Source: Lachnospiraceae bacterium (GTDB taxonomy: Bacteria; Bacillota; Clostridia; Lachnospirales; Lachnospiraceae). Taken from it: a stretch of 64,000 bases of DNA. Shown here in pieces: positions 1 through 64,000 of the stretch; within the stretch, counting starts at the first letter, position 1, and each line of letters starts with the position of its first letter. Both the position numbers and the translations under genes were made by a program. The stretch spans positions 35,165 through 99,164 of the forward strand of contig JAFWTY010000033.1 of the NCBI GenBank assembly GCA_017518735.1. The letters run 5' to 3'. A model generated the notes under the pieces. That model did no database searches and was not told the origin of the DNA. It saw nothing but the letters and a program-made list of their open reading frames with translations.

Positions 1-42
1 AGATATGTTCTCATTCTCCGTAAGCTCCTTGTAATTATTTTT

Positions 43-774
43 TTACTGAATGTAACCGATTTCCTTTGCAAGGCTTTCTTCGATGACTACCGTTGCATCA
101 CGATGCAGTCTCATGAAGGTTGCCGGGCAATGAGGATCGATCTTATCCTCGATCAAAAGTTTGGTAGCGGCTTCTTTCTTGTTTCCGCCGATGATCATTA
201 AGAGTGCCTTTGCTCTCATGATGTTGCCCATACCCATGGTAACCGCATGAGTGGGAACCTCTTCCTTGGAAACAAAGAATCTCTTGTTTGCTTCGATGGT
301 GCTGTCTTCCAAAGTTTCTTCGTGTGCACCGTCGTAAAGGGTATCTCCGGGCTCGTTGAATCCGAGATGTCCGTCGGGACCAACACCGAGAACCTGAATC
401 TCAATATCGGTCTTGTCTAAAACTTCGTTGAACTCTTTTAAATTTGCGGCTACGTCGCCGACACCCTTTGCCACATAGGTGTTTGCCTTGTCGATATTGA
501 TATGGTCAAAAAGATTGTCGTTCATGAAGTAGCGATAGCTCTGATCATGAGTGGGCTCAAGGCCTACATACTCGTCTAAGTTAACAGAATGAATCTGTGA
601 AAAATCAAGTCCCTCTTCTTTGCATCTTCTTGCAAGTTCCTTGTACATTCCGACAGGGCTGGATCCGGTTGCAAGACCTAACGTGCAGGTAGGATTCTCG
701 CGAACAATTTTTTCAATAATGTCGGCTGCTTTGGATGCTGCATCTTCGTAGTTTTTTGCTACAATTACTTTCAT
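43..774 (-). CDS. nagB: glucosamine-6-phosphate deaminase
   Basis: ORF 43..822 trimmed to the ATG at 774, which is preceded by GAGAGGG. MKVIVAKNYEDAA..., GLATGSSP, NLDEYVGL and GVGPDGHLGFNEPG are the classic NagB motifs. Confidence 0.9.
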   Translation of the reverse strand: MKVIVAKNYEDAASKAADIIEKIVRENPTCTLGLATGSSPVGMYKELARRCKEEGLDFSQIHSVNLDEYVGLEPTHDQSYRYFMNDNLFDHINIDKANTYVAKGVGDVAANLKEFNEVLDKTDIEIQVLGVGPDGHLGFNEPGDTLYDGAHEETLEDSTIEANKRFFVSKEEVPTHAVTMGMGNIMRAKALLMIIGGNKKEAATKLLIEDKIDPHCPATFMRLHRDATVVIEESLAKEIGYIQ

Positions 775-837
775 GTTTTTCCCTCTCTTTTTTGTTTGAT
801 TTGGTTTGTGAAAACTCCCCATTAAAACTCTTTTTTC

Positions 838-860
838 AGGTCTTGAAAATGCACAGACCT
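838..860 (-). promoter_or_regulatory. inverted repeat AGGTCT-N11-AGACCT just downstream of the predicted nagB -10 box (candidate operator or 5' leader hairpin)
   Basis: Perfect 6-bp arms at 838-843 and 855-860. The half-sites match the GGTCT/AGACC core of GntR/HutC (NagR/DasR-type) operators, but here they are split by 11 nt. Confidence 0.3.
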
Positions 861-870
861 AATCCAATAT

Positions 871-899
871 ATAATACCATATTTCTCGTGATTTTACAA
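871..899 (-). promoter_or_regulatory. sigma-A type promoter for nagB
   Basis: Minus strand reads TTGTAA (894-899), 17 nt, TATTAT (871-876). Confidence 0.5.
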
Positions 900-946
900 A
901 GAAAAACAGACATTTCCGCTTTATGGAACGGAAATGTCTGTTTTTT
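897..946 (-). terminator. Rho-independent terminator closing the 5994..921 gene string
   Basis: 14-bp perfect stem AACAGACATTTCCG / CGGAAATGTCTGTT (905-918 and 929-942) flanked by A/T runs on both sides. The stop codon of the 921..1700 ORF sits in the loop. Confidence 0.8.
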
Positions 947-1700
947 GATCAAAATAGAGCAAATACTGCTTTGTACTGTACACCAGATGATAGTCGTAAT
1001 CTTCCAAATCTCCGTCAACTACATGGTCTTTATTCAGCACCACGTAATGACACCCGTTTTCACGAAGAAGACTTGCCAGGTTCCCGGCATCCGAAACATC
1101 TTTAAACATTTCTTCCGACAGATCATCGGTAAATCGCCAACGTTCCACCAGCGTCTCATATCCGTATGGCAGGACTACGTAAGCGGTATACTGTCTTACA
1201 TACTGTGTCAGTTCAAACGGGAAAGCACATTCCACTTCCCTTCCCGGGACGATCATGTAATCGCATAGATCAATCACATCCTGCGGAATCTGGTACACGT
1301 TTTCGGCAGGTACCATGACCGGCGACTGATAACCCGGATTTCCTCCGATTGCCACACAGACCATAGCCACCGTGCATAAGATGAATTTCAGAACCTTATA
1401 CTTGATTTTGCTTAGGAATAGTATGGTTGCGTACGCGCTTACGGTCGTCATCGGAATCAGCCAGAGGAAGCGGTAAAATGTTTCCGTTTCTCCTGCTTTT
1501 TCGCAAATGATATAGGGCGTAAAAGGAATAAAGAACAGCATAATCGCCGCAATCGGATATACCGTCAGTACACTTCTGTTTCCCTTATCCTTCTCCCTGG
1601 CAAGCAAATATACCAGCGCAACCAGAAAATACAGTGTTAATAGTCCGTTCCCTGCATATGCCAGAACGGTTTGTGTCGATTGTTTTAACAAATCTCCCAT
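921..1700 (-). CDS. membrane protein with about 4-5 TM segments plus a C-terminal soluble domain; in the same reading frame as 1710..2747
   Basis: ATG at 1700 preceded by GGAGG. Hydrophobic N-terminal half. The C-terminal tail (LLRENGCHYVVLNKD...QYLLYFDQ) resembles the tail of the 600-aa protein at 8703..10505. Confidence 0.6.
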   Translation of the reverse strand: MGDLLKQSTQTVLAYAGNGLLTLYFLVALVYLLAREKDKGNRSVLTVYPIAAIMLFFIPFTPYIICEKAGETETFYRFLWLIPMTTVSAYATILFLSKIKYKVLKFILCTVAMVCVAIGGNPGYQSPVMVPAENVYQIPQDVIDLCDYMIVPGREVECAFPFELTQYVRQYTAYVVLPYGYETLVERWRFTDDLSEEMFKDVSDAGNLASLLRENGCHYVVLNKDHVVDGDLEDYDYHLVYSTKQYLLYFDQKTDISVP

Positions 1701-1709
1701 TCCGGCCTC

Positions 1710-2747
1710 CTATAACAGTAACAAGAATATGACGCCTATAGCCAGCGTTGGTATCGAAGCTATCAGTGTCGTAAGTAAAATGGACCATTTTTTGCGATAG
1801 ATGGAAAGAATGATTGCACCCAAAAAGAGCATTGGCGGCAACAGCATCAATCCCGTAGTTGCCATGGCAACGGACGACAGCATTGTAATCCCTGCCGCGA
1901 TTCCGTAAAACAGCCTTTTTTCTTTCCACATTTTTCCCGTTTCTTCTTTTTTGCTCAACAAAAGAAGCAAATAGAAGGCAAAGGGAATACAGATATTTGC
2001 AATTACACTCTTACCCTGCCACGTTCTGGTAATCAAAAACGTTCCCGGGGTGTAAAGCGAATAGTTTCCGAAAACATCAAAAACGCAGACCATGCACGCA
2101 AAAAGGGACGCCTTTTTATCTTCATCCACAAATAATACTTTTCCGACGTTGCAAAAAACCACATAATGCAAAATCAGCATCAGGTCCGCAAAGACAATGT
2201 GTGCCGTGATTGCCGGATGGAGTTTGATACTGTTGGACAAAAACGCCAGATAAACCCCTCCGGGGGACAAGGCATGGCGGATATCCAAGCCTGTATGAAT
2301 GCCCTTGTAAGGATCCAGCACATACATGTAGTTTCCGTAATAGGTATTTACGGCCGTACCGAGGAAAAATGCATCATCGCCGTCCGTAACGCCCTGGAAC
2401 CATCTTGCAACACACTGGATTACGACAAGCAGAACAAAAACGATAAAGAAGACGTTCCACTTCGGGAAGGATATGCTCTTTACTTCCGGCGCTCCGATGA
2501 TTGCAGAAATCAAAGAAAGAAGTCCGACCGTAATGCGGAAAATCAAACACAACGTCTGAAACCTCATTTCAACAAAAAGAGCCGGGAGATATTCACACTC
2601 GAACAAGGCCATCATAAGAAGACAGCCCAGTGCAAAAATCATTCCCGGCGAACGATATTTTTTTGGTAGTAATCTACAAGGGAGAATCCCCAGGCCGAAT
2701 GGAACTAAAATCAGCCAGAGGATTCCCAAAATAATCGTTAAAATCAT
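1710..2747 (-). CDS. polytopic membrane protein, GT-C-like N-terminal module
   Basis: 345 aa, almost entirely hydrophobic segments, with loop motif GVTDGDDAFFLGTAV...DPYKG. Ends at a TAG 9 nt upstream of, and in frame with, the 921..1700 ORF. Confidence 0.6.
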   Translation of the reverse strand: MILTIILGILWLILVPFGLGILPCRLLPKKYRSPGMIFALGCLLMMALFECEYLPALFVEMRFQTLCLIFRITVGLLSLISAIIGAPEVKSISFPKWNVFFIVFVLLVVIQCVARWFQGVTDGDDAFFLGTAVNTYYGNYMYVLDPYKGIHTGLDIRHALSPGGVYLAFLSNSIKLHPAITAHIVFADLMLILHYVVFCNVGKVLFVDEDKKASLFACMVCVFDVFGNYSLYTPGTFLITRTWQGKSVIANICIPFAFYLLLLLSKKEETGKMWKEKRLFYGIAAGITMLSSVAMATTGLMLLPPMLFLGAIILSIYRKKWSILLTTLIASIPTLAIGVIFLLLL

Positions 2748-2750
2748 GAT

Positions 2751-5700
2751 TTAATATCCAAGATAACTTGTGTTTATATCTACGTTTCCGCTGATACCGT
2801 TTATTCGTCCCGTATTGGAACTCTGCCACAATTCATACTTGCCCTTATAGTCTGTCTGTGAGCAGTAATGAGCAAGCCAGATCTTGTAATTGTTCAACTC
2901 TGCAGCATTCAGATTGTTGTAATACCAGGACTTGGATGCATATACACCCGGGGTATATCCTGCAGACTTGATGGTTTCGCAGAATGCCTTACATACAGCA
3001 GTTCTGGTTGTCTTGTCCAGCTTATCCGCTCTTCCGTTGTGGTTTGCAGCACCATACTCACTGTCGATGAAGATCGGATAGGAAATCTTGTGCTGTTTTG
3101 CCATTGCAATTGCCATGGACGCCTCTTCTACGGCCTCTCTTTCGTTGATAGCCTGTGAGAAGAAGTATACGCCAACCTTTAATCCTGCTGCCTCAGCGCC
3201 GGATGCGTAGGTATGGAATTTGGAGTCTTCGATCAGACCACCCTGTGTATATCCTCTGTATCCGCAGCGGATGATAACGAAAGAAACGCCGGAGTTCTTT
3301 ACTGCCGTCCAGTTGATGTTTCCGTTCCAGCTGCTGACATCGATACCCATCATGCCACCGCCCATGGAGAGGCTACCGTCGTTTGCAAAATTGTACTTCA
3401 CACCGCCGATTACCTGCTCGCCGGTAACGTAGTTGCCGTCTGCCTTGTAATACAGAGTCTTTCCACCAATTGTCTGCCATCCGGTATAGATGGTTTTCTT
3501 GAGGTAGAATACGGTGAACTTAAAGTAATCTGCAGATTTAGCTTCTCTGTAGTTCTCGCCGTCTTTTACATATAAAGCATTGCCATTCTTATCTTTCAGC
3601 GGAGTAGTAGTATCCGTTGCTGCCGAATTAGCCTTTACGGTAATGGTGCATGTTGCTTCGAGAGGCTTTCCGTCCGGTCCGTTTGTTTTTGTGGTAGCGG
3701 TAATATTTACCGTTCCTTCCTTAATACCGGTGATAAGACCTGTTTTTTCATCAACAGTGGCAATTGTTGCATCTGCTGTTTTCCAGGTAACTGTCTTATC
3801 CACATTTTCACCTTCTGTTGTAATAGCAACTTCAGGTGTGTAAGTTCCGTTAATAAAGATATCTTTCTTGGTTTCCTTTAATGCAAACGTCTTGATAATG
3901 CCTGCTTTGGCAACTACCGTAATCGTACATGTAGCGGTCTTTGCATTTCCGTCTGCATCTTTTCCTTCTGTCGTGCAGGTAATTGTAGCAGTACCTACCT
4001 TCAGAGCTTTTACCTTACCATCAGTACCCACGGTTGCTATGGTAGCGTCGGATGTTGTCCAGGTTACTGTCTTGCTGGCATTTCCGTCCACATCGACGGT
4101 TGCCGTCAATTGCAGTTCTGCATCCACCGCAAGTTCTTTTGAAGTATCACTCAATGTTAATGTTTTTACATAATCAGTCTTGGGCTGTTCTGCCGCTGTT
4201 ACCGTAATGCTGCAAGTAGCGCTCTTGGTATCGTCTTCTTTTGATTTGCAGGTAATAACAGCGGTTCCTTCCTTGACAGCGGTAACCACGCCACCCGAAA
4301 CGGTAGCTACAGATTCATCGGAAGAAGACCATTCCACATCTTTCGAAGCTTCTTCTGAAGCATCCACAGTAGCAGAAATTGTTCCAGTCTCACCGACTTT
4401 CAGTTCCATGGAAGCAGGTGTAAGCGTGATGCCGTTTACCGTACCTTCTGCACTTAAGGCCTTCTTCTCAGACGTAATCTTTGCCTGCTTCGGAGTAGGA
4501 TCAACTACATCTGTTTTTGCCACTTCCTGGTATGCTGTCTTCGTGCTGGAATCTACCCACGCAACGGTATCCTGAAGTTTTACGCCTTCGTCGATTTCCT
4601 TGGTCTTGTCATCTTCCTGAGCAACATTGATTTCGGATTCTTTCTTAATCTCGTTTACAATGTTAATTGCGGTATAGGAAATCTTCTCCTTAACCGTTAC
4701 CTCGGTTTCCTGATCAGGGAACTTGTATTTATCAACGTTTACAATCTTAACCAAATATTTACCGGGCTTGATATTCTCCTGGTAAATAATACCGTCTTTA
4801 TCTGTGTCTTCCCAGGTAACTTCCTTGTTATCGGGAGTTTTTGCTTCCACCTTAAACAGAACGCCCTTAATCAAAGCATCCGTCGTTTTATTGGAAAACT
4901 TAATCTTTAAGTCTTTTTCAATCGAAACAAAATTAACGGAGATTTCCTCGGTTGCAGCTACGGTCGGATCGTCTTCCACCGTAACGCTTTCAATCGTAGT
5001 GGTTGCCTTATCCGCTACAATGTTATCAATACCGGTTTGTCCGATACCGCCGAGAGATGCAATCTTCTCGCCTACTACCGCCAGTTCAGCAGCCTTGGCA
5101 TTCTGTTTTGATTTCTTCATGAAAACAGAAAGAACGATGGCAACAACAATCAGCGCAACAACACCACCGCCGATTAATACCCAGTCCATAATTCCGAATT
5201 TACGTTTCTCAGAACGGGAGTTTACACCCCTTGAAGAGCTTCCCTTTGCACCCTGAACATGGATTTCATGACCGGAATGACTCTTGGAGGAATGTGATCC
5301 GCTGTGGTTCGATCTATGGTTTGCGCTGTGGTTTCCGCTATGGCTTCCGTTCGAAGAACGATGCTCTCCGGAATGGCCCTGAGGCCTCTTTCTCTCACCG
5401 GATGCTTCATGATGTGAATGTTCCTTCGGGCGTCTTTCTCTCTTAACATCTTCGTCGTGATAAGAAAGATCTCCCAGCTCATCAAGATCTCTTTTGCTTA
5501 CAGGCACATCTTCCGTCAACTCATCTTCCGGCAGAATGGCATCTGTTCCTTTTGTCGCAACAATTGCTGCTTCTGCTTCGGTCTCTGCCAAATCCAATTC
5601 GTCCTCTACCGATTCAACTTCTTCAGGTTCTTCGGCTTCTTTAACAAGCTCTTTTGCTTCCTTTTCCTCTTTCTCAAAGGCCTCAAGTTCCGCGATTGCT

Positions 5701-5966
5701 TCTTTTGATTCTTCGCTGAGTTCCGGCATTGATCCGGTCTCGTCTTCCGGAAGAAGAGGTAAATCGGCAAGAACTCCCACATTTCCTTTATGAGGGATTT
5801 TTTCCATTACCTTTGTATTGTCATCATCGTACAATTCCATCTCTTCCGTTCCGGCGGAACTTTTTGAAATAGATTTCACGCTTTCCGCAAGAGACCCGGT
5901 ATCCACTTCAACCGGCATTTCAATCTCTTTTGAAAAATCAAATTCTTTCTTTTCGCCTGTACTCAT
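2751..5966 (-). CDS. membrane-anchored multidomain GH25 muramidase (cytoplasmic acidic/His-Ser-rich region, TM, Cna-B-like domain, 3x Big_2, cell-wall-binding repeats, GH25)
   Basis: SD AAGGGAG before the ATG at 5966. The last 198 aa (2754..3347) read GIDVSSWNGNINW...VIIRCGYRG...VYFFSQA...DINTSYLGY, which is a GH25 lysozyme signature. GWQTIGGKTLYYKADGNYVTGEQVIGGVKYNF is a choline-binding-type repeat. Three TVTW(T/K)TSDATIATV...TATCTITV Ig-like repeats. Single TM at aa 260-282. Confidence 0.85.
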   Translation of the reverse strand: MSTGEKKEFDFSKEIEMPVEVDTGSLAESVKSISKSSAGTEEMELYDDDNTKVMEKIPHKGNVGVLADLPLLPEDETGSMPELSEESKEAIAELEAFEKEEKEAKELVKEAEEPEEVESVEDELDLAETEAEAAIVATKGTDAILPEDELTEDVPVSKRDLDELGDLSYHDEDVKRERRPKEHSHHEASGERKRPQGHSGEHRSSNGSHSGNHSANHRSNHSGSHSSKSHSGHEIHVQGAKGSSSRGVNSRSEKRKFGIMDWVLIGGGVVALIVVAIVLSVFMKKSKQNAKAAELAVVGEKIASLGGIGQTGIDNIVADKATTTIESVTVEDDPTVAATEEISVNFVSIEKDLKIKFSNKTTDALIKGVLFKVEAKTPDNKEVTWEDTDKDGIIYQENIKPGKYLVKIVNVDKYKFPDQETEVTVKEKISYTAINIVNEIKKESEINVAQEDDKTKEIDEGVKLQDTVAWVDSSTKTAYQEVAKTDVVDPTPKQAKITSEKKALSAEGTVNGITLTPASMELKVGETGTISATVDASEEASKDVEWSSSDESVATVSGGVVTAVKEGTAVITCKSKEDDTKSATCSITVTAAEQPKTDYVKTLTLSDTSKELAVDAELQLTATVDVDGNASKTVTWTTSDATIATVGTDGKVKALKVGTATITCTTEGKDADGNAKTATCTITVVAKAGIIKTFALKETKKDIFINGTYTPEVAITTEGENVDKTVTWKTADATIATVDEKTGLITGIKEGTVNITATTKTNGPDGKPLEATCTITVKANSAATDTTTPLKDKNGNALYVKDGENYREAKSADYFKFTVFYLKKTIYTGWQTIGGKTLYYKADGNYVTGEQVIGGVKYNFANDGSLSMGGGMMGIDVSSWNGNINWTAVKNSGVSFVIIRCGYRGYTQGGLIEDSKFHTYASGAEAAGLKVGVYFFSQAINEREAVEEASMAIAMAKQHKISYPIFIDSEYGAANHNGRADKLDKTTRTAVCKAFCETIKSAGYTPGVYASKSWYYNNLNAAELNNYKIWLAHYCSQTDYKGKYELWQSSNTGRINGISGNVDINTSYLGY
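3633..4436 (-). repeat. three diverged tandem coding repeats (Big_2 Ig-like domains) inside the GH25 gene
   Basis: Protein repeats at aa 511-589, 600-685 and 692-778, each ending in ...(A)TC(S/T)ITV. The period is roughly 270-285 bp at the DNA level. Confidence 0.75.
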
Positions 5967-5993
5967 GTTTTCTCCCTTTCGTACAAATCAGAT

Positions 5994-7085
5994 TTATTGT
6001 TTTTCTTCCGACTCAATAACTCTTAAAAATCTCTTTATAATATGCGCCGCTATCATTTTCTTGCCTTCCTGATTCGGCACCACATCATCCTTCGTCAAAT
6101 ACTGTGCAGCTGTTTCGCTGTTGATGTTTACACCAAAATAATCATCAATGTAGCAGTAGCCGTATTCCGCAGTCTTATCTCTCAAAAACATAATATTGTC
6201 GGTCAACGTCAAACCGTTAATCTTATACAGATTGGCGTCAACACGGTTTCCGCTCTCATCTCTCGCATAACAGAAGCAGGGAGCTACGTAAATAACCTGC
6301 AATTCCGGATAGAGATACGTATGCTTTTCGTTAAAACCGTAAATAACACCATTCGTACAATCTACACTGTAAAGTTCTTCTCCTACGGGCGGATAACCCT
6401 TCAGATAGTCATGTCCGTCATAGCAAACCAGTACGAAGTCGATATCGTTGAAATCCAATGATTCCAAGGTCTTTAAGTGTTCTCTGTACATTGCGGTATT
6501 GATGCCTTCAATCCGATCAATACGTTCCCACTGTTCGCTTAAATCATGGTTCTTCGCACTGTCAAAAAGCCAGAAAAACGAAAAATAGTCCAATGAAATA
6601 TCCGAAACACTCGGGTTTCTCGGATCCGAAGATACCATAGTTGATCCGGGGAATGTACAGTCGTAAATCGTGGCTGTTGTATTCTCCTGAAGAAGCTTGC
6701 ATACGCTCGGTCCATCCGAATCATCTCCAAATGTATCGTTTCCGAAAATGACAATCTTTGTGATTCCGTCATCATTTGTTCTGATCATGGAAAGCGGCAT
6801 GAGCAGAACTCTGTCATCCGTTTCGGATTCCGTATCAAGCGATGTATCGATATAGAACTCTCCGCTCCCTTCCCAGTGCTTCGCCAGGAAAATAATCAAT
6901 CCGATCACAACCAGAATCAATGCTGCAACCGAAAGGATAACAATCGGCGGTTTCGCCTTTATTTTCTTCTTTTTCGGCTTCTTTTCGGAGTCTTCTTTTT
7001 CTGTTGTTTTCACCTCATCAGCAGTTTCGGTATCCGTTGTTTCTTCCTCAATCTGCTGCTTGGTTTCTTTATTTTCTTCTTCCAT
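5994..7085 (-). CDS. membrane-anchored SGNH-fold paralog with substituted catalytic residues (predicted pseudoenzyme)
   Basis: ORF 5994..7091 starts at a GTG. The ATG at 7085 has the AAGGA SD at better spacing. Acidic N-terminus, KKPKKKKIKAK, TM. It aligns by eye block-for-block with the SGNH protein at 16115..17002, but GDS becomes GND, GMND becomes DGHD and DGMH becomes DDVV. Confidence 0.6.
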   Translation of the reverse strand: MEEENKETKQQIEEETTDTETADEVKTTEKEDSEKKPKKKKIKAKPPIVILSVAALILVVIGLIIFLAKHWEGSGEFYIDTSLDTESETDDRVLLMPLSMIRTNDDGITKIVIFGNDTFGDDSDGPSVCKLLQENTTATIYDCTFPGSTMVSSDPRNPSVSDISLDYFSFFWLFDSAKNHDLSEQWERIDRIEGINTAMYREHLKTLESLDFNDIDFVLVCYDGHDYLKGYPPVGEELYSVDCTNGVIYGFNEKHTYLYPELQVIYVAPCFCYARDESGNRVDANLYKINGLTLTDNIMFLRDKTAEYGYCYIDDYFGVNINSETAAQYLTKDDVVPNQEGKKMIAAHIIKRFLRVIESEEKQ

Positions 7086-7124
7086 TATCACTCTTCCTTA
7101 AGTCATATTTATGTCAACTATAAC

Positions 7125-7153
7125 AGTTTACCACAAACCGATGAAAAATTCAA
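7125..7153 (-). promoter_or_regulatory. candidate sigma-A promoter for the 5994..921 gene string
   Basis: Minus strand reads TTGAAT (7148-7153), 17 nt, TGgTAAACT extended -10 (7125-7130). Confidence 0.4.
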
Positions 7154-7193
7154 ATCTTTCACTCAATTTCATACAGGTTTTCCAAGCTGTTAC

Positions 7194-7223
7194 TTGTAAG
7201 CGTATTCTTTTTCATGATATAGT
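7194..7223 (+). promoter_or_regulatory. candidate sigma-A promoter placing the TSS at or next to the ATG of 7230..8753 (leaderless candidate)
   Basis: TTGTAA (7194-7199), 18 nt, TGaTATAGT (7215-7223). The ATG at 7230 lies 7 nt after the -10 box and no SD is visible. Confidence 0.35.
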
Positions 7224-7229
7224 ATTTTC

Positions 7230-8753
7230 ATGAAGAATTTTTCCCTTATTTCAACCCGAATAATTCTTGTTTTTTCCGGATTGTTCCTGCTTCTCGCCAT
7301 ACTGTCCGGTGTCATTATTCCACCCCATAATTTGTTAAGAACACAAATGATTCCGGCTTTGATTATTATGACGGCCGGTGTATTTCTGTTGATTTTTCTC
7401 ATTCCTTCCTTTTCCGGAAAAAGAGAAAATTCCGGGGAAAAGCTGTTTCGGATTCTCTTTTTGATTCTGATTACCGTCTTTGGAATTGCCATTTTTGTCT
7501 TAAACTTCAAATACAGGTTAATTAAGGCCTCCCTTCAGGATTACGCCGTCATTTCGGCTAATGCGGAATGCATTGCCAAAGGTACGGCACTGGAGGTTCC
7601 TGACTACTACCTGATTGCTTCCAACAACTTTAAACCGACCCTGATTCTGGCGCTTTGTTATAAGCTCGCCTATCTGCTCGGATTTTCAAATCCATATGTA
7701 CCCACTCTTCTTATTTTTACCGCCTGGACAGTGGTTTCCGTTTTGATTACATGCCTCATGATCGAAGGAAAGAATGCCTGGTTTTACCGTTTCCTTTTAC
7801 TTCTTGGTTTCCTGTTTATGCTCCCGCTTTACATTCAGGCAGGCTCCTTTTACACGGATTCCATGACCTTCGGAACGGCAATTATCACATTGTTTTTGAT
7901 GAAAAAAAGTGTCACTGCCATCAAAAAAGACAGCAAACCGGTAAAGCCAATTCTTCTGTCGGTGTGTGCCGGATTCATCTTGGCCGTAGGATACGGCATA
8001 AAAGTAACCGTCCTCATTCCGATCATTGCCGGCTTCATGGTTTTTCTTTTCTGGATGTTTACCAAAGAAAAAGCCAATCGCAAAGTATTAAAAACCGCAC
8101 TGCAATCTCTGGCTCCGGCAATTCTTGCATTCATCCTTTTCAGCATCGTTTTCGAGTCTTACTCATTAACATTCAAAGAATACAGGGATGCCAAGAAAAC
8201 CGAAGAACCAATCGTTGGATACATTGCCCTCGGATTGAAAGGAAACGGCTCCTTTGTGGAAAACAGTGATTTCGGATATGCCGAACGCTACCTTGCCAAC
8301 AAGGAAGAAAAAGCTGAGTTTTCCAAACAGTATATCAAAGAAAACGCCCATTACTTCTTCGAACCCGATCACATCCTTCGAAAGATGAATTATAACTTTT
8401 CTTCCGGTTTCCTGGGTGCAAGCGATTTCTGTTCCTATCCGGAAGAAGACGGCAATCTGTTCTATCATCTTTTTGATGCATGGGGCAACTACTACTGGCG
8501 CACTTCTCAGTATTGCTATCTCTATATTCATCTCCTCTACGCCATCCTCCTTTTGGGAGCCGTTTACGGCGTATACGTTACAACAAAAGAAAAAAAGATT
8601 CCCTGCAATCTTTTGCTCGGAAATCTTACTTTTCTCGGTCTTTTCATTTTCCTGATGATCTGGGAAGCCAACAACCGGCAGCTTTATAATCAAATGCCGG
8701 TTTTACTCTTCGGTGCAGTATCCGTAATCCGTTCCGTTCGAAGTCATAAGTAA
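7230..8753 (+). CDS. polytopic membrane protein (GT-C/PMT-like candidate), one of only three plus-strand genes and the only one in the glycan locus
   Basis: 507 aa with about 12 or more hydrophobic segments by eye. No soluble domain larger than about 90 aa. No close motif match that I can name. Confidence 0.6.
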   Translation: MKNFSLISTRIILVFSGLFLLLAILSGVIIPPHNLLRTQMIPALIIMTAGVFLLIFLIPSFSGKRENSGEKLFRILFLILITVFGIAIFVLNFKYRLIKASLQDYAVISANAECIAKGTALEVPDYYLIASNNFKPTLILALCYKLAYLLGFSNPYVPTLLIFTAWTVVSVLITCLMIEGKNAWFYRFLLLLGFLFMLPLYIQAGSFYTDSMTFGTAIITLFLMKKSVTAIKKDSKPVKPILLSVCAGFILAVGYGIKVTVLIPIIAGFMVFLFWMFTKEKANRKVLKTALQSLAPAILAFILFSIVFESYSLTFKEYRDAKKTEEPIVGYIALGLKGNGSFVENSDFGYAERYLANKEEKAEFSKQYIKENAHYFFEPDHILRKMNYNFSSGFLGASDFCSYPEEDGNLFYHLFDAWGNYYWRTSQYCYLYIHLLYAILLLGAVYGVYVTTKEKKIPCNLLLGNLTFLGLFIFLMIWEANNRQLYNQMPVLLFGAVSVIRSVRSHK

Positions 8754-10505
8754 ACTCTTCTTCTGATACAGAACAAATTTCTCATTTTGAAATACGATTG
8801 TATAATGATTCTCTCTTAAAAACTGTGCAAACAGTTTATCTTTTTCTTTTTCCAAATCCGATAAATCAACGGTTAAATAATTATCCCGATCGGCTTTTCC
8901 AAAAAAGAGCGGATATACTTCTTCGCTGTTAAGTCTCTCCAAATCCTCTTTCAACTCCTCGGTCGGGAAGGAGTCCAGATCCGGCCACGAATGGGAAATA
9001 GCACACTCTTCCTCCATATAAAAGAACAGGCCCGGCGTATCATTATAGCAAATTGCCTTCTGATGCTTTAACTGATTCTTATCCAGATAATCATTCAGTT
9101 CCTGCAGACTTTGTGCAGACTTTGCCTCTGTCCGGATTCCCTTCATAACAGGGTTATTATCAACCGTCTCAAATTTAGCCTGCGTAAAAGATGCATCATG
9201 GAATACGAATGTGATACCGAAAGCAGTACTTTGGAACAACACAAATAAACAAACCAGCAATGCGGATATATAAACTCCGGTCCGGAAAGCTGTCTTCCTG
9301 CCGGCAGTTTCGTCTTTTGCGAATACATCAAACATTTCCCCGATTACAAACGGGCCTGTAAGGAACATGTTGTTAAATGCAGTATACAATCCGTTGTTGC
9401 TTCCGATCGGTGTAATCAAAACAATTATAAGAACAGTCAGACCGAGAAGTTTTCTCTCTTCGCTGATGTCTTTTCGGAACAATCCGTATACAGCCAGAGA
9501 AATTGCCATCATCAGCATAAACGTTCCGAACATGAAGATGGATCGATAATCATTGTAGGTAAAATTGAATGCCCCGTATCTTCGGTAAAGAACAAGTGAA
9601 ATACCGGCAAATCCGATTGCTTCGAAAACCAAAATGATGATGCGAAGAATTTTTTTCTTAATGAAGGCGAACAATACTCCGCAAAGAACTGCACACAAGA
9701 GGTAAGGTACAAAAAACTTAAAATACATCCTGTAATCGTCGAAGATTTTTACAAGCATCGCCTTCGGCGTATACGATGTCGCTTCCTTTGTCATTCCGAA
9801 CAATGAATGAATCATGGCAAAGAAGGAATCTTTTCCCCATGCGATGGAAACCAGCACAAAGCCCGCCGCAAATACAGCGATATACCCGCCGATGCAAAGC
9901 ATTACTTTGCGCCATACATTTTTCTTTTTCAAAATACCATGGAAGATTAAAACCACGATTAACAGACACTCTGTTACGTTCGGAAAACGTACAAAAAGAT
10001 TCAAAGCGAGTATTCCGCCGGCTATAAAGTAAAGTGCCTTTTTCTCTTTTTGAATTGCAAGAAGTAAAAGAATCGCGCCGAGGTCAAACAAATAGTAAGT
10101 AAGATAATGATACAAAATAGTTCTCGGGCACCAGCAGAAACCAAGCGCAATGAACATCCCCAAAAATACCGGCAGGGAATTGTAATGCCGGCGCAGTAGA
10201 AAATAGATTACAGAAACAAATATGCCACTGAGAATCGTGCAATAAATGTTGAGGCCCAGAACAGTTCCGCCAAGCGGCAATATCGAAAAGAAACGGCCGA
10301 TGACATTCGCAAGCACCGTAGAAACCGCCCACGTTTCATTCATGTTTGGAAACACGGAAAAATTGAGCAGATTATAGCCTGTATCCGAAACACTGATTCC
10401 GGTTGAAATATGTAAAAACGGAAAAGCAAACAATAGTAAAACAAACAAGATATCCAATAATCTCGTCGTTTTCTTTGTATTCGATTCCATCGCTTTATTT
10501 CCCAT
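8703..10505 (-). CDS. large polytopic membrane protein with C-terminal extracytoplasmic domain (GT-C-like glycosyltransferase candidate)
   Basis: The ATG overlaps the upstream stop (TAATG) and has SD GAAGGGA. SDTGYNLLNF acidic motif directly after TM1. About 150-aa soluble C-terminus. Confidence 0.65.
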   Translation of the reverse strand: MGNKAMESNTKKTTRLLDILFVLLLFAFPFLHISTGISVSDTGYNLLNFSVFPNMNETWAVSTVLANVIGRFFSILPLGGTVLGLNIYCTILSGIFVSVIYFLLRRHYNSLPVFLGMFIALGFCWCPRTILYHYLTYYLFDLGAILLLLAIQKEKKALYFIAGGILALNLFVRFPNVTECLLIVVLIFHGILKKKNVWRKVMLCIGGYIAVFAAGFVLVSIAWGKDSFFAMIHSLFGMTKEATSYTPKAMLVKIFDDYRMYFKFFVPYLLCAVLCGVLFAFIKKKILRIIILVFEAIGFAGISLVLYRRYGAFNFTYNDYRSIFMFGTFMLMMAISLAVYGLFRKDISEERKLLGLTVLIIVLITPIGSNNGLYTAFNNMFLTGPFVIGEMFDVFAKDETAGRKTAFRTGVYISALLVCLFVLFQSTAFGITFVFHDASFTQAKFETVDNNPVMKGIRTEAKSAQSLQELNDYLDKNQLKHQKAICYNDTPGLFFYMEEECAISHSWPDLDSFPTEELKEDLERLNSEEVYPLFFGKADRDNYLTVDLSDLEKEKDKLFAQFLRENHYTIVFQNEKFVLYQKKSLLMTSNGTDYGYCTEE

Positions 10506-11656
10506 TATTCTATCCCTTCAAATGACTCGTCTTTTTTCGGGAAAAATACATCCAGCTTCCCCAGCACTTTAAAGAACCACTTCACGGGTTTTGTTTTATC
10601 CAACAGTCCGAACAAAAGCTTTCGAATGCCTTCCACTACTGCTCCGATTATAAATACCGAAAGAACACATCCAATCAAATGTACGATAAAGTACGGAGCG
10701 TGAAAATGTTTCTCCACCTTCCAGAAAGTGATCCAAAGATCTCTTAACAGATAGTGTTCATGCAACAGGTAAATACCGAAGGTAAGCGGTGCAATGAACA
10801 GAATCGTTTTTGATAAAAATCCGTCCGGAATTGTAATGGTGCGGAAGAACAAAAACAGACTGACGGAAGAAATGATAATGGTAGGTGAATTGTATTCGAG
10901 CAGTATCTTAATAAACACCTCAAATCTTCCCGTGGATTTAAACACCGCATAAACCGCAAAGAAGCTTGCCAATGTAATAATAGAGCACAAGAAATACAAT
11001 ACCAGATATAACGGTCTTTTTTTCTTCTCAATCGGAACAAAACGACGAATGTAGGACGCAACCGTAAACAGCGTCAAAAACCAGATCAGTCCGTATCCTT
11101 TGTCATCCAAAGGTGCAGACTGCGGAAGGATCATCCTCCATACTCTGGAAAACAAAAGCAGGCAAATAATCATTAGTCCAAGGTGCTGTTTCTGATTCAG
11201 TTTCCGTATTCCAACCGCCGCGAAAGGAGCCAGGAGGTAGAAGAAAACATAGGAAGATGCAAACCAGTAATGTGCCGATGCAATCGGTGCAAAAAACAAT
11301 GTCTTAAAGAACGTTTCCGATGCATACTCCGGCAGTTTCCCAAGCACAAGGAATATCAGGAAAATTCCAATCGAATAAAACAGAACCTGGATTACAATCT
11401 TAAAGACTTTTTCATTTTTGGCAGTACTGTTAATCAGGAAATATCCGCTGATCAGTACATACAGATTGACCGCTCCGTAAGAAAGAATCTCAAAAGTCCA
11501 CGCTATCATTCCGTTTACAAAATCCGGAGCGGAAGGCGTAAGATTCTCCATCTCGGGAAGAGCATTTCCCTTTCCGAGATAATGAAGTGTTATAACCATC
11601 AGCATGGCTATAATTCTCAACAATTCCAAATTTGCCTGTCTTTTCTTCGCTGCCAT
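10505..11656 (-). CDS. acyltransferase family 3 (AT3) membrane O-acyltransferase, no fused SGNH domain
   Basis: N-terminus ...KRQANLELLRIIAMLMVITLHYLGKG is the typical AT3 start (conserved R and H). 383 aa, about 10 TM segments. Confidence 0.8.
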   Translation of the reverse strand: MAAKKRQANLELLRIIAMLMVITLHYLGKGNALPEMENLTPSAPDFVNGMIAWTFEILSYGAVNLYVLISGYFLINSTAKNEKVFKIVIQVLFYSIGIFLIFLVLGKLPEYASETFFKTLFFAPIASAHYWFASSYVFFYLLAPFAAVGIRKLNQKQHLGLMIICLLLFSRVWRMILPQSAPLDDKGYGLIWFLTLFTVASYIRRFVPIEKKKRPLYLVLYFLCSIITLASFFAVYAVFKSTGRFEVFIKILLEYNSPTIIISSVSLFLFFRTITIPDGFLSKTILFIAPLTFGIYLLHEHYLLRDLWITFWKVEKHFHAPYFIVHLIGCVLSVFIIGAVVEGIRKLLFGLLDKTKPVKWFFKVLGKLDVFFPKKDESFEGIE

Positions 11657-11673
11657 TTTTTCCTCTTGTAATA

Positions 11674-12612
11674 CTATTTTCTGGATTGATGAATCATCAT
11701 CTGAATCATATTCAGTCTTGCTTCAAAGTCTTTCTTATTCGTTTTCACAACGGTATCCAGGATCAGTCCGCAAATAAAGAGCAGGATTGAAACAATCATT
11801 ACCGCAATGGACACAAACAAAGTAGGGAAACGTTCTACGAGTCCCGTTCTTAAGTAATCAATAAATACCGGAACAAAGAATCCGACTCCCAGTGCCAGGA
11901 AGGCGAAGGAACAGAGCCCGAAAAACCTTAACGGCTTGTAATCCTTGAACAGTTTAATAATTGTCATCAGAACTTTAAACCCATCCGAATAGGTATTCAG
12001 TTTGGACACGCTTCCGTCCGGTCTATCCCTGTACTGTACCTCTACGGTATCCAGCTGCATATTTTTGTCCAGCGCAAAAATAGACATTTCGGTTTCGATT
12101 TCAAATCCCTTGGAAAGAACCGGGAAGGATTTGACAAAAAGAGGAGAAAATGCACGATACCCCGTCATAATGTCCGTAATCTTTCCGCGGAACAGGTTGT
12201 TTACCGCTCCCCTTACAAGCGTGTTTCCGAAGTTATGGAACGGTCTTTTGTTTTCCTGGAAATATGTGGAAGAAAGACGATCTCCGATAACCATGTCTGA
12301 TCCCTTTTCCAAAACAAGATCACACATCTCTCTTGCATTTTCGGCGGGATATGTATCGTCACCGTCTATCATAAGATAGCAGTCCGCATCAATATCACGG
12401 AACATGGTACGGATTACGTTTCCTTTTCCCTGACGTCTTTCATACCGGACAATTGCTCCTGCTTTTCTTGCAATTTCATCGGTTCCGTCGGAAGAGTTAT
12501 TGTCATATACATAGATATCCGCTTCCGGCAGAACAGCACGATAATCCGTCACTACCTTTTCAATTGTCTTTGCCTCATTATAGCAAGGAATTAAAACTGC
12601 AATTTTACTCAT
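11674..12612 (-). CDS. GT2 polyprenyl-phosphate glycosyltransferase (DPM/GtrB-like; candidate polyprenyl-P-mannose synthase)
   Basis: Trimmed to the ATG at 12612 (SD GAGAGGG). Motifs IPCYNEAKTI, DNNSSDGT, DGDDTYPA. Two C-terminal TM helices. Lies directly downstream of manC-manA. Confidence 0.75.
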   Translation of the reverse strand: MSKIAVLIPCYNEAKTIEKVVTDYRAVLPEADIYVYDNNSSDGTDEIARKAGAIVRYERRQGKGNVIRTMFRDIDADCYLMIDGDDTYPAENAREMCDLVLEKGSDMVIGDRLSSTYFQENKRPFHNFGNTLVRGAVNNLFRGKITDIMTGYRAFSPLFVKSFPVLSKGFEIETEMSIFALDKNMQLDTVEVQYRDRPDGSVSKLNTYSDGFKVLMTIIKLFKDYKPLRFFGLCSFAFLALGVGFFVPVFIDYLRTGLVERFPTLFVSIAVMIVSILLFICGLILDTVVKTNKKDFEARLNMIQMMIHQSRK

Positions 12613-12623
12613 CTTTGCCCTCT

Positions 12624-13631
12624 CTAACAACGCACACGTAAAAACTGCGCTATTCCGTGTAATTTTATTTCATAATTGCCTGCAGGAATGAAAACACAAT
12701 CCCCCTTAAAAAGATCCAGTGCTTCATCTCCCGCATGAAGTACCCCGCATCCGTCGGTACAAAGAAGTACCTGGAATGTTTCGGACAATGCATTCATTTT
12801 CGTATATTCTCTGCATCGCTCCGTATTCATCAGTAGGCGTTCCGTTTGAAAGACTCTGCATCTGCAAAGAATCTCGGATGCGCTGCCTCTTGTATATTTC
12901 AAAACTCGAATCGGCTGTCTCGGATCCTCGGAAGATTTATAATTCATCACCTCAAGAGCCTTATCGATATGTAAGGGGCGTTCCTTTCCCTCTTTGTCTT
13001 TTCGATCATAATCATATAACCGGTATGTGATATCCGAGTTTTCCTGCACTTCGGCAAGAAGGCAACCGGATCCGATTCCGTGAACCGTTCCGGGAGCTAC
13101 AAAGAATACCTGATTCTTTTCAATCGGGACTTTTCGGATAAGACTTTCCAACTTCTTTTCCCGCAATGCGTTCACTACTTCTTCCCGGTCCGTATCCTTT
13201 CGAAAGCCGTAAATAATATTGCTATCCGGTTTTGCATCGAGGACATACCACATTTCCATCTTTCCCAAAGAATCCTCGTGAATACGTGCATATTCATCAT
13301 CCGGATGAACCTGAATGGAAAGATCCGACTTCGCATCGATGAGTTTGATCAAAATCGGAAGTTCGCCTTTTTCATTCGCATGTCGCCCAAGCATGTCAGG
13401 ATGATTCTTCAGCACTTCGGCAAGTGTCATTCCTTTATACACACCGGATGCAACCAAGGCCTCTCCTGACGGATGCGTGGAACACTCCCATGTTTCCGCA
13501 AGCGGTTCCATGTCAATGTTTTTGGAAAAATCATCATTGAGCCTGTTTCCGCCCCAAAGATAATCTTTTCCCGCAGGACTGAGCAGGAACGGTATTTCGT
13601 TTTTATTCCAGTTCGAATTTGTATTTGTCAT
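12624..13631 (-). CDS. manA: class I mannose-6-phosphate isomerase
   Basis: WECSTHPSG, IQVHPDD and VHGIGSG motifs. The ORF-track start at 13667 is a TTG. The ATG at 13631 (MTNTN...) has the AAGGAA SD. Overlaps the manC 3' end. Confidence 0.85.
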   Translation of the reverse strand: MTNTNSNWNKNEIPFLLSPAGKDYLWGGNRLNDDFSKNIDMEPLAETWECSTHPSGEALVASGVYKGMTLAEVLKNHPDMLGRHANEKGELPILIKLIDAKSDLSIQVHPDDEYARIHEDSLGKMEMWYVLDAKPDSNIIYGFRKDTDREEVVNALREKKLESLIRKVPIEKNQVFFVAPGTVHGIGSGCLLAEVQENSDITYRLYDYDRKDKEGKERPLHIDKALEVMNYKSSEDPRQPIRVLKYTRGSASEILCRCRVFQTERLLMNTERCREYTKMNALSETFQVLLCTDGCGVLHAGDEALDLFKGDCVFIPAGNYEIKLHGIAQFLRVRC

Positions 13632-14916
13632 GAATTGTGATTTCCTTGCCAATCTGCACTTCAACAATCTTCAACGTTGTATCCGCAATAACGGTATGGC
13701 GGCACCCTGTCTGCATTGTGATTACATCACCAACGGTAACATTCTGCTTCATTCCATCTACAACTGTAGTTCCTTTGCCTTCGATGACAACCCATACTTC
13801 ATCTCGCAACTGATGAGAATGATAATTCATGCTGTGTCCCGGATTTAATGTTACCAGAATCGTCATGCTTTCGTCTTCCACATTCAACACACGGAAACTT
13901 CCCCAAGACTTCTCCGCAAACATAACCTGTCCGACGATATCATCCACATAAGGTTTGATGTAACTTGATTCTTTTTTGTCCGAAACCAGAATTCCTTCCG
14001 GGCTTGCCGTAATAATTACATCATGCATTCCCATTGCAAGTATCGGCACGTTCAGTTCATTGATGATATGAACGTTTTCACATTTATCGTTCATAACTCC
14101 TTTTCCCATCACATGATCTTCGATAGATTCCGTAAGGGTATTCCAGGTTCCGAGATCCTTCCACACACCCCGGAAACGCATGACTGCAATGCGGTCTTCC
14201 TTTTCCGCAACCGCATAATCAAAACTGATTCTTTCCAAATCCGAATAACGTTCAAACAAATCGCGGTAATCGCGAAATGCAATCAGTTCATGTGCCTTCT
14301 TTAAAAGATATCCAAGACGGAAAGCAAACACTCCGCCATTCCACAATGCACCTTTTTGAATATATTCTTCTGCGGTTTTTTCATCCGGCTTTTCCTTGAA
14401 CATTGCTACTTCACTTACCGGATTGGAATCTTTGGGAATAATGTATCCGTACTTTGCGGAAGGATATGTCGGTTCCATTCCGAGAAGACAAAGGTTTGCT
14501 TCCGAAGTCTGTGCCAGTTTGCACAGTTCAATCAAGGCTTTAAAATAATCATCCTCCACATAAGGATCGACCGGGCAGATCACAACAGCTTCATCATCCG
14601 GGACACGACACTCATCATGGAGATACGCACAGGCAAGTGCAATTGCGGGAAACGTGTCCTTCCTGTCCGGCTCAACGCTGACATTCACCTTGTTTCCAAG
14701 CTGATTCTCAATCTCGGACAACTGCGTTTTGGAAGTGGCAATCGTGATATTAACGTTCTCTCCGGCCTTTTTTAACCCACGATACATTCTCTGAACCATG
14801 GATTCATATTCGCCGTTTTCATCTTTAAAAAAACGAATAAACTGTTTGGATCTTACATCATTCGATAACGGCCACAAGCGTTTTCCGCTTCCTCCGGATA
14901 ATAAAACAACATTCAT
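13603..14916 (-). CDS. manC: mannose-1-phosphate guanylyltransferase with C-terminal cupin domain
   Basis: MNVVLLSGGSGKRLWPLS...KQF nucleotidyltransferase P-loop. C-terminal cupin (GHSMNYHSHQLRDEVWVVIEG). ATGA overlap with the upstream gene. Confidence 0.85.
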   Translation of the reverse strand: MNVVLLSGGSGKRLWPLSNDVRSKQFIRFFKDENGEYESMVQRMYRGLKKAGENVNITIATSKTQLSEIENQLGNKVNVSVEPDRKDTFPAIALACAYLHDECRVPDDEAVVICPVDPYVEDDYFKALIELCKLAQTSEANLCLLGMEPTYPSAKYGYIIPKDSNPVSEVAMFKEKPDEKTAEEYIQKGALWNGGVFAFRLGYLLKKAHELIAFRDYRDLFERYSDLERISFDYAVAEKEDRIAVMRFRGVWKDLGTWNTLTESIEDHVMGKGVMNDKCENVHIINELNVPILAMGMHDVIITASPEGILVSDKKESSYIKPYVDDIVGQVMFAEKSWGSFRVLNVEDESMTILVTLNPGHSMNYHSHQLRDEVWVVIEGKGTTVVDGMKQNVTVGDVITMQTGCRHTVIADTTLKIVEVQIGKEITIHDKYKFELE

Positions 14917-16097
14917 TCTTCTTCCCCCGTTGTCTCTTTATTTTCTGAAACTCCGTATAAGCTTGCTCCCCATACTGCCCATGTCATACCGGGAACAAAG
15001 AAATATCTGAAATCAAATTCCGCCGGTGAAACAAAAGCGCCATAAACGGCAGTTGCCAGAATCAGCAATCCGAAAAACAACGCGTTTCGAATGATTCCCG
15101 CAACCTTTTCTTTTGTTCCGATCCGTTCAAATAATCCTTTTATAATCAAACAGGGAATACAGATTGCAAATCCCAGTCTGGTTGCGCTCACATAGAAGTA
15201 CGTAAGTGCCGGTCTCTTCTGCCACATGATATTCAGATACAATGCGTTGACATTGTCTCCGAACGGATACTCTTTTTTTGCAAGAACGAAAGGCGAAAGT
15301 GCTCCGGAAAAAACTTTTTTCAAAGTGGTTTTATCCATCGTCACCGCAGAAATCCACTGCGTATCGGAAATAACCACAAACAATGCAAGCGCCAGCATCC
15401 CCGCCATTCCGAATGCAAATACAAGCTCCCTGGCCAGATTGTCCTCGTTCCGCGCTTCCTTTTTGATAAGAATCTTTATAAGTCCCGCAAAACAGATAAC
15501 AAACGTACATCCTATACATACGTAAAACGAATATCTTTGAAGATATAAAAGCAGGAACAGGGAAAACAGATTTGCAAATGCAAAGGAAAAGTTCCTTCCC
15601 TTTCCAATCGTTTTCACAAAAAGGAATGCGTTTCCGATTCCGTATATCACAAGAGAAAATGCAAGCGCATCCGGCAACATGGCAAATACCATCTGCCACA
15701 TAAACGGATTCGTCAGGATCAAAACCGTTACAAGAGCCACACTTCCGTGCGGTGCTTTTTTCCCCGTTGTTCCTCTGATAAATGCTGCGCATCCGCTGTG
15801 AATAAACCCGTTGCAGAGCATCATCTGAAGCAGATATGCCACAGCATAAAAAGGAATTCTGGTAATTCTCTGTAACACTCTGCAAGCCACAATAAAGTAG
15901 GCATATCCCACCGAGTCATACCCAACCGTTTGGAGGCATTCTTTCACGGAAAGATAATTCTGCGTTTGCGCAAAAGGCTGAATGGACGCTATATTGGCAA
16001 TCCCCCAGACAATTGCAGTGAGAGCCTGAAACCAGACAAGCGCCAGCACCATGCCTTTGAATAATAATGCAATTTTACCGTTCCATGTTTTTTTCAT
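14913..16097 (-). CDS. polytopic membrane protein of unknown function
   Basis: 394 aa with about 10 hydrophobic segments. Tightly packed in the operon. Confidence 0.55.
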   Translation of the reverse strand: MKKTWNGKIALLFKGMVLALVWFQALTAIVWGIANIASIQPFAQTQNYLSVKECLQTVGYDSVGYAYFIVACRVLQRITRIPFYAVAYLLQMMLCNGFIHSGCAAFIRGTTGKKAPHGSVALVTVLILTNPFMWQMVFAMLPDALAFSLVIYGIGNAFLFVKTIGKGRNFSFAFANLFSLFLLLYLQRYSFYVCIGCTFVICFAGLIKILIKKEARNEDNLARELVFAFGMAGMLALALFVVISDTQWISAVTMDKTTLKKVFSGALSPFVLAKKEYPFGDNVNALYLNIMWQKRPALTYFYVSATRLGFAICIPCLIIKGLFERIGTKEKVAGIIRNALFFGLLILATAVYGAFVSPAEFDFRYFFVPGMTWAVWGASLYGVSENKETTGEEE

Positions 16098-16114
16098 ATT
16101 ACAAACAGTTCAGC

Positions 16115-17002
16115 CTATTGTTCCGTCTCGTTTATTAATTGAATTAATCCGTCCACATACATCTCGCGACCTTTTTGATTCAAATGCATACCGTCACGTA
16201 AAATGTCAGCCTCTTCATAATTCGTCTCATCTACACCCATACCGGAGAGATTATCCAAAAAGAAAGCATACTCATATTCCTCCGACACTCTCTTCATGGC
16301 ATCACGATAATCCGCTATTGTTCCTCCGCCGAAATCTTTTTCAAATCCGGTGATGTCCTCTTTTTCCGTAATGTCCTTGCAAAATGTAATGGAAGAAAGG
16401 ATAATCCTGGCGTTCGGACAAATTTTGTGAATGCGTTCTATCGAAGAACGAAGCCCGCCTTCATAGGTGCTTTCATCATAAGGATCTTCGCCTTTTATGG
16501 TCTCCCCCTCCGCATAATCATTCATTCCGTAATGGATTACCACGTAGTCCATTGCCTTGTAATCCAAAAACTTCATAACAAGAATTTTGGCTTCCACATC
16601 ACTGGGACAATTAATGACTTTCTCACGATTTCTGGTAATCGACGAAACATCTTTTGTTTCCATTATTTTTGTAAGGTTCGCGAGACAAAGAAGAGAAAGA
16701 AAGTCATCTTCTTCGTACGTCTTCTTTACACTTCCGGCGCATGTTCCGCCGAACGCTTCGTTATAGGTAACATATCCTGTGCGTTCATTTAGAATCTGCG
16801 TTACATCCTCACCTTCGAATCCGTAATCAATGTTGCTGTCTCCCAGAAAAAGGATTTGCTTTTTCTCCTGAAAAATAGCAGGGAAAACAGGCTTGGGCTT
16901 CTTCATTCCGGCAATACAAAGCAAAGCAACCATAGCGGCGAATCCAACTACAAATGTAATACAGTTTATTATTCTGTTTTTTGTCGAATACTGTTCGTCC
17001 AT
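16115..17002 (-). CDS. membrane-anchored SGNH/GDSL hydrolase (candidate extracytoplasmic O-acetyl transferase/esterase partner)
   Basis: N-terminal TM. All four SGNH blocks are intact: LFLGDSNI, FGGTCAG, HYGMNDY, DGMHLNQKG. Confidence 0.8.
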   Translation of the reverse strand: MDEQYSTKNRIINCITFVVGFAAMVALLCIAGMKKPKPVFPAIFQEKKQILFLGDSNIDYGFEGEDVTQILNERTGYVTYNEAFGGTCAGSVKKTYEEDDFLSLLCLANLTKIMETKDVSSITRNREKVINCPSDVEAKILVMKFLDYKAMDYVVIHYGMNDYAEGETIKGEDPYDESTYEGGLRSSIERIHKICPNARIILSSITFCKDITEKEDITGFEKDFGGGTIADYRDAMKRVSEEYEYAFFLDNLSGMGVDETNYEEADILRDGMHLNQKGREMYVDGLIQLINETEQ

Positions 17003-17008
17003 GTTGTC

Positions 17009-18223
17009 TTAACCCTGCATAAAGTAGGTAACTCCTTCAAGGAGTCTGATGAAAAAGTAAAAACCGCAATACATATGATATCCGAGCACTGCTCCCATTA
17101 CAGCCGCGTATAAGAGCCGAACGGTGAATGTTCCTTTTAAGAACGTACTGCTTCGAAGGTTATTCATAAAGTAAATAATGCTTACCACGAACAGTGCAAA
17201 CAAACAGAAATCATAACCCCATGCGAAATTACCATCTAGGATTCTGTCACCTGTTTCCTTCAAAAACAGAAGTTCAACCGCACCCACGCTCCACATTGAC
17301 CACGCCAGGATGAACGGGGTGTGTCTCGGAAAGTGTTTTTTGCGAAAATCCGAAATCGTCTGCTTACAAACCGGCACAATATTAAACAGAAAAATGAGTA
17401 CCGGAAAAAGCGCCGATAAAATCATTGTAAGATAAGGACGTTCCGCACGAAGATATACGTTATATCCAAACTCTATAACCACTCCGTTTCCGGTTTCTTC
17501 TCCGAAAAGAATCAGTTCCTGATACAGTACGATTGCCACAGAAGGAATCACGGATGCCGCAAGCAACAGGACTCTGCGAAGTGGAACTTTCCGAATCAGA
17601 TCGATAATCAGACCGACAAATGCAACCGGTGCGAGTACCAGAAGAAAACTCGTCTTGGTTGCGGTGGAAAGTGTCAAAAATACAACAAATAAAATCCATG
17701 ACTTCCAATCCGTTTTCCTTTTTTCCGAATGTGCATACCTTAAATAAAACACAAGTGAAAGAAGTGCAAAAAACTTCATCACGGTATAAGTGGAATTGTG
17801 CCAGATGGAAGGAGACTGATATCCGATATACCGTTCATAATGTACTGCCTTAACAAAAGCAGGCATTACAATGTTTGCTGCAACCGCCGTTCCCAGTGCG
17901 GACCATCTTCCAAACACAAATTTGCGAATGGCAAAATAAGTCGCAATCATGGTTCCGCCGGCAGCAATCGAAAGAAAAATCGCCACCCACACTTCATACA
18001 AAGGAAGACGCATGAAAAGACGGTAGATTACAGCCGTCAGAGAATAACCGGTTCCGTCCGCTGCCATCTTTAAATGAGCAGGAAGATCCGATTCAAAATA
18101 CTGGCCCTCTGCCCTGGCTGCCTGCATGTAGAACAAATAGGTGCAGGCAAGTGTATAACCGCCGAATACCAGGCCGGCAATGATAGAAAAAAGGATGTTT
18201 GATTTTCCGTTTTCCTTTTTCAT
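17009..18223 (-). CDS. polytopic membrane protein (GT-C-like or flippase candidate) translationally coupled to the ArnC-like GT2
   Basis: 404 aa, about 11 hydrophobic segments, FESD motif after TM1, ATGA overlap with 18220..19179. Confidence 0.55.
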   Translation of the reverse strand: MKKENGKSNILFSIIAGLVFGGYTLACTYLFYMQAARAEGQYFESDLPAHLKMAADGTGYSLTAVIYRLFMRLPLYEVWVAIFLSIAAGGTMIATYFAIRKFVFGRWSALGTAVAANIVMPAFVKAVHYERYIGYQSPSIWHNSTYTVMKFFALLSLVFYLRYAHSEKRKTDWKSWILFVVFLTLSTATKTSFLLVLAPVAFVGLIIDLIRKVPLRRVLLLAASVIPSVAIVLYQELILFGEETGNGVVIEFGYNVYLRAERPYLTMILSALFPVLIFLFNIVPVCKQTISDFRKKHFPRHTPFILAWSMWSVGAVELLFLKETGDRILDGNFAWGYDFCLFALFVVSIIYFMNNLRSSTFLKGTFTVRLLYAAVMGAVLGYHMYCGFYFFIRLLEGVTYFMQG

Positions 18224-19179
18224 TCTTCGTCCATTCCTTTATCTTTTGCCGGAATCAACTCACGAACAACATACTGCGGAGAATTATTCATGCAAAGATA
18301 CATTCTACCTACATACTCGCCAATCATTCCGAGCATCAGCATAATCATTCCGCCAATAAATACCAGCACGCTCATGAGAGCAGAGAATCCGGCCTGTACT
18401 TCAACCAGAATAATCTTCTTTATAATCGTATAGATACCATACAGGAAACCGCCGCATGCGCAAATGGTTCCGATCAGGGTCGCAATTCGAAGCGGTTTTA
18501 CCGAAAAGGCTGTAAAGCCGTTAAACCAAAGCGATAAGAGTTTGCTTAAAGTATATCCCGATTTTCCGACTTCTCTTGCGCGATGGTTCACTTCCACATT
18601 TGCTATGTTTTTGGTTGCTCGTAACACCAGACCGATAACGTAGGAGTACGGCTGCTCATAGCGGATCATATCGTCAACGATAAAACGTTTTGCTGCAAAG
18701 TAACTGGAAATGTAGAGTTCCTTCGGTTTATCCAGCATAATCCTGGTCATCATTTCATTTACTTTGCTACCCATGTTACGAAATCCGCTATGCTGCTTTT
18801 TTCCGTAGTATGCATAGCAGACATCATATCCTTCTTTCAGTTTGTCTAACAGCTTTCCAACCTCGTTTGCCGGTGTCTGTCCGTCATCATCGAGACAAAC
18901 CACAATATCACCGTCCGACGCACGTAGTCCGGCCATCAGTGCCGCATGCTGTCCAAAGTTTCTTGCCAGACCGATACCGGTAATAAACGGATACTTCTCA
19001 CAAAGAATACGAATGGTATTCATGGTTTGATCCGGAGAAGAATCATTCACGAGAATAATCTCATGTGTATACTCCGGCATGGTTTTCATTGTTTCATTGA
19101 TTTCTTCCACAACGGCTTCTATTGTTTTTTCCGAACGATAACACGGAATCACAAATGAAACTTTGCTGTTCATCTTCAT
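18220..19179 (-). CDS. ArnC-like GT2 polyprenyl-phosphate (amino)sugar transferase
   Basis: VSFVIPCYRSE, VNDSSPDQT, ARNFGQHAALMAG, LDDDGQTP. Two C-terminal TMs ending in IGEYVGRMY. Confidence 0.8.
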   Translation of the reverse strand: MKMNSKVSFVIPCYRSEKTIEAVVEEINETMKTMPEYTHEIILVNDSSPDQTMNTIRILCEKYPFITGIGLARNFGQHAALMAGLRASDGDIVVCLDDDGQTPANEVGKLLDKLKEGYDVCYAYYGKKQHSGFRNMGSKVNEMMTRIMLDKPKELYISSYFAAKRFIVDDMIRYEQPYSYVIGLVLRATKNIANVEVNHRAREVGKSGYTLSKLLSLWFNGFTAFSVKPLRIATLIGTICACGGFLYGIYTIIKKIILVEVQAGFSALMSVLVFIGGMIMLMLGMIGEYVGRMYLCMNNSPQYVVRELIPAKDKGMDEE

Positions 19180-19210
19180 TTCACTCTCCCTTTTCGTTTT
19201 CCTGCTTTGT

Positions 19211-19747
19211 TTACATTTCAGGATTTATCACTGCCATCAGTACAATATCTCTGTACGTTCCATTCACATATACATCACCATGAAGCAACGCTTCTCTCAC
19301 AAAACCGGCATTCTCATAACTCTTGATTGCCGCAACATTATCGGCATACACGCGTAAGAAAACACGGTGAAGATGCATTTTTTCAAATGCATATTGAACC
19401 ATCATCTTAGCCACTCTGCTTCCCACTTTTTTCCCTCTCGCTGAAGCTTCTCCGATGAAGATTCCGTATTCCGCTTTATGATGCACCGGATCGATATCTC
19501 TGTAGTAAACGCTTCCAACAGGCTGATATTCGTTGTTTTCATCCGGAATACAAATGATGAACTGTTTTGCCCTTCCGGCTTCCACCACACCTTTCAGCCA
19601 CTTCATATGGCTCTCCGGTGTGAACAAATTCTGATCGATAAAGTTTAAACGCACCGCATCACTGTTCCTCCAGCGAACGATATTCTCCGTATCCGCTTCA
19701 TCGATTTCTCTTAATAATATTCCGTTTTCCGTAATCTGTTCCTTCAT
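19211..19747 (-). CDS. GNAT family N-acetyltransferase (WecD/PseH-like sugar N-acetyltransferase candidate)
   Basis: Trimmed to the ATG at 19747 (ATGA overlap with the upstream stop). LREIDEADTENIVRWRN...AEYGIFIGE..ARGKKVG...NVAAIKSYENAGF is a GNAT fold signature. Confidence 0.75.
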   Translation of the reverse strand: MKEQITENGILLREIDEADTENIVRWRNSDAVRLNFIDQNLFTPESHMKWLKGVVEAGRAKQFIICIPDENNEYQPVGSVYYRDIDPVHHKAEYGIFIGEASARGKKVGSRVAKMMVQYAFEKMHLHRVFLRVYADNVAAIKSYENAGFVREALLHGDVYVNGTYRDIVLMAVINPEM

Positions 19748-21543
19748 TCCTGCTCCACTGTTCGAATTGCCAAAATCCATATTTCTTTTCCGGAAGGTAA
19801 TATTACCACGTCCTCTTGCGAAACCGTAACCGATATTCCCTGTCCCTCGTAGTATTCTTTGATCCAATCCGTTCCGTAATAATCATTTTCCACATAATAG
19901 GCGTTTTCATCCGTTCGTACGGAAACCCAGGTTTTGCTTCCGCCTCTGTTTTTTAAATAGTCTTCGTGAATCGGACTTTTTACAATCCATCCCCCCAAAC
20001 GGCAGAAATTGTTTTTTTCATATGTGGAAGAAGCAAACATTTTTTCTGCGTAATTGGAGAAAGATGATGTTTTTAAGTAATACGTATTCTGCGGATGTTC
20101 CGTAAAATATTCGTTCATTGCAGTCCAGTCCGCATCCCTTTCTTCCGTTTCCCGAAGAAGTAGTTTCGTATGATAAAACCGGGTTCCGGCAATCACAAGC
20201 AATGCAATCAATACAGACGTTGTGCCGACTCTGCAAATAATCTTTCCGCTCTTCGTTATGCCGGTATCATCGTTTTTCTCTTCAGGAGTTTTTTCCGGTT
20301 TCTTCCGATTGACTCCCGAGAAAAAGGTTCCCGCAAGGAACGCTATAATCAGCAGATACAAACCATATGAAACGCGTTCCGGAAATCTTCCGCGATATAT
20401 AAAATATCCGGAAAATGCCATCATATATAAAAATGCAACAACGCTGAAAACCAGTTCTTTATAGCTTTTTTTCCATATCAGAACAAGTAGCAATAGCAAA
20501 GTTCCAAGGAATAAGATCCACGCTGCCGGCCATAACGGATTCTCAAAAATCTTGGGAATCAGTTTTTTGATGATATACTTAATTGCCCATATTTTTGTTA
20601 ACGGCAACGCATTGTCATTTTCCCAGTATTTCCTGCTAAGTTCAGCCAGGCCTTCCATGCGGTCCGCATTATAGTCCTCAAAAAGACCTAAATCCCATTC
20701 ACTTAGAGGATACATGTCCGACTTACTGTAACCGAGTTCTTCATATTCCGCCTCTGCTCTTTCAAATGAAGGCAGATGATAATAATCATATATCTGAATA
20801 CGTTCCGAATGAATCTCCCGAAACGCTTTCCATTCATCGGAAGAATATGCCAGTTTTTCCGCTCCGAAAACAGCTAAAACCGAAACCGATATAATTAAAA
20901 ACAAAATGATCAATGACTTCTTTTTGCTTCGAAATCCCTGATATAAAAGCGCCAGCCCAAATACGGGAAGCACCATAAGAAACGCTTCCTGACGCAATAA
21001 CAGGCACAATACAATAGAACAGGTAATCACCACATAATCTGCAATCAGTTCGTTTTTTTTCGAAGTACGCAGTGTTGTCAGCCAAAAGATGCCAACCGCT
21101 CCGACAACTGCAGCCAGTATCGTATACTGATGAAGAACCAAGTATTGAAAATCCAAAACCAGTAACAATACTCCGGTTGCAACAACTCCTAAAACACGTT
21201 TCCATGTTTGTATCTCTTTGCTAAGATGGCATACTCTGACAAGAACCAGGAAATAGGCCAGAATGTGAATCAAACAAAGAAACAAATCATACCAGGGAAC
21301 ATTGCCGTTCAGTGCATACAGAGATTTCAACAGAAATCCCAGTAAAAACATCCCGTTTACAATGTGGGATTCCGGAAATCCGCTGATATCTCCGCTAAGC
21401 AGTGCTTTGATCATTACATCATCATTTGTTGTAAAACGCGGTCCGTAAAAAACAAGCGCAACAACCGCAGTCACGATGCAAAAAAGCAAGGCTGTAATAA
21501 GTGGAGCCATGTCGGGTTTTTCACGGTTTTTAAACAGTGCCAT
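19744..21543 (-). CDS. large polytopic membrane protein with C-terminal soluble domain (GT-C-like candidate)
   Basis: 599 aa. TTNDDVMIKAL acidic motif right after TM1. About 14 hydrophobic segments plus a soluble tail of about 150 aa. Confidence 0.6.
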   Translation of the reverse strand: MALFKNREKPDMAPLITALLFCIVTAVVALVFYGPRFTTNDDVMIKALLSGDISGFPESHIVNGMFLLGFLLKSLYALNGNVPWYDLFLCLIHILAYFLVLVRVCHLSKEIQTWKRVLGVVATGVLLLVLDFQYLVLHQYTILAAVVGAVGIFWLTTLRTSKKNELIADYVVITCSIVLCLLLRQEAFLMVLPVFGLALLYQGFRSKKKSLIILFLIISVSVLAVFGAEKLAYSSDEWKAFREIHSERIQIYDYYHLPSFERAEAEYEELGYSKSDMYPLSEWDLGLFEDYNADRMEGLAELSRKYWENDNALPLTKIWAIKYIIKKLIPKIFENPLWPAAWILFLGTLLLLLVLIWKKSYKELVFSVVAFLYMMAFSGYFIYRGRFPERVSYGLYLLIIAFLAGTFFSGVNRKKPEKTPEEKNDDTGITKSGKIICRVGTTSVLIALLVIAGTRFYHTKLLLRETEERDADWTAMNEYFTEHPQNTYYLKTSSFSNYAEKMFASSTYEKNNFCRLGGWIVKSPIHEDYLKNRGGSKTWVSVRTDENAYYVENDYYGTDWIKEYYEGQGISVTVSQEDVVILPSGKEIWILAIRTVEQE

Positions 21544-22663
21544 AGAACTCCTTCACGCACTTTATAATGTATTCCGTCTTTTCTTTTTCCAGATTGTAGT
21601 AAAGCGGCAGTCTGACAAGTCTCTCACTTTCCCGTGTCGTATACCTGTCTTCTCCTGCAAATCTTCCGAACTTTAATCCGGCAGGTGCAGAGTGAAGCGG
21701 TACATAGTGGAAAACAGCAAGAATGTCTTTCTCTTTTAAGAACGCAATCAGTTTTGTTCTCTCTTCCAAATCCGCTGCCTTAAAATAAAACATATGCGCA
21801 TTATGCGTACAATTCTCAGGGATGAAAGGAAGCTCGATTTTGCCTGCATCGGCAAGATCTTTCAATCCCTCGTAATATGTATTCCAAGTATTCATACGGT
21901 TTTCCGTAATCTCATTCGCAAGTTCGAGCTGCGCATACAGATATGCTGCATTCAATTCACTGGGAAGATAGGACGATCCCTTATCTACCCATGTATACTT
22001 ATCTATCTGACCGCGGAAGAACTTCGCACGGTTCGTTCCTTTTTCACGAATAATCTCGGCAGGCTCAATATTCTCCTCATCACGAATCAGCAATGCTCCG
22101 CCTTCTCCTATGGAAAAGTTCTTCGTTTCATGGAAGGAGAAGCATCCGAATTCTCCAAAGGTTCCGAGTGCTTTTCCCTTATAGGTCGACATGATACCCT
22201 GCGCAGCATCCTCAATCACCTTGAGATTGTGTTTTTGAGCAATGGCCATAATGGTATCCATTTCGCAACCGACTCCGGCATAATGAACCGGAACAATCGC
22301 CTTCGTTTTTTCGGTGATAGCCGCTTCAATCAAATTTTCATCGATGTTCATGGTATCCGGTCTGATATCCACAAAAACCGCAGTCGCACCGCGAAGCACA
22401 AAAGCATCCGCTGTCGATACAAACGTATAGGACGGCATGATTACCTCATCGCCCGGTTTGATATCGGCAAGGATTGCGGCAAGTTCCGTAGCATGGGTAC
22501 AGGATGTCGTAAGCAACGCTTTTTTCGTACCTGTCTTTTCTTCCAGCCACTGATTGCACTTAGCGGTAAACTCACCGTCTCCGCAAATCTTCTGGTTATT
22601 TACGGCCTTAATGATGTATTCTGTTTCTTTCCCGGTAAAGGGTGGTACATTAAATCGAATCAT
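21530..22663 (-). CDS. wecE: dTDP-4-amino-4,6-dideoxyhexose (Fuc4N-type) transaminase
   Basis: Collinear by eye with E. coli WecE from the first residues: MIRFNVPPFTG.E..YI......K.CGDG.F...C..WLE; PGDEVIMPSYTFVSTA.AFVLRGA; FSFHETKN; DKYTW.D.GSSY. Confidence 0.85.
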   Translation of the reverse strand: MIRFNVPPFTGKETEYIIKAVNNQKICGDGEFTAKCNQWLEEKTGTKKALLTTSCTHATELAAILADIKPGDEVIMPSYTFVSTADAFVLRGATAVFVDIRPDTMNIDENLIEAAITEKTKAIVPVHYAGVGCEMDTIMAIAQKHNLKVIEDAAQGIMSTYKGKALGTFGEFGCFSFHETKNFSIGEGGALLIRDEENIEPAEIIREKGTNRAKFFRGQIDKYTWVDKGSSYLPSELNAAYLYAQLELANEITENRMNTWNTYYEGLKDLADAGKIELPFIPENCTHNAHMFYFKAADLEERTKLIAFLKEKDILAVFHYVPLHSAPAGLKFGRFAGEDRYTTRESERLVRLPLYYNLEKEKTEYIIKCVKEFYGTV

Positions 22664-23600
22664 GGTGTCCTCCGGATTTTAAGTTTTTTGTTCTGTTTCG
22701 AATAATAAATCTCGGTCTTCCTTTTACTTCTTCATATATTCTTCCAAGATAATGTCCGATAATTCCAAGGCTGATCATAATACAGCCTCCGATAATCAGA
22801 AGAAGGAGAATGACCGTCGTAAATCCTTCTACTGCAATATCTAGGAAATAATTCACAAGGGTTTGAATTCCCAGGATCAGGGAAAAAACAATCATAACAG
22901 CTCCGACAATTGCAATCAGTTTCAGCGGTGCCGTAGTAAAGGAAGTCGTATTTGTAATGGCATACCTTACCAGTCCGCCAAAAGACCATTTGCTTTTTCC
23001 GTGAGCTCTTTCCTGTACATCGTATTCAACCTGCGTGGAACGGAAGCCGACCCAGAATGATAACGCACGGAAGAAGGTGTTGCTCTCATTCAGGCTAAGC
23101 AGGGCATCTACCACTTTGCGATCCAGTAATTTGAAATCCGAAGTGGCATTCATATCCATCTTCATCAAACTGCTCATGATTCCGTAGAAGATTCCGGAAA
23201 ACATTTTATAAAAAATGTTTTCTCTTCCTCTCGAAGACTTGATTCCTTCTATGACCTCATATCCCTCTTCCCAAAGTCTGTACATTTCCACAAGTGTTTT
23301 GGGCGGATGCTGCAGATCACAGTCGATTACGGAAACACAGTCTCCGCTTGCCGCGGAAAGGCCGGCAAAAATAGCTGCCTCTTTTCCGAAGTTTCTGGAA
23401 AACTGAATTCCTTTAATCCTTTCATCTTCTTCCGACAGTTTTTCAATCATGTCAAAAGTTCCGTCTTTTGATCCGTCGGAAACAAAGACCAGTTCATAAG
23501 GAATCTGCTCTTCCCTTAAAATATCGCCTATGGTTTTTGCGGTATTCACGATGTTTTCCTCCTCGTTATAAGAAGGAATTACAATTGACATAGTCCCCAT
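22650..23600 (-). CDS. GtrB-like GT2 polyprenyl-phosphate glycosyltransferase
   Basis: SD AAAGGAGAG. IPSYNEEENI, VSDGSKDGT, FSRNFGKEAAIFAGL, DCDLQHPP. Two C-terminal TMs ending in IGHYLGRIY. Confidence 0.85.
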   Translation of the reverse strand: MGTMSIVIPSYNEEENIVNTAKTIGDILREEQIPYELVFVSDGSKDGTFDMIEKLSEEDERIKGIQFSRNFGKEAAIFAGLSAASGDCVSVIDCDLQHPPKTLVEMYRLWEEGYEVIEGIKSSRGRENIFYKMFSGIFYGIMSSLMKMDMNATSDFKLLDRKVVDALLSLNESNTFFRALSFWVGFRSTQVEYDVQERAHGKSKWSFGGLVRYAITNTTSFTTAPLKLIAIVGAVMIVFSLILGIQTLVNYFLDIAVEGFTTVILLLLIIGGCIMISLGIIGHYLGRIYEEVKGRPRFIIRNRTKNLKSGGHHDSI

Positions 23601-23611
23601 TGTTCTCTCCT

Positions 23612-25174
23612 TTATTCCCGGGTATCTCTGCCTTCGGGCGGCTCTGTTTTAATATACATAATACCGTCCACTATTTTTATGCTGTCTTTTGCAGGGAAGG
23701 AATCCATCTCCCTGTATGCATCGGAATTGTAAATATCTATAATCGTTTCACTGTCCGTAATTACGTTGAGGCTGAAATTGAGATAGTGTTCCATGAATGC
23801 CTGGTACTGTTCTCCTTTATAAATCAGCATATCTCCGGTGGTCCCGGAAATACGTTCCGTTACATCACCTGTAATATCGGTAACCGGGTACTTTTCTTCA
23901 TCCAGCACACCGATCATCATCACGGGGATACCGGTATAATATCCTTCCGTCTGTTCAATTCGGTCAGCCAGTCTGACACAGTATGCATACGTTTTTTCAT
24001 AGCGCTCATTCATGTTGAAATACGCAATATTGTCGGCAAGAATAAACTGCCAGATTAACAGTACTCCGCCTAGAAGACCTGCCGCACCTATGAAAAACGA
24101 AGGTCTTGCTTTACGAGTTTCCCCTTTCGGCATTCGGTCAATCAGACAAAGCGCAAAAATGGGGAAGAGCCCCCATTGCATTCTCATCAGCAAATGATAA
24201 TAAGCCTCCGAGGAAATCAGGATAATCACATTGGTTCCAATCGGAATGATTGCTACAAATACAACAACAAGAAGTGATAAATACCACTTCTTAATTGCTT
24301 TCGTATGCACAAATAAGGTTACCAGGCAAAGCAAGGAAACCCCGAATAATAATACCACAGCAATATAAGAAAATCCATTTGTAAGGAAGATTCTGCCGTT
24401 TCGAAGGAATCCGAAAAAGTCCTTGATTGCTCCCACAATCATTCCCGGCATGGAGGATACGGAGACTTTTCCCATGTTATTGATTCCCTGATAGGTATCC
24501 AGCACTTTTCCCTGTGCCTTTAAACAGATTTGGAGAATCACATAATACAGAATTCCCCCGAGTGCTCCCATCGCAAAATACTTCACTCCCCGGATTAGGA
24601 TAGCCTTTATTTTTTCATTCTGAGCACACATCAGAATCAGATCGAAGAGACAAAGCAGGATGGTCGCTGCCAGATACGCCTGATAGGTTCCGAGACTTAA
24701 ACTGAGTGCAATCGCCCCAAGTGCCCATCCGGTTTTATTCATCTTTTTCGTAAGATAAACCGCAAGTACGGCAAAGAAGAATCCAAGGAAGTAACCGTCT
24801 GCCGTATACATATAAGCATAGGTTGCCGTAACCGCAGGGAATGTCACGAGTGTAGCTGCGATTAATCCCATTACCGTCTTGCTCTTGATTTCCAGAATCC
24901 GAACAAGGACAACTGCTGCCAATGCAAAATAGAGAATCGACAATAGCCCGTTGATCCACTTTAAATCAAAGAAGGACGAAATACCGCAGGCTACCGTCAG
25001 AAACCATCTGCCGCTTGTGACCATGTTCTGATCAAAGTAGAAACTGGTCATTGCATCCGAATTTGGAAAGTTATGTATCATAACCGGAAAATGTGTCAGT
25101 ATTCCGACTACAATAGTAGTCCAAAACGGAACAGTTATATTCGGTTGTTTCATTTTTTCAAGAAACTTTGACAT
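23612..25174 (-). CDS. GtrII-type (Glucos_trans_II-like) polytopic glucosyltransferase
   Basis: N-terminus ...FWTTIVVGILTHFPVMIHNFPNSDAMTSFYFDQNMVTSGRW matches the serotype-converting Gtr glucosyltransferase family pattern. Lies directly downstream of a GtrB homolog. Confidence 0.7.
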   Translation of the reverse strand: MSKFLEKMKQPNITVPFWTTIVVGILTHFPVMIHNFPNSDAMTSFYFDQNMVTSGRWFLTVACGISSFFDLKWINGLLSILYFALAAVVLVRILEIKSKTVMGLIAATLVTFPAVTATYAYMYTADGYFLGFFFAVLAVYLTKKMNKTGWALGAIALSLSLGTYQAYLAATILLCLFDLILMCAQNEKIKAILIRGVKYFAMGALGGILYYVILQICLKAQGKVLDTYQGINNMGKVSVSSMPGMIVGAIKDFFGFLRNGRIFLTNGFSYIAVVLLFGVSLLCLVTLFVHTKAIKKWYLSLLVVVFVAIIPIGTNVIILISSEAYYHLLMRMQWGLFPIFALCLIDRMPKGETRKARPSFFIGAAGLLGGVLLIWQFILADNIAYFNMNERYEKTYAYCVRLADRIEQTEGYYTGIPVMMIGVLDEEKYPVTDITGDVTERISGTTGDMLIYKGEQYQAFMEHYLNFSLNVITDSETIIDIYNSDAYREMDSFPAKDSIKIVDGIMYIKTEPPEGRDTRE

Positions 25175-25189
25175 ATCTCTTTAAACTTT

Positions 25190-26116
25190 CTATTTCTTCT
25201 CTCGAATAATATATATGGGACGACCTTTGATCTCATTGTATGCCTTGGCAAGATACATACCGATGATTCCGCTTACAAACAACTGCAATCCGGCAAAGAA
25301 TGTAATCATGCAGGCAAGTGAAGGCCAACCGATTACAGGATCTCCGAATATCAACGCCCTGATAAACAGAAAGATTAACAAAACCAGTGCGACAAAGCAG
25401 AAGAACAGTCCCACAAACGAAGCCCATTCAAGAGGCGCTGTGGAAAATGCAACCATTCCTTCCAGGGAATAACGGAATAAGGAAAAGAATGACCACTTTG
25501 TCTTTCCCGCTACTCTTTCTCTGTTTTCAAAATCAATCCACTTGGTCTGAAATCCGACCCAGCCGAAAATACCCTTGGAAAAGCGATGGTACTCTTTCAT
25601 GGAGAGGATAGCATCCACCATAACACGCTTCATGAAACGATAATCTCTTGCGCCGTCCATCATATTTAACTTCGCCATTTTGTTCATGATCCGGTAAAAC
25701 GCTCTTGCGAATGCGGAACGGATAATCGGCTCACCTTTCCGGTCGATTCTTCTGGTAGCGGCACAGTCATATCCTTCCTCTTTTACCGCCCTGTACATTT
25801 CCGGCAGAAGCTCGGGAGGATCCTGCAAATCCGCATCCATTATCACAACATAATCTCCTGTTGCTTCCGAAAGTCCTGCGAACATAGCAGCTTCTTTTCC
25901 GAAGTTTCTGGAAAAAGAAACATAATGAACCTTTTCGTCTTTTGACGCCAGTTCACGCATTACTTCCAGTGTTCTATCTCTGCTTCCGTCATCAACAAAA
26001 AGGTATTCAAATTCCAATTCCGTCATGGTAGAAACCGTTTTTTCGGTTTCTTCGTAAAATAACGGAAGCGCCTCCTCTTCGTTATAACAAGGAACTATTA
26101 TCGTACATTTTTCCAT
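25190..26116 (-). CDS. gtrB: bactoprenol glucosyltransferase-like GT2
   Basis: VPCYNEEEALP, VDDGSRDRT, FSRNFGKEAAMFAGL, DADLQDPP. Two C-terminal TMs ending in IGMYLAKAY. Confidence 0.85.
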   Translation of the reverse strand: MEKCTIIVPCYNEEEALPLFYEETEKTVSTMTELEFEYLFVDDGSRDRTLEVMRELASKDEKVHYVSFSRNFGKEAAMFAGLSEATGDYVVIMDADLQDPPELLPEMYRAVKEEGYDCAATRRIDRKGEPIIRSAFARAFYRIMNKMAKLNMMDGARDYRFMKRVMVDAILSMKEYHRFSKGIFGWVGFQTKWIDFENRERVAGKTKWSFFSLFRYSLEGMVAFSTAPLEWASFVGLFFCFVALVLLIFLFIRALIFGDPVIGWPSLACMITFFAGLQLFVSGIIGMYLAKAYNEIKGRPIYIIREKK

Positions 26117-27163
26117 TTATTTTGCCTTTCTTCGAAACAGTTTTCGATATGTCATAAGTGCTTCGTAATACCAGAAAAACCGAAACGGTGATTTCATGTG
26201 CATTGCAACCAGTCGTTTTACTTCCGCGTCCTGCTTTTCCAGGAAATACGGATTCTCCTGAAAATCCGGGAAGCAACTTTCCATACCTTCCTTCAACATG
26301 CAAAGGAAGGAAAGATGCTTCTTGTGAAACGGCATTTGAAGCATGAATGAAAACAGCGTGTTAATATAAAACATCTCGGTAAACCGATATTCAATTTCTT
26401 CCGGATAAGCGGAAAGATATTCTCTTTTTATGCATTCCTCGATAAAGTAAATCATCGCAGTCATGCGGTCTTCACATTTCTGAAGGCTTACATGATGTGT
26501 GGTGGAACCTGGTTTTTGATAGTAAAAATAGTTCGGTTCATCCACATACTCAAAATGTTTGCAGCAAAGCATCGTAAGCGGTGCAAGACAGTTGTCTTCA
26601 TAAAACATATACTCGGGAAACCAAAGTCCGTTCTCATAAAAGATTTCTCTTCGATAGACCTTGGTAACCATACTTCCGGGATTCATGATCAAATCCTTAT
26701 ACAGTTCCTCGGTAAGCACTCCTGCCTGGCTTGTATTGTTGTTCCGGCATACTTTTCCGATCTCAAATGACTGCTTATCCGTAATATTGTAATTGCATCC
26801 TACGATATCGGCGCCGGTCTCTTCAGCCTTATTCAAAAGTTTTTCATAATAATCTTTCGTAATCCAATCATCGCTGTCGATGAAGCCGATCCATTCTCCC
26901 TTTGCGGCACGAAGTCCCAAATTCTTGGCGCCACCCTGGCGTCGGTTTTCCAAAGATGCGATAACTCGCACTTTTTCGGGATACTTTTCTTCATACTCTC
27001 TTAATACAGCCAGTGACTGATCCGTGGACTTATCATCCACCGCTATAATCTCGTAATCGGAAATGGTCTGGGAAAGCAGGGACTCCATACAAAACTGCAA
27101 AAGTCCGTCGGCCGCCATATTATAAACCGGTACGATAATACTTAGTTTCACGTTCTCTCCCAT
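26117..27163 (-). CDS. GT2 glycosyltransferase (soluble GT-A type)
   Basis: LSIIVPVYN, AVDDKSTDQS, GGAKNLG, IDSDDW. The start is uncertain (ATG at 27163 or GTG at 27151). Confidence 0.8.
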   Translation of the reverse strand: MGENVKLSIIVPVYNMAADGLLQFCMESLLSQTISDYEIIAVDDKSTDQSLAVLREYEEKYPEKVRVIASLENRRQGGAKNLGLRAAKGEWIGFIDSDDWITKDYYEKLLNKAEETGADIVGCNYNITDKQSFEIGKVCRNNNTSQAGVLTEELYKDLIMNPGSMVTKVYRREIFYENGLWFPEYMFYEDNCLAPLTMLCCKHFEYVDEPNYFYYQKPGSTTHHVSLQKCEDRMTAMIYFIEECIKREYLSAYPEEIEYRFTEMFYINTLFSFMLQMPFHKKHLSFLCMLKEGMESCFPDFQENPYFLEKQDAEVKRLVAMHMKSPFRFFWYYEALMTYRKLFRRKAK

Positions 27164-27172
27164 TTCCTGATG

Positions 27173-28921
27173 TTATCTTTCTCGAACAATTTTCTTGTTT
27201 TCTACACGGTATACCGCATCACATTTTTCAATGGTCTGAAGTCTGTGTGCAATAATGATCAAGGTTTTGTTTCCGTGCAGATGATTGATAGAATCAACGA
27301 TAGCCTTTTCTGTTTCGTTATCCAAAGCTGCCGTTGCCTCGTCCATTACAAGCACTTCCGGATCTTCATACAGTGCTCTCGCGATACCGATTCTCTGTCT
27401 TTGTCCACCGGAAATACGAACACCTCTTTCTCCGATTCCTGTATCCAGTCCCTCGGGAAGTCCCTTTACAAATTCATCCAGTTGTGCTTCCTTTAACACT
27501 TCCCAAACTCTCTCATCGCTGATTTCATCTTTGGGAATACCGAAAGCCACGTTTCCGCGGATCGTATCATCCAGCATAAAAATACTCTGCGGAATATAGC
27601 CGACGTTTTTCAGCCACTTACGATAGTTTCCTTCGGCAAAAATATCCTGACCGTCCACAGTAATGGTACCTTCCTGTGTCTTTAAAAGCCCAAGCAGAAT
27701 ATCTACCACCGTTGACTTTCCGGCACCTGTGGTACCTACGATTCCGACGCTTGTTCCGATAGGAATCGTCAAATCCGCATGTTCAAAAATATTCACATCC
27801 GGCATAGTCGGATAGTGGAAGGAAATATTCGAAAGGACAATTTCCTTCTTTGCCGGAAGTTTTTCTTTCGGGACTTCCATAAAAGATACGTCCACATTTT
27901 TCTCATCGATTTCATCCTGAAGATTATCCGAAACACCCATGAAGAACGGCTCGAAGTATGCAATATTGTTCATCTGGTTGTTGATTCTGTTTGCACAAGG
28001 CATAAGACGCATTGCACCGAGAACAAATACCGAAACCGTTGACATCATTTCCGTTGCATCACCACCGGTAAGGAAGATGTAAAGGAAGTATCCGATAATA
28101 CCAGCTATGCACACAACCTCAATAATCAGTCTCGGAATATTGTTGAACAGGGTATATTTCTGAACCGCATCCACATAGCCGTGACCGCATTTTTCATATT
28201 CGTGAACAAAGTAGTTTTCTCTGCCTGTAATTTTTACTTCTTTAATTCCCATTACTGTCTGGGAAATATGTTTAAACAACGCACTGTAATAATCCTGGTT
28301 GTCTTTTCCGGCTTTCTTCATAACAGGCTTAATGAACAGTTTGATTAAGAAAAGCGTCAACAGGATCAATACGGCAAGTACCGCTGTCATCAACGGATTC
28401 TGCCAGAACAAAAATGCCGCAATGCAAAGGAACACGATACTTTCGGAAACAAGTGTGAGCAGAGACTGAATCAGTGCATACATGTTGTTAACATCCGAAG
28501 TAATGGAACGCTGGATAACCGCGGTATCAGCCTCCAGGAAAAACTCATAATCCCTTCGGATATAGTTTTTCATCATCCTCTCGGATGTACGGAACTGATT
28601 GTTGAAAATGAAACGATATAGAATCTTGTATTCCAAATGAATGAAAATGTTTTTAATAATAAATACGACTACAAGCGTAATCATAATAAATATGCCGAAT
28701 GCCTTAACGGACGGAAAATGGAACAAATTGTAGACAAAGGACAAATATTTATTATTCAAAATGGAATCAGGGGTTAATACAATCTTCACAACCGGAAGAA
28801 TTGCTGCCACTGAAAAAGCCTCCAGAATCGCGCCGAACAGCATGATAACAACAAGTCCGACCATCTGCATTTTTTGCTTGCGATCCAAAAGGACCATCAG
28901 TTTTTTCAGAATCTTAATCAT
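27173..28921 (-). CDS. ABC exporter, fused permease-ATPase (MsbA/PglK-like; candidate lipid-linked glycan flippase)
   Basis: 582 aa. Six-TM N-terminal half. Walker A GTTGAGKST, signature ISGGQRQRI, Walker B LVMDEATAALD. Confidence 0.85.
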   Translation of the reverse strand: MIKILKKLMVLLDRKQKMQMVGLVVIMLFGAILEAFSVAAILPVVKIVLTPDSILNNKYLSFVYNLFHFPSVKAFGIFIMITLVVVFIIKNIFIHLEYKILYRFIFNNQFRTSERMMKNYIRRDYEFFLEADTAVIQRSITSDVNNMYALIQSLLTLVSESIVFLCIAAFLFWQNPLMTAVLAVLILLTLFLIKLFIKPVMKKAGKDNQDYYSALFKHISQTVMGIKEVKITGRENYFVHEYEKCGHGYVDAVQKYTLFNNIPRLIIEVVCIAGIIGYFLYIFLTGGDATEMMSTVSVFVLGAMRLMPCANRINNQMNNIAYFEPFFMGVSDNLQDEIDEKNVDVSFMEVPKEKLPAKKEIVLSNISFHYPTMPDVNIFEHADLTIPIGTSVGIVGTTGAGKSTVVDILLGLLKTQEGTITVDGQDIFAEGNYRKWLKNVGYIPQSIFMLDDTIRGNVAFGIPKDEISDERVWEVLKEAQLDEFVKGLPEGLDTGIGERGVRISGGQRQRIGIARALYEDPEVLVMDEATAALDNETEKAIVDSINHLHGNKTLIIIAHRLQTIEKCDAVYRVENKKIVRER

Positions 28922-29964
28922 ATGTTTTCTTTTTTGCCTTCCTCTTCTTTCGGCAAAACTGCTCCTTCGTAGACAACCGTTTTTCCGGGCTTTTTAAACT
29001 TCATTAATGCCCCATGCAGCGTTTTACTGATTCTGGGTGATCTTCCGAGAATCAACAGATTTCTTTTCTCTTTCTCCGACAAATACGGATTGCTTTTAAT
29101 CTCCGCCCTGTGCTGTTTCAAAAAACGAACAACTTCCCTGCAAACTTCATTGCCGGACATTTTACTGACCGGAATGTGAAGCATATAATCCAGTCTTTGA
29201 AAAAACTGAAATCTTCTGGCTTCGGTCAAGACGGAAGGATACTTCTTTTCCGCCACTTCGTATGCCACATCCGAGTTCTTGATAATGGCGTCATAAAACT
29301 CTTTCTTATAGTTTCCTCTGGTGTTGCTGTTATCGGATAACACAATATGATATCCGACATGATCGACGGAATACACTCCCTTCGTCTTTTGAATCATGGC
29401 AAGGATGAGTTCAAAGTCCTCGTTTAACTTTCCTTCCGAAAAGCGAAAGTCTTTCATGAACTCATGCCGGATCAATTTCGTGCAAAAGGAAGCATCGCCC
29501 AAATGAAGCATCAGGAGGCGAAAATTCTCTTCGGAAGAAATAAACTCCGTTTTATCCGTTTGCGTCGGATTCTCCAAAGCCTCTCCGTCACCGGAATGAT
29601 AAATGGCACGCAGTTGAAAAATATCACCGTCGGGGTTTTCTTCCGCAACCCTTACCAGGACTTCATACATATCCCTTTCCACGTAATCGTCGCTGTCGCA
29701 AAAAGCCACATAATCTCCCGACGCATTATCAATCCCGAGATTTCTTGCGGAGGACGATCCGCCGTTCTCTTTATGAAATGCCTTCACCCTCTTATCGTTT
29801 TCGGCATAAGCACAACACATCTCGTAGGAATTGTCCTTTGATCCGTCGTCCACAAGAATGATTTCCACATTCGTATAGGTCTGTGCGAGAAGCGAATCCA
29901 CACAGCGGTTCAAATAGGAGGATGAGTTGTATACCGGTACAATCACCGAAACCAATGAATTCAT
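28918..29964 (-). CDS. GT2 glycosyltransferase
   Basis: VSVIVPVYN, VDDGSKDNS, GGSSSARNLG, CDSDDY. ATGA coupling at both ends. Confidence 0.8.
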   Translation of the reverse strand: MNSLVSVIVPVYNSSSYLNRCVDSLLAQTYTNVEIILVDDGSKDNSYEMCCAYAENDKRVKAFHKENGGSSSARNLGIDNASGDYVAFCDSDDYVERDMYEVLVRVAEENPDGDIFQLRAIYHSGDGEALENPTQTDKTEFISSEENFRLLMLHLGDASFCTKLIRHEFMKDFRFSEGKLNEDFELILAMIQKTKGVYSVDHVGYHIVLSDNSNTRGNYKKEFYDAIIKNSDVAYEVAEKKYPSVLTEARRFQFFQRLDYMLHIPVSKMSGNEVCREVVRFLKQHRAEIKSNPYLSEKEKRNLLILGRSPRISKTLHGALMKFKKPGKTVVYEGAVLPKEEEGKKENI

Positions 29965-31154
29965 TTCCTGTCTCCAACCAAATACTGATACATCCTGTTT
30001 TGACGGATAACCTTTGCCTCACTTAACGGTCCGCTCTCCCAGGCCTTTACTTCTCCGCCTAGAATCTGCTCACACATTTGCAAAAGTCTTTCTCCCGCCA
30101 CTTTATGATTCCACTCCGATGCAAGTGTTTCGTATGCGTTCGTTCCGAGTCTGTATCGAAGATCATAATCTTTGGAAAGTTCTTCAACCAAAGAAGCCAT
30201 CTCATCAAAATGTCCGGATTGAAAAATCATTCCGTTTTCTCTGTGTTTCACCAGTGTCGGAACCGCTCCCGCAGCATGCGATGCCACAAGTACACATTCC
30301 GAATTCATCGCCTCGTTACAAACGGCTCCCCAGCCTTCTTTGTAATCACTCGTCATAAGAAAAACATCCGAAGCCCTCATATAATCCCTGACTTCATTCG
30401 GTTTCTTACTTCCGACAAATTCCACTTTATCGTTCAGGTTCTGTTCCGCAATTCCGTTTTCCGTCCTGCTTCTTTCCGCGCCGTCTCCGATTACGGTAAT
30501 GTGAAACGGAACACCTTTTTCTGACAAAATCTTCGCAAGCTCAATAACGCTCTCCGGATGTTTCCAGTCCAGGAATCTTCCTGCCCACAGAATCTGCAGT
30601 TCGGAATGATTCTTCCTTTTCTCCCATCCTGCTTCTCTTTCACTTTTGTCGTATTCCACAAACTCCGGGAAATATCCCCAGTTAAACATTTTTCCTTTGT
30701 ATGCATGAATCAGATGGAAATCATCCTGCACATATGCCCCGGAACAAAGAAGATATACACGGTCTTTGGAATACCTCGTATGATCATGGTATTTCTTCTT
30801 TAATCCGCGAGGTGAGATCCATTTCCACTGGCCCTCTTTATAAAGCCTCTCGGAATACCGGATCACCGGCTTCTTCTCTTCCAGCCTTGCCTCAATATAT
30901 CTTTCATCATCACATCCGCCGAAGATTACAACATCCGATTCCGATATCAGTTTCTTGCAGGTTTCTTCCTCGCTGTAATACTTTAAAAGAAACGGCAGTT
31001 TATCATAATCCGAACCCCATCCCATTTGGACACGTTCTTCTTCCATCGGCTCTGTCTGAATGAAGTGATAATTCTCACCGAGGTTCTCATAGAGAACTCT
31101 GCTGACCGGAAGCTGATGATGATTGATGTAGTTGGATACAAAGGTTACTTTCAT
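29961..31154 (-). CDS. GT4-type (GT-B fold) glycosyltransferase
   Basis: C-terminal EGWGAVCNEAMNSECVLVAS...ENGMIF matches the GT-B E-x7-E region. Confidence 0.75.
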   Translation of the reverse strand: MKVTFVSNYINHHQLPVSRVLYENLGENYHFIQTEPMEEERVQMGWGSDYDKLPFLLKYYSEEETCKKLISESDVVIFGGCDDERYIEARLEEKKPVIRYSERLYKEGQWKWISPRGLKKKYHDHTRYSKDRVYLLCSGAYVQDDFHLIHAYKGKMFNWGYFPEFVEYDKSEREAGWEKRKNHSELQILWAGRFLDWKHPESVIELAKILSEKGVPFHITVIGDGAERSRTENGIAEQNLNDKVEFVGSKKPNEVRDYMRASDVFLMTSDYKEGWGAVCNEAMNSECVLVASHAAGAVPTLVKHRENGMIFQSGHFDEMASLVEELSKDYDLRYRLGTNAYETLASEWNHKVAGERLLQMCEQILGGEVKAWESGPLSEAKVIRQNRMYQYLVGDRK

Positions 31155-32431
31155 GCTTCTTGTTTGGAAATACTTTCGTATATCTGCAATAATCTTTTAT
31201 AGTTTGCTGTTGCATCATGTGTGATGCGTGCTTTTGCCGCGGCATTGTCACACATTCTATGTTGCTCATCCGTACCGTTTTCTTCAAAACATTTGCAGAT
31301 GGCCGCAACCATCGCTTCCTGATCCAGCGCCGGATAAATGAATCCCTCTTCTCCATCCGCAAGAAGATTTCTTACTCCCCCTACATCTGTAGAAATAACC
31401 GGCATCGATAACAGCATCGCCTCACCGACCGAATTCGGTGAATTTTCCATAACCGAAGGAGAAATGAATGCGTTTGATTTGAGGTATCTCTCTTTCATTT
31501 CGTCGGCACTCAGGCTTCCCAAGAATACAACGTTTTCCTGCAAATCATTTTCCCGAATCAGCTTTAAAATGTATTTTCCGTAGGATCCGATCAAAACTTT
31601 TTTCTTAAGAGAATCCTCACCGGTTATTTTGTTTCCGGCTACATAAAGCTTTACATCCGGGTATTGCTTCTTAACTTGCGCAAGTCCTTTCAAAAGCAGA
31701 TGCAGGCCCTTTATCGGATAGTCGCCCTGGCTTGCAAAAAGGGAATGTTTTTCGCAAGTTTCGTAATTCCATTTTCCGGTATAGAAATTACTGCGAAGTG
31801 TTTCGTTCATAAAATGATACTGCACACCAGGATGGATCAAAGCTGTATGTTTCTTATCCCAGTCGGTTCGTCCGGTCACGTTTCCCGCAATGCGAATAGC
31901 CTCTTCCTCGTACTCCCCGCGTGTCACAAACTTTTCATGCTGTTTTCGCAGATTGTCGTTTTTTAAACTGTCCCGTAAAGTCGAAGAATCGAGAATTCCT
32001 TCGGGAAGGCCGTCAAAATAATGTCTGGCATATACACTGCAGAGTCCCTGGATTCCGATCAGAATTTTCCAAGGTTCCTTACAGGCTTTGCATATCGCAA
32101 GTGTATGCGGATACTCGGTTCCGAAAATATGAATGACATCCGGCTTGAAATCATTCAGAATCTCTTCAAATCGATTCTCGAGATTCGAAGGATATACCTC
32201 GGGGTGTGAACGGTCATCCGAATAGCCGTATGCCGTCACTTCAAACTCGCCCTTAAATTCCGCCTTCTCTTCTTCTGCCGGAAAACAGACACCGAGCTGA
32301 ACCGATCCGTCATTTGAGGACAGTAACTTTTCGGACAAAGCATTCAGCCATCCTTCTTTGTTTCCGATTTTCATATCCAGATGTTTTGCAACCGCCGGTA
32401 TGCACTGGTTGCAAACCCACAATATCCTCAT
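31151..32431 (-). CDS. GT4-type glycosyltransferase
   Basis: The ORF-track start at 32443 is a TTG. The ATG at 32431 (MRILWVCNQ) has SD GAGGAA. ENSPNSVGEAMLLSMPVISTDVGG...EEGFIY. Confidence 0.75.
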   Translation of the reverse strand: MRILWVCNQCIPAVAKHLDMKIGNKEGWLNALSEKLLSSNDGSVQLGVCFPAEEEKAEFKGEFEVTAYGYSDDRSHPEVYPSNLENRFEEILNDFKPDVIHIFGTEYPHTLAICKACKEPWKILIGIQGLCSVYARHYFDGLPEGILDSSTLRDSLKNDNLRKQHEKFVTRGEYEEEAIRIAGNVTGRTDWDKKHTALIHPGVQYHFMNETLRSNFYTGKWNYETCEKHSLFASQGDYPIKGLHLLLKGLAQVKKQYPDVKLYVAGNKITGEDSLKKKVLIGSYGKYILKLIRENDLQENVVFLGSLSADEMKERYLKSNAFISPSVMENSPNSVGEAMLLSMPVISTDVGGVRNLLADGEEGFIYPALDQEAMVAAICKCFEENGTDEQHRMCDNAAAKARITHDATANYKRLLQIYESISKQEA

Positions 32432-32439
32432 AGTTTTCC

Positions 32440-33294
32440 TCAACGATATAACTTCTTTTTCAGCGAATTATATGCTCCGGCAAAAATGCTCTTTTGCGCA
32501 ATCCACGTTCTGAGCGGTTGCAAGGTAAAGATCATAATTCTACGGTAATGATTTGCCTTTTTTTCACCCATGTACCGAACAACGATCTTACGATGTTCTT
32601 CCCGGTCTCTTTTCCTGTTTTCTTTGCTCTCGGAATACCCTCCGCCCTCATAGGACGAAACGCAGATTCCGAGGTAGCATGGCCTGATTCCTTTTTCGAA
32701 ATAACTCCTCAAAAAGAATTCATAGTCGGCTCGGATTTTGAAATCAAGGTCAAATCCTTTTCCATCCCACAAATGTCGGTCAAAAAAGCACGCCTGATGG
32801 TTCGGCATATGACGGTAGCAAACAAACTCCGTAATCTCTTTCGGCTGACTGATAATCTCCTTCGCCTGACAAAAGTAGGCATCCCCGTAGTAGATTCCTT
32901 TTTGCGGGTTTTGTGCGATTACCTCTGCGGTGTTTTTCAATACCTGCGTATCATAAAACCGGTCACCGCAATTCATGAAGATGACATAGTCTCCGCTTGC
33001 CAGATCTACCGCCTGGTTCATCGCATCATAAATACCTTTGTCTTTCCGGCTTATAATACGTATCCGCGGCGCTTCGACTTTTTCATAACAGAATTCCTCC
33101 GCCTCGTTGCCCGATGTATTCCGATATCCTCTTCCTTCCAGTTCTTCCATCAGCAACTTGATGGAATCATCCGTGGAAAGACCGTCTTTAATCAGGATTT
33201 CATAATCCGAGTATTCCTGTGTCAGAACATCCGCTATTGTATTTTTCAGTTTCTCTCCGGCCCGGAAAGAAACGGTAATCACCGTAAAGACCAT
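32440..33294 (-). CDS. GT2 glycosyltransferase
   Basis: FTVITVSFRAGEKL..., KDGLSTDDS, MNCGDRF. Confidence 0.7.
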   Translation of the reverse strand: MVFTVITVSFRAGEKLKNTIADVLTQEYSDYEILIKDGLSTDDSIKLLMEELEGRGYRNTSGNEAEEFCYEKVEAPRIRIISRKDKGIYDAMNQAVDLASGDYVIFMNCGDRFYDTQVLKNTAEVIAQNPQKGIYYGDAYFCQAKEIISQPKEITEFVCYRHMPNHQACFFDRHLWDGKGFDLDFKIRADYEFFLRSYFEKGIRPCYLGICVSSYEGGGYSESKENRKRDREEHRKIVVRYMGEKKANHYRRIMIFTLQPLRTWIAQKSIFAGAYNSLKKKLYR

Positions 33295-33304
33295 ATCCTA
33301 CCTG

Positions 33305-34393
33305 CTAATACATAATCCAGTTCCAGTACGGAACGATGTGCGTTCCCGAGTCGCGGCAGTTTTCCAGAAACATCAGGAAGTAGGCAACTCCTGCAAGAGC
33401 AATGAGAACGGTAAGCGTGATGCGAAGCCATTTTTTCGAAACCGACTGAAGAAGAGACGGAATCAGGAAAATGTGAAATACGTTCAAAAAGTATCCGATT
33501 CTGGAAATAACCGGCATAAAGGAACAACAGCAATATACTATCAACGCCAGCATATTTAACTGGAAATAAAACCGGTTCTTCTCCGAATTCTTCACAGCCG
33601 CTTTATAGCAGATCAACGAAAAGATCAAAACCGCAGCGCATCTTGCAATTTGTACTACACTTGTAGTCTGTGTATCATATACCGAGTTTTCATAGAACGG
33701 ATAAAAGAGAAAGATAATCCGTCTGTAGAAATTCGGAAACGCAAGCAGGCTGGCCGCAAAAACTCCGAGAATCGGATAAACCCAAACCTTCCATCGAAGC
33801 TTCGCAATCGGATAAACCACGAGACAGAAAAGAACTGCCATATGGAATGTCGAAGCAAGAAGGATTAACAGGATAAACTTTTCGTATTCTTTCGTAAACA
33901 GGAAGTTTACGGCGTACATGGCAACCGCCAGTACAAGGTAATAACGAATTGAGTTAAACCCAGAAAGGTAAATACCGAATACCATATACAGGAAAAACGA
34001 ATAACCGAAACGCTCGCTTAACAGATATATGGATTTCAGTGAAAAATAAATCGTTGCTGCCGCTACAATACCGAAGATGACAATATAGTTTTCTTTTCCG
34101 AAAAGGAAATGACAAACTCTTACAAAAAAGTTAAATCCAAACTCCGTCGAAACATAGCGATTCTGGCTGATCAAACTGAAAATGGAAGTGTATTCCCAGT
34201 AGTCATTTCCGATGGCAATTCGAAGAGCCGATACCATCAAAAGAAATGCAAAAATACCGAAAATCAAACTGAAGTTACGAAGTTTTCCTCTGGTCAGTAT
34301 CTTTTCATTTCCGACTATTACGGTATTCTCTTTTTTCTCCACAAGTAAACCGAGCAATACGGTTACCGCGGCAAGGATAAGATAGATTGTCAT
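33305..34393 (-). CDS. EpsG-family (Wzy-like) polysaccharide polymerase
   Basis: 362 aa polytopic protein with the EpsG hallmark ALRIAIGNDYWEY near TM2. Confidence 0.7.
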   Translation of the reverse strand: MTIYLILAAVTVLLGLLVEKKENTVIVGNEKILTRGKLRNFSLIFGIFAFLLMVSALRIAIGNDYWEYTSIFSLISQNRYVSTEFGFNFFVRVCHFLFGKENYIVIFGIVAAATIYFSLKSIYLLSERFGYSFFLYMVFGIYLSGFNSIRYYLVLAVAMYAVNFLFTKEYEKFILLILLASTFHMAVLFCLVVYPIAKLRWKVWVYPILGVFAASLLAFPNFYRRIIFLFYPFYENSVYDTQTTSVVQIARCAAVLIFSLICYKAAVKNSEKNRFYFQLNMLALIVYCCCSFMPVISRIGYFLNVFHIFLIPSLLQSVSKKWLRITLTVLIALAGVAYFLMFLENCRDSGTHIVPYWNWIMY

Positions 34394-35178
34394 TTTCGCA
34401 GTTTATTGCCTTCTTTGATTCCGTCACAGATCAACTTCCAGGCCTTCTTTTTCCCGATCTTGGAACTATCGATGTCTCTCTTTAAAAACACATATCGAAA
34501 CGCCCATAGCAGGGCAAATCCCTTATACAGGAAGGCGAACAAAACACCTCTGTCATAAAAGAACTTTTCCGTGAATCCATGAAACCATGTGGATTCCCCG
34601 GGTTCTTCTTTTCCCAGTACTTCCGTGGAAGTAAACAGTTTCAAACCGCCTCTTAAGCAATCCGTAAGAAACAGGGAATCTTCGCCGTTTGAATATTTTG
34701 CTCCGCCACCGAACAAAAGCGAAAACCGGACATCGGCCTTTTGAAGCGATTCTCTTTTCGCAGCAATGCTATATGCCGGGTATCTTCCGCAATTGAATTT
34801 GGATACGCTTTTTTCCGACTCATTCCAATATGTTTTTCTCTCCGGTGAAACCTTCATGTTGAAAAGAATCACGTCTGCAGCATCGTTTTTTTCAAAAGCC
34901 GAGAGTACTTTTTCCTCGTATCCATCGTCATAAACAATATCGTCATCCGAGAACAAAACATACTCTGCAGTTGCTTTTTCCATACAGAGATTTCTGCTTC
35001 GGCCCACGCCTCTTTCTTTTTTGGAGAGAACCAAAACCGTGTTTTCGCGATACGGAATCTCTCTGCAGACATCTTCGTCACACTGATTGACCAAAACGGC
35101 GTCTGTCTGAATATTCATTTTTGCAATCAGTTCCGCAGGATCTTTGTTCAACGCGGAAATCAGCAATTGTAAGGCCAC
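34390..35178 (-). CDS. GT-A fold glycosyltransferase
   Basis: GTG start with SD GGAAAGGA. KKERGVGRSRNLC and FSDDDIVY (DxD) motifs. Confidence 0.65.
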   Translation of the reverse strand: MALQLLISALNKDPAELIAKMNIQTDAVLVNQCDEDVCREIPYRENTVLVLSKKERGVGRSRNLCMEKATAEYVLFSDDDIVYDDGYEEKVLSAFEKNDAADVILFNMKVSPERKTYWNESEKSVSKFNCGRYPAYSIAAKRESLQKADVRFSLLFGGGAKYSNGEDSLFLTDCLRGGLKLFTSTEVLGKEEPGESTWFHGFTEKFFYDRGVLFAFLYKGFALLWAFRYVFLKRDIDSSKIGKKKAWKLICDGIKEGNKLRK

Positions 35179-35190
35179 GATAATCCTTTC

Positions 35191-36240
35191 CTACTTGGTC
35201 GATAAGTAACGAAGCAGTCTCTTTGCATTCGTTCCGTAAAGAACGCATCCGAGTACCGGAATACTCTGCGTCTTTAAATAATCGATTGCGCGCTCTATGA
35301 GTTTTCCGTTCTTCTTTCCGGTTTGTACAAGAAGAATCACTCCGTCTCCGTCCTTCAGACTTTCTACCACACCCGCATTTTCATTGATTCCGTCAACCGC
35401 CTTCAATACATCGGGTGTATCGGTAAGATTTCTGACGGATTTAAGCAAGTCTTCCACGTCTTCTTTTTTACATCCGCTTATCCCGGAAACATCGGAAAGA
35501 TATACCGACGTCTTTCCTTCCAGAATACTCTTCAGATTCTCCTTCGCTGCGCTCTCTTCCCAGTCCGATACTTTCTCTCCTCTTTTCTCAAAACAAGCCA
35601 GAGTCTGAATTCCGTATCGAACGGACATATGCTCCGGAAGATAAACGGAGTCGTCAACAGAATATGCAAAAAGCACGATCACCAGAACACAAATTAGACC
35701 CACAACCGCTCCGGTGATGCTCATGCGCAACGTTCTGTTATCAAAACGTTTTTCCGTAGCCTGGGTAGCAGAAGTAAAAACCTGTACCTCCTCGACATCA
35801 TCCATTCTCTCTCCGAGTTTTTGAATGGCGGTTTCGTAAACATTTGCAAGTTCAACCGCTCTCTTCGGATCTTTGTCGATGGCTTTTACGATTACCAGAC
35901 GGACATCGCTTTCCAAACTTGCCGTCACCTGGCTTCGAAGGTTTTCCTTGGTCGTCTCGAAGGAAAGAAGCGGAAGCACCTCATCCAGGCAGGCATCGGA
36001 TGCTGCAAGCGTCTGCCAGGTATAATCGTTGATATAGATGTTCTCCAACTTCACTTCTTCGGAATATGTAAGATACAATTCAGACTTTGCTTCGTAATCC
36101 GGTGCACCTGCAAAAACATAATTCTTCAGGTAATACCCGCCGCCGAAAACAGCCGCTCCGATTACAACTCCAATCAAAAATAACGGGAGTTTTCGAATAA
36201 TTGTCATAAACAGCAGTTTAACGTTTAACGGTTCCTTCAT
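35191..36240 (-). CDS. Wzz/CpsC-like chain-length regulator fused to a degenerate BY-kinase-like C-terminal domain
   Basis: TM1 at aa ~19-40, an extracytoplasmic region of about 135 aa, TM2 (AVVGLICVLVIVLFAY), then about 150 aa ending in VILLVQTGKKNGKLIERAIDYLKTQSIPVLGCVLYG. That tail resembles the end of CpsD/Wzc kinases, but there is no intact Walker A/A'/B set and no Tyr cluster. Confidence 0.6.
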   Translation of the reverse strand: MKEPLNVKLLFMTIIRKLPLFLIGVVIGAAVFGGGYYLKNYVFAGAPDYEAKSELYLTYSEEVKLENIYINDYTWQTLAASDACLDEVLPLLSFETTKENLRSQVTASLESDVRLVIVKAIDKDPKRAVELANVYETAIQKLGERMDDVEEVQVFTSATQATEKRFDNRTLRMSITGAVVGLICVLVIVLFAYSVDDSVYLPEHMSVRYGIQTLACFEKRGEKVSDWEESAAKENLKSILEGKTSVYLSDVSGISGCKKEDVEDLLKSVRNLTDTPDVLKAVDGINENAGVVESLKDGDGVILLVQTGKKNGKLIERAIDYLKTQSIPVLGCVLYGTNAKRLLRYLSTK

Positions 36241-36252
36241 TTCGATTCCTCT

Positions 36253-37635
36253 TTATTCCCCGTCTTCACGGGAATCTTCCTTCAGTGCGGTTAACTGTCC
36301 CGCCGCAACACCTTCCGTTGCATCCGGCATAAACAATACCTTCAGCGTAAGAAGCATCAGTCGTAAATCAAGCCATGTGGAATAGTTCTCGATGTAGATC
36401 AAATCCAGTTTCAGTTTGTCGTAAGGTGTCGTATTGTACTTTCCGTAAACCTGCGCATAACCCGCAAGACCGGCTTTAACCTTTGTACGGAATCTGAATT
36501 CCGGCATATCCTTAACGTACTCTTTGATAATCTCCGGTCTTTCCGGTCTCGGTCCGACAAACGACATATCGCCGGCGAGTATGTTGAAAAGCTGCGGCAA
36601 TTCGTCAATTCGTACTTTTCGGATAAACCGTCCGACAGGTGTAATACGCGGGTCCTTTTTGGAAGCAAGTCTTGCCTGCCCGTCCTTTTCGGCATCCACA
36701 CGCATCGACCGGAATTTGATGATACGGAAAATCTTTCCGCCGATTGTAACTCGTTTCTGCTTGTAGAAAACAGGGCCTCCATCGGTAGCCTTAATCACAA
36801 TGGCAGTAATAGCCATAATGGGTGACGTGAGTATTACCAGAATAAGAGCACAGATTAAGTCAATCAGCCTTTTAATCACTCTCTGTTCAAAACTGAGCGG
36901 AAATTCTCTTGTTAACATGACGGGGGTATCAAAGAAATGCAGTACCTCCGCACCCTGAACAATAACATCCGAAATCTTTGGCATCATGTATACGCGAATC
37001 GATTTGCTGTAGCAGAACTTCAGAAGATCGTTTCTGGACTTTTGCGGAATGTCCCAGATAACAAGTCCCTGATAACGTTTCATGATTTCTTTCTTGATGG
37101 CTTCTTCTCCTTCGGAGATGCACATCTTTTTGGAAATCATAAACCTGTCTTTTCTGGAGTTGAATTTCTTCACAATGTCATCAATCGGGCGATCTCCGTA
37201 AACCATCAAAAGATCTCTCGGTGCAAATACCGTCCGGTAGATGAAGTTTGCAAAGAACGACCAGAACAGAGCAAATCCAAGCTGCATCAATGTCAGCAAC
37301 AGGATGTATTTGGATTTGACCAAGCCTCCGTTCATCAATGAAAGTTGAGCAAATGCGATGACATTCGTTACAAGGATGGATATTGCCTGGGATAGGAAAA
37401 TCTCAAAACTTCGAAGATATCCGATCTTTCCCGCACCGTATGCCAAAAAGAACATCAAGAGAATAACGGCATAGATGGCAATTACAAGGGCATCACCCTT
37501 TTGCCAGAACTGGACTGTAATAAACGGTTTGTATTTTTTCAACCAGAAAAGCGCATAACCCACAACCAAAACGGCAAATTCGATGGCAATTAACTGCAAA
37601 ACAATAATGCGCTTTACGGCATCTGCTTTTCTCAT
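36253..37635 (-). CDS. polyprenyl-phosphate hexose-1-phosphate transferase (WbaP/CpsE-type initiating enzyme)
   Basis: KRLIDLICALILVILTSPIM...DGGPVFYKQKRV...KFRSM...DELPQLFNILAGDMSFVGPRPERPE. N-terminal 4-5 TM segments plus a cytoplasmic domain. Confidence 0.9.
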   Translation of the reverse strand: MRKADAVKRIIVLQLIAIEFAVLVVGYALFWLKKYKPFITVQFWQKGDALVIAIYAVILLMFFLAYGAGKIGYLRSFEIFLSQAISILVTNVIAFAQLSLMNGGLVKSKYILLLTLMQLGFALFWSFFANFIYRTVFAPRDLLMVYGDRPIDDIVKKFNSRKDRFMISKKMCISEGEEAIKKEIMKRYQGLVIWDIPQKSRNDLLKFCYSKSIRVYMMPKISDVIVQGAEVLHFFDTPVMLTREFPLSFEQRVIKRLIDLICALILVILTSPIMAITAIVIKATDGGPVFYKQKRVTIGGKIFRIIKFRSMRVDAEKDGQARLASKKDPRITPVGRFIRKVRIDELPQLFNILAGDMSFVGPRPERPEIIKEYVKDMPEFRFRTKVKAGLAGYAQVYGKYNTTPYDKLKLDLIYIENYSTWLDLRLMLLTLKVLFMPDATEGVAAGQLTALKEDSREDGE

Positions 37636-37676
37636 AAAAAAGCTCCCCTATGGTAATTTATAAAATGCACTGTCCC

Positions 37677-37692
37677 GCCCTCTTCCGAGGGC
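37677..37692 (-). promoter_or_regulatory. 5' leader stem-loop GCCCUC-GGAA-GAGGGC (GNRA tetraloop) in the glycan operon leader
   Basis: Perfect 6-bp GC-rich stem, about 10 nt downstream of the predicted TSS. No U-tract follows, so it is not a terminator. Confidence 0.4.
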
Positions 37693-37709
37693 AAAGCATA
37701 GTTCATTTT

Positions 37710-37738
37710 ATTGTACCATACGAGAGCTTTTTTCGCAA
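37710..37738 (-). promoter_or_regulatory. sigma-A promoter for the 37635..8703 glycan super-operon
   Basis: Minus strand reads TTGCGA (37733-37738), 17 nt, TGgTACAAT (37710-37715 plus the TG). This is the only sizeable intergenic gap (154 bp) in 29 kb. Confidence 0.55.
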
Positions 37739-37789
37739 GGAAACAAGGCATATTCACGCCTTTTCCTTACGTCTTTTTTCACTCTTTTT

Positions 37790-38542
37790 TCAAATGCGTC
37801 TGGAGACTGCTCGAAACGCCCAGTTTACGAAGTACCAGGCGCTCTTAAAAACATTCAGTTTTTCCCATTTTCGATACAAAAACCAGATCCTGCGAAGTGC
37901 TTCGACTTTGTTGGAGGATAAGGACTGGGAAGGTCTGCGGTAAATTACCAGATTCTCATTGAGACCATATGCCGTATTCCCCTCCCTCAGGATTTTCCAC
38001 CAAAGAGCCGTGTCCTCGCTCTTGATTTGCGGCATTTTCAGTTTTTCTTTCGGAATAACCTCTGTATCGAATAAAACGGTTGATGTAAAAATCGTTGTAT
38101 TTTTCAAAGCCTGCTTGTAAGTTAAGGTTTCCGGGACGCGGACCACCTTTCCGGTAGGTTTTGCATCCTCATCCCCGAATTCATAGCCCGTAAAGACAAA
38201 AGCCGCGCCCTTTTCCTTCATGAACCGGACTTCTTTTTCCAGTTTTGAAGAGTCCCAGAGGTCATCTGCATCCAAAAAGGCCAGATACCTTCCGGTCGCT
38301 TCCTTCACCCCTTCATTACGTGCTTTGGCCGCACCTACATTATCTCCCAGAAACAGAACACGGATTCGTTCATCCCTGCTTTCAATCTCTTTTAATTTTT
38401 CAGCCGTTTGATCCGTCGACCCGTTTTCCGCCAAAATCAGTTCCCACTCCGAATACGTTTGGGTAAGAACACTTTGTACGGTTTGTTCGATATATTTTTC
38501 GGCATTGTAAACCGGTACGACAATGCTTACTTTCTCGTTCAT
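37790..38542 (-). CDS. GT2 glycosyltransferase (TuaG-like)
   Basis: VSIVVPVYNAEKYIEQTVQSVLTQTY, AENGSTDQT, LDADDLW. Confidence 0.8.
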   Translation of the reverse strand: MNEKVSIVVPVYNAEKYIEQTVQSVLTQTYSEWELILAENGSTDQTAEKLKEIESRDERIRVLFLGDNVGAAKARNEGVKEATGRYLAFLDADDLWDSSKLEKEVRFMKEKGAAFVFTGYEFGDEDAKPTGKVVRVPETLTYKQALKNTTIFTSTVLFDTEVIPKEKLKMPQIKSEDTALWWKILREGNTAYGLNENLVIYRRPSQSLSSNKVEALRRIWFLYRKWEKLNVFKSAWYFVNWAFRAVSRRI

Positions 38543-40122
38543 TTCTGCCCTTTCTTGTAAATAATATAGGAATCTGTTTCGTAAATCACGATATAATTTT
38601 TATCAAGAACATCTTTGTTTTCTGAATAAATCGACTCGTATGACTTTTCAATCCATTCCGGATTCTTCTTTTCGTCGGGAGTTTTTGAAAAGAGTAAATA
38701 TCCCGGTTTTTCATCAAACAATCCGTCTTCCAGGACATAATTTTGTGCCAGACCCGTCGGTACGGCACAGATTACTTTCGGTTCCATGGTGTACATTAAG
38801 ACCGTATTGTCCCACAGATCTTTCTTCGGATCGGCCACCATTATTTCATTTAATTCCAGTTTTAGCTCGTTCCAGTCGTCCTTTTCCTTCATCGCGGTAT
38901 ATCTGTTTTCCGTAAAGGTTTTCAGCTGCGGATGCATCAAAAATACCCCGGCGAGGCTGAAAAGCAGGAAGAATCGGACAATATACTCTCTTTCGCACAT
39001 AGCAATCAAATACAGCGAAAAAATGACCACAATCTGCGTTCCACGATAGAACGTGTCCGGCACAATCGTATAAAGCGTCAGATACATCAAATAAAACAAC
39101 GCAACGGAATGTGCCACGATTCTGCCGATTTTAGGATCGGTTTTCTTGTCGGTAATCATTTTTTCACGGAATGCCATGAACAGGCCGACTACGATAATGG
39201 AAAATGCCAGAATGACACTGTATGGATAAAGCGGTGAAATCTGGAAATAGTTTTTAAGGTACCAGATTCCTCCGATTCCTTCCTTCATCATGGAAAAGAA
39301 ATTCTTGATTGCTCCCAGAATATCCCCGGAGGATAATGCAGTGAGCAAACCTTCCGTTTTTCCGATGTTGTAATTACTGGAAATCAAGTGTAGGAAATAA
39401 TAGCTTCCGCCGGTCACGACCAAAGTCACGGGAAGAGAAACCAGAAAACGAAGCGGCCATTTTTTGTTCTTCATCAGTCCGGAAATATATAACGGAATCG
39501 CAAAGGCAAAGAAAATATAGACCTGTACGGAATACAGCAAAAACAAAGGAATCAGGATGTATTTGATCCAGACTTTTCCCTTTTTGAAATAGATATAATA
39601 AATCATTCCGGCAAGCACGATTGCAACCGCGTAACGGAACAGTTCAGACATGTTGGTTGTCAGGTATAAAAGAATCGGTACGGAAAATGCTTCCATTCCC
39701 GCCAGACCGATACACTCTTCTTTGGAGGGCTTTGCCAGAAAATAGAAAGCAACGTTAGCCAGCAAAAGATAAATCAGATTAATAAAAAACACAAAAGATC
39801 GTCCCACCGGAAAAATCTTTGCAAAGATAGCATATGGCATTATGATGGCAGGACTCCAGGCAGGACCGGATCCGAGAATGGCATGTTCCGCATTGAAACC
39901 CCAGTACCCAAGCGGCGAAGCCGATTTGGCGTAGGTTTCAATAAGTTTCAGATACACCGCCTCATCGTTCCATATGATTCCCGGGAATGGATCCGCTTTC
40001 TTGAAAACCACCTGAAAAAGAGTAAAAAACGTAGCAATAATAAGCGGCATAAGAATCATCAGTGCAATCCAAATCCCACTCCTGCTACGTTCGATTAGTT
40101 TTCTTATTCTTCCTTTTGTCAT
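38539..40122 (-). CDS. large polytopic membrane protein (GT-C-like candidate)
   Basis: 527 aa. IIWNDEAVYLKL (DE motif) immediately after TM1. C-terminal soluble domain of about 130 aa. ATGA coupling at both ends. Confidence 0.6.
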   Translation of the reverse strand: MTKGRIRKLIERSRSGIWIALMILMPLIIATFFTLFQVVFKKADPFPGIIWNDEAVYLKLIETYAKSASPLGYWGFNAEHAILGSGPAWSPAIIMPYAIFAKIFPVGRSFVFFINLIYLLLANVAFYFLAKPSKEECIGLAGMEAFSVPILLYLTTNMSELFRYAVAIVLAGMIYYIYFKKGKVWIKYILIPLFLLYSVQVYIFFAFAIPLYISGLMKNKKWPLRFLVSLPVTLVVTGGSYYFLHLISSNYNIGKTEGLLTALSSGDILGAIKNFFSMMKEGIGGIWYLKNYFQISPLYPYSVILAFSIIVVGLFMAFREKMITDKKTDPKIGRIVAHSVALFYLMYLTLYTIVPDTFYRGTQIVVIFSLYLIAMCEREYIVRFFLLFSLAGVFLMHPQLKTFTENRYTAMKEKDDWNELKLELNEIMVADPKKDLWDNTVLMYTMEPKVICAVPTGLAQNYVLEDGLFDEKPGYLLFSKTPDEKKNPEWIEKSYESIYSENKDVLDKNYIVIYETDSYIIYKKGQK

Positions 40123-40589
40123 TTAATAACTACCAGACAGTATAAAAGAGCAAATGCGATACCAATTGTCGCTCCTACCCAAACCTGAATCGGAGTATGA
40201 CCGATATGCTCTCTCAGTCTCTTTCTCTCTGTCAGTTTATTACCTGATATTTCAAAATCTTCTATCATTTCGTTTAAAACTGCCGACTGCGTTCCGGTTT
40301 CTCTTCGAACGCCAACCGCATCATACATGACTACCACAGCCATAACACAGGCAAGCGCCGTAATAGGGGATTTAATGCCCTCATTGATCAAAAGCGAGGT
40401 CACAAGTCCACACATTGATGCCGAGTGACAGGATGGCATTCCGCCACTTCCGATAAGCCTCTCCGGCACAAATTTCTTTGTGGCAAAAAGATGAATAATC
40501 GTTTTTACAATCTGCGCCAAAACCCAGCTGCCGATTGCACTTACCAACACTTCGTTGGTAATCATGTCCTTTAAAAACTGTAATAACAT
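40119..40589 (-). CDS. divergent PAP2 (DUF212) family membrane phosphatase-like protein
   Basis: GSGGMPSCHSA and YDAVGVRRETG motifs. 156 aa with 3-4 TM segments. Confidence 0.75.
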   Translation of the reverse strand: MLLQFLKDMITNEVLVSAIGSWVLAQIVKTIIHLFATKKFVPERLIGSGGMPSCHSASMCGLVTSLLINEGIKSPITALACVMAVVVMYDAVGVRRETGTQSAVLNEMIEDFEISGNKLTERKRLREHIGHTPIQVWVGATIGIAFALLYCLVVIK

Positions 40590-40618
40590 TACTACTTCCT
40601 CTGTATTTCTTTTCCCTT

Positions 40619-41704
40619 TCAGGGAGTTTCATAATTCACATTCAAATCCACGTTTCCGCTGATTCCGGGCACTCTTCCCGTATTGGAATACTGCCACATC
40701 GTAGGCTGATACGGATAGTACAGACTGTCGGAATAATAAGCAAACCAGATAGGATAGTCCGAAATCTCTTTGAAGTTAAGCATATGGAAGAGAGAATATG
40801 CATTTCCGTAAATCATCGGTTCATATCCTGCTTCCTTTACCTTGTCACAAAAACGCTTTACCAGCGCCGATCTTTCCTCTGCGGAAAGAGTATTTCCCCT
40901 CGCCGTGGAATCATCCAGTTTTTCCACATCAATGGCGATCGGTCCTTTGATTCCGTAAGGCTCAACCAAATCCAGAATGGTCTGGACTTCTTCGTCCACT
41001 TCCGCTTCAGTTATCGCCTGTGAAAAGAAATATACACCCGCCTCAATATTGTTTGCAGTTGCACCCTCCAAATTTGCCTTTGCAAAATCGTCTTCCACCA
41101 TTTTACCGCTGCCGTATCCGCGATAACCGGCACGGATCATAGCTCTTTTTACACCGGCGCCTGCAACCTTGGGCCAGTCAATCGCACCCTGGTGTGCCGA
41201 AATATCGATGCATAAAGAGGTCATTCTCGTTCCGTTTTCTTCATAGAACCGGAATCCGTTTTCATCCGTCACATAGTTTTCTCTTTTGTAGGAGTTTGCC
41301 GGAACACCCTCGTCGATGTTCTCAAAATAAAACCTTCCGTCTCCGGCAAAAACGATGCACTCAGGAAACATTTTTCGAAGAATGGTTGCCAGAGAAGGGC
41401 TGTTATGTTCCGCCTCTTCGCGAAGGAGTTCTTTAATCTCCATCTCCTTTTGCGCCTGACCTTCACTCATCGCCTCCGCTTTCATGGATTCGACTTCTTC
41501 TTCGCTGTATGTATAAATAACCGGTTCCTCGGATGAAAGCTGAATCACCAAATCCGAAGGATCCTCTTTTTCTTCCTTCTTGTCAGAGAAAAACACCCAA
41601 AGTCCCATCATCACACACAAAAAAATTGCCGACAACGTACAGGCCGACAAGATAACCGTAACCGGCAAAAGCGGATTTTTCTTTTTCTTTGGTGCCTCAC
41701 TCAT
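40619..41704 (-). CDS. membrane-anchored GH25 muramidase
   Basis: N-terminal KKKK-TM anchor. CIDISAHQGAIDW...MIRAGYRGYG...VYFFSQA...DLNVNY. Confidence 0.85.
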   Translation of the reverse strand: MSEAPKKKKNPLLPVTVILSACTLSAIFLCVMMGLWVFFSDKKEEKEDPSDLVIQLSSEEPVIYTYSEEEVESMKAEAMSEGQAQKEMEIKELLREEAEHNSPSLATILRKMFPECIVFAGDGRFYFENIDEGVPANSYKRENYVTDENGFRFYEENGTRMTSLCIDISAHQGAIDWPKVAGAGVKRAMIRAGYRGYGSGKMVEDDFAKANLEGATANNIEAGVYFFSQAITEAEVDEEVQTILDLVEPYGIKGPIAIDVEKLDDSTARGNTLSAEERSALVKRFCDKVKEAGYEPMIYGNAYSLFHMLNFKEISDYPIWFAYYSDSLYYPYQPTMWQYSNTGRVPGISGNVDLNVNYETP

Positions 41705-41724
41705 ACTTTATTCTCCATCTAATC

Positions 41725-42279
41725 TTAATAATTCACGCGATATTCCACTTTCCCGATTCTGACAATATCATTGTCGGAAAGTTTCGTTTTTTCCGTAATC
41801 TTGGTTCCGTTCACCTTGGTTCCGTTGGAAGATTCAAGGTCTGTTACAAACAGTACGCCCTCTTCGAACTCAAACTTGCAATGAGTACCGGAAACATAAC
41901 CGTCATCAGGGATACAAAGATCCATCTGCGGACGTCTGCCTGCAAGATACTCTGTTTTTCCTTCTGCATAGAATGCTCTCTCCGGATGCGCAATGTCGGT
42001 AAGAACGAGTTCGAATCCTTCTTTTTTCTCGCTCTTTTTGAATACTGAAAACGGCTTGGCTGCCGGCTTTGCAGCTGTTTTTGCAGTCTTTTCTTCTGTC
42101 GCCGGCTCAGTGTTTTTGTTTAAATCAATTGCTTTGCTTTTCGACGCTGCAACTTTATTACGAATAATCGTATAAATAAAAATACCCAGATTTAAAACAA
42201 TAAAAAACAATACCAGGAAGGCAATCAACGTCAGCGTTTTTGCCGCTTCTTCATTTGTGATAAGTAAAAGAGTATTCAT
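41725..42279 (-). CDS. membrane-anchored FHA domain protein
   Basis: N-terminal TM followed by basic residues, which places the C-terminus in the cytoplasm. GRRPQMDLCIPDDGYVSGTHCKF...DLESSNGTKVNG is a canonical FHA signature. Confidence 0.8.
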   Translation of the reverse strand: MNTLLLITNEEAAKTLTLIAFLVLFFIVLNLGIFIYTIIRNKVAASKSKAIDLNKNTEPATEEKTAKTAAKPAAKPFSVFKKSEKKEGFELVLTDIAHPERAFYAEGKTEYLAGRRPQMDLCIPDDGYVSGTHCKFEFEEGVLFVTDLESSNGTKVNGTKITEKTKLSDNDIVRIGKVEYRVNY

Positions 42280-42291
42280 AATTCTCCCCCG

Positions 42292-43128
42292 TTATTTTTC
42301 CTCTTTCTCTTTCAGTTCCTCTACCAGTTCTTTTGCTTCGGTCCTGGTCGGATGAAGAATTACCAATTCTTCGGCAATGGACAATGCCATCTCATATTCT
42401 TTTTTCTGTTTCAGTGTATCAATATTCTTCAACTGAAGATTGTAATACTCGTCCAAAAACTGTTCTCTCTTCTGTGGAACAAAGAGGTCGCCCGGATGTT
42501 CATCAATGTAGTGATCCATGTAGCGAATTGCATCGAGGTAAGTGTGAATATCCCTTTTCACATCTATCATGGCTGCAGCTTCCTCAATAACGATTCTGGC
42601 GCGATTGTCCTGAAGCTCCTTGCACTCTTTGATCGCATTCTGTGCCGCTTCATATTTCGTATAGTTTTCACTTACTGACTCGTACAACAGAATAGCGGTC
42701 TCGTATTCTTCCATAGCCTTTGCTTCTTCCGCCGCCTCAAAAGCAGTCTCGGAGTCATGCCACTCTTCCATTTTGGCGATATTGGCATCAATCTGATTAT
42801 CGTTTTCAAGAACGCTTTCTTTCAGAGCATAAACTTCCGTGGAAGCTTTCTCATATGTGGCCTTTCCTTCCAGATAGTCGGAAATGGAAATCTTGACATA
42901 TTTTGCTGCCATTTTCTCGGCTTCGGGGCGTTTAATTGAATAAGATCCGGTCATGTTCTTATAATTCTCGCATGCCTTCTTAACATTTCCCGCATTCAAA
43001 GCATCTTCAAATTTGCTGAACGGACTTCTAAGTTTCGCAACATTTGCCCACAGAACAATGTCCACAATGATAAGGACTATCATTCCGATCAAGATAAACC
43101 GTTGTGTGTTTGACAGTTTACGCCACAT
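42292..43128 (-). CDS. membrane-anchored helical-repeat (TPR-like) protein of unknown function
   Basis: N-terminal TM, then about 240 aa of predicted helices rich in E, K, A and Y. No motif I recognise. Confidence 0.5.
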   Translation of the reverse strand: MWRKLSNTQRFILIGMIVLIIVDIVLWANVAKLRSPFSKFEDALNAGNVKKACENYKNMTGSYSIKRPEAEKMAAKYVKISISDYLEGKATYEKASTEVYALKESVLENDNQIDANIAKMEEWHDSETAFEAAEEAKAMEEYETAILLYESVSENYTKYEAAQNAIKECKELQDNRARIVIEEAAAMIDVKRDIHTYLDAIRYMDHYIDEHPGDLFVPQKREQFLDEYYNLQLKNIDTLKQKKEYEMALSIAEELVILHPTRTEAKELVEELKEKEEK

Positions 43129-43132
43129 ATTC

Positions 43133-44074
43133 TCACTCCCCGATTTCCAATAAGTATCTTCTCAATGCATCCTTCCAGTCCGGAAGGGGCTCAAATCCTT
43201 CTCTGATTAACTTCGATTTGTCCAGTCTGGAGTTGAAAGGTCTTGCCGCCTTAGAAATTCCGTACTCCGCTGTTGTAACCGCCTCTACCTCAGGCTTCTC
43301 CTGCGTAATGCCAAAAGTTCCCGCAAGGCTGGCCTGGCGGAAAATCTCTTTTGCGAATTCATACCAGCTAATATATCCGCCTTCGTTTGTTGCATGATAC
43401 GTTCCGTATTTTTCGGTCTGAATCATGTCTACCAAAAGTCTGGCCAAATCATAGGTATAGGTCGGAGTTCCGACCTGATCGCATACCACTTTAAGTTTAT
43501 CATGGCTCTTGCCAACGTTCAACATTGTCTTAATGAAATTCTTGCCGTTTTTACCAAAAACCCAGGCAATTCTGACGATGAAATAGCGATCCAGAAGGGC
43601 ACGAACCACCTTTTCGCCTTCGAGTTTGCTTGCTCCATACACATTTAGCGGGGCAAAATCCTCACAGTCGGCATCCCAGGGTGTTTCTCCCTGTCCGTCA
43701 AATACGTAATCCGTGCTGATGTACATCATCTTTGCGCCGGTTTCTTTTGCCGCTTTTGCAATGTTTTCCGTTCCGTTTTTGTTAATCGCAAAAACCTTAT
43801 CCCTTTTATCTTCGTCTTCTGCCAAATCCACGGCCGTCCAAGCTGCGCAATGAATGACTGCATCCGGCTTTAGATTTTCCATCAGCGCAGCCACTTTGGC
43901 ATAATCCGTAATGTCGCAGGATTCATAAGGCATACCGCAAACAGCGGATCCGTCCGCAATTCCGGCATACGCATCCGCCAAGTCACTACCGATTCCTTCT
44001 ATTCCTCTTTTGGCCAGTTCATTCATCACGTCATGGCCAAGTTGTCCCGCAACCCCCGTAACAAGTACTTTCAT
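43133..44074 (-). CDS. rfbD: dTDP-4-dehydrorhamnose reductase
   Basis: MKVLVTGVAGQLG Rossmann start, STDYVFDG, YGASKLEGE (YxxxK). No rmlA, rmlB or rmlC in the window. Confidence 0.8.
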   Translation of the reverse strand: MKVLVTGVAGQLGHDVMNELAKRGIEGIGSDLADAYAGIADGSAVCGMPYESCDITDYAKVAALMENLKPDAVIHCAAWTAVDLAEDEDKRDKVFAINKNGTENIAKAAKETGAKMMYISTDYVFDGQGETPWDADCEDFAPLNVYGASKLEGEKVVRALLDRYFIVRIAWVFGKNGKNFIKTMLNVGKSHDKLKVVCDQVGTPTYTYDLARLLVDMIQTEKYGTYHATNEGGYISWYEFAKEIFRQASLAGTFGITQEKPEVEAVTTAEYGISKAARPFNSRLDKSKLIREGFEPLPDWKDALRRYLLEIGE

Positions 44075-44203
44075 CTTATTCTCCTAAAACATTTCCGATA
44101 ATAGTTAATTTTATCATTTTTGTGCTCCAAATACCACATTTTTCTCGTTTTCTTTTGTTTCCTTCGCGTGTCGATTTCCCTCATTTACTTGAATCGGGGC
44201 CAT

Positions 44204-44232
44204 ATTCTTCGTATAATGATTGTGTATGTCAA
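44204..44232 (-). promoter_or_regulatory. candidate promoter for the rfbD..37790 operon
   Basis: Minus strand reads TTGACA (44227-44232), 17 nt, AAGAAT (44204-44209). It lies immediately downstream of the terminator at 44261..44297. Confidence 0.3.
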
Positions 44233-44260
44233 TTTTTAGGTAAGGAAAACCATTTGCAAT

Positions 44261-44297
44261 AAAAAAAAACAAGCTATCCCTTTATCGGAATAGCTTT
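44261..44297 (-). terminator. Rho-independent terminator after the 44407..46290 gene
   Basis: Minus strand reads AAGCTATTCC-GATAAA-GGGATAGCTT followed by GTTTTTTTTT. Confidence 0.85.
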
Positions 44298-44406
44298 CCT
44301 GCTTGAAATCGGCGTTTTATGTCTTTCCGTTTTTGTTCGGGAGAACGAGTTTGTCCAGTCGTATCTTCTGTATCTGGCAGACGGAATCATCGCCTTCAAT
44401 ATCGTT

Positions 44407-46269
44407 TTACCGGCTTCGGATTTCATCGGTTTCATTCCCGGAATCAGAAAGGTTTTTGCCCTTTTCGGAAGACAAGACGAAAGCAGCCAACAGAGGAAGA
44501 CCAATCATAATCTGAAAAACATACCGGATATTCGCAACCGGTCCGAGAATTACCGTACAAAAATATGTAATCTGTAAAGACGCTGCCGCAAATTCACGGC
44601 GGCGTTTTTGATACAATAAAACACCGAATAAAACAGCCATGATCCAGCAGTAAACCGCGGGTTTGAAAAGGATTGCAACAACCGGCCAGTTTAAGTACTG
44701 CTCGTCGCTGACTATACCCTCTAGGAAATACTGCAGTTTCGGCAGATAAGAATGGGTCGGAACGCCCTCATAGAATTCATCTATCGGTTTGGAAGCATTG
44801 AAGGTTTCAATCAGGCCTCTCATGCTGTCTCTGCCATATCCAAGATACTGGGAAATGGCGATATCATCCGTAAACCAGTAACCGGCCGTCAAGCCCAGAT
44901 AGGCATCGATATAATCGGACGGATACTTTGTTCCGAAATGAACCCAATCCTTCAACATCTGAGGAGTATCGGTCCATGCCTCTGTAGACGAAACAAATTT
45001 GGGTCCGTCCGCAAGGGAAACATTGTGTGTTTCAACCGTTGTGCAACCGGCAATATAACGTTCCATCGTTTCTTTTTCTTCTTCGGATAACTCATTTCTA
45101 CGTATGAATGAAACGCGACTGAACTGCTGAATCGGAACCGAATACATTTCGATTTTTGGTCCGGGAGTTCCTTTTAATACCACGCGGATAAGCGTTCTTC
45201 CGCCAAAACAGCATGCTAAAATGATGATGCTTAAAACCAGTGCACGAATACGCTCTTTTTTCATTGCCAGAACATAGAATAATGCAAAAAGTGCGATTCC
45301 GTAGATTCCGTTTTTACGGAAGAGACACATCATTACTGCGGTAAGAATCATGCCAATCTCATAGCCGATTTTTCCGGAATTTCTGTTTAAGAAACGCTTC
45401 AGGGAAAATACCGTAAAGAATAAGAAAAATGCGGAAAAGAAGATATCTTTTGTCACGCAAAGAGCCAGCACGGAAAAGATCGGAACGATTCCGAAAAAGA
45501 GCGAAGTCAAAAAGACATATCTTCTCTTTTTTGTCAGTTCATAGAGAAACGAAATCGAATAAGCCATCGCCGACGACAGCGTTAACATCTGTACGATGGA
45601 ATACACTGCAACACCCCTGTCGTATCCACCAAGCACTTCTCCGAGAAGCAGGGACATACGGATCAAAAAGGTATGGAATATCGGTTGTAAATCCCAATAA
45701 ACGCCAAGGTAGGACTCCGTAAACTGACGATTGGAGTCGTAGGACATGATACCCGGGTAATAGGCTAAAAATACCGGAATCCAGCAAAGAAAAATGATTC
45801 CCCAGGAAATGAAGAATGCACCTTTTACGCCGAATTTCTTCTTCGCTTCTTCATCAGGCTTCTCCTCGTCAATCCGATTTTTCTTTTGATCCGTCCAGTC
45901 GAATAGCGCCTCAAAGAAAGGCAGAAACGCAAAACTCAAAAAGGCGCTTTTTACCAGATTCCCGATTTTTCCCATGACACCGGGAGCTGTCATTCCGGAC
46001 ACTCTCATCTGATATCCTAAGAAAAACGAAAGGGCAAAAAGGAATGAGAAAACCGCAGAAAAAACAAGTTTTCTCCGATTCTTCCAGAAATGATTTGTTT
46101 GAAGTCTTTTCCGGTAAAAGAAAAATAAAAGGACAGCTCCGGGCAACGTAAAGAAACTCTGAGCTCCGATGATATGCTCTCTGTCAACCGCTGTAAGGAA
46201 GTAGATTCCTATGGTCGCCAGAACCGTAGCGATTGCAGATTCAATTCGAGTTTTCTTTTCGATTTCCAT
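44407..46269 (-). CDS. large polytopic membrane protein with extracytoplasmic domain (GT-C-like candidate)
   Basis: The ORF runs to 46290 (TTG start) or 46287 (ATG). The ATG at 46269 (MEIEKK) has SD AAGAGGA. About 14 hydrophobic segments and a soluble region of about 150 aa before the last TMs. Confidence 0.6.
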   Translation of the reverse strand: MEIEKKTRIESAIATVLATIGIYFLTAVDREHIIGAQSFFTLPGAVLLFFFYRKRLQTNHFWKNRRKLVFSAVFSFLFALSFFLGYQMRVSGMTAPGVMGKIGNLVKSAFLSFAFLPFFEALFDWTDQKKNRIDEEKPDEEAKKKFGVKGAFFISWGIIFLCWIPVFLAYYPGIMSYDSNRQFTESYLGVYWDLQPIFHTFLIRMSLLLGEVLGGYDRGVAVYSIVQMLTLSSAMAYSISFLYELTKKRRYVFLTSLFFGIVPIFSVLALCVTKDIFFSAFFLFFTVFSLKRFLNRNSGKIGYEIGMILTAVMMCLFRKNGIYGIALFALFYVLAMKKERIRALVLSIIILACCFGGRTLIRVVLKGTPGPKIEMYSVPIQQFSRVSFIRRNELSEEEKETMERYIAGCTTVETHNVSLADGPKFVSSTEAWTDTPQMLKDWVHFGTKYPSDYIDAYLGLTAGYWFTDDIAISQYLGYGRDSMRGLIETFNASKPIDEFYEGVPTHSYLPKLQYFLEGIVSDEQYLNWPVVAILFKPAVYCWIMAVLFGVLLYQKRRREFAAASLQITYFCTVILGPVANIRYVFQIMIGLPLLAAFVLSSEKGKNLSDSGNETDEIRSR

Positions 46270-46302
46270 TCCGTCCTCTTTATTCATCAAGGATAATAAA
46301 AT

Positions 46303-47496
46303 TTATTTTAAATAGTATCCCGCCACTTTCTTTACCGCATGAATGGTATCTTCCACGTCCGCATCCGTAAGCGAAGGATACAGCGGAATGCTCATGATTC
46401 CCTTGTAGATTTCTTCCGCATTGGGGCAAAGACCTCTTTCATATCCCAAACGTTTATAATGCGGGAAAAAGTATACCGGAATATAGTGAACCTGACACTG
46501 CACATTCTCGGCACTCATCGCATCGAAAAACTCTCTTCTGGTACAGGACAGTTTTTCGAAATCCAGACGGATAATATACAAATGTCTGCAGGTATCCGAC
46601 TCTTCGATTTCTTTCTGCACAATAATACCGGGAACATTTCGAAATGCCTCGTCATAACGCTTTACGATTTCCTGACGACGGGCTTTAAATCCGTCCAGTT
46701 TCTTTAACTGATTGGAAAGCATGGCTGCCTGGAAATCGGTAAGCCTGTAATTATATCCCAGTGAAACCTGTTCGTAATACCAGACTCCTTCCGAAGGCTC
46801 TTCCAAATATGCCTCATCCTTTTCAATTCCGTGTGTATGAGCAAGATACAGTTTATGATACAATTCCGCATCATTCGTTGTAATCGCTCCGCCCTCGCCA
46901 CAAGTAATTGTCTTTACCGGATGGAAGGAAAAGCAAGTCATATCCGCAAGAGAGCCGACCTTTTTTCCATTGTATGCAGAGCCGATGGCATGTGCGGCAT
47001 CTTCGATAAAAATCAGATTGAATTCATCACAAATGGCACGAATCTCTTCCTGTTCCACACACTGTCCCGTAAAATCAACCGCTACAACCGCTTTTGTCTT
47101 CGGTGTAATATGCTCACGGATGCTCTTCGGATCAATATTGTATGTCTCCGGATTGATGTCAGCAAAAACAGGTGTGGCCCCCACATAAAGTGCACAGTTT
47201 GCACTTGCGGCAAATGTCATGGGTGTGGTGATTACTTCATCACCTTCCTTTAATCCTGCCGCAATGCAGGCACAGTGAAGAGCTGCGGTTCCGTTCGAAA
47301 CCGCAACCGCATATTTTGCGCCGGTATAATCCGCAAGATCTTTTTCCAGTTTTTTCACTGCAGGTCCACAGGTAATATAGTCGCTTAAAAGTACTTCTTT
47401 TACGGCCTCAACATCGGTTTCGTCCACGCACTGTCTGCCATAAAATATCTTCTTTTCTCTAACGGGCTTTCCGCCCATAATTGCCAGCTGTTCCAT
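46303..47496 (-). CDS. DegT/DnrJ/EryC1/StrS family sugar aminotransferase (PseC-like)
   Basis: IFYGRQCVDETDVEAVKEVLLSDYITCGP, AVAVSNGTAALH, FSFHPVKTIT (PLP lysine). Confidence 0.8.
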   Translation of the reverse strand: MEQLAIMGGKPVREKKIFYGRQCVDETDVEAVKEVLLSDYITCGPAVKKLEKDLADYTGAKYAVAVSNGTAALHCACIAAGLKEGDEVITTPMTFAASANCALYVGATPVFADINPETYNIDPKSIREHITPKTKAVVAVDFTGQCVEQEEIRAICDEFNLIFIEDAAHAIGSAYNGKKVGSLADMTCFSFHPVKTITCGEGGAITTNDAELYHKLYLAHTHGIEKDEAYLEEPSEGVWYYEQVSLGYNYRLTDFQAAMLSNQLKKLDGFKARRQEIVKRYDEAFRNVPGIIVQKEIEESDTCRHLYIIRLDFEKLSCTRREFFDAMSAENVQCQVHYIPVYFFPHYKRLGYERGLCPNAEEIYKGIMSIPLYPSLTDADVEDTIHAVKKVAGYYLK

Positions 47497-47511
47497 TTTA
47501 GTCCTCTTAAC

Positions 47512-48426
47512 TTACGGCCAGAGTTTTTCCGGATAAATACCCTCTTTTGCCATTCTTGCAAATTCTTCTCTGGCTACTTGCGTATCCTCCTGATACGTAA
47601 TGCCGATCCATTTTTCATCCGTCGGAAGAATCCGTACGGACGCTTTCTTTTCTTTGATCAATTGATCGATCAAAACAGGTACCAGGAATTCTTTCTTGGT
47701 AAGATCACTTGATTTATCGGAAAGAAACCGAATAAAGTATTCCTCTAAAATATCCAGGAAATCCGCATCGCAGGCCCACATATTCATCGATACGACGCTG
47801 TCCGGGCAAATGATTTCCTTCGACTCTTCCGTGGAAGTAACTGCCACGTTATCCTTTATAGCAATGTCTCTGGATTCAATAACACCGGTAAGCATGCCCT
47901 CTTCATTTCCGACACACACGCCTCTGGTAACGGTTCCGTTTTCACTTACGGTGTTTTTCAAAACGAAACCGGCCATAGCCATACGAAGCATATCCGTTTT
48001 CTCATGCGGAGTAACCAGAAAATCATGCAAAAGGCGGAATGCCTTTTTGCCGTAATAATCATCCGCGTTGATAATAACAAACGGCTCCTTTACGGTTCCC
48101 TTACATGCTAAAATAGCCTGTCCGGTTCCCCAGGGTTTTTTCCTCTCTTCCGGTACCGAAAATCCTTCCGGAAGATCTTCCAACTCCTGAAAAACATACT
48201 CAACAGGCATAACTTTGGCGATCCTGTTTCCGATCACCTCTTTAAACTCTTCTTCTATTGCATGACGAATTACAAATACGACCTTATCGAATCCTGCTTC
48301 TTTTGCATCATAAATCGAATAATCGATAATGATTTCGCCGTTTTCATTCATCTTTGTCAGTTGCTTGATTCCGGTTCCGAAACGGCTTCCGATTCCGGCC
48401 GCCATAATGACAAGTGTTGTTTTCAT
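47512..48426 (-). CDS. sugar-phosphate nucleotidyltransferase
   Basis: Trimmed to the ATG at 48426 (SD AGGGGGA). MKTTLVIMAAGIGSRFG..IKQL, KPWGTGQA, INADDYYG. Intact paralog of the pseudogene at 58639..59561. Confidence 0.75.
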   Translation of the reverse strand: MKTTLVIMAAGIGSRFGTGIKQLTKMNENGEIIIDYSIYDAKEAGFDKVVFVIRHAIEEEFKEVIGNRIAKVMPVEYVFQELEDLPEGFSVPEERKKPWGTGQAILACKGTVKEPFVIINADDYYGKKAFRLLHDFLVTPHEKTDMLRMAMAGFVLKNTVSENGTVTRGVCVGNEEGMLTGVIESRDIAIKDNVAVTSTEESKEIICPDSVVSMNMWACDADFLDILEEYFIRFLSDKSSDLTKKEFLVPVLIDQLIKEKKASVRILPTDEKWIGITYQEDTQVAREEFARMAKEGIYPEKLWP

Positions 48427-48480
48427 TCTCATCCCCCTAAGACTCAAACTAAGAACTGATCATACCATTCTTATCCGTAT

Positions 48481-48510
48481 ATTTTACCACAAAAAGCCCC
48501 TCATCGTCAA
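48481..48510 (-). promoter_or_regulatory. candidate internal sigma-A promoter upstream of the nucleotidyltransferase gene
   Basis: Minus strand reads TTGACG (48505-48510), 18 nt, TGgTAAAAT (48481-48486 plus the TG). Confidence 0.45.
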
Positions 48511-48521
48511 AAGCCTGTCCG

Positions 48522-49691
48522 TCATACCCAACGATACCAGCCGACGCCCTGAGCCCAGAAAAAGAACAATCTGTAAAGCGCTGTGGCTGTCACAAATAAC
48601 GTAAGGAAAAACTTGTAGTGTTCTTTTTTTGTTTCTTCAAAAACCTCGGTAAGCATCCGAATGCTTCCCCAGATCAAAAAGCTCATAGAGCCGAACATTG
48701 CACGGTCCGGAACATGAGGCGAAAGTGCCAGTGCAAGGTAAGAAACGATTCCACCGGCTAACAGCATGTAGGTTGCATAATCCGGTTTTTTCTTCATTAC
48801 CAGACGATAGAGAATAAATACAAAAATTGCTACTACAATTGTAGGCAATAAGTATTCAAAAGATCCCTTAAAATAGTCCAGTACACGTTTGCAAAGATCC
48901 AGTTTCCAGCTGCCGAGCGATTGAATTTCGCTCTCTCTGACATTGTTTCCTGGTGCCAGGATCATAAACGCGGAACCCATAAGCAGAGAAATGCAACCTG
49001 TTATCATCCAAACCGGAATCTTCTTTTTCAATTTACGGGAATAAAGGATAACCGTAGCGACAGCAATCAGGAAATATGTCGGTCCCATGTTTTCATTGGT
49101 CCAGCCGGCCAGTAATCCCCAAAGAAAAACACCGAGCGCCTTCAGTATACCAAGGCCTTTTGATTCTGTTTTCTCTTCGTCTTTATTTCCCGAAAGCTGT
49201 TTGATATAAATCCAGACAAGCGGGAAAGAAAGCATGGTCATATACAGATAATTCGCGGTCCCGGACTGCCATAGCATGGTTTCCAGAATATTCGGATTAA
49301 ATGCAACAAGCATGGATCCCGCCAGAAGAATCATCGTAGCGTCCCACTTCTTTCCGGCCTTTGCAATGAATACGGAAAGCATACAGAAAACGACGGTATT
49401 GCAGATATTGCAAAGAGTTCCGCCGCCAAAAAGCAAAAACTGGAGCAGTGTATGAGCAACAGTTCGCCCGCCCCAGTTATTATAATGCCAAACCTGACTC
49501 TGTACGATGTCACCGACACCCTGAATGCGTTCATTCGTAACCAGATTGGTCCAGTACCACAAATCATCCTGCATAAAGATGACAATGCGGTTACACAGAT
49601 ACAGAATGAATATAAAACATGCCATCAAAAGAAAGACAACAGGTTTGAAAATCTTATTTGATTTATTATGATCCATCTGAAAATCCGACAT
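48522..49691 (-). CDS. polytopic membrane protein (GT-C-like candidate)
   Basis: 389 aa. FMQDDLWYW acidic motif after TM1, then HYNNWGGRTVAH. About 10 hydrophobic segments. Confidence 0.55.
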   Translation of the reverse strand: MSDFQMDHNKSNKIFKPVVFLLMACFIFILYLCNRIVIFMQDDLWYWTNLVTNERIQGVGDIVQSQVWHYNNWGGRTVAHTLLQFLLFGGGTLCNICNTVVFCMLSVFIAKAGKKWDATMILLAGSMLVAFNPNILETMLWQSGTANYLYMTMLSFPLVWIYIKQLSGNKDEEKTESKGLGILKALGVFLWGLLAGWTNENMGPTYFLIAVATVILYSRKLKKKIPVWMITGCISLLMGSAFMILAPGNNVRESEIQSLGSWKLDLCKRVLDYFKGSFEYLLPTIVVAIFVFILYRLVMKKKPDYATYMLLAGGIVSYLALALSPHVPDRAMFGSMSFLIWGSIRMLTEVFEETKKEHYKFFLTLFVTATALYRLFFFWAQGVGWYRWV

Positions 49692-49700
49692 ATATCCGAT

Positions 49701-50201
49701 TTACTTCAAAGGCTTTGCGCCTGCTTTTTCCTGTAATTTCTCAACAGCACGTTTGAATGCGTTTTTCTTCTTCGGAGGAGGAAGTTCCACCTTTCCGTGA
49801 ATTGTTTTTACACCCTGAATATACATACCGCTGATGATTGCCTTAACTTCCTTCTTTACCGGAATGGTATCAAAGATTTTTTCGTCTGCGATCAATGTAA
49901 CAATCTGAGGTCCGACTTTGGCTTTTACAACCGGAACTTTCATTCCTCTGCTCATCTTCGGTGTCTGATCGATTACGGACTGCGGAAATCCCGCATCTTT
50001 GAATTTCACACGTTTCTTATCAATAATCAGCATGGATACCGTCTGGCGATTCGCTGCAAGATACTCTTCCTGCTGCTCCTGTTTCTTCTGCATCTTTTTT
50101 CCGAGAATATATAAAACCACAATTGCCGCAATCAGGACTACCGTCACAATAATAAGCACAATCGACCATGTCGGCATTTTAAACAACATATAGTAATTCA
50201 T
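49701..50201 (-). CDS. membrane-anchored protein of unknown function
   Basis: Trimmed to the ATG at 50201 (SD GGAAAGG). One TM, then a lysine-rich soluble region of about 125 aa. Confidence 0.5.
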   Translation of the reverse strand: MNYYMLFKMPTWSIVLIIVTVVLIAAIVVLYILGKKMQKKQEQQEEYLAANRQTVSMLIIDKKRVKFKDAGFPQSVIDQTPKMSRGMKVPVVKAKVGPQIVTLIADEKIFDTIPVKKEVKAIISGMYIQGVKTIHGKVELPPPKKKNAFKRAVEKLQEKAGAKPLK

Positions 50202-50275
50202 ATTCGTACCTTTCCAAATCCTTATTCGGATAAGCATTGTTTATCCGTGGGTTATTGTAACAAAAAATCCGCCGC

Positions 50276-50710
50276 CTAGCAAGTTTTCGCGGTAATCGTG
50301 ACCGATGCCTCCGATACCGGAATTCCATTGCTTGCAAGTGTGTATTTCAAGGAAATGCGAAGTTCGTTCTCCTTCCACTCGGCCTCGACGCCGGATGTAA
50401 TTATTTCAAAACAGATTTCTCCGAACGGTGTCTGATAAATGCATTCCGTCTCAAAATCATTTATAAACAGCATCTCCGAGTTTACCGGCCCGCTTTTGAC
50501 GATTCTGCATTCTGTTTTGTCGTCTTTCCGATTCAGAAAAACATGCGTTTTAATCTCTTCCTCGGATTCTTCCGCCGTCTCTCTGTAAAACAGTTCCGTT
50601 TCGTCTTCCTTGCGAACCCAGTAACCGTTGGAAAGCGTTTCGATTTCCTCGCGCTCATTTCCCTGCTCCATAATGCCAAGGACATGAACGGTAATCAGTT
50701 GTTTTTCCAT
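50276..50710 (-). CDS. DUF1934 (YwiB-like) beta-barrel protein
   Basis: 144 aa. The pattern ...FYRET....TH.....K......I.K.G...S.M.F......C.YQTPFGEI.F.I.T fits my recollection of the family. Confidence 0.55.
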   Translation of the reverse strand: MEKQLITVHVLGIMEQGNEREEIETLSNGYWVRKEDETELFYRETAEESEEEIKTHVFLNRKDDKTECRIVKSGPVNSEMLFINDFETECIYQTPFGEICFEIITSGVEAEWKENELRISLKYTLASNGIPVSEASVTITAKTC

Positions 50711-50723
50711 AGTCTTGTTCCGT

Positions 50724-51602
50724 TTAGAATTGATAATCCGCCTTCTTTGTCTCCGTCAAAAATACCTGAGCCGAAGAATACTTCTCTTTCATCGATAGAA
50801 ATGCTTTTTCGGCATCTTCCCTTGTCTGAAACAATCCGAATACGGAAGGTCCGCTTCCGCTCATCATGGCTCCGTAGGATCCGAGAGAGATGAAATCGTT
50901 CTTGATTTCTTCTATTTCCGGATATTTTGTAACCGTTACCTTCTCCAGCACATTTCCCATAAGCTTCGCCATACGGCCGAGGTCTTCTTTTTCAATTGCT
51001 TCGCACTGGGATGTGATATCCGGATGTTCCTTCAGTTCATTCGCATGAAGGTTTTCATACACATACTTTGTCGAAACGTCAAAATCCGGCTTAATTAAAA
51101 CAAGCGGAATCTCCGGCAAATCCGAAAGCGGTGTGAGTATTTCTCCGATTCCTTCCGCAAGGAAGGTTCCTCCGGAAATGCAATACGGAACGTCCGCCCC
51201 GATTGGGAGAGAAATCTTTCGAAGTTCATCCTCTGACAGCTGTAGGTCAAAAAGTCTGCTCATTCCGCGAAAGACACAAGCAGCGTCCGTGCTTCCACCG
51301 GCAAGTCCTGCTGCCATCGGTATTCTTTTTTCAAGACGGATCCGAACACCACCGGTAAGACTGTATGTATCTCTCATCAATACGGTGGCTTTATAGATCA
51401 GATTGCTTTCGTCACAGGGAAGTGTAGGATTGTCGGTTGTCAGAATAATACCGTCTTCTTCCGTTCTCTGAATCGTAACCGTATCGTATAAACCAATGGT
51501 CTGCATGATCATCCGCAGATCATGATATCCGTTTGGTCTGCGACCTGTAACATCCAGCCCGAGGTTAATTTTGGCATATCCTTTTTCCGTAACAGAATTC
51601 AT
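50724..51602 (-). CDS. ispE: 4-diphosphocytidyl-2-C-methyl-D-erythritol kinase
   Basis: YAKINLGLDVTGRRPNGYHDL and IPMAAGLAGGSTDAA (GHMP kinase motif). Confidence 0.9.
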   Translation of the reverse strand: MNSVTEKGYAKINLGLDVTGRRPNGYHDLRMIMQTIGLYDTVTIQRTEEDGIILTTDNPTLPCDESNLIYKATVLMRDTYSLTGGVRIRLEKRIPMAAGLAGGSTDAACVFRGMSRLFDLQLSEDELRKISLPIGADVPYCISGGTFLAEGIGEILTPLSDLPEIPLVLIKPDFDVSTKYVYENLHANELKEHPDITSQCEAIEKEDLGRMAKLMGNVLEKVTVTKYPEIEEIKNDFISLGSYGAMMSGSGPSVFGLFQTREDAEKAFLSMKEKYSSAQVFLTETKKADYQF

Positions 51603-51629
51603 ACTTGATAATCCGCTTTCACTTCGCAG

Positions 51630-52532
51630 TTATTTTACACAGCCAATCAGTTCCCGTACGGTTTCCGTACCGGTCTTCTTCAGATAGTCTTCAATTCCGT
51701 CTACCACTTTTATGGTTGCATACGGATCAAAGAAATTCGCAGCGCCGACACTGACCGCGGTTGCTCCGGCCATGATAAACTCCAGCGCATCTTCCGCCGT
51801 TGCAATTCCGCCCATTCCGATGATCGGAATCGATACGGCATTTGCACATTGATATACCATTCTGACTGCCACCGGTCGAATCGCAGGTCCTGAAAGGCCG
51901 CCGGTTTTATTCGCAAGCACAAACTTTCTTCTTGCAATATCAATTTTCATTCCGGTAATGGTATTGATCAAAGAGATTGCATCGGCACCTGCTGCTTCCG
52001 CTGCCTTTGCCATTTCCGTAATGTCGGTTACGTTCGGGCTCAGTTTCATGATGACCGGTTGTTTTGCCTTGCTTTTAATCTCTTTGGTTATCGCATAAAG
52101 CGCCTCTCTTTTCTGGCCGAATGCGATGGCTCCTTCCTTAACGTTCGGGCAGGAAACATTGATTTCCAGCATTGCAACATTGGTATCGGCAAGCCTTTCC
52201 ACAACTTCCAGATAATCTTCCGTTGTTTTTCCGCAGACATTTACAATAACCGGAGTATCAAATGCTTTTAAAAACTCCAGATCTCTTTCGATAAAAACAT
52301 CCACACCCGGATTCTGCAGGCCGATGGCATTTAACATACCGCTCGGCGTTTCCGTTACTCTCGGTGTCGGATTTCCTTCCCAGGGCACATTGGCCACACC
52401 CTTGGTCACAATTGCTCCAAGTCTTCCGATATCCACGAAATCGGTATATTCCATTCCGGAGCCAAACGTTCCGGAAGCCGTCATGACGGGATTTTTGAAT
52501 TCCACACCTGCTATGCTAACCTTTGTATCCAT
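51630..52532 (-). CDS. pyrD: dihydroorotate dehydrogenase 1B, catalytic subunit
   Basis: VEFKNPVMTASGTFG, NVSCPNV, GGLSGPAIRPVA, IGMGGI. Confidence 0.9.
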   Translation of the reverse strand: MDTKVSIAGVEFKNPVMTASGTFGSGMEYTDFVDIGRLGAIVTKGVANVPWEGNPTPRVTETPSGMLNAIGLQNPGVDVFIERDLEFLKAFDTPVIVNVCGKTTEDYLEVVERLADTNVAMLEINVSCPNVKEGAIAFGQKREALYAITKEIKSKAKQPVIMKLSPNVTDITEMAKAAEAAGADAISLINTITGMKIDIARRKFVLANKTGGLSGPAIRPVAVRMVYQCANAVSIPIIGMGGIATAEDALEFIMAGATAVSVGAANFFDPYATIKVVDGIEDYLKKTGTETVRELIGCVK

Positions 52533-52534
52533 GA

Positions 52535-53335
52535 TTAAATCTCCACTTCTTTTGCATCAAAAACAGGTCCTTCGGTGCAAATTCTGGTATTGTTGACATG
52601 CGAATGATCATCTTTGTGAGTGGTCTTCGCCACGCAGCCAAGGCAGGCTCCTACTCCGCATGCCATTCTTTCTTCAAGCGAAATATAGGCAGTGATATTG
52701 TTTTCTTCCGCATATTTTTTAATGGCACGAAGCATCGGCATCGGTCCGCAGGCCATGATGATATCGGGAATAAAACCGCTTTCCCGAAGTGCATCCATTA
52801 CATTTCCTTTTACTCCCACACTTCCGTCTTCCGTTGCAGGAAGCACTTTTCCATAGGATTCAAATTCCGAAAGGAGAAACGTATCCGCGTTGCGATATCC
52901 CATGAAGCTGACGGTTTCTGCACTGATTTCCTTCAACATTCTTGCCGTATAAAGCATCGGCGGAATTCCGATACCGCCACCCATCAATGCAACTTTTTTC
53001 CCTTTTGCAGTTTCAACGGGAAATCCGTTTCCGAGAACCGAAAGAATCTCAACCTCGTCTCCCTCTTTCAATACGGAGATCAGGCGGGTTCCTTCTCCTG
53101 CGATACGATAGACAAAGCGAATTTCTTCTTTTTCTTTGTCACACTCACAGATACTGATCGGGCGAAGCAACAATCTTGCGTCCGAGGGAGGAAATATCCC
53201 TGCGAATTGACCGGGGCAGCAGGCTTTTGCACCTTCCGCTTTTACCCGTAAATCGAAGATTCCTTCCGATATCTCTTTTTGTGATACGACCTGGGCCGTT
53301 TCTTTCTTTCGAAATTTCAATTCATTCATTTTCAC
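52535..53335 (-). CDS. pyrK: dihydroorotate dehydrogenase electron-transfer subunit
   Basis: FAD/NAD-binding fold (RPISI, GGGIGIPP) and C-terminal 2Fe-2S cysteines CGVGACLGC...C. Start is GTG at 53335 or ATG at 53329. Confidence 0.85.
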   Translation of the reverse strand: MKMNELKFRKKETAQVVSQKEISEGIFDLRVKAEGAKACCPGQFAGIFPPSDARLLLRPISICECDKEKEEIRFVYRIAGEGTRLISVLKEGDEVEILSVLGNGFPVETAKGKKVALMGGGIGIPPMLYTARMLKEISAETVSFMGYRNADTFLLSEFESYGKVLPATEDGSVGVKGNVMDALRESGFIPDIIMACGPMPMLRAIKKYAEENNITAYISLEERMACGVGACLGCVAKTTHKDDHSHVNNTRICTEGPVFDAKEVEI

Positions 53336-54645
53336 TACTCTTCTCTTTGATATACTAATTTACCGTCACATACGGTAGCAATAACCATTCCCTTTAAAGC
53401 TCTTCCAAGGAAGGGGGAATTTGAGGCTTTCGATGCAAATTCTTTTACCACCCATTCTTTACGTGGATCAAAAATACACAGATCCGCGGTCTTGCCTTCT
53501 TTTATCACTCCTCCGTCCAACCCGTAAACAGAAGCCGGATTGTAAGTCAATTTTGCAACTACATCTGTAAGCGGAATGTTTTCTTTTACTACAAGCTCCT
53601 CATAACATAACGGGAGTGCGGTTTCCAGCCCGGTCATACCGCTTGGCGCTTCCGTGATGGGTCTTTCCTTCTCTGCTTTTGTATGAGGGGCGTGATCCGT
53701 TGCAATCAAATCTATGGTATTGTCCCTAATCCCCTCGATTAGTTTTTTTCGGTCTTCTTCCGTCCGCAGAGGCGGATTGCACTTTGCGTTTGCCCCGAAT
53801 TCTATAATTGCATCTTCCGTCAGAGAAAAATGATGGGGTGTTACTTCCGCATGGATCCGGCGATTTGTACCCTGTGCAAGAACCGCTTCTCGAATAAGCT
53901 CCACACTCTCTCCGGAGCTTACATGTTGAACATCCAGGATAGCTCCTGTTTCCGATGCGATTTGTAAGTCCCTTCGAATTAAGGATACCTCCGCTTCTTT
54001 CGGAGAACCGTCCACTTTATAATAGGCAGATGCCTTTCCTCTGTTGATTCCGTTCTGGGCAATCAACGTCTTATCTTCTTCATGAAGGCTGATGGGAAGA
54101 TTCAGGGCAGCGCTCTTTTTCATGGCTTCTCTTAAGAATTCCGCATCCATCAGTGGCAGTCCGTCATCCGTAAATCCGACGGCACCGGCATTCATCAGTG
54201 CCTCCATATCCGTCAGTTCTTTTCCCTTCATTCCCATGCTAACATTCGCACAGGAATGTACATGGATTGCCGTCTTTTTTCCTTTTTCCAGCACATAATT
54301 CAGTGTTTCGATGCTGTCGACAACAGGCTTCGTATTGCACATCAGAACAACATCCGTATATCCGCCCGCGGCCGCAGCCTTTGCGCCGGTTTCGATATCC
54401 TCTTTCTCGGTAAAACCGGGATCACGGAAATGGGAGTGTACATCAATTAATCCCGGGAACACAAAGCATCCTTTTGCATCAAATGCTCCTTCGTCGAAGG
54501 ATACTTTATCGTCCGGTTTTTCATCGTATCGATGGATGGATGTAACAATTCCGTCGGAAATTGTCAAATCGGCGTATCCTTCCCAGCCCTCCCCGGGATT
54601 TACCACATATCCGTTTTTGATTGAAGTAATCTCTTTCAATTGCAC
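53335..54645 (-). CDS. pyrC: dihydroorotase
   Basis: GLIDVHSHFRDPG and ATDHAPH. Start is GTG at 54645 or, with better SD spacing, TTG at 54639. Confidence 0.9.
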   Translation of the reverse strand: MQLKEITSIKNGYVVNPGEGWEGYADLTISDGIVTSIHRYDEKPDDKVSFDEGAFDAKGCFVFPGLIDVHSHFRDPGFTEKEDIETGAKAAAAGGYTDVVLMCNTKPVVDSIETLNYVLEKGKKTAIHVHSCANVSMGMKGKELTDMEALMNAGAVGFTDDGLPLMDAEFLREAMKKSAALNLPISLHEEDKTLIAQNGINRGKASAYYKVDGSPKEAEVSLIRRDLQIASETGAILDVQHVSSGESVELIREAVLAQGTNRRIHAEVTPHHFSLTEDAIIEFGANAKCNPPLRTEEDRKKLIEGIRDNTIDLIATDHAPHTKAEKERPITEAPSGMTGLETALPLCYEELVVKENIPLTDVVAKLTYNPASVYGLDGGVIKEGKTADLCIFDPRKEWVVKEFASKASNSPFLGRALKGMVIATVCDGKLVYQREE

Positions 54646-54648
54646 CTC

Positions 54649-56151
54649 TTACTCTGTCGCAGGTTTCCACGTTTTTAAGTGTTCCATCAGTTCTTCAAAA
54701 TGCATACCGTGGCTTGCTTTAACCAACACCGCATCTCCGCGTCGCAACACTTCATCTTCGTGTTTATAGAACTCTTCTTTGGATTCAAAATACTGAATCG
54801 GAGTTCTGACTTCTTTTCCGAATCCTCCTCCGGCAAGTTTGTTTTCCAGATCAATCAGGAAAGAATCCGCGACCTTGCTCTCCTCGGATTTCGCTCCGTC
54901 ATAAATGGATTTCCCGAGTTTTCCGATACAAACCAGAACATCCACTTCCTTCTTAACTGCATACTTTCCGACACCTTCATGGAGCCAGATTTCATCGCTT
55001 CCGAGTTCAAACATATCTCCCAAAATTGCAACCTTGGGCGTATCGGAAAGACAAAGCAGATCAATTGCGGCATTCATGGAAACAGGATTGGCATTGTAGC
55101 AATCATCGAGAATGGTAAGATTCTCTGTCTGAACAACATTTCCTCGTCCGGGTGTCGCTTTGATTTTTTCAATTCCGGCCGCCATTTCCTTTTCATTCAG
55201 ACCAAGCACATATCCGACACTGATTGCCGCAAGCGCATTATAGAGTCTGTGAATACCGGGAAGCGGAATAGTAATCGGAAATACCATATCGCCACAGGCT
55301 ATCGTACAGTCACTGCCGAGAAGTCCCTTCGTTGTAACGCTCAAAGGATGCACGGGCAGCTCTTTGCTGCTGCCGAAATACAGAACCTTCTTTCCGTTCA
55401 CTTCTTTTATCGTAGATAACTTATCGTCATCACCGCTTAACACTACCGTTCCGTCTTCTTTCAAAAACTTAAAGATTTCGGTTTTTGCGGCAAGTACTCC
55501 GTCTCTGTCATGAAGATTTTCCAAATGGCACTGACCGATATTAGTGATTACCGCAACATCGGGCTTCGCCATTTTTGCAAGTCTGGTCATCTCTCCGAAA
55601 TTGCTGATTCCCATCTCGAGAACGGCAACTTCATGCTCCTCTTTAATCTTGCAGATGGTAAGAGGAAGACCGATTTCGTTATTGAAGTTTCCTTCTGTCT
55701 TTAAGACATTGTATTTTTCGGATAAAACCGCTGCAATAAACTCTTTTGCAGATGTTTTTCCGACGGAACCCGTGATTCCGACCACCTTGATATCCAGGCT
55801 GTCACGGTAAAACTCCGCAATCTCTTTCAGCGCCAGAAGCGAATCCTTTACAACAATACAGGGTCCCTTTGCATCCTCCGGCACATGCTCGCAGACAACC
55901 GCAAGTGCACCTTTTTCAAAAGCGGATGCAATATAGTCATGTCCGTCAACCCGTTCCCCTTTTGTGGCAATAAAAACATAATCCTTTTCCACAAGTCTGG
56001 AGTCTACGCACACTCCCTGCGCTTCTTTGTTTCGATCCGGATTTTCACTTTTACAGTTTAAAACTCCTCCGCAGATTCGAAGGATACTCTCTATATGAAT
56101 TCCTCTCAAAATGTTCACTTCCTTATCGATATTTTTCCATGGACAACTCAA
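54649..56151 (-). CDS. murF: UDP-N-acetylmuramoyl-tripeptide--D-alanyl-D-alanine ligase
   Basis: DSRLVEKDYVFIA, GITGSVGKTS, DDCYNANP. The start is uncertain (TTG at 56151 overlapping ddl, or GTG at 56118). Confidence 0.85.
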   Translation of the reverse strand: MSCPWKNIDKEVNILRGIHIESILRICGGVLNCKSENPDRNKEAQGVCVDSRLVEKDYVFIATKGERVDGHDYIASAFEKGALAVVCEHVPEDAKGPCIVVKDSLLALKEIAEFYRDSLDIKVVGITGSVGKTSAKEFIAAVLSEKYNVLKTEGNFNNEIGLPLTICKIKEEHEVAVLEMGISNFGEMTRLAKMAKPDVAVITNIGQCHLENLHDRDGVLAAKTEIFKFLKEDGTVVLSGDDDKLSTIKEVNGKKVLYFGSSKELPVHPLSVTTKGLLGSDCTIACGDMVFPITIPLPGIHRLYNALAAISVGYVLGLNEKEMAAGIEKIKATPGRGNVVQTENLTILDDCYNANPVSMNAAIDLLCLSDTPKVAILGDMFELGSDEIWLHEGVGKYAVKKEVDVLVCIGKLGKSIYDGAKSEESKVADSFLIDLENKLAGGGFGKEVRTPIQYFESKEEFYKHEDEVLRRGDAVLVKASHGMHFEELMEHLKTWKPATE

Positions 56152-57175
56152 TAATGTGTTCGCAGAGTTCTCCGTAGGATAATCCTATTTCTCTTGCTTC
56201 CTGCGGCAATAAGGACGTCGGTGTCATTCCGGGCAGGGTATTTGCCTCCAAACAATATACATCGCCGTTTTCGGTCAGGATTGCATCTATTCTGGCATAG
56301 GTAACCAGGCCGAGAACATGAAATGCTCTCTCACAGATTTCCTGAACCTTCGCAGTATTTTCGTCACCGATCTGCGCAGGACATGTTTCGATGGTACTGC
56401 CTGCCTGATATTTGTTTTTGTAGTCATAAAAACCTGCAACCGGCGCAATTTCAACAACCGGAAGCGCTTTTCCGTTAATGATACCGCAGGTCAGTTCTCT
56501 TCCCTTAATAAACTCCTCAATCAAAACCTTACGGTCATATGAAAATGCTTTTTCCAAAGCATCGCCAAGCTCCGCTTCGGAATCAATAATGTAAACGCCT
56601 ACACTGGAACCACCATTGCATGCTTTGACCACACAGGGATATCCGATTTTTTTCGCCTCGGTTAATGATTCCTCATAATCCGGTGCTCCCTTGATTATCG
56701 TAACGGAACGGGGAGTCGGAACATCGCCGGACTTGAAAAACTCTTTTGTAACCGCTTTATCCATGCAGATGGCGCTGCTTAAATAATCGGTTCCGGTATA
56801 AGGGATTCCCATCAGGTCAAATGCTGCCTGGATACGTCCGTCTTCACCGTTGGCACCGTGAAGCGCCATAAAGACGATTTCCGCTTTTTGACAAATTGGA
56901 ATCACGTTCTCACCGAAAAAGTTACGATCTTCCCCTTTCATGGCACGAATGGCATTCAAATCCGGGTTTAATTCCTTTATTGCCTGGATTCCTTCACTCC
57001 AGTCGCGATCCAGTTCAAAAACATGTTCCGGATCGACGTCTTGAACGCCAAGATATACATCAAGTAAAACCACATTATGACCTCTTTCCTTCAATGCACG
57101 ATATACTCCCGTGCCGGAAATCAGCGATACATCTCTCTCTGTGGAGTTTCCTCCGGCCAAAACTACGATATTCAT
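56123..57175 (-). CDS. ddl: D-alanine--D-alanine ligase
   Basis: MNIVVLAGGNSTERDVS, ALHGANGEDG, ATP-grasp C-terminus EANTLPGMT. Confidence 0.9.
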   Translation of the reverse strand: MNIVVLAGGNSTERDVSLISGTGVYRALKERGHNVVLLDVYLGVQDVDPEHVFELDRDWSEGIQAIKELNPDLNAIRAMKGEDRNFFGENVIPICQKAEIVFMALHGANGEDGRIQAAFDLMGIPYTGTDYLSSAICMDKAVTKEFFKSGDVPTPRSVTIIKGAPDYEESLTEAKKIGYPCVVKACNGGSSVGVYIIDSEAELGDALEKAFSYDRKVLIEEFIKGRELTCGIINGKALPVVEIAPVAGFYDYKNKYQAGSTIETCPAQIGDENTAKVQEICERAFHVLGLVTYARIDAILTENGDVYCLEANTLPGMTPTSLLPQEAREIGLSYGELCEHIIELSMEKYR

Positions 57176-57288
57176 GGTCTTTTCCTTTACTTATTTATAT
57201 CCGAATTTTGTTTGTTGGTGCACCATTCGGACGTATTCTACATGCGCGAATCCCTGATTTTTCCTTATTTTCCGCACATTTCATCAAC

Positions 57289-57317
57289 ATTATAATGCAA
57301 TTTCCCTTGTTTGACAA
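57289..57317 (-). promoter_or_regulatory. sigma-A promoter for the ddl-murF-pyr-ispE string
   Basis: Minus strand reads TTGTCA (57312-57317), 17 nt, TATAAT (57289-57294). The -35 box overlaps a plus-strand TTGACA (57311-57316). Confidence 0.6.
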
Positions 57318-57401
57318 TGATTGCAAAGTGTGTTACTTTTGCATCATAGGGCGCTTGTGCCCTTGAAAAAGTTGATGGAATTCACAAAAGAGGAATGGAT
57401 T

Positions 57402-57893
57402 ATGGGATTGAAGGAAACAAAAAACAAGGGTTTCTCCCTTGTTGAGCTTATCATTGTAATTGCCATCATGGCGATTCTGGTCGCTGTAATGGTCCCTGTT
57501 CTTTTAAGGTACATCGAAAAAACAAAAGTATCTTCCGATACACAGTTGGCAGATACGGTTCGAGGAGCTTTCCTCTGCGCCATTACCGACGCTAAGGTTT
57601 TATCGGATCCGGACAGTACTCCTTTTATCAACCAGCTTGAGACTACCGGTATGAATGCAGACGATAACAACTTCCGTACAACCCCCAGTGTCATGAGAGA
57701 CAGTGTGGAAGAAATCCTCGGCACTTCATTGTCAAACTTAAATCAGAACATAAAGTCTGCTCACGATCCGGGTGCAAGATTCTTTGTTCAGACAGCCGGC
57801 GGAAATGTAATTGTAACAATTTTATACACGGACAGAAACGGAAAGAAAGATAAATCCACCAATACACCGAATAATGATATCGTAGTGGATTAA
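57402..57893 (+). CDS. prepilin-type N-terminal cleavage/methylation domain protein (type IV pilin or pseudopilin-like)
   Basis: ATG at 57402 with SD AGAGGAA. Leader MGLKETKNKG then FSLVELIIVIAIMAILVAV (G|F...E at +5). Confidence 0.8.
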   Translation: MGLKETKNKGFSLVELIIVIAIMAILVAVMVPVLLRYIEKTKVSSDTQLADTVRGAFLCAITDAKVLSDPDSTPFINQLETTGMNADDNNFRTTPSVMRDSVEEILGTSLSNLNQNIKSAHDPGARFFVQTAGGNVIVTILYTDRNGKKDKSTNTPNNDIVVD

Positions 57894-57896
57894 TCC

Positions 57897-57925
57897 TTGC
57901 ATTTGTTTAAAATCTTCGATATAAT
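57897..57925 (+). promoter_or_regulatory. sigma-A promoter for the preQ1 riboswitch-queT unit
   Basis: TTGCAT (57897-57902), 17 nt, TATAAT (57920-57925). Confidence 0.6.
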
Positions 57926-57928
57926 GAG

Positions 57929-57958
57929 CGAGCCGCTTTAAAGCGACTCGTTTTTTTT
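57929..57958 (+). terminator. Rho-independent terminator for the pilin gene
   Basis: CGAGCCGC-TTTAAA-GCGACTCG (one mismatch) followed by TTTTTTTT. Confidence 0.65.
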
Positions 57959-57969
57959 GCAAAGCAATC

Positions 57970-58012
57970 AGTGAGTTCGAAACCATCCTCACTTAAAACA
58001 AAACTAAGGAGA
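57970..58012 (+). promoter_or_regulatory. preQ1-I riboswitch (translational; tail includes the queT SD)
   Basis: AGUGAG-UUCGAAACCAUC-CUCACU-UAAAACAAAACUAAGGAG. It has a 5-6 bp P1, a 12-nt loop starting with UUC, and an A-rich tail ending in CUAAGG. It is collinear with the B. subtilis queC and T. tengcongensis preQ1-I aptamers as I remember them, and sits 8 nt before the ATG of a QueT gene. Confidence 0.8.
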
Positions 58013-58019
58013 CAATTTC

Positions 58020-58592
58020 ATGAAAAAAACAGCGTTCTTTATCACCTCGGCTGCAATCATTGCAGCTTTGTATGTCGTGCTGACTCTGCTGATTTCCCTG
58101 ATTCCGGGATTTGCCAATATGGCAATTCAGGTTAGAGTATCCGAAGCACTGACCATACTTCCTTTATTTACCCCTGCTGCCATTCCGGGATTATTCTTAG
58201 GATGTTTAATCAGCAATATTTTACTCGGTTCCGTTCCCCTCGATATCATTTGCGGCTCTCTTACAACACTGCTTGCAGCCGTAATCACTTATTTTATCGG
58301 AAGAACACTTTGTAAAGCAATTCACAATTCCGAAAACAAAAGCGGAAAACGTATTCTAGGCATCGTCGGAACCATATTGGGATCTCTTCCCCCGGTTATC
58401 GGAAACATGTTCGTGGTACCCCTGGTACTGATTTACGGATATCAAATCGAAGGCCTTTACTGGTTCTTTGTTCTGACCGTTGGTATCGGCGAACTGATCT
58501 CCTGTACGATTATCGGATTACTTCTTTCGTTTGTCATGAGAAAAACCGGTTTGGACATCAAACTAAATTCGGCCGGAAACTTAAAGAAATAA
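58020..58592 (+). CDS. queT: QueT family queuosine-precursor transporter
   Basis: About 5 TM segments. AALYVVLTLL....IQVRVSEALTILP...GLFLGCLISN...DIICGSLTTLLAA matches the QueT family pattern. Preceded by a preQ1 riboswitch. Confidence 0.8.
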   Translation: MKKTAFFITSAAIIAALYVVLTLLISLIPGFANMAIQVRVSEALTILPLFTPAAIPGLFLGCLISNILLGSVPLDIICGSLTTLLAAVITYFIGRTLCKAIHNSENKSGKRILGIVGTILGSLPPVIGNMFVVPLVLIYGYQIEGLYWFFVLTVGIGELISCTIIGLLLSFVMRKTGLDIKLNSAGNLKK

Positions 58593-58627
58593 AAAAACCC
58601 TCCGGAATAACCGGAGGGTTTCTTATT
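58591..58627. terminator. bidirectional Rho-independent terminator between convergent queT and the 58639..59561 pseudogene
   Basis: AAAAAAA-AACCCTCCGG-AATAA-CCGGAGGGTT-TCTTATT. 10-bp perfect stem. The T-run is strong on the minus-strand reading and weaker on the plus. Confidence 0.8.
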
Positions 58628-58638
58628 ATCGTTTTGTC

Positions 58639-59561
58639 TTACCAAAGCTTTTCGGGATATACTCCTGCATCTTTCAATGCCTGTACGGATGCCTGTACAT
58701 AAGGCTTATCTTCTTTATAGGTCACCCCGAACCATTTGTCATTACTTGTTAATACATTTACGGTTGCTTTTCCGTTTTTCAAAAGTCTGTCTACTTCCAT
58801 CGGAAGATAGCATTCCGCTTTCAACGGATTGTCGGGAACCTTCGTTTCAAAAAACTCTGCAATGGCACTTCCCAATTCTTCCAGAAGGCTTGGCGTAAAT
58901 CCCCAGAAATTCATGGATACCGTAGTATTCTCGGAAACCGGAATATAGGTTTCTCCACCATCTTCGGAATATGCGGCACCGGCCTCATCATTCGTGCGAA
59001 TAATCTTGGTTCGTTCCACAATATCCGTCAGAAAACCGTTTTCATCGGCACTGCAAAGTCCTCTTGAAACGGAGCCGTTCTCCGTAAGGGTATTTCCAAG
59101 TCTGTATCCGACCATCGCATAACGATACTTATCATCGTCCTGTGTCGTACTCAAAAACTGATACAGTTTTTCAAACGCTTCCACTCCGTAATAATCATCT
59201 GCGTTGATTACAGCAAACGGAGCCCCTTTTACGGCATTTCTTGCCGCATATACCGCATGTGCGGTTCCCCAGGGTTTTTCCCTGCCTTCCGGCACTTTGC
59301 ATCCTTCCGGAATATCGGTAAGTTCCTGGAATGCAAATTCCACTTCCATTGCACCGTTTAATCTGTCGGTAATGCATTCACGGAAAATTGCCTCATTTTC
59401 TTTTTTGATAATAAAAACGGCTTTTTCAAATCCGGCGCGTTTTGCATCGAAAGAGAAAAATCGATGATCTTATCGCCTTGCTCATCTACCGGATCAATCT
59501 GCTTTAATCCGCCGTATCTGCTGCCCATTCCGGCAGCCATGATTACCAGGATTGGTTTCAT
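58639..59561 (-). pseudogene. sugar-phosphate nucleotidyltransferase paralog disrupted by a 1-nt frameshift
   Basis: ORF 59358..59561 (MKPILVIMAAGMGSRYGGLKQ...IIDFSL) and ORF 58639..59349 (...EVEFAFQEL..KPWGTAHA..INADDYYG...) together align end to end with the 47512..48426 protein. The frames join if one base is added in the AAA run at 59450-59452, giving ...IDFSLFDAKRAGFEKAVFII... Confidence 0.8.
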
Positions 59562-59580
59562 TTTTCATTTCTCCTTATGT

Positions 59581-61689
59581 TTAAACTTCGAAAAGTAAAT
59601 CTTCATAGGTCGGGAACGGCCAAATGCTCTTATCCGTGATGCTTTCCAGACGGTCTGCGGGTTTTCTCAAATTCTCCATGCAAACTTTTACCTGATCACG
59701 GTATGCAAATGCTTTTTCCTTATTTCCCTTAATTGCCTGCGCTTCTCCCAGGGCTTTCTTTAATGCTTCCAGAGCATCTTCCAGGTTTTCCAGAAGTTCC
59801 GTAACTTCCGTCAGAATATTTCTGGCTGCTCTGTCGGATACTCCAACGTTGTTTGCAAGTTTTACGGCTCCGGCAAGGTCCTTCATGTAAAGGAAGCCGG
59901 CAGGGATAATCTGCTTGGATGCCATTTCCACCATGCAGTTTGCCTCGATATTCAAGGTCTTTGAATAGGTTTCATACAGAACTTCTTTTCTGGAATTCAG
60001 TTCCGCTTCCGTATAAATACCAAACTTTTCAAACAGCTTGATTGCTTTTTCGGTAGTAAGTGTTTCGATTGCATCCAGCATGGTAGGCAGATTCGGAAGG
60101 CCTCTTCTCGCCGCCTCTTTTACCCATTCCGGAGAATAACCGTTTCCGTTGAAAATGATTCTCTGATGATGTGCCAGGTATTTCTTAATCAAATCATGGC
60201 AGGCAATATCAAAGTTATCCGCCTTCTCAAGAATATCAGCAGCCTCACAGAAACTCTCGGCTACAATCGTGTTCAGAATGACATTCGGATCACCGATGGA
60301 ATCAGCAGATCCAACCATACGGAACTCAAATTTATTCCCTGTAAAAGCAAACGGTGAGGTTCTGTTACGGTCCGTAGGATCGATTAACAGATCCGGGAGG
60401 GTATCTACGCCTGTAGCAAGCACTTCATTGTTAATCAAATGCTTTGCTTCACCGGTTTCCACGAGCTGTCTTACCACGTCGTCCAGCTGTTCGCCGAGGA
60501 AGATGGATACGATTGCCGGAGGTGCTTCGTCCGCGCCGAGACGCAAATCATTTCCGACATCGGAAGCGCTCTGGCGAAGAAGATCCGCATGTGTATCAAC
60601 TGCCTTGATAATGCATGCAAGAACCAGCAAAAACTGAATATTGGCATTCGGCGTATCCCCGGGATCGAGCATATTCACACCGGTATCCGTCGTAAGTGAC
60701 CAGTTGTTATGCTTACCGCTTCCGTTGATACCTGCAAAAGGTTTTTCATGAAGTAAGCATGCCAGGCCGTGACGCTCGGCCACCTTACGCATTGTCTCCA
60801 TTACCAGCTGGTTGTGATCCACAGCCACATTTGCAGTCTCATAAATCGGGGCAAGTTCATGCTGTGCAGGAGCTACTTCGTTGTGCTGTGTCTTTGCGGT
60901 AACACCCAGTTTCCAAAGTTCGATATTTACGTCCCTCATAAAGGAACCGATTCTTTCCCGGATGCTTCCGTAATAATGGTCACTCATCTCCTGACCCTTC
61001 GGAGCATTTGCACCAAAAAGGGTTCTTCCGGAGTATAAAAGATCATATCTCTTTAAGTATTTCTTACGGTCTACCAAAAAGTATTCCTGCTCCGCACCGA
61101 CACAGGGGCTGACTTTTTTTGCATCGGTGTTTCCGAATAAGCGAAGAATACGAAGTGCCTGTTCGTTAATAGCCTGCGTAGAACGAAGAAGCGGAGTTTT
61201 CTTATCGAGCGCTTCGCCTTTATAGGAGCAGAATGCCGTCGGAATACAAAGAATTGCACCGGTTGCATCCTCTCTGACAAAGGCAGGGGAAGTAATATCC
61301 CAGGCCGTATATCCTCTGGCTTCAAAAGTTGCCCGAAGTCCGCCGGAAGGGAAACTGGAACCATCGGATTCACCCTTAATCAATTCCTTGCCGGAGAATT
61401 CCATCATCATTTTTCCGTTTGCATCGGGATGGGTGATAAAGGAATCATGCTTCTCGGCAGTAAATCCGGTAAGCGGCTGGAACCAATGTGTATAGTGGGT
61501 GGCACCTTTTTCAACTGCCCAGTTCTTCATACAATCCGCTACAACATTAGCGGTCTCTCTGGAGAGTTCTCCACCATGCTCCATCACCCTCATTACTTCA
61601 TCGTATGCATCTTTCGGAAGATACTTCTCCATAACGGCGGGAGTAAATACATTCTGTGCAAAAATCTCCTCGATGTTAATCTTTTCCAT
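59581..61689 (-). CDS. glnN: type III glutamine synthetase
   Basis: About 700 aa. N-terminus [10 protein letters not shown]...VMEKYLPKD...[11 protein letters not shown] is typical of GSIII. The ORF-track start at 61707 is a TTG. The ATG at 61689 has SD AAAGGAAC. Confidence 0.85.
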
Positions 61690-61723
61690 TTGCTCTGTTC
61701 CTTTCAAGGCTTCGTTTCTGACT

Positions 61724-62956
61724 CTATTCTTTGGATACTCTTAAGATGTCCCCTTTTTCCGGTTTTACACTTAAATTCAAATACAGTATTTCCTGCGGGT
61801 GGGGAGCGCTCTCTCTTGCATTTCTTTCCCCGTCCGTAATTCCGACTACATCTGTAGTAATATTCTCTCCGTTCGGCTTCATGATCTCGATACTGTCACC
61901 GACACAGAATTTGTTTTTCTGTTCGATTCTGGCAAATCCACGCTCGTCAATTTCTTCCACGATTCCGAGATAAACAGATTCGCTCACATAAGTATTGGCA
62001 TCATAGATCTGATTCTCAGCCGTAGGTTTCCCGAAATAAAAGCCTGTCGAAAATTCACGATAAGTACATTTGCGAATTTCGGTATGATACCAGTCCATAT
62101 TGGTACGGTATTTTTCTTCCGACTCGAAGTAATCGTCAATTGCCTTCCTGTATGTTCTGGCAACCGTTGCCACGTATAACGCGGTCTTCATACGTCCTTC
62201 AATCTTCAACGAATCGATTCCGGCATTAATCAGTTCCGGAAGATATTCAATCATACATAAATCCTTGGAATTGAAGATATACGTTCCTCTTTCGTTTTCC
62301 TCAATCGGAAGATATTCTCCCGGTCTGGATTCTTCCATAACAGCATATTTCCAGCGGCAGGGATGCGTACATTCTCCCTTGTTTGCATCGCGGCCCGTAA
62401 AATAATTGGAAAGAAGACAACGTCCCGAATAGGAAATGCACATTGCTCCGTGTACGAAGCTTTCGATTTCCATCTCCTCCGGAATATTTGCCCGAATCTC
62501 CTTTATTTCTTCCAGAGAAAGTTCCCTGGCGGAAACCACTCTTTTTGCCCCCATTTCCCACCAGAATTTATAGGTTAAATAGTTGGTATTGTTTGCCTGT
62601 GTGGAAATATGGATTTCCACATTCGGACAGTTTTCTTTTGCTAATGTAAACATACCCGGATCGGAAATCAAAACAGCGTCCGGTGTAACCGAAGACAGTT
62701 CACGAAAATACTGCGCTGCTCCTTCCAGGTCATAATTATGCGCAAAAATATTGGCGGTCACGTACACCTTTACTCCATGTGCATGTGCAAATGCAATTCC
62801 CTCCTTCATTTCATCCAAGGAGAAATTCTTTGCCTTGGCACGAAGTCCGAACGCTTCTCCGCCGATATATACCGCATCCGCTCCGTAGAGCACGGCTACT
62901 TTTAATACTTCCAGGCTCCCAGCGGGAACCAGCAGTTCCGGTTTTTTCATTTTCAT
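61724..62956 (-). CDS. peptidase U32 family protein (YrrO/TrhP-like)
   Basis: [29 protein letters not shown] and [17 protein letters not shown] motifs. Follows an O-methyltransferase, as in the B. subtilis yrrM-yrrN-yrrO arrangement. Confidence 0.85.
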
Positions 62957-62967
62957 TCCGTTTCGTT

Positions 62968-63624
62968 CTATTCTTTCGCGACCGGTTTCTTCACCGATAC
63001 ACTGATTCCGTCACCTACCGTAAGGATTACCGTATCGAGTAACGGATTATGTTTCAGTTCATAGAGGTAATCCCTCATTCTGGTATGGATTGTCCGATTT
63101 CTTCGACAAACCGCGTATCTGGACTCCATCACGTCGCCGTCCTGCAATACATTGTCTGTAATCAGCATTCCGCCATCTTCAAGAAGTCTCATTACTTCCG
63201 GCAAAAAATGAATGTACTGTCCCTTTGCGGCATCCATAAAGATGAAATCATACCGTCCTACAAGTGTAGGAAGAATTTCCGTAGCATCCCCTTCCATAAG
63301 GGTAATCTTATTTCCGAATTCCGACTTCGCAATATTCTCTTTTGCAATCGGAATACGTTTTTCGTATTTCTCTATTGTGGTAATGACAGCATCCTCTTCG
63401 GAATACTCTGCCATAAGTAATGCGGAAAAGCCTGTCGCGGTTCCGACCTCCAGAATCCTGCGAGGCTTTCTGACAGAGAGAATGAATCTTAAGAATCCCT
63501 GCATATCCTTTCGGATAATCGGTACATTCCCTTCGATTGCTTCTTTTTCAATCTGATCCAGAAAAGGAGAATTGCCCTCGTCCAGAGAATTGATAAAGGT
63601 TGTTCTTCTTTCGTTTGAAATCAA
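62968..63624 (-). CDS. class I SAM-dependent O-methyltransferase (YrrM/TrmR-like)
   Basis: TTG start with SD AAGAGGA at 7-nt spacing. ILEVGTATGFSAL, IFMDAAKGQY. Confidence 0.8.
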   Translation of the reverse strand: MISNERRTTFINSLDEGNSPFLDQIEKEAIEGNVPIIRKDMQGFLRFILSVRKPRRILEVGTATGFSALLMAEYSEEDAVITTIEKYEKRIPIAKENIAKSEFGNKITLMEGDATEILPTLVGRYDFIFMDAAKGQYIHFLPEVMRLLEDGGMLITDNVLQDGDVMESRYAVCRRNRTIHTRMRDYLYELKHNPLLDTVILTVGDGISVSVKKPVAKE

Positions 63625-63640
63625 GACTCTGTCCTCTTTT

Positions 63641-64000
63641 CTAATTCTCTTCGGATTCCGGCTCTTCGCTTTCCGTCTCGGTGTCTTCCTCGGTACTTTC
63701 GTCTTCGCGGACGAAGTTTCCTTCCGTCTCTTCCTGCTCTGCTGCCATGATAGCCATCATTTCAAGCGGAGTCATGGATGTATTAAGCGTATATGCTCCG
63801 GGCTTTAACTCACCGGCATACTCGCTGAATTTCTCCTGCCATACAAACAGGCCGCCATCGCGGATTAAACCTTTTTCTTCCAGAAGCTTTCCGATTTCTT
63901 TAACGCTCTTTCCTTCTACTATTGCTACGTTAACATCAATTCCCGGTTCACGATCCACCGGTTTTTCCGCAAAAATACGGAACCCGTAGTCATATGCAAA
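63641..64000 (-). CDS. partial CDS (5' end outside the window): C-terminus resembling the MltG/YceG N-terminal LysM-like domain, followed by an acidic tail
   Basis: The frame is open to the window edge (...FAYDYGFRIFAEKPVDREPGIDVNVAIVEGKSVKEIGKLLEEKGLIRDGG...GAYTLNTSMTPLEMMAIM...). It ends in an E/S/T-rich tail with no YceG catalytic domain. Confidence 0.5.
   Translation of the reverse strand, partial: FAYDYGFRIFAEKPVDREPGIDVNVAIVEGKSVKEIGKLLEEKGLIRDGGLFVWQEKFSEYAGELKPGAYTLNTSMTPLEMMAIMAAEQEETEGNFVREDESTEEDTETESEEPESEEN

Follow-up and report, generated by a model that had tools for sequence, protein, structure and literature searches.

In Gtr systems, a common donor synthase (GtrB) and flippase (GtrA) work together with a GT-C transferase that differs by serotype (PMC11127046). 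The same mechanism is established in systems of L. lactis, Listeria and B. subtilis, and L. lactis has three GT-A/GT-C pairs and one flippase that decorate rhamnan, pellicle and LTA (PMC8035078). S. mutans encodes two such pairs, SccN/SccM and SccP/SccQ, at a single locus that has no flippase gene (PMC11754754). No description of such a system was found in the literature on Lachnospiraceae or, as judged from titles and abstracts, on Clostridia. The suggestion in the original prediction that the system may be undescribed for Clostridia has to be narrowed: this type of system is well known in Gram-positive bacteria, and what appears new is its occurrence and density in Lachnospiraceae, where a known mechanism is found in an arrangement that is both unusually dense and widely conserved.

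The window analysed here (the whole stretch of 64,000 nucleotides) comes from a member of the Lachnospiraceae of gut or rumen. Every gene between 26116 and 8703 lies on the minus strand, and neighbours are separated by gaps of no more than 31 nt or by small overlaps, including 4-nt overlaps at 18220-18223 and 19744-19747. The coordinates, gene order and uninterrupted coding given for this interval in the original prediction agree with the ORF list. The interval is probably the half of a long surface-polysaccharide operon that is devoted to tailoring, and is composed of multi-component transmembrane glycosylation modules. One operon would thus probably encode four enzymes for charging a membrane lipid carrier with sugars, together with three or more (probably five) large membrane transferases that pass these sugars to an external surface glycan, an explanation supported by the mechanism being established in S. 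mutans, L. lactis, Listeria and B. subtilis. The features are listed from upstream to downstream.

26117..37635, minus strand: upstream cytoplasmic assembly genes in the same strand block (Pfam)
36253-37635, minus strand: Bac_transf initiating transferase (Pfam)
33305-34393, minus strand: EpsG-type polymerase (Pfam)
27173..28921, minus strand: fused ABC exporter, PglK/MsbA-like, candidate lipid-linked glycan flippase (NCBIfam, Pfam)
25190..26116, minus strand: GtrB-like polyprenyl-phosphate hexose synthase 'a', a GT2 with a C-terminal TM hairpin (PDB, NCBIfam)
23612..25174, minus strand: GtrII-family GT-C glycosyltransferase, polytopic, 520 aa (Pfam)
22650..23600, minus strand: GtrB-like polyprenyl-phosphate hexose synthase 'b' (PDB match, TM hairpin)
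21530..22663, minus strand: WecE-type dTDP-4-amino-4,6-dideoxyhexose aminotransferase (NCBIfam)
19744..21543, minus strand: GT-C-fold glycosyltransferase of a new family, 599 aa (AlphaFold, Foldseek)
19211..19747, minus strand: PseH-like GNAT N-acetyltransferase for 4-amino-4,6-dideoxy sugar nucleotides (NCBIfam, Pfam); start set at 19747 following the L001 gene call
18220..19179, minus strand: ArnC-like polyprenyl-phosphate amino-sugar synthase (PDB, NCBIfam)
17009..18223, minus strand: polytopic membrane protein, 404 aa, candidate cognate transferase of the ArnC-like synthase (gene neighbourhood)
16115..17002, minus strand: membrane-anchored SGNH/GDSL hydrolase or acyltransferase (Pfam Lipase_GDSL_2, E 3e-12; one N-terminal TM)
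14913..16097, minus strand: polytopic membrane protein, 394 aa, possible GT-C relative or partner of the SGNH enzyme (hydropathy, neighbourhood)
13603..14916, minus strand: ManC-type mannose-1-phosphate guanylyltransferase (Pfam NTP_transferase and MannoseP_isomer/Cupin_2)
12624..13631, minus strand: type I phosphomannose isomerase, PMI (Pfam PMI_typeI_cat, E 3e-18); start set by the 335-aa gene call in L001
11674..12612, minus strand: DPMS/AglJ-like polyprenyl-phosphate hexose synthase, probably for mannose (NCBIfam, PDB)
10505..11656, minus strand: AT3 membrane acyltransferase (Pfam Acyl_transf_3, E 1e-22)
8703..10505, minus strand: GT-C-fold glycosyltransferase of a new family, 600 aa (AlphaFold, Foldseek)

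A second amino-sugar gene set and further polytopic candidates were also seen in the window, at 38539-49691.

Four synthases and their precursor genes

All four synthases matched Pfam Glycos_transf_2, and their predicted membership of the GtrB/ArnC/DPMS class is borne out by PDB sequence matches, NCBIfam matches and TM hairpins, which agree. Synthase 'a' was matched by GtrB (sll0501, PDB 5EKP) over residues 4-305 (E 7e-68) and synthase 'b', which is 38% identical to 'a', over residues 4-301 (E 8e-66); 'a' also gave full-length matches to PgfS (321 bits) and ArnC (164 bits), both below cut-off. The 18220-19179 product was matched by ArnC (PDB 9HWJ, 9BHC and 8VXH) over residues 5-313 (E 6e-44) and at full length by PRK10714 (183 bits). 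For 11674-12612, the sole PDB match was Pyrococcus DPMS (5MLZ, E 3e-8), confined to the catalytic domain, and AglJ (TIGR04182) matched the whole length with 217.6 bits, below its cut-off of 325. As the NCBIfam scores of all four fall below the equivalog cut-offs, these matches do not fix sugar specificity.

A C-terminal TM hairpin was predicted by hydropathy in each of the four (residues 234-252 and 267-285 in 'a', 239-257 and 273-291 in the DPMS-like enzyme) and in none of the five other GT2s in the window (26117, 28918, 32440, 34390 and 37790), so the two-helix tail is confined to the synthases, as had been proposed. A four-way alignment recovered both the DxGSxDxT-like box and the DxDxQ/DGDD box, and found (S/A)RNFG(K/Q) and IG(M/H/E)Y..(K/R).Y each in three of the four. 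The PxYNE motif had been attributed to all of them, but 18220-19179 has PCYRSE instead.

When gene order was compared in 83 related loci, the four-synthase order was also found in five other Lachnospiraceae genomes (L007, L008, L010, L011 and L023), and 41 of the 83 loci contain two or more such synthases. Because of this recurrence, the four-synthase arrangement is not due to chance. Each synthase had been credited with its own sugar-supply genes, but this is so for only two: WecE and the PseH-like enzyme are encoded beside the ArnC-like synthase, and ManC and PMI beside the DPMS-like one. The WecE-type protein scored 649 bits with TIGR02379 (cut-off 435) and 647 bits with PRK11706 (cut-off 375), and the PseH-like protein 100.4 bits with TIGR03585 (cut-off 93.1), with a further match to Pfam Acetyltransf_3. 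The ArnC-like gene comes after the GNAT gene in 34 of 48 loci, and the ManC-PMI-synthase order recurs in the same five genomes.

Polytopic membrane proteins of the interval

The interval contains five polytopic genes, the original prediction having left out 14913-16097, and the window has four further candidates outside it. The "four pairs" described earlier do not hold up, and the gene order is one of shuffled modules and not of fixed one-to-one partners. Synthase 'a' adjoins the GtrII gene in 16 of 18 loci, and in 36 of 37 the GtrII gene adjoins synthase 'b'. Between WecE and the acetyltransferase, the 19744 family occurs as an optional insert, and it adjoins the GNAT gene in all 20 loci. 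The 8703 family has the ArnC-like gene as a neighbour in 14 of 37 loci, and AT3 is directly upstream of it in 21 of 37. In orthologous loci the synthases share 76-91% identity, whereas that of the polytopic proteins falls to 24-73%. Gtr systems combine a shared GtrB and GtrA with a serotype-specific transferase, and the identities here may reflect a similar pattern of conserved donor and variable transferase.

The four polytopic proteins originally named have 9-13 hydropathy peaks. The GT-C assignment made for all of them stands for 23612, 19744 and 8703, which are GT-C enzymes; no such signal was obtained for 17009. The 23612..25174 product matched PF14264 (Glucos_trans_II; E 3.8e-51, 174.6 bits, cut-off 30). 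Neither 19744..21543 nor 8703..10505 has a Pfam or NCBIfam match. The AlphaFold model of the first (pLDDT 88.3, pTM 0.89) had ArnT 5EZM (E 2e-5, prob 1.0), AftA, DPY19, Pmt4, STT3 and AftD, all of them GT-C enzymes, as its best Foldseek matches in the PDB. For the second (pLDDT 91.6, pTM 0.89) the top 31 were all GT-C enzymes, including STT3 6S7T (E 9e-6), ArnT, AglB, PglB, Pmt4, Emb and ALG9. Just 23 relatives of the 19744 protein were found. Both families have an invariant Asp where the first helix after TM1 begins: N40-D41-D42 are all invariant in the 19744 family, as are G36 and D41 in the 8703 family. A GT-C fold alone does not distinguish enzymes that transfer monosaccharides from those that transfer whole chains from a diphosphate-linked donor, of which WpsJ is a discussed example (PMC9746298).

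It is possible, if on balance unlikely, that one or more of the polytopic proteins, 17009 and 14913 in particular, do not work as monosaccharide GT-C transferases and instead act as chain ligases or polymerases with diphosphate-linked donors, or as membrane acyl-translocating partners of the neighbouring SGNH enzyme, much as in O-acylation systems of the AT3-SGNH or MBOAT/SGNH kind. Neither family has an above-threshold profile match or a detected GT-C signal; for 17009 there was no PDB or Pfam signal, PMT_2 being sub-threshold in one of 36 members. The 17009, SGNH and 14913 genes are contiguous, and SGNH has the 17009 family as a neighbour in 25 of 27 loci and the 14913 family in 12 of 12. 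The 14913 protein has about 8-12 TM segments by hydropathy and only 43 representatives of its family were found; one (P0248) carries an SGNH domain fused at its C-terminus, two have weak O-antigen_lig matches and one an AT3 match. However, distant members match DUF6541 (six members) and DUF2142 (three), all sub-threshold, and not acyltransferase families. In distant genomes there are tandem 17009 paralogues for which a search of about 10 kb around them detected no synthase gene, but they lie amid PMT_2 and GT87-like proteins. Against these alternative roles, 46 of 49 loci have the 17009 family beside the ArnC-like gene, in either order, and SGNH is often missing from them. Its invariant motifs (E44-S45-D46..H50 and W141-H142-N143-S144-T145-Y146) are in loops that the positive-inside rule would place outside the cell, the acidic motif falling in the first predicted external loop as in GT-C enzymes.

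Proposed pathway and acceptor

The 26117..37635 block encodes the Bac_transf and EpsG-type proteins, four soluble GT2s, two GT4s and one no-hit protein; hydropathy revealed no TM tail in its GT2 and GT4 enzymes. The ABC exporter has ABC_membrane and ABC_tran domains and matched NCBIfam PglK at full length with 381 bits, below the cut-off of 1000. Its gene is kept just upstream of synthase 'a' and GtrII in at least 14 loci. This layout is consistent with the proposed extracytoplasmic tailoring of a glycan made by the upstream genes.

We infer the following order of steps. The products of genes 37635 to 26117 would build and export a lipid-linked glycan, using the initiating transferase, the soluble GT2 and GT4 enzymes, the EpsG-type polymerase and the PglK-like exporter. 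Those of 26116-8703 would then modify it on the membrane's outer face in several modules. At the cytoplasmic face, the four membrane-anchored GT-A enzymes would each attach single sugars to undecaprenyl phosphate: probably hexose or HexNAc from housekeeping UDP-sugars for the two GtrB-like synthases, a 4-acetamido-4,6-dideoxyhexose for the ArnC-like synthase supplied by WecE and the PseH-like enzyme, and mannose for the DPMS/AglJ-like synthase supplied by ManC and PMI. After flipping by a protein other than any recognised in the window, the sugars would be transferred to the acceptor by the GtrII-family, 19744 and 8703 proteins, and probably also by 17009 and 14913. As the transferases outnumber the donors, some donors probably serve two transferases. 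The AT3 and membrane-anchored SGNH enzymes may add or trim acyl groups.

The absence of a GtrA-type flippase candidate from the window counts against this explanation. No GtrA-like ORF was found among ORFs of 70-220 aa with three or more TM helices, and tblastn of the window with the GtrA protein of related locus L004 gave only E values of 0.99 or above, both in agreement with the original prediction.

That some or all modules glycosylate proteins appears very unlikely; in this reading, modelled on the Pgf and GtrB/PgtC2 pathways of streptococci, the sugars would go to Ser/Thr-rich regions in proteins of the surface or membrane. There is precedent for protein O-glycosylation by a GtrB-type synthase with a GT-C enzyme (PMC12041528), and the structures that best match the 8703 protein are those of the protein glycosyltransferases STT3, PglB, AglB and Pmt4. 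PgfS is the top NCBIfam model for both GtrB-like synthases (321 and 281 bits), but these scores are far under its cut-off of 500. PgfM1, PgfM2 and PgtC2 are of the YfhO type, whereas profile searches of this DNA gave no YfhO match. The modules are also co-oriented within a polysaccharide assembly operon, and no coding-strand ORF has a Ser/Thr-rich tract (at least 14 S/T in 30 residues).

With a surface glycan still the preferred target, the modules could be clustered only for co-regulation and serve different acceptors, such as a wall polysaccharide, a teichoic-acid-like polymer and a capsule. This seems unlikely, if less so than protein targets. The three L. lactis Csd pairs for three polymers (PMC8035078) are a precedent, modules have been gained, lost and reordered independently across genomes, and the genes at 38539-49691 would fit additional acceptors. 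A single acceptor is favoured by the tight translational coupling, the one strand block with its single assembly pathway, and the retention of the block order in five other genomes.

Gene content, synthases and sugar supply

The minus-strand genes in the ORF list run unbroken from 37635 to 8703, and between 26116 and 8703 each junction is either a gap of no more than 31 nt or a small overlap. This list and the HMM searches confirmed the array of four TM-tailed GT2 synthases and polytopic membrane proteins that had been predicted at 8703–26116, bar one motif and one missed gene, 14913–16097.

Gene map of the interval, based on Pfam, NCBIfam and PDB-sequence searches (sources of individual assignments in brackets)
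25190–26116, minus strand, GtrB-like synthase 'a' (Pfam, NCBIfam, PDB sequence)
23612–25174, minus strand, GtrII-family membrane protein (Pfam)
22650–23600, minus strand, GtrB-like synthase 'b' (Pfam, NCBIfam, PDB sequence)
21530–22663, minus strand, WecE-type aminotransferase (NCBIfam)
19744–21543, minus strand, 599-aa polytopic protein
19211–19747, minus strand, PseH-like GNAT (NCBIfam)
18220–19179, minus strand, ArnC-like synthase (Pfam, NCBIfam, PDB sequence)
17009–18223, minus strand, 404-aa polytopic protein
16115–17002, minus strand, membrane-anchored SGNH enzyme
14913–16097, minus strand, 394-aa polytopic protein, absent from the original prediction
13603–14916, minus strand, ManC
12624–13631, minus strand, PMI
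11674–12612, minus strand, DPMS/AglJ-like synthase (NCBIfam, PDB sequence)
10505–11656, minus strand, AT3 acyltransferase
8703–10505, minus strand, 600-aa polytopic protein

A prophage or mobile-element origin was rejected on account of the flat GC content across the window (0.40–0.46) and of block synteny in many genomes. A promoter/terminator scan counted 38 terminator-like hairpins at 7000–26999, about twice the 18.1 (sd 3.8) in shuffled sequence despite almost no intergenic space, in a gap-free coding block where such a scan carries little information.

Pfam Glycos_transf_2 was found in all four synthases, and their four-way alignment contained the predicted motifs, with the acidic DxD-type boxes lining up as DADLQ, DCDLQ, DDDGQ and DGDD. 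The exception was the N-terminal PxYNE claimed for all four, which reads PCYRSE in 18220–19179. Synthases 'a' and 'b' matched Synechocystis GtrB (5EKP) end to end (E 7e-68, residues 4–305, and E 8e-66, residues 4–301, respectively), as did 18220–19179 with the solved ArnC (9HWJ; E 6e-44, residues 5–313), and in these three the similarity to GtrB/ArnC takes in the juxtamembrane region and the two C-terminal TM helices. The sole PDB match of 11674–12612 was an archaeal DPMS, over the catalytic domain only (E 3e-8). This protein lies whole length on the NCBIfam AglJ model (217.6 bits, residues 10–300), matches the PpgS model weakly and has two TM helices predicted from hydropathy. A C-terminal TM hairpin was predicted in these four GT2s and in none of the five others in the window. 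As no synthase reaches an NCBIfam equivalog cut-off, the sugar is uncertain while the family is secure. By sequence, the four can be securely assigned to the GtrB/ArnC/DPMS-type polyprenyl-phosphate glycosyltransferases, and are predicted to form polyprenyl-monophosphate sugars from nucleotide sugars, a type of product for which SccN and SccP were examined in a membrane assay (PMC11754754).

Each synthase had been thought to have its own sugar-supply genes, which held for the ArnC-like and DPMS-like enzymes but not for the GtrB-like 'a' and 'b', as these have no dedicated precursor genes in the interval. The aminotransferase 21530–22663 scored 649 bits against the curated NCBIfam cut-off of 435 for a WecE-type dTDP-4-amino-4,6-dideoxyhexose transaminase, and 189 bits against the ArnB model, far under its cut-off of 631. 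The GNAT 19211–19747 was barely above the PseH cut-off (100.4 against 93.1 bits). From the combination of WecE-type, PseH-like and ArnC-like enzymes, the ArnC-like synthase is predicted to load the lipid carrier with 4-acetamido-4,6-dideoxyhexose, a lipid-linked donor for which no description was found in the papers searched. The ManC and PMI genes precede that of the DPMS-like synthase, which is therefore predicted to make lipid-phosphate mannose.

Polytopic proteins and their arrangement in related loci

The polytopic proteins of the window share no similarity detectable by all-against-all BLAST, and paralogy among them was rejected on this basis. One of them, 23612–25174, is a clear member of Pfam GtrII (E 4e-51), and the serotype-specific Gtr transferases are termed GT-C enzymes (PMC11127046). 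Profile searches of PDB sequences with the families of the 599-aa protein 19744 (a small family of 23 relatives, with N40-D41-D42 and R386/P388-E389-R390 invariant) and the 600-aa protein 8703 (70 relatives, with G36 and D41 invariant) found no meaningful relative. AlphaFold models made from the family alignments had a pLDDT of 88.3 and pTM of 0.89 for 19744, and a pLDDT of 91.6 and pTM of 0.89 for 8703. When the models were compared with the PDB using Foldseek, the best match of 19744 was ArnT (E 2e-5), followed by AftA, DPY19, Pmt4, STT3 and AftD, and the top 31 matches of 8703 were all GT-C proteins (STT3, ArnT, AglB, PglB, Pmt4, Emb, ALG9); matches of the two models to ArnT, STT3, PglB and Pmt4 had a probability of 1.0. 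The 8703 model had no phage Gtr-like match among viral structures at E ≤ 0.001.

The 7–13 TM polytopic core of GT-C proteins is present in the 19744 and 8703 models and, by GtrII membership, in 23612. GT-C enzymes have their catalytic acid at the start of the first helix after TM1, and an invariant Asp opens this helix in both models. Acidic residue(s) in the first loop after TM1 are kept in the 19744, 8703 and 17009 families, and hydropathy and the positive-inside rule place this loop, in all three, on the probable extracytoplasmic side. Three of the four partners named in the original prediction, 23612 by Pfam and 19744 and 8703 by AlphaFold and Foldseek, are therefore GT-C; the fourth, the 404-aa protein 17009, belongs to a family that gave no signal in profile searches of PDB or Pfam. 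Judged on these models, which now bring structural evidence to two previously unclassifiable proteins, the predicted mechanism class appears right.

For the 17009 family, a protein search at E ≤ 1e-5 found 164 relatives and the genome scan 160, with E44-S45-D46..H50 and W141-H142-N143-S144-T145-Y146 strongly conserved. S45-D46 is invariant and E44 is found in at least 90% of members; by hydropathy and charge distribution both motifs probably lie outside the cell. Sub-threshold PMT_2/TMEM260 matches of the single sequence were set aside, as they were seen in one of 36 members. The 14913 family has few, divergent members, some of the distant ones with sub-threshold matches to DUF2142 and DUF6541, and nothing meaningful was found among PDB sequences in a profile search. 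An hhalign comparison of the 19744 and 8703 families, which have a common GT-C fold, gave a probability of 3%, and about 50% only with larger alignments; because it misses this shared fold, its negatives for 17009 and 14913 carry no weight.

In a 749-aa relative of 14913 (P0248) the polytopic domain is joined at its C terminus to an SGNH/GDSL domain (residues 515–728), a fusion that mirrors the neighbouring SGNH and 14913 genes of the window. A 383-aa relative of 17009 (P0190), 68% identical over 55% of the query, has a precomputed polyprenyl synthase domain (PF00348), a combination due to either gene fusion or chimeric assembly. In loci L062, L063 and L086 (Lachnospiraceae, 'Bacterium 1XD8-76' and a [Clostridium] symbiosum MAG), two to three tandem distant 17009 paralogues were found in arrays where 21 kb can encode as many as eight polytopic proteins, among them DUF6044, DUF6020, a PMT_2 and a weak GT87-like protein as well as several without a match, with few or no synthase genes nearby.

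The exact locus recurs in metagenome contigs, and homologues of 19744, 8703 and 17009 are labelled as coming from Lachnospiraceae MAGs. When species-representative genomes were scanned with the 17009 family, 80 loci were found, all in Lachnospiraceae, Acetatifactor and related genomes. In the 83 related loci compared, in which ORFs were classed by BLAST against the window proteins, the number of TM-tailed synthases was zero in 31, one in 11, two in 13, three in 23 and four in five. The variant with three synthases is found, for example, in a cultivable relative, Lachnospiraceae bacterium G41 (L042). The gene order of the window was also found in L007, L008, L010, L011 and L023.

Adjacency of gene families in the related loci
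ArnC-like synthase and 17009 family, either order: 46/49 loci
GtrII and synthase 'b': 36/37 loci
Synthase 'a' and GtrII: 16/18 loci
19744 family and GNAT: 20/20 loci
14913 family and SGNH: 12/12 loci
SGNH and 17009 family: 25/27 loci

From this conserved adjacency to synthase genes the GT-C proteins are predicted to draw on lipid-phosphate-linked sugar at the outer face of the membrane. AT3 precedes the 8703 family in 21 of the 37 loci and the ArnC-like gene does so in 14, and the units are thus reshuffled modules rather than the four fixed pairs originally envisaged. While the synthase families and the GT-C fold of three partners stand, four self-supplied pairs that all decorate a single glycan went beyond the evidence.

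In the five loci with the window gene order, the synthases are 76–91% identical to those of the window, and donor synthases and precursor enzymes together 62–91%. Identity of the polytopic proteins is 24–33% for 14913, 47–51% for 8703 and 63–73% for GtrII and 17009; the 19744 gene is absent in four of the five and its product 36% identical in the fifth. This suggests that the transferases may turn over rapidly. In Gtr systems the donor synthase is shared and the transferase serotype-specific (PMC11127046), a description that conserved synthases and variable polytopic proteins would fit.

Flippase and comparison with known systems

As predicted, there is no GtrA-type flippase in the 64-kb window, where an ORF check found no GtrA-like ORF and tblastn with the GtrA of locus L004 gave only E ≥ 0.99. 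In L004 (GCA_041596215.1) a GtrA_DPMS_TM gene (3091–3540) lies between two GtrII genes and a GtrB-like synthase, and a flippase gene is therefore part of some versions of the operon and absent from that of the window. GtrA was also found beside the 17009 homologue in two distant loci (L046, L047), and a GtrA gene may lie elsewhere in the source genome. A fused ABC protein resembling PglK/MsbA is the operon's sole transporter. PglK is an exporter of diphosphate-linked glycan and, by analogy, this is the more likely role of the ABC protein. The locus offers a compact system for the flipping of several Und-P-sugars without a nearby GtrA gene.

In Gram-positive bacteria, multi-component transmembrane glycosylation has been well documented (PMC8035078), and this kind of system is already known. 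In the paper library searched, none was found for Lachnospiraceae or, in titles and abstracts, for Clostridia. The SCC region 2 of S. mutans contains two synthase/GT-C pairs (SccN/SccM, SccP/SccQ) in one wall-polysaccharide locus, and its flippases are unidentified (PMC11754754). It resembles the window in combining several GtrB-type Und-P-sugar synthases with GT-Cs downstream of backbone genes, in having no flippase gene in the locus, and in a donor common to two transferases (PMC11754754). However, the two SCC synthases both make Glc-P-Und, whereas the window has four, two with dedicated precursor genes (amino-dideoxyhexose, mannose). The SCC backbone is an ABC-exported rhamnan, compared with an EpsG-type polymerase and the PglK-like ABC protein here, and the window has GT-C families with no Pfam model.

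As in Shigella/Salmonella Gtr seroconversion (GtrA/GtrB/Gtr-type), a GtrB-like synthase (E ~1e-67) adjoins a GtrII-family GT-C, and synthases are conserved while transferases vary between genomes. Unlike classical three-component Gtr clusters, the window has no GtrA gene; its modules are chromosomal and inside a biosynthesis operon, the host is of Gram-positive type and two synthases flank a single GtrII protein. The Arn (PmrF) pathway shares the order of aminotransferase, N-acylation and ArnC-like loading of Und-P (the synthase matches ArnC at E 6e-44), and ArnT is the best structural match of 19744. The aminotransferase is, however, WecE-type rather than ArnB, a PseH-like acetyltransferase supplies the acyl group in place of the ArnA formyltransferase, the acceptor cannot be lipid A, and ArnA, ArnD and ArnE/F had no matches among the window proteins. 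L. lactis (CsdAB/CsdCD/CsdEF and CflA) and B. subtilis (CsbB/YfhO, YkcBC, YkoST) have three GT-A/GT-C pairs per genome, with one common flippase encoded elsewhere (PMC8035078), but these pairs are scattered over the chromosome and serve different polymers, while the window modules are stacked in one operon. In mycobacteria (Ppm1, PpgS, DPA), too, there are several lipid-monophosphate sugars, GT-Cs outnumber donors, and extension or decoration of the glycan takes place outside the membrane (PMC11127046). Mycobacteria differ in phylum and GT-C families, and their genes are dispersed rather than in one operon.

GtrB-type synthases and GT-C partners also glycosylate proteins (PMC12041528), and protein glycosylation would be the main functional rival to decoration of a glycan. 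A search of the window for Ser/Thr-rich acceptor proteins found none on the coding strand. For some GT-C-like proteins of such loci, the joining of whole chains has been proposed (PMC9746298).

The novelty lies in the presence of four donors and at least five transferase candidates in one operon and its wide conservation in Lachnospiraceae, in two GT-C families that no model covers, and in a lipid donor predicted to carry an amino-dideoxyhexose. GT-C families continue to be established, GT136 being an example (PMC11127046), and the two transferases that define families without an existing model could likewise found new CAZy families, and the WecE/PseH-like/ArnC-like module predicts a directly testable donor. 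It is conceivable, but in our estimate unlikely, that the locus, instead of making simple decorations, encodes an extracytoplasmic assembly line in which at least five GT-C-type enzymes act in sequence to build side-chain oligosaccharides from four Und-P-sugars. The enzymes of such a line would belong to families without a Pfam or CAZy model, and one donor would be lipid-linked 4-acetamido-4,6-dideoxyhexose. If this were true, the rapid divergence of the transferases would give rise to surface diversity at the strain level in Lachnospiraceae of gut and rumen. These bacteria are dominant in gut and rumen and, to our knowledge, their surface glycans are almost unstudied. The locus suggests that surface diversification in them takes place mainly outside the membrane, by means of several lipid-linked donors and fast-evolving GT-C transferases, which bears on phage and immune recognition.

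Further polytopic and wall-associated genes in the window

A second, upstream cluster (44407–49691, minus strand) contains two polytopic proteins and amino-sugar genes, and no TM-tailed GT2.

Genes of the upstream cluster
44407–46290, minus strand, DUF6020 polytopic protein
46303–47496, minus strand, PseC-type aminotransferase (score above the curated cut-off)
47512–48447, minus strand, nucleotidyltransferase
48522–49691, minus strand, DUF6056 polytopic protein

These polytopic proteins may be further lipid-donor transferases with a separate amino-sugar supply. A 527-aa polytopic protein with no family match (38539–40122, minus strand) has an N-D-E motif just after TM1, and its gene shares 4 nt with that of a DUF212 divergent-PAP2 protein (40119–40589, minus strand); it may be another GT-C candidate, beside a lipid-phosphate phosphatase-like protein. 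On the plus strand, the 3' end of the gene for a 507-aa polytopic protein (7230–8753) reaches 51 nt into the end of the 8703 gene, and the protein has a weak, full-length match, far under the cut-off, to NCBIfam TIGR03766 'XrtG-associated glycosyltransferase' (E 5e-8).

A 365-aa membrane-anchored protein (5994–7091, minus strand) contains IFGNDTFGDD, which by eye resembles the SGNH block I motif; a Pfam search found nothing significant, the only match being a weak one to DUF2157. GH25 muramidases lie on both sides of the locus (2751–5966 and 40619–41704, both minus strand). The larger, a protein of 1071 aa, combines a TM segment with three Big_2 domains and a choline-binding-type repeat, and is therefore a candidate that may bind the decorated wall polymer.

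Follow-up and report, generated by a model that had tools for sequence, protein, structure and literature searches.

Three-component extracytoplasmic glycosylation is an established type of mechanism, and its best-described enzymes offer several points of comparison for the locus considered here. Among the polyprenyl-phosphate transferases of the ArnC/GtrB family, the known substrates are UDP-L-Ara4FN for ArnC and UDP-glucose for GtrB, both of which are UDP-sugars; to our knowledge, no dTDP-dependent member has been characterized. In the biosynthesis of acylated amino sugars, PseH acts on a UDP-linked 4-amino-4,6-dideoxyhexose, which it acetylates at N4. Laboratory E. coli K-12 strains naturally produce dTDP-Fuc4NAc. 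The gene combination discussed below has a genetic precedent in wxc region 3 of the Gram-negative Xanthomonas. In Gram-positive bacteria, systems that pair a GtrB-type GT2 with a GT-C protein glycosylate Ser/Thr-rich protein regions (PMC12041528).

Here, we describe a locus from a gut Lachnospiraceae bacterium, contained in a 64,000-nucleotide stretch of DNA analyzed as a whole (the window). The block at 17009-22663 probably encodes those functions of a three-component extracytoplasmic glycosylation system that are specific to the sugar, and it is set within a surface-glycan locus of ~50 kb. A preliminary description had suggested that such a decoration of a Gram-positive wall polymer would be new. 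This needs narrowing in view of the known mechanism type and the Xanthomonas precedent, but the predicted sugar donor and transferases, as identified by computation, were previously undescribed.

Organization of the Locus

The features referred to in the text are as follows; TM599, TM404, TM600, and GT2_b are working names coined in this analysis.

8703-10505, minus strand: TM600, 600-aa polytopic protein (no Pfam match)
10505-11656, minus strand: AT3 acyltransferase (PF01757, 81 bits)
11674-12630, minus strand: fourth GtrB-type GT2 (PF00535, C-terminal TM helices)
12624-13667, minus strand: PMI (PMI_typeI)
13603-14916, minus strand: ManC (PF00483 with cupin domain)
16115..17002, minus strand: membrane-anchored SGNH/GDSL protein (PF13472, 47.7 bits; one N-terminal TM segment)
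17009..18223, minus strand: TM404, 404-aa membrane protein with a predicted minimal GT-C fold (AF2 model and Foldseek)
18220..19179, minus strand: ArnC/GtrB-type polyprenyl-phosphate GT2, 319 aa (PF00535; ArnC model)
19211..19747, minus strand: GNAT N-acetyltransferase, PseH-like, 178 aa (PF13302, TIGR03585)
19744..21543, minus strand: TM599, 599-aa polytopic protein with a predicted GT-C fold (AF2 model and Foldseek)
21530..22663, minus strand: WecE, 377 aa (TIGR02379, NF008687)
22650..23600, minus strand: PgfS/GtrB-like polyprenyl-phosphate GT2, 316 aa (281 bits to the PgfS model, its best match, with a cut-off of 500 that is not reached; 169 bits to the ArnC model; two C-terminal TM helices)
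23612..25174, minus strand: GT-C glucosyltransferase-like protein of the GtrII family, paired with the PgfS-like GT2 (PF14264, 174.6 bits)
25190..26116, minus strand: GT2_b, third GtrB-type GT2, on the far side of GtrII (PF00535, 124 bits)
27173..28921, minus strand: PglK-like ABC half-transporter, candidate flippase for a lipid-linked glycan (ABC_membrane and ABC_tran)
43133..44074, minus strand: RmlD, dTDP-4-dehydrorhamnose reductase (TIGR01214, 298.5 bits; cut-off 224)
44407..46290, minus strand: DUF6020 polytopic protein (PF19484, 79 bits)
46303-47496: PseC-like aminotransferase (470 bits; cut-off 423.5)

The six genes from the PgfS-like GT2 down to TM404, previously recognized as a block, were all recovered as minus-strand ORFs with ATG starts. 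In this order, their junctions measure -14, -14, -4, +31, and -4 nt. The reported overlap of 4-14 nt thus holds for four junctions, including the last, where the start of TM404 overlaps the stop of the 319-aa GT2 by 4 nt; the GNAT and this GT2 are instead separated by a 31-nt spacer, the only non-overlapping junction of the five.

WecE, GNAT, and Precursor Supply

The collinearity of the WecE with the E. coli protein, pointed out in the preliminary description, is evident from alignments with E. coli WecE (4piw, 566 bits) and with the solved enterobacterial enzyme (PDB 6blg), to which it is 67% identical over its full length (371 columns, one 1-residue gap). It scores 649 bits against TIGR02379 (cut-off 434.85) and 647 bits against NF008687 (cut-off 375), and it retains the lysine motif HETK. 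Judged by family, this is a true WecE, a dTDP-4-keto-6-deoxy-D-glucose 4-aminotransferase. Its predicted product is dTDP-4-amino-4,6-dideoxy-D-galactose, with the stereochemistry taken from the identity to the solved enzyme. The gene is probably of horizontal origin, as had been asked earlier, but the event would be old, with orthologues in at least 80 Lachnospiraceae loci at 74-87% identity. A Pfam scan covering all window ORFs of 150 aa or more found no RmlA, RmlB, or RmlC, in line with the earlier remark that RmlA and RmlB are missing and only RmlD is present. The presence of RmlD indicates that the organism makes dTDP-4-keto-6-deoxyglucose.

The GNAT had been likened to WecD, an identity that is ruled out by its profile matches (PF13302, 66.5 bits; TIGR03585 for PseH, 100.4 bits, above the cut-off of 93.1), which mark it as PseH/RimL-type. 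The 4-amino group of the nucleotide sugar is its predicted target. This GNAT adjoins an ArnC-clade GT2 in 24 loci and is fused with it in seven loci, which reflect at least two independent fusion events; across protein sequences, GNAT::GT2 fusions form more than 110 distinct 90%-identity clusters.

The ArnC-Like GT2

The 319-aa GT2, which carries two C-terminal TM helices, is best matched by the ArnC model NF007986 (183 bits, below the cut-off of 529), with PgfS at 153 bits. At full length, TM region included, it matches ArnC structures at 154 bits and GtrB at 128 bits. D97-x-D99-x-Q101, R134, S138, and R202 align with ArnC D100/D102/Q104, R137, S141, and R205; at the position of ArnC R128, however, it has a Tyr, a difference that counts against the explanation favored here, as do the UDP-linked donors of characterized ArnC and GtrB and the UDP-linked substrate of PseH, the family to which the GNAT scores. 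Its sequence is that of a full-length ArnC/GtrB-type polyprenyl-phosphate transferase, and gene fusion and synteny point to a dTDP-sugar donor, making it a predicted Und-P 4-acetamido-4,6-dideoxyhexose synthase. D-Fuc4NAc shares the C2-C4 configuration of L-Ara4FN and has an extra methyl on C5; action of an ArnC-like enzyme on D-Fuc4NAc is therefore chemically plausible.

The window encodes four GtrB-type GT2s. In a tree of 98 such proteins, a single clade (SH-aLRT 98) unites all GNAT-linked, GNAT-fused, and ATP-grasp/EamA-linked GT2s and includes the 319-aa enzyme, while the GtrII-linked GT2s form a separate clade. The PgfS-like GT2 belongs to the latter, in which GtrII adjoins 33 of the 38 members. 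The earlier view that two GT2s bracket one chemistry is thus not upheld; the PgfS-like GT2 and GtrII probably make up a module of their own.

The GT-C Proteins

TM599 (~11 TM segments) has no Pfam or NCBIfam match, and TM404 (~9 TM segments) has no Pfam match. Both yielded confident AF2 models (pLDDT 87.8 and pTM 0.90 for TM599; pLDDT 81.7 and pTM 0.87 for TM404), and all of their significant PDB matches are GT-C enzymes, at modest Foldseek TM-scores of 0.38-0.55. For TM599, the top match is ArnT (5f15, E 2e-5, prob 1.0), followed by STT3, AftA, and DPY19; for TM404, the top matches are PglB, STT3, Pmt4, DPY19, and AftB. With ArnT and PglB in the lead, the GT-C-like nature ascribed to both proteins in the preliminary description is well supported. 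An N40-D41-D42 motif after TM1 is invariant in the TM599 family (34 homologues), as is D46 of the first loop in TM404. A distant relationship links TM599 to DUF6020 (hhalign 83%, E 8e-6), and their acidic first-loop motifs align. On the basis of these models, TM599 is a candidate GT-C glycosyltransferase of an uncatalogued family that would take its sugar from a lipid carrier, and TM404 is a candidate second transferase of GT-C fold.

Conservation and Neighboring Modules

The order WecE, TM599, GNAT, ArnC-like GT2, and DUF6020 or TM404 is found in ~40 of 80 Lachnospiraceae loci with varying surroundings. Since gene order recurs across ~80 genomes of the family, the arrangement is not due to chance. 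Kineothrix sp. MB12-C1 and Eisenbergiella porci are among the cultured carriers. TM599 sits between WecE and the GNAT in ~33 loci; it accompanies an ArnC-clade GT2 in 27 of 33 loci and occurs in 4 of the 16 loci lacking that GT2. The position after the GT2 is filled by TM404 in six related loci and in most others by a DUF6020 homologue (22 of 33 loci); here, DUF6020 lies 25 kb from the GNAT-GT2 pair, beside the PseC-like aminotransferase. Three contigs were retrieved by a GNAT::GT2 fusion protein rather than by WecE, and in all three a WecE orthologue (73-75% identity) precedes the fusion by two genes, with a TM599 homologue in between. In a sister architecture, an ATP-grasp gene replaces the GNAT, and WecE, the ATP-grasp gene, the GT2, and two half-size ArnE/F-like EamA proteins are encoded contiguously. 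In ~20 related loci, WecE lies beside GtrII, a PgfS-like GT2, AT3, and TM600, with neither a GNAT nor an ArnC-clade GT2 within 10 kb; linkage of WecE is thus not exclusive to the ArnC-clade GT2.

Several neighboring genes appear to form parallel modules for other sugars. The GtrII and PgfS-like GT2 pair is kept in ~30 loci; GT2_b, with two C-terminal TM helices, is 38% identical to the PgfS-like GT2, and its clade adjoins GtrII. The GT2 linked to ManC and PMI (11674..14916) forms its own clade in the tree and would belong to a mannose module. The SGNH/GDSL protein, which follows TM404 in L001, L002, L003, and L006, likely works together with the AT3 protein in O-acetylation, providing the esterase/transferase activity. 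In relatives, the AT3/TM600 pair lies directly upstream of WecE, and AcylT3-TM600-WecE is the most constant trio over type-A and type-B loci. The best single-stretch full-length PDB match of the ABC half-transporter is PglK/WlaB (313 bits, residues 5-581 versus 2-563); in relatives, it opens a conserved block, ABC-GtrA-AT3-TM600-WecE, in which the GtrA flippase (PF04138) scores 87.6 bits.

Proposed Pathway and Alternatives

In the proposed pathway, RmlA and RmlB from other parts of the genome would supply dTDP-4-keto-6-deoxy-D-glucose, which WecE would transaminate to the 4-amino sugar. The GNAT would then acetylate N4 to give dTDP-Fuc4NAc, pulling the unfavorable transamination forward, a role played by formylation in the Arn pathway. 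The ArnC-like GT2 would load the sugar onto undecaprenyl phosphate at the inner membrane face, and after outward flipping, TM599 and TM404 would pass it to an extracytoplasmic acceptor, for which the wall polysaccharide assembled by the other genes of the locus is the likeliest candidate. Synteny, the GNAT::GT2 fusions, the three reverse look-ups, the ATP-grasp/ArnE/F-like sister architecture, and the GT-C folds strongly favor the earlier proposal of an Und-P-loaded 4-acetamido-4,6-dideoxyhexose transferred outside the cell, with the donor as a prediction. The parallel to the Arn logic invoked for it is incomplete, as no deacylase and no recognizable Und-P-sugar flippase of the GtrA or ArnE/F type, such as relatives encode, is found in the window.

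It is unlikely that WecE and the GNAT instead provide dTDP-Fuc4NAc to a cytoplasmic (Leloir) glycosyltransferase for a repeat unit, as in ECA, leaving Glc or GlcNAc to the ArnC-like GT2 and the GT-C proteins in a merely crowded locus. The many soluble GT2/GT4 enzymes, large Bac_transf initiating transferase, and EpsG-type polymerase of the locus would suit such a route, the four GtrB-type GT2s make some adjacency expected, and the ~20 loci with WecE apart from a GNAT/ArnC-clade pair agree with it. Yet it leaves unexplained the abundant fusions, the look-ups that returned WecE in every case, the contiguous sister loci, and the distinctness of a GT2 clade tied to N-acylating enzymes from the GtrII-linked one; moreover, a profile scan of the window ORFs found no WecF-like GT56. 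The identity of the sugar could also differ: the GNAT and ArnC-like GT2 might act on a UDP-linked 4-amino sugar, e.g., 2-acetamido-4-amino-2,4,6-trideoxyhexose, which would come from the PseC-like aminotransferase or, in relatives, from a PglF/PglE-like pair, with WecE serving another step. Although the GNAT exceeds the PseH cut-off, characterized ArnC and GtrB use UDP-sugars, a PseC-like gene is present beside DUF6020 and adjoins the ArnC-clade GT2 in L013, L021, L058, and L080, and downstream genes in loci L081-L083 encode a second DegT enzyme together with a Polysacc_synt_2 dehydratase, this too seems improbable. The window contains no UDP-GlcNAc 4,6-dehydratase (PseB/PglF type, Polysacc_synt_2 as main match) or other Pse genes, the PseC-like gene is 27 kb from the GNAT and missing from most GNAT-GT2 loci, and nearly all of these loci have WecE no more than two genes from the GNAT.

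A further variant, which we consider quite improbable, keeps the proposed pathway but makes the acceptor a surface or membrane protein, which would be O- or N-glycosylated in the manner of the streptococcal Pgf and GtrB/PgtC2 systems. The Gram-positive systems acting on Ser/Thr-rich regions provide a precedent, and the leading structural matches of TM404 (PglB, STT3, Pmt4, and DPY19) are protein glycosyltransferases, but acceptor type is not readable from fold matches at TM-scores of 0.4-0.55, and TM599 matches ArnT best. A wall polysaccharide as acceptor agrees better with the predicted co-transcription of the module within a polysaccharide assembly locus that includes the initiating transferase, a Wzz-like protein, the EpsG polymerase, the PglK-like ABC protein, and RmlD.

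Organization of the Locus

A surface-glycan locus encoded on the minus strand fills nearly the whole window, from about 900 to 50,200, and is bordered by pyrimidine and cell-wall housekeeping genes. The six genes singled out in the preliminary description were confirmed, each with an ATG start, and are listed here with three further genes of the same locus.

22650-23600, minus strand: PgfS-like family 2 glycosyltransferase (GT2)
21530-22663, minus strand: WecE-type aminotransferase
19744-21543, minus strand: 599-residue polytopic protein (TM599)
19211-19747, minus strand: GNAT acetyltransferase
18220-19179, minus strand: ArnC-like GT2 (319 residues)
17009-18223, minus strand: 404-residue polytopic protein (TM404)
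23612-25174, minus strand: GtrII
10505-11656, minus strand: AT3 membrane acyltransferase
8703-10505, minus strand: 600-residue polytopic protein (TM600)

The six genes had been described as overlapping throughout; this does not hold for every junction (-14, -14, -4, +31, and -4 nt in the order of the list), as a short spacer separates the GNAT from the ArnC-like GT2. A scan of 8000-27500 for promoters and terminators delivered no operon boundaries and returned only weak intragenic matches.

Between 8703 and 50237, four GtrB-type polyprenyl-phosphate GT2s and at least nine polytopic membrane proteins are encoded in one locus, the latter comprising GtrII, DUF6020, DUF6056, and DUF6077 proteins as well as proteins of 599, 404, 600, 394, and 527 residues without a family. 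Extracytoplasmic decoration modules are stacked here with unusual density. The locus looks like a set of parallel modules, each with sugar-nucleotide genes and its own polyprenyl-phosphate GT2, and this arrangement itself favors the ArnC-like GT2 as the partner of WecE and the GNAT.

The Aminotransferase and Its Predicted Sugar Nucleotide

Over residues 1-374 of 377, WecE scores 649.1 bits against TIGR02379 (cut-off 434.85) and 647.3 bits against NF008687 (cut-off 375). Its collinearity with the E. coli protein, remarked upon earlier, was borne out (566 bits to E. coli 4piw). Alignment with 6blg, a solved dTDP-4-amino-4,6-dideoxygalactose transaminase, gives 67% identity over 371 columns with a single one-residue gap, and the PLP-binding lysine motif FSFHETKN is kept. 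For comparison, the best 80 WecE-containing loci were taken from a species-representative genome collection; nearly all belong to Lachnospiraceae, with WecE 73-87% identical, and the organism that the window comes from is itself placed in this family.

A horizontal origin of WecE had been raised as a question, and the answer depends on the age of the event. Recent transfer from Enterobacteria can be ruled out, as GC content is even along the whole window and orthologues 74-87% identical occur across Lachnospiraceae. An old transfer appears likely from the sequence comparison, since WecE, with its 67% identity to the enterobacterial enzyme, is the sole protein of the locus that passes an enterobacterial equivalog model. 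As noted previously, rmlA and rmlB are missing from the window, which was verified by scanning every ORF of at least 150 residues. RmlD is encoded in the window and implies a dTDP-rhamnose pathway in the organism.

The Acetyltransferase and the ArnC-Like GT2

The GNAT is an Acetyltransf_3 protein (PF13302, 66.5 bits) that also exceeds the cut-off of the PseH equivalog model (TIGR03585, 100.4 versus 93.1 bits). Among solved structures, it stands closest to AAC(6') and SpeG-type enzymes, and PseH follows lower in the list. A search of the window for a pseudaminic acid context (Polysacc_synt_2-type dehydratase, NeuB, and the cytidylyltransferase of that pathway) found none; thus, the protein is best called PseH-like rather than PseH. 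Because no WecD model or structure occurs among the 20 NCBIfam and 40 PDB matches listed for the GNAT, it can be ruled out as a WecD orthologue, and the WecD step would fall to a non-orthologous enzyme. One relative fused to a GT2 (P0028 from Kineothrix sp. MB12-C1, CP132957) bears the NCBI name 'UDP-4-amino-4,6-dideoxy-N-acetyl-beta-L-altrosamine N-acetyltransferase'. The name was probably carried over too broadly from the PseH model, given that a full GtrB-type GT2 is part of the protein and that WecE is its neighbor.

Residues 5-313 of the ArnC-like GT2 align with residues 8-318 of ArnC (154 bits), and residues 6-308 with residues 27-329 of GtrB (128 bits). Both C-terminal transmembrane helices lie inside these alignments (hydrophobic segments within 232-286). 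A cryo-EM study of ArnC assigned catalytic or phosphate-binding roles to the DxDxQ motif, R137, S141, and R205 (10.1101/2025.01.29.634835). The GT2 retains all of these: D97-D-D99-G-Q101, R134, S138, and R202 correspond to D100/D102/Q104, R137, S141, and R205 of ArnC, and a Tyr occupies the place of ArnC R128. At 182.7 bits against NF007986 (cut-off 529), the protein falls below the equivalog level of ArnC proper.

The Polytopic Proteins

TM599 and TM404 match no Pfam or NCBIfam model and stand outside the PMT, PMT_2, YfhO, GtrII, and ArnT families. Structure models were built from alignments of homologues in the related loci. The TM599 model (pLDDT 87.8, pTM 0.90) finds ArnT as its best PDB match (E 2e-5), followed by STT3, AftA, and DPY19; the TM404 model (pLDDT 81.7, pTM 0.87) finds PglB (E 4.5e-4), then STT3, Pmt4, DPY19, and AftB. 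The TM-scores of these matches are modest (0.38-0.55), so the assignment is to the GT-C fold and not to a family. GT-C enzymes carry their catalytic motif just after the first transmembrane helix. At this position, in the first extracytoplasmic loop, N40-D41-D42 is invariant among 34 homologues of TM599, and D46 among nine homologues of TM404. The YDAQDE motif of DUF6020, a family for which the literature search found no describing paper, aligns with the NDD motif of TM599. Kinship of TM600 and TM404 with TM599/DUF6020 is unsupported (hhalign probability 25% and 3%, respectively).

Probable Coupling of the Sugar Chemistry to a Lipid Carrier

The order WecE, TM599, GNAT, ArnC-like GT2, and then DUF6020 or TM404 is conserved in about 40 of the best 80 loci. 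This module is usually preceded by ABC, GtrA, AT3, and TM600, and the remainder of the locus varies. Seven loci have the two enzymes, GNAT and GT2, joined in one ORF of 487-511 residues whose N-terminal part is Acetyltransf_3 and whose C-terminal part is Glycos_transf_2. According to the GT2 tree, such fusions arose at least twice independently, and a protein search returned more than 110 distinct clusters of them. The association also holds in reverse: three contigs chosen by their fusion protein, not by WecE, all carry a WecE orthologue (73-75% identity) two genes upstream with a TM599 homologue between. On these three contigs (L081-L083), the fusion is followed by a protein of about 830-900 residues; a Wzy_C match in this protein is faint in L081, none is recorded in L082-L083, and it is weak in the WecE locus L020. 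Next come a PglF-like 4,6-dehydratase, a second DegT aminotransferase, a small PglC-like phosphoglycosyl transferase, and an ATP-grasp enzyme. This set is reminiscent of a bacillosamine-type pathway of initiation.

A tree of 98 GtrB-type GT2s resolves three groups, namely ManC-linked, PgfS-like, and ArnC-like. The ArnC-like clade (SH-aLRT 98) contains all GNAT-adjacent and GNAT-fused GT2s, as well as most of those from a sister architecture found elsewhere; a small separate clade holds three more WecE-adjacent GT2s (from loci L010, L076, and L078). In the sister architecture, WecE is followed by an ATP-grasp ligase, a GT2, and two half-size EamA proteins (cf. ArnE/ArnF), which suggests a lipid-linked 4-(aminoacyl)amido-4,6-dideoxyhexose. 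Examples are L041 (2789-8133), L064, L051, L079, L078, and L010, and an Orn/Lys/Arg-decarboxylase-family PLP enzyme often follows. The recurrence of an N-acylating enzyme of either kind with a 4-aminotransferase, a polyprenyl-phosphate GT2, and a small flippase points to an N-acylated amino sugar as the putative donor of the GT2; such a gene set would otherwise be hard to explain.

The preliminary description had coupled WecE and the GNAT to both neighboring lipid-carrier GT2s. Synteny, fusions, reverse look-up, tree, and sister architecture support this for the ArnC-like GT2. The reading of the two GT2s as a single system was rejected on the GT2 tree and the pairing with GtrII. In the PgfS-like clade, 33 of 38 members adjoin GtrII, and the PgfS-like GT2 of the window (22650-23600) is most simply the partner of the GtrII at 23612-25174. 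A third GtrB-type GT2 lies across GtrII from it, and the fourth adjoins ManC and PMI. About 20 related loci run GtrII, PgfS-like GT2, AT3, TM600, WecE, DUF6077, with no GNAT or ArnC-clade GT2 within 10 kb (L012, L016-L018, L030, L040, L054, and L070 among them). Within the same 10 kb, no other N-acyltransferase was found beside WecE, only DUF6077 and a protein of about 260 residues without assignment. The same pair, DUF6077 and a 259-residue protein, is present in the window at 921-2747.

GT2 and GT-C proteins are both encoded in the window. A flippase was sought there by tblastn with the GtrA and EamA proteins of relatives and by listing all small membrane ORFs, and none was found; it may lie elsewhere in the genome. 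Relatives have GtrA (PF04138, 87.6 bits) or EamA pairs within the same block. The window also encodes an ABC half-transporter (27173-28921) whose best full-length solved relative is PglK, a lipid-linked oligosaccharide flippase; in relatives, the PglK-like ABC gene stands first in the conserved block ABC-GtrA-AT3-TM600-WecE.

Comparison with Known Systems

The order of chemistry proposed for the module is that of the Arn pathway (ArnB, ArnA, ArnC, ArnD, ArnE/F, and ArnT), which places L-Ara4N on lipid A. The GT2 is related over its full length to ArnC and shares its catalytic residues, TM599 has ArnT as its best structural match, and the EamA pairs of relatives are ArnE/F-like. The analogy is also chemically apt, as the C2-C4 configuration is common to D-Fuc4N and L-Ara4N, the former having an additional methyl group at C5. 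However, the predicted precursor is a dTDP-6-deoxyhexose rather than a UDP-pentose, and the predicted acyl group is an acetyl from the GNAT rather than a formyl from ArnA. The Arn pathway includes the deacylase ArnD, whereas the module has no ArnD-like enzyme and its amine probably stays blocked. Furthermore, the acceptor lipid A is absent in this organism, the GT2 is far under the ArnC equivalog cut-off (183 versus 529 bits), and ArnT and the GT-C proteins have no detectable sequence family in common.

Three-component glycosylation is well established in both Gram-negative and Gram-positive bacteria (PMC11127046; PMC12041528). In Gram-positive systems, the C55-P-sugar formed by a GtrB-type GT2 is moved by a small flippase and then used outside the cell by a GT-C enzyme, whose target is a wall polymer, a teichoic acid, or a protein (PMC11127046; PMC12041528; see also PMC7389260). 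The systems compared here were GacI/GacL, SccN/SccM, CsbB-GtcA-YfhO, GtlA/GtlB, the lactococcal Csd pairs, and streptococcal Pgf. The GtrII/PgfS-like GT2 pair of the window fits this pattern directly. To our knowledge, and in agreement with the literature searched, the donors in such Gram-positive systems are Glc, GlcNAc, Gal, and GalNAc, derived from UDP-sugars. Unlike these systems, the WecE module contains its own aminotransferase and an acetyltransferase that is often fused to the GT2 in relatives, and its GT-C proteins (TM599 and TM404) fall outside the catalogued families.

For a side branch of acetamido-dideoxyhexose, the nearest genetic precedent is region 3 of the Xanthomonas wxc cluster (wxcK aminotransferase, wxcL GT2, wxcM, and the small membrane proteins wxcN/wxcO). 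In Xanthomonas campestris, the rhamnan O-antigen of wxcK and wxcN mutants lacked its FucNAc branches (PMC4878081). Judged by gene descriptions, the region shares with the module an aminotransferase, a GtrB-like GT2, and a small membrane protein, and its product is a dTDP-derived acetamido-dideoxyhexose side branch on a rhamnan; the lipid-linked intermediate is putative in both. The wxc sugar is the 3-acetamido isomer. The systems differ in the amino position (4-amino predicted for the module), and the wxc region belongs to a Gram-negative host with an O-antigen acceptor. The Fuc4NAc branch of enterobacterial common antigen (ECA; RmlA/B, WecE, WecD, and WecF) employs the same aminotransferase (67% identity), so the same nucleotide sugar is predicted. 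In ECA synthesis, however, the cytoplasmic GT56 enzyme WecF moves the sugar to lipid II, and WecD is another GNAT type; neither WecF nor a WecD-like protein was found at the module. A survey of monosaccharide pathways placed Fuc4NAc in Gammaproteobacteria only (PMC7725333).

Proposed Pathway

In the proposed pathway, WecE would install the 4-amino group, the nucleotide sugar would be N-acylated, the ArnC-like GT2 would load it onto undecaprenyl phosphate (Und-P), and a GT-C protein would transfer it outside the membrane. The acyl group would be acetyl where a GNAT is present, and of an aminoacyl type where an ATP-grasp enzyme stands instead. TM599/DUF6020, TM404, and TM600 are the candidate GT-C families that would use this donor. 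As no ArnD/NaxD-type deacylase is present, the acetyl group is probably retained on the sugar, and a role that depends on charge, as with Ara4N, is unlikely. The acceptor could be a wall polysaccharide, a teichoic acid, or a protein. The general claim that Lachnospiraceae decorate their surface with an Und-P-linked 4-acylamido-4,6-dideoxyhexose, made by a dTDP-dependent ArnC/GtrB-type enzyme and transferred by at least three new GT-C families, is one to which we give an even chance. The Arn-like reading of the preliminary description is accordingly partly supported and has been sharpened, on a computational basis.

Instead, the substrate of the GNAT and the GT2 may be a 4-amino sugar linked to UDP. 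Favoring this, the ArnC-clade GT2 adjoins a PseC-like aminotransferase in four loci, and the window itself encodes such an enzyme beside DUF6020 (46303-47496; 470 bits against a PseC cut-off of 423.5). For this reason, the UDP-linked sugar is kept as a rival to the dTDP-linked donor that the recurrent WecE neighbor would supply.

Implications

Three-component glycosylation is the main bacterial route for varying surface glycans after polymerization, and few sugars are known to travel on undecaprenyl phosphate. A full-text literature search brought up no account of an Und-P-linked 4-amino- or 4-acetamido-6-deoxyhexose (Fuc4NAc or viosamine), and nothing on this module, on Lachnospiraceae WecE, or on DUF6020/6056/6077/6044. 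If the proposal is true, a 4-acetamido-4,6-dideoxyhexose would join the short list of such sugars, a dTDP-sugar would for the first time be seen to feed an ArnC/GtrB-type enzyme, and the large unannotated membrane-protein families TM599, TM404, and DUF6020 would gain a function. Lachnospiraceae, which are among the most abundant gut commensals, would then bear a Fuc4NAc-type epitope otherwise tied to ECA. The module is widespread in Lachnospiraceae from human, mouse, and ruminant guts; thus, the epitope could matter for phage adsorption, cross-reactivity of ECA antibodies, and host immune recognition. The natural GNAT::GT2 fusions would also lend themselves directly to making the lipid-linked sugar by chemoenzymatic synthesis.

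Other Features of the Locus

A second amino-sugar block (44407-49691) combines the PseC-like aminotransferase with a divergent 311-residue nucleotidyltransferase, DUF6020, and DUF6056; PseB, PseG, PseI, and PseF were not found for it within the window. The AT3 membrane acyltransferase (10505-11656) and a membrane-anchored SGNH protein (16115-17002) are separate genes 4.5 kb apart, and as a pair they resemble an OafA/OatA-type O-acetyltransferase split into its two halves. Also within the locus are genes for a membrane protein with an FHA domain (41725-42279) and for a divergent PAP2 protein (DUF212; 40119-40589). Two GH25 muramidases (2751-5966 and 40619-41704) flank the locus, one of them a protein of 1071 residues with Big_2 and choline-binding-like repeats.
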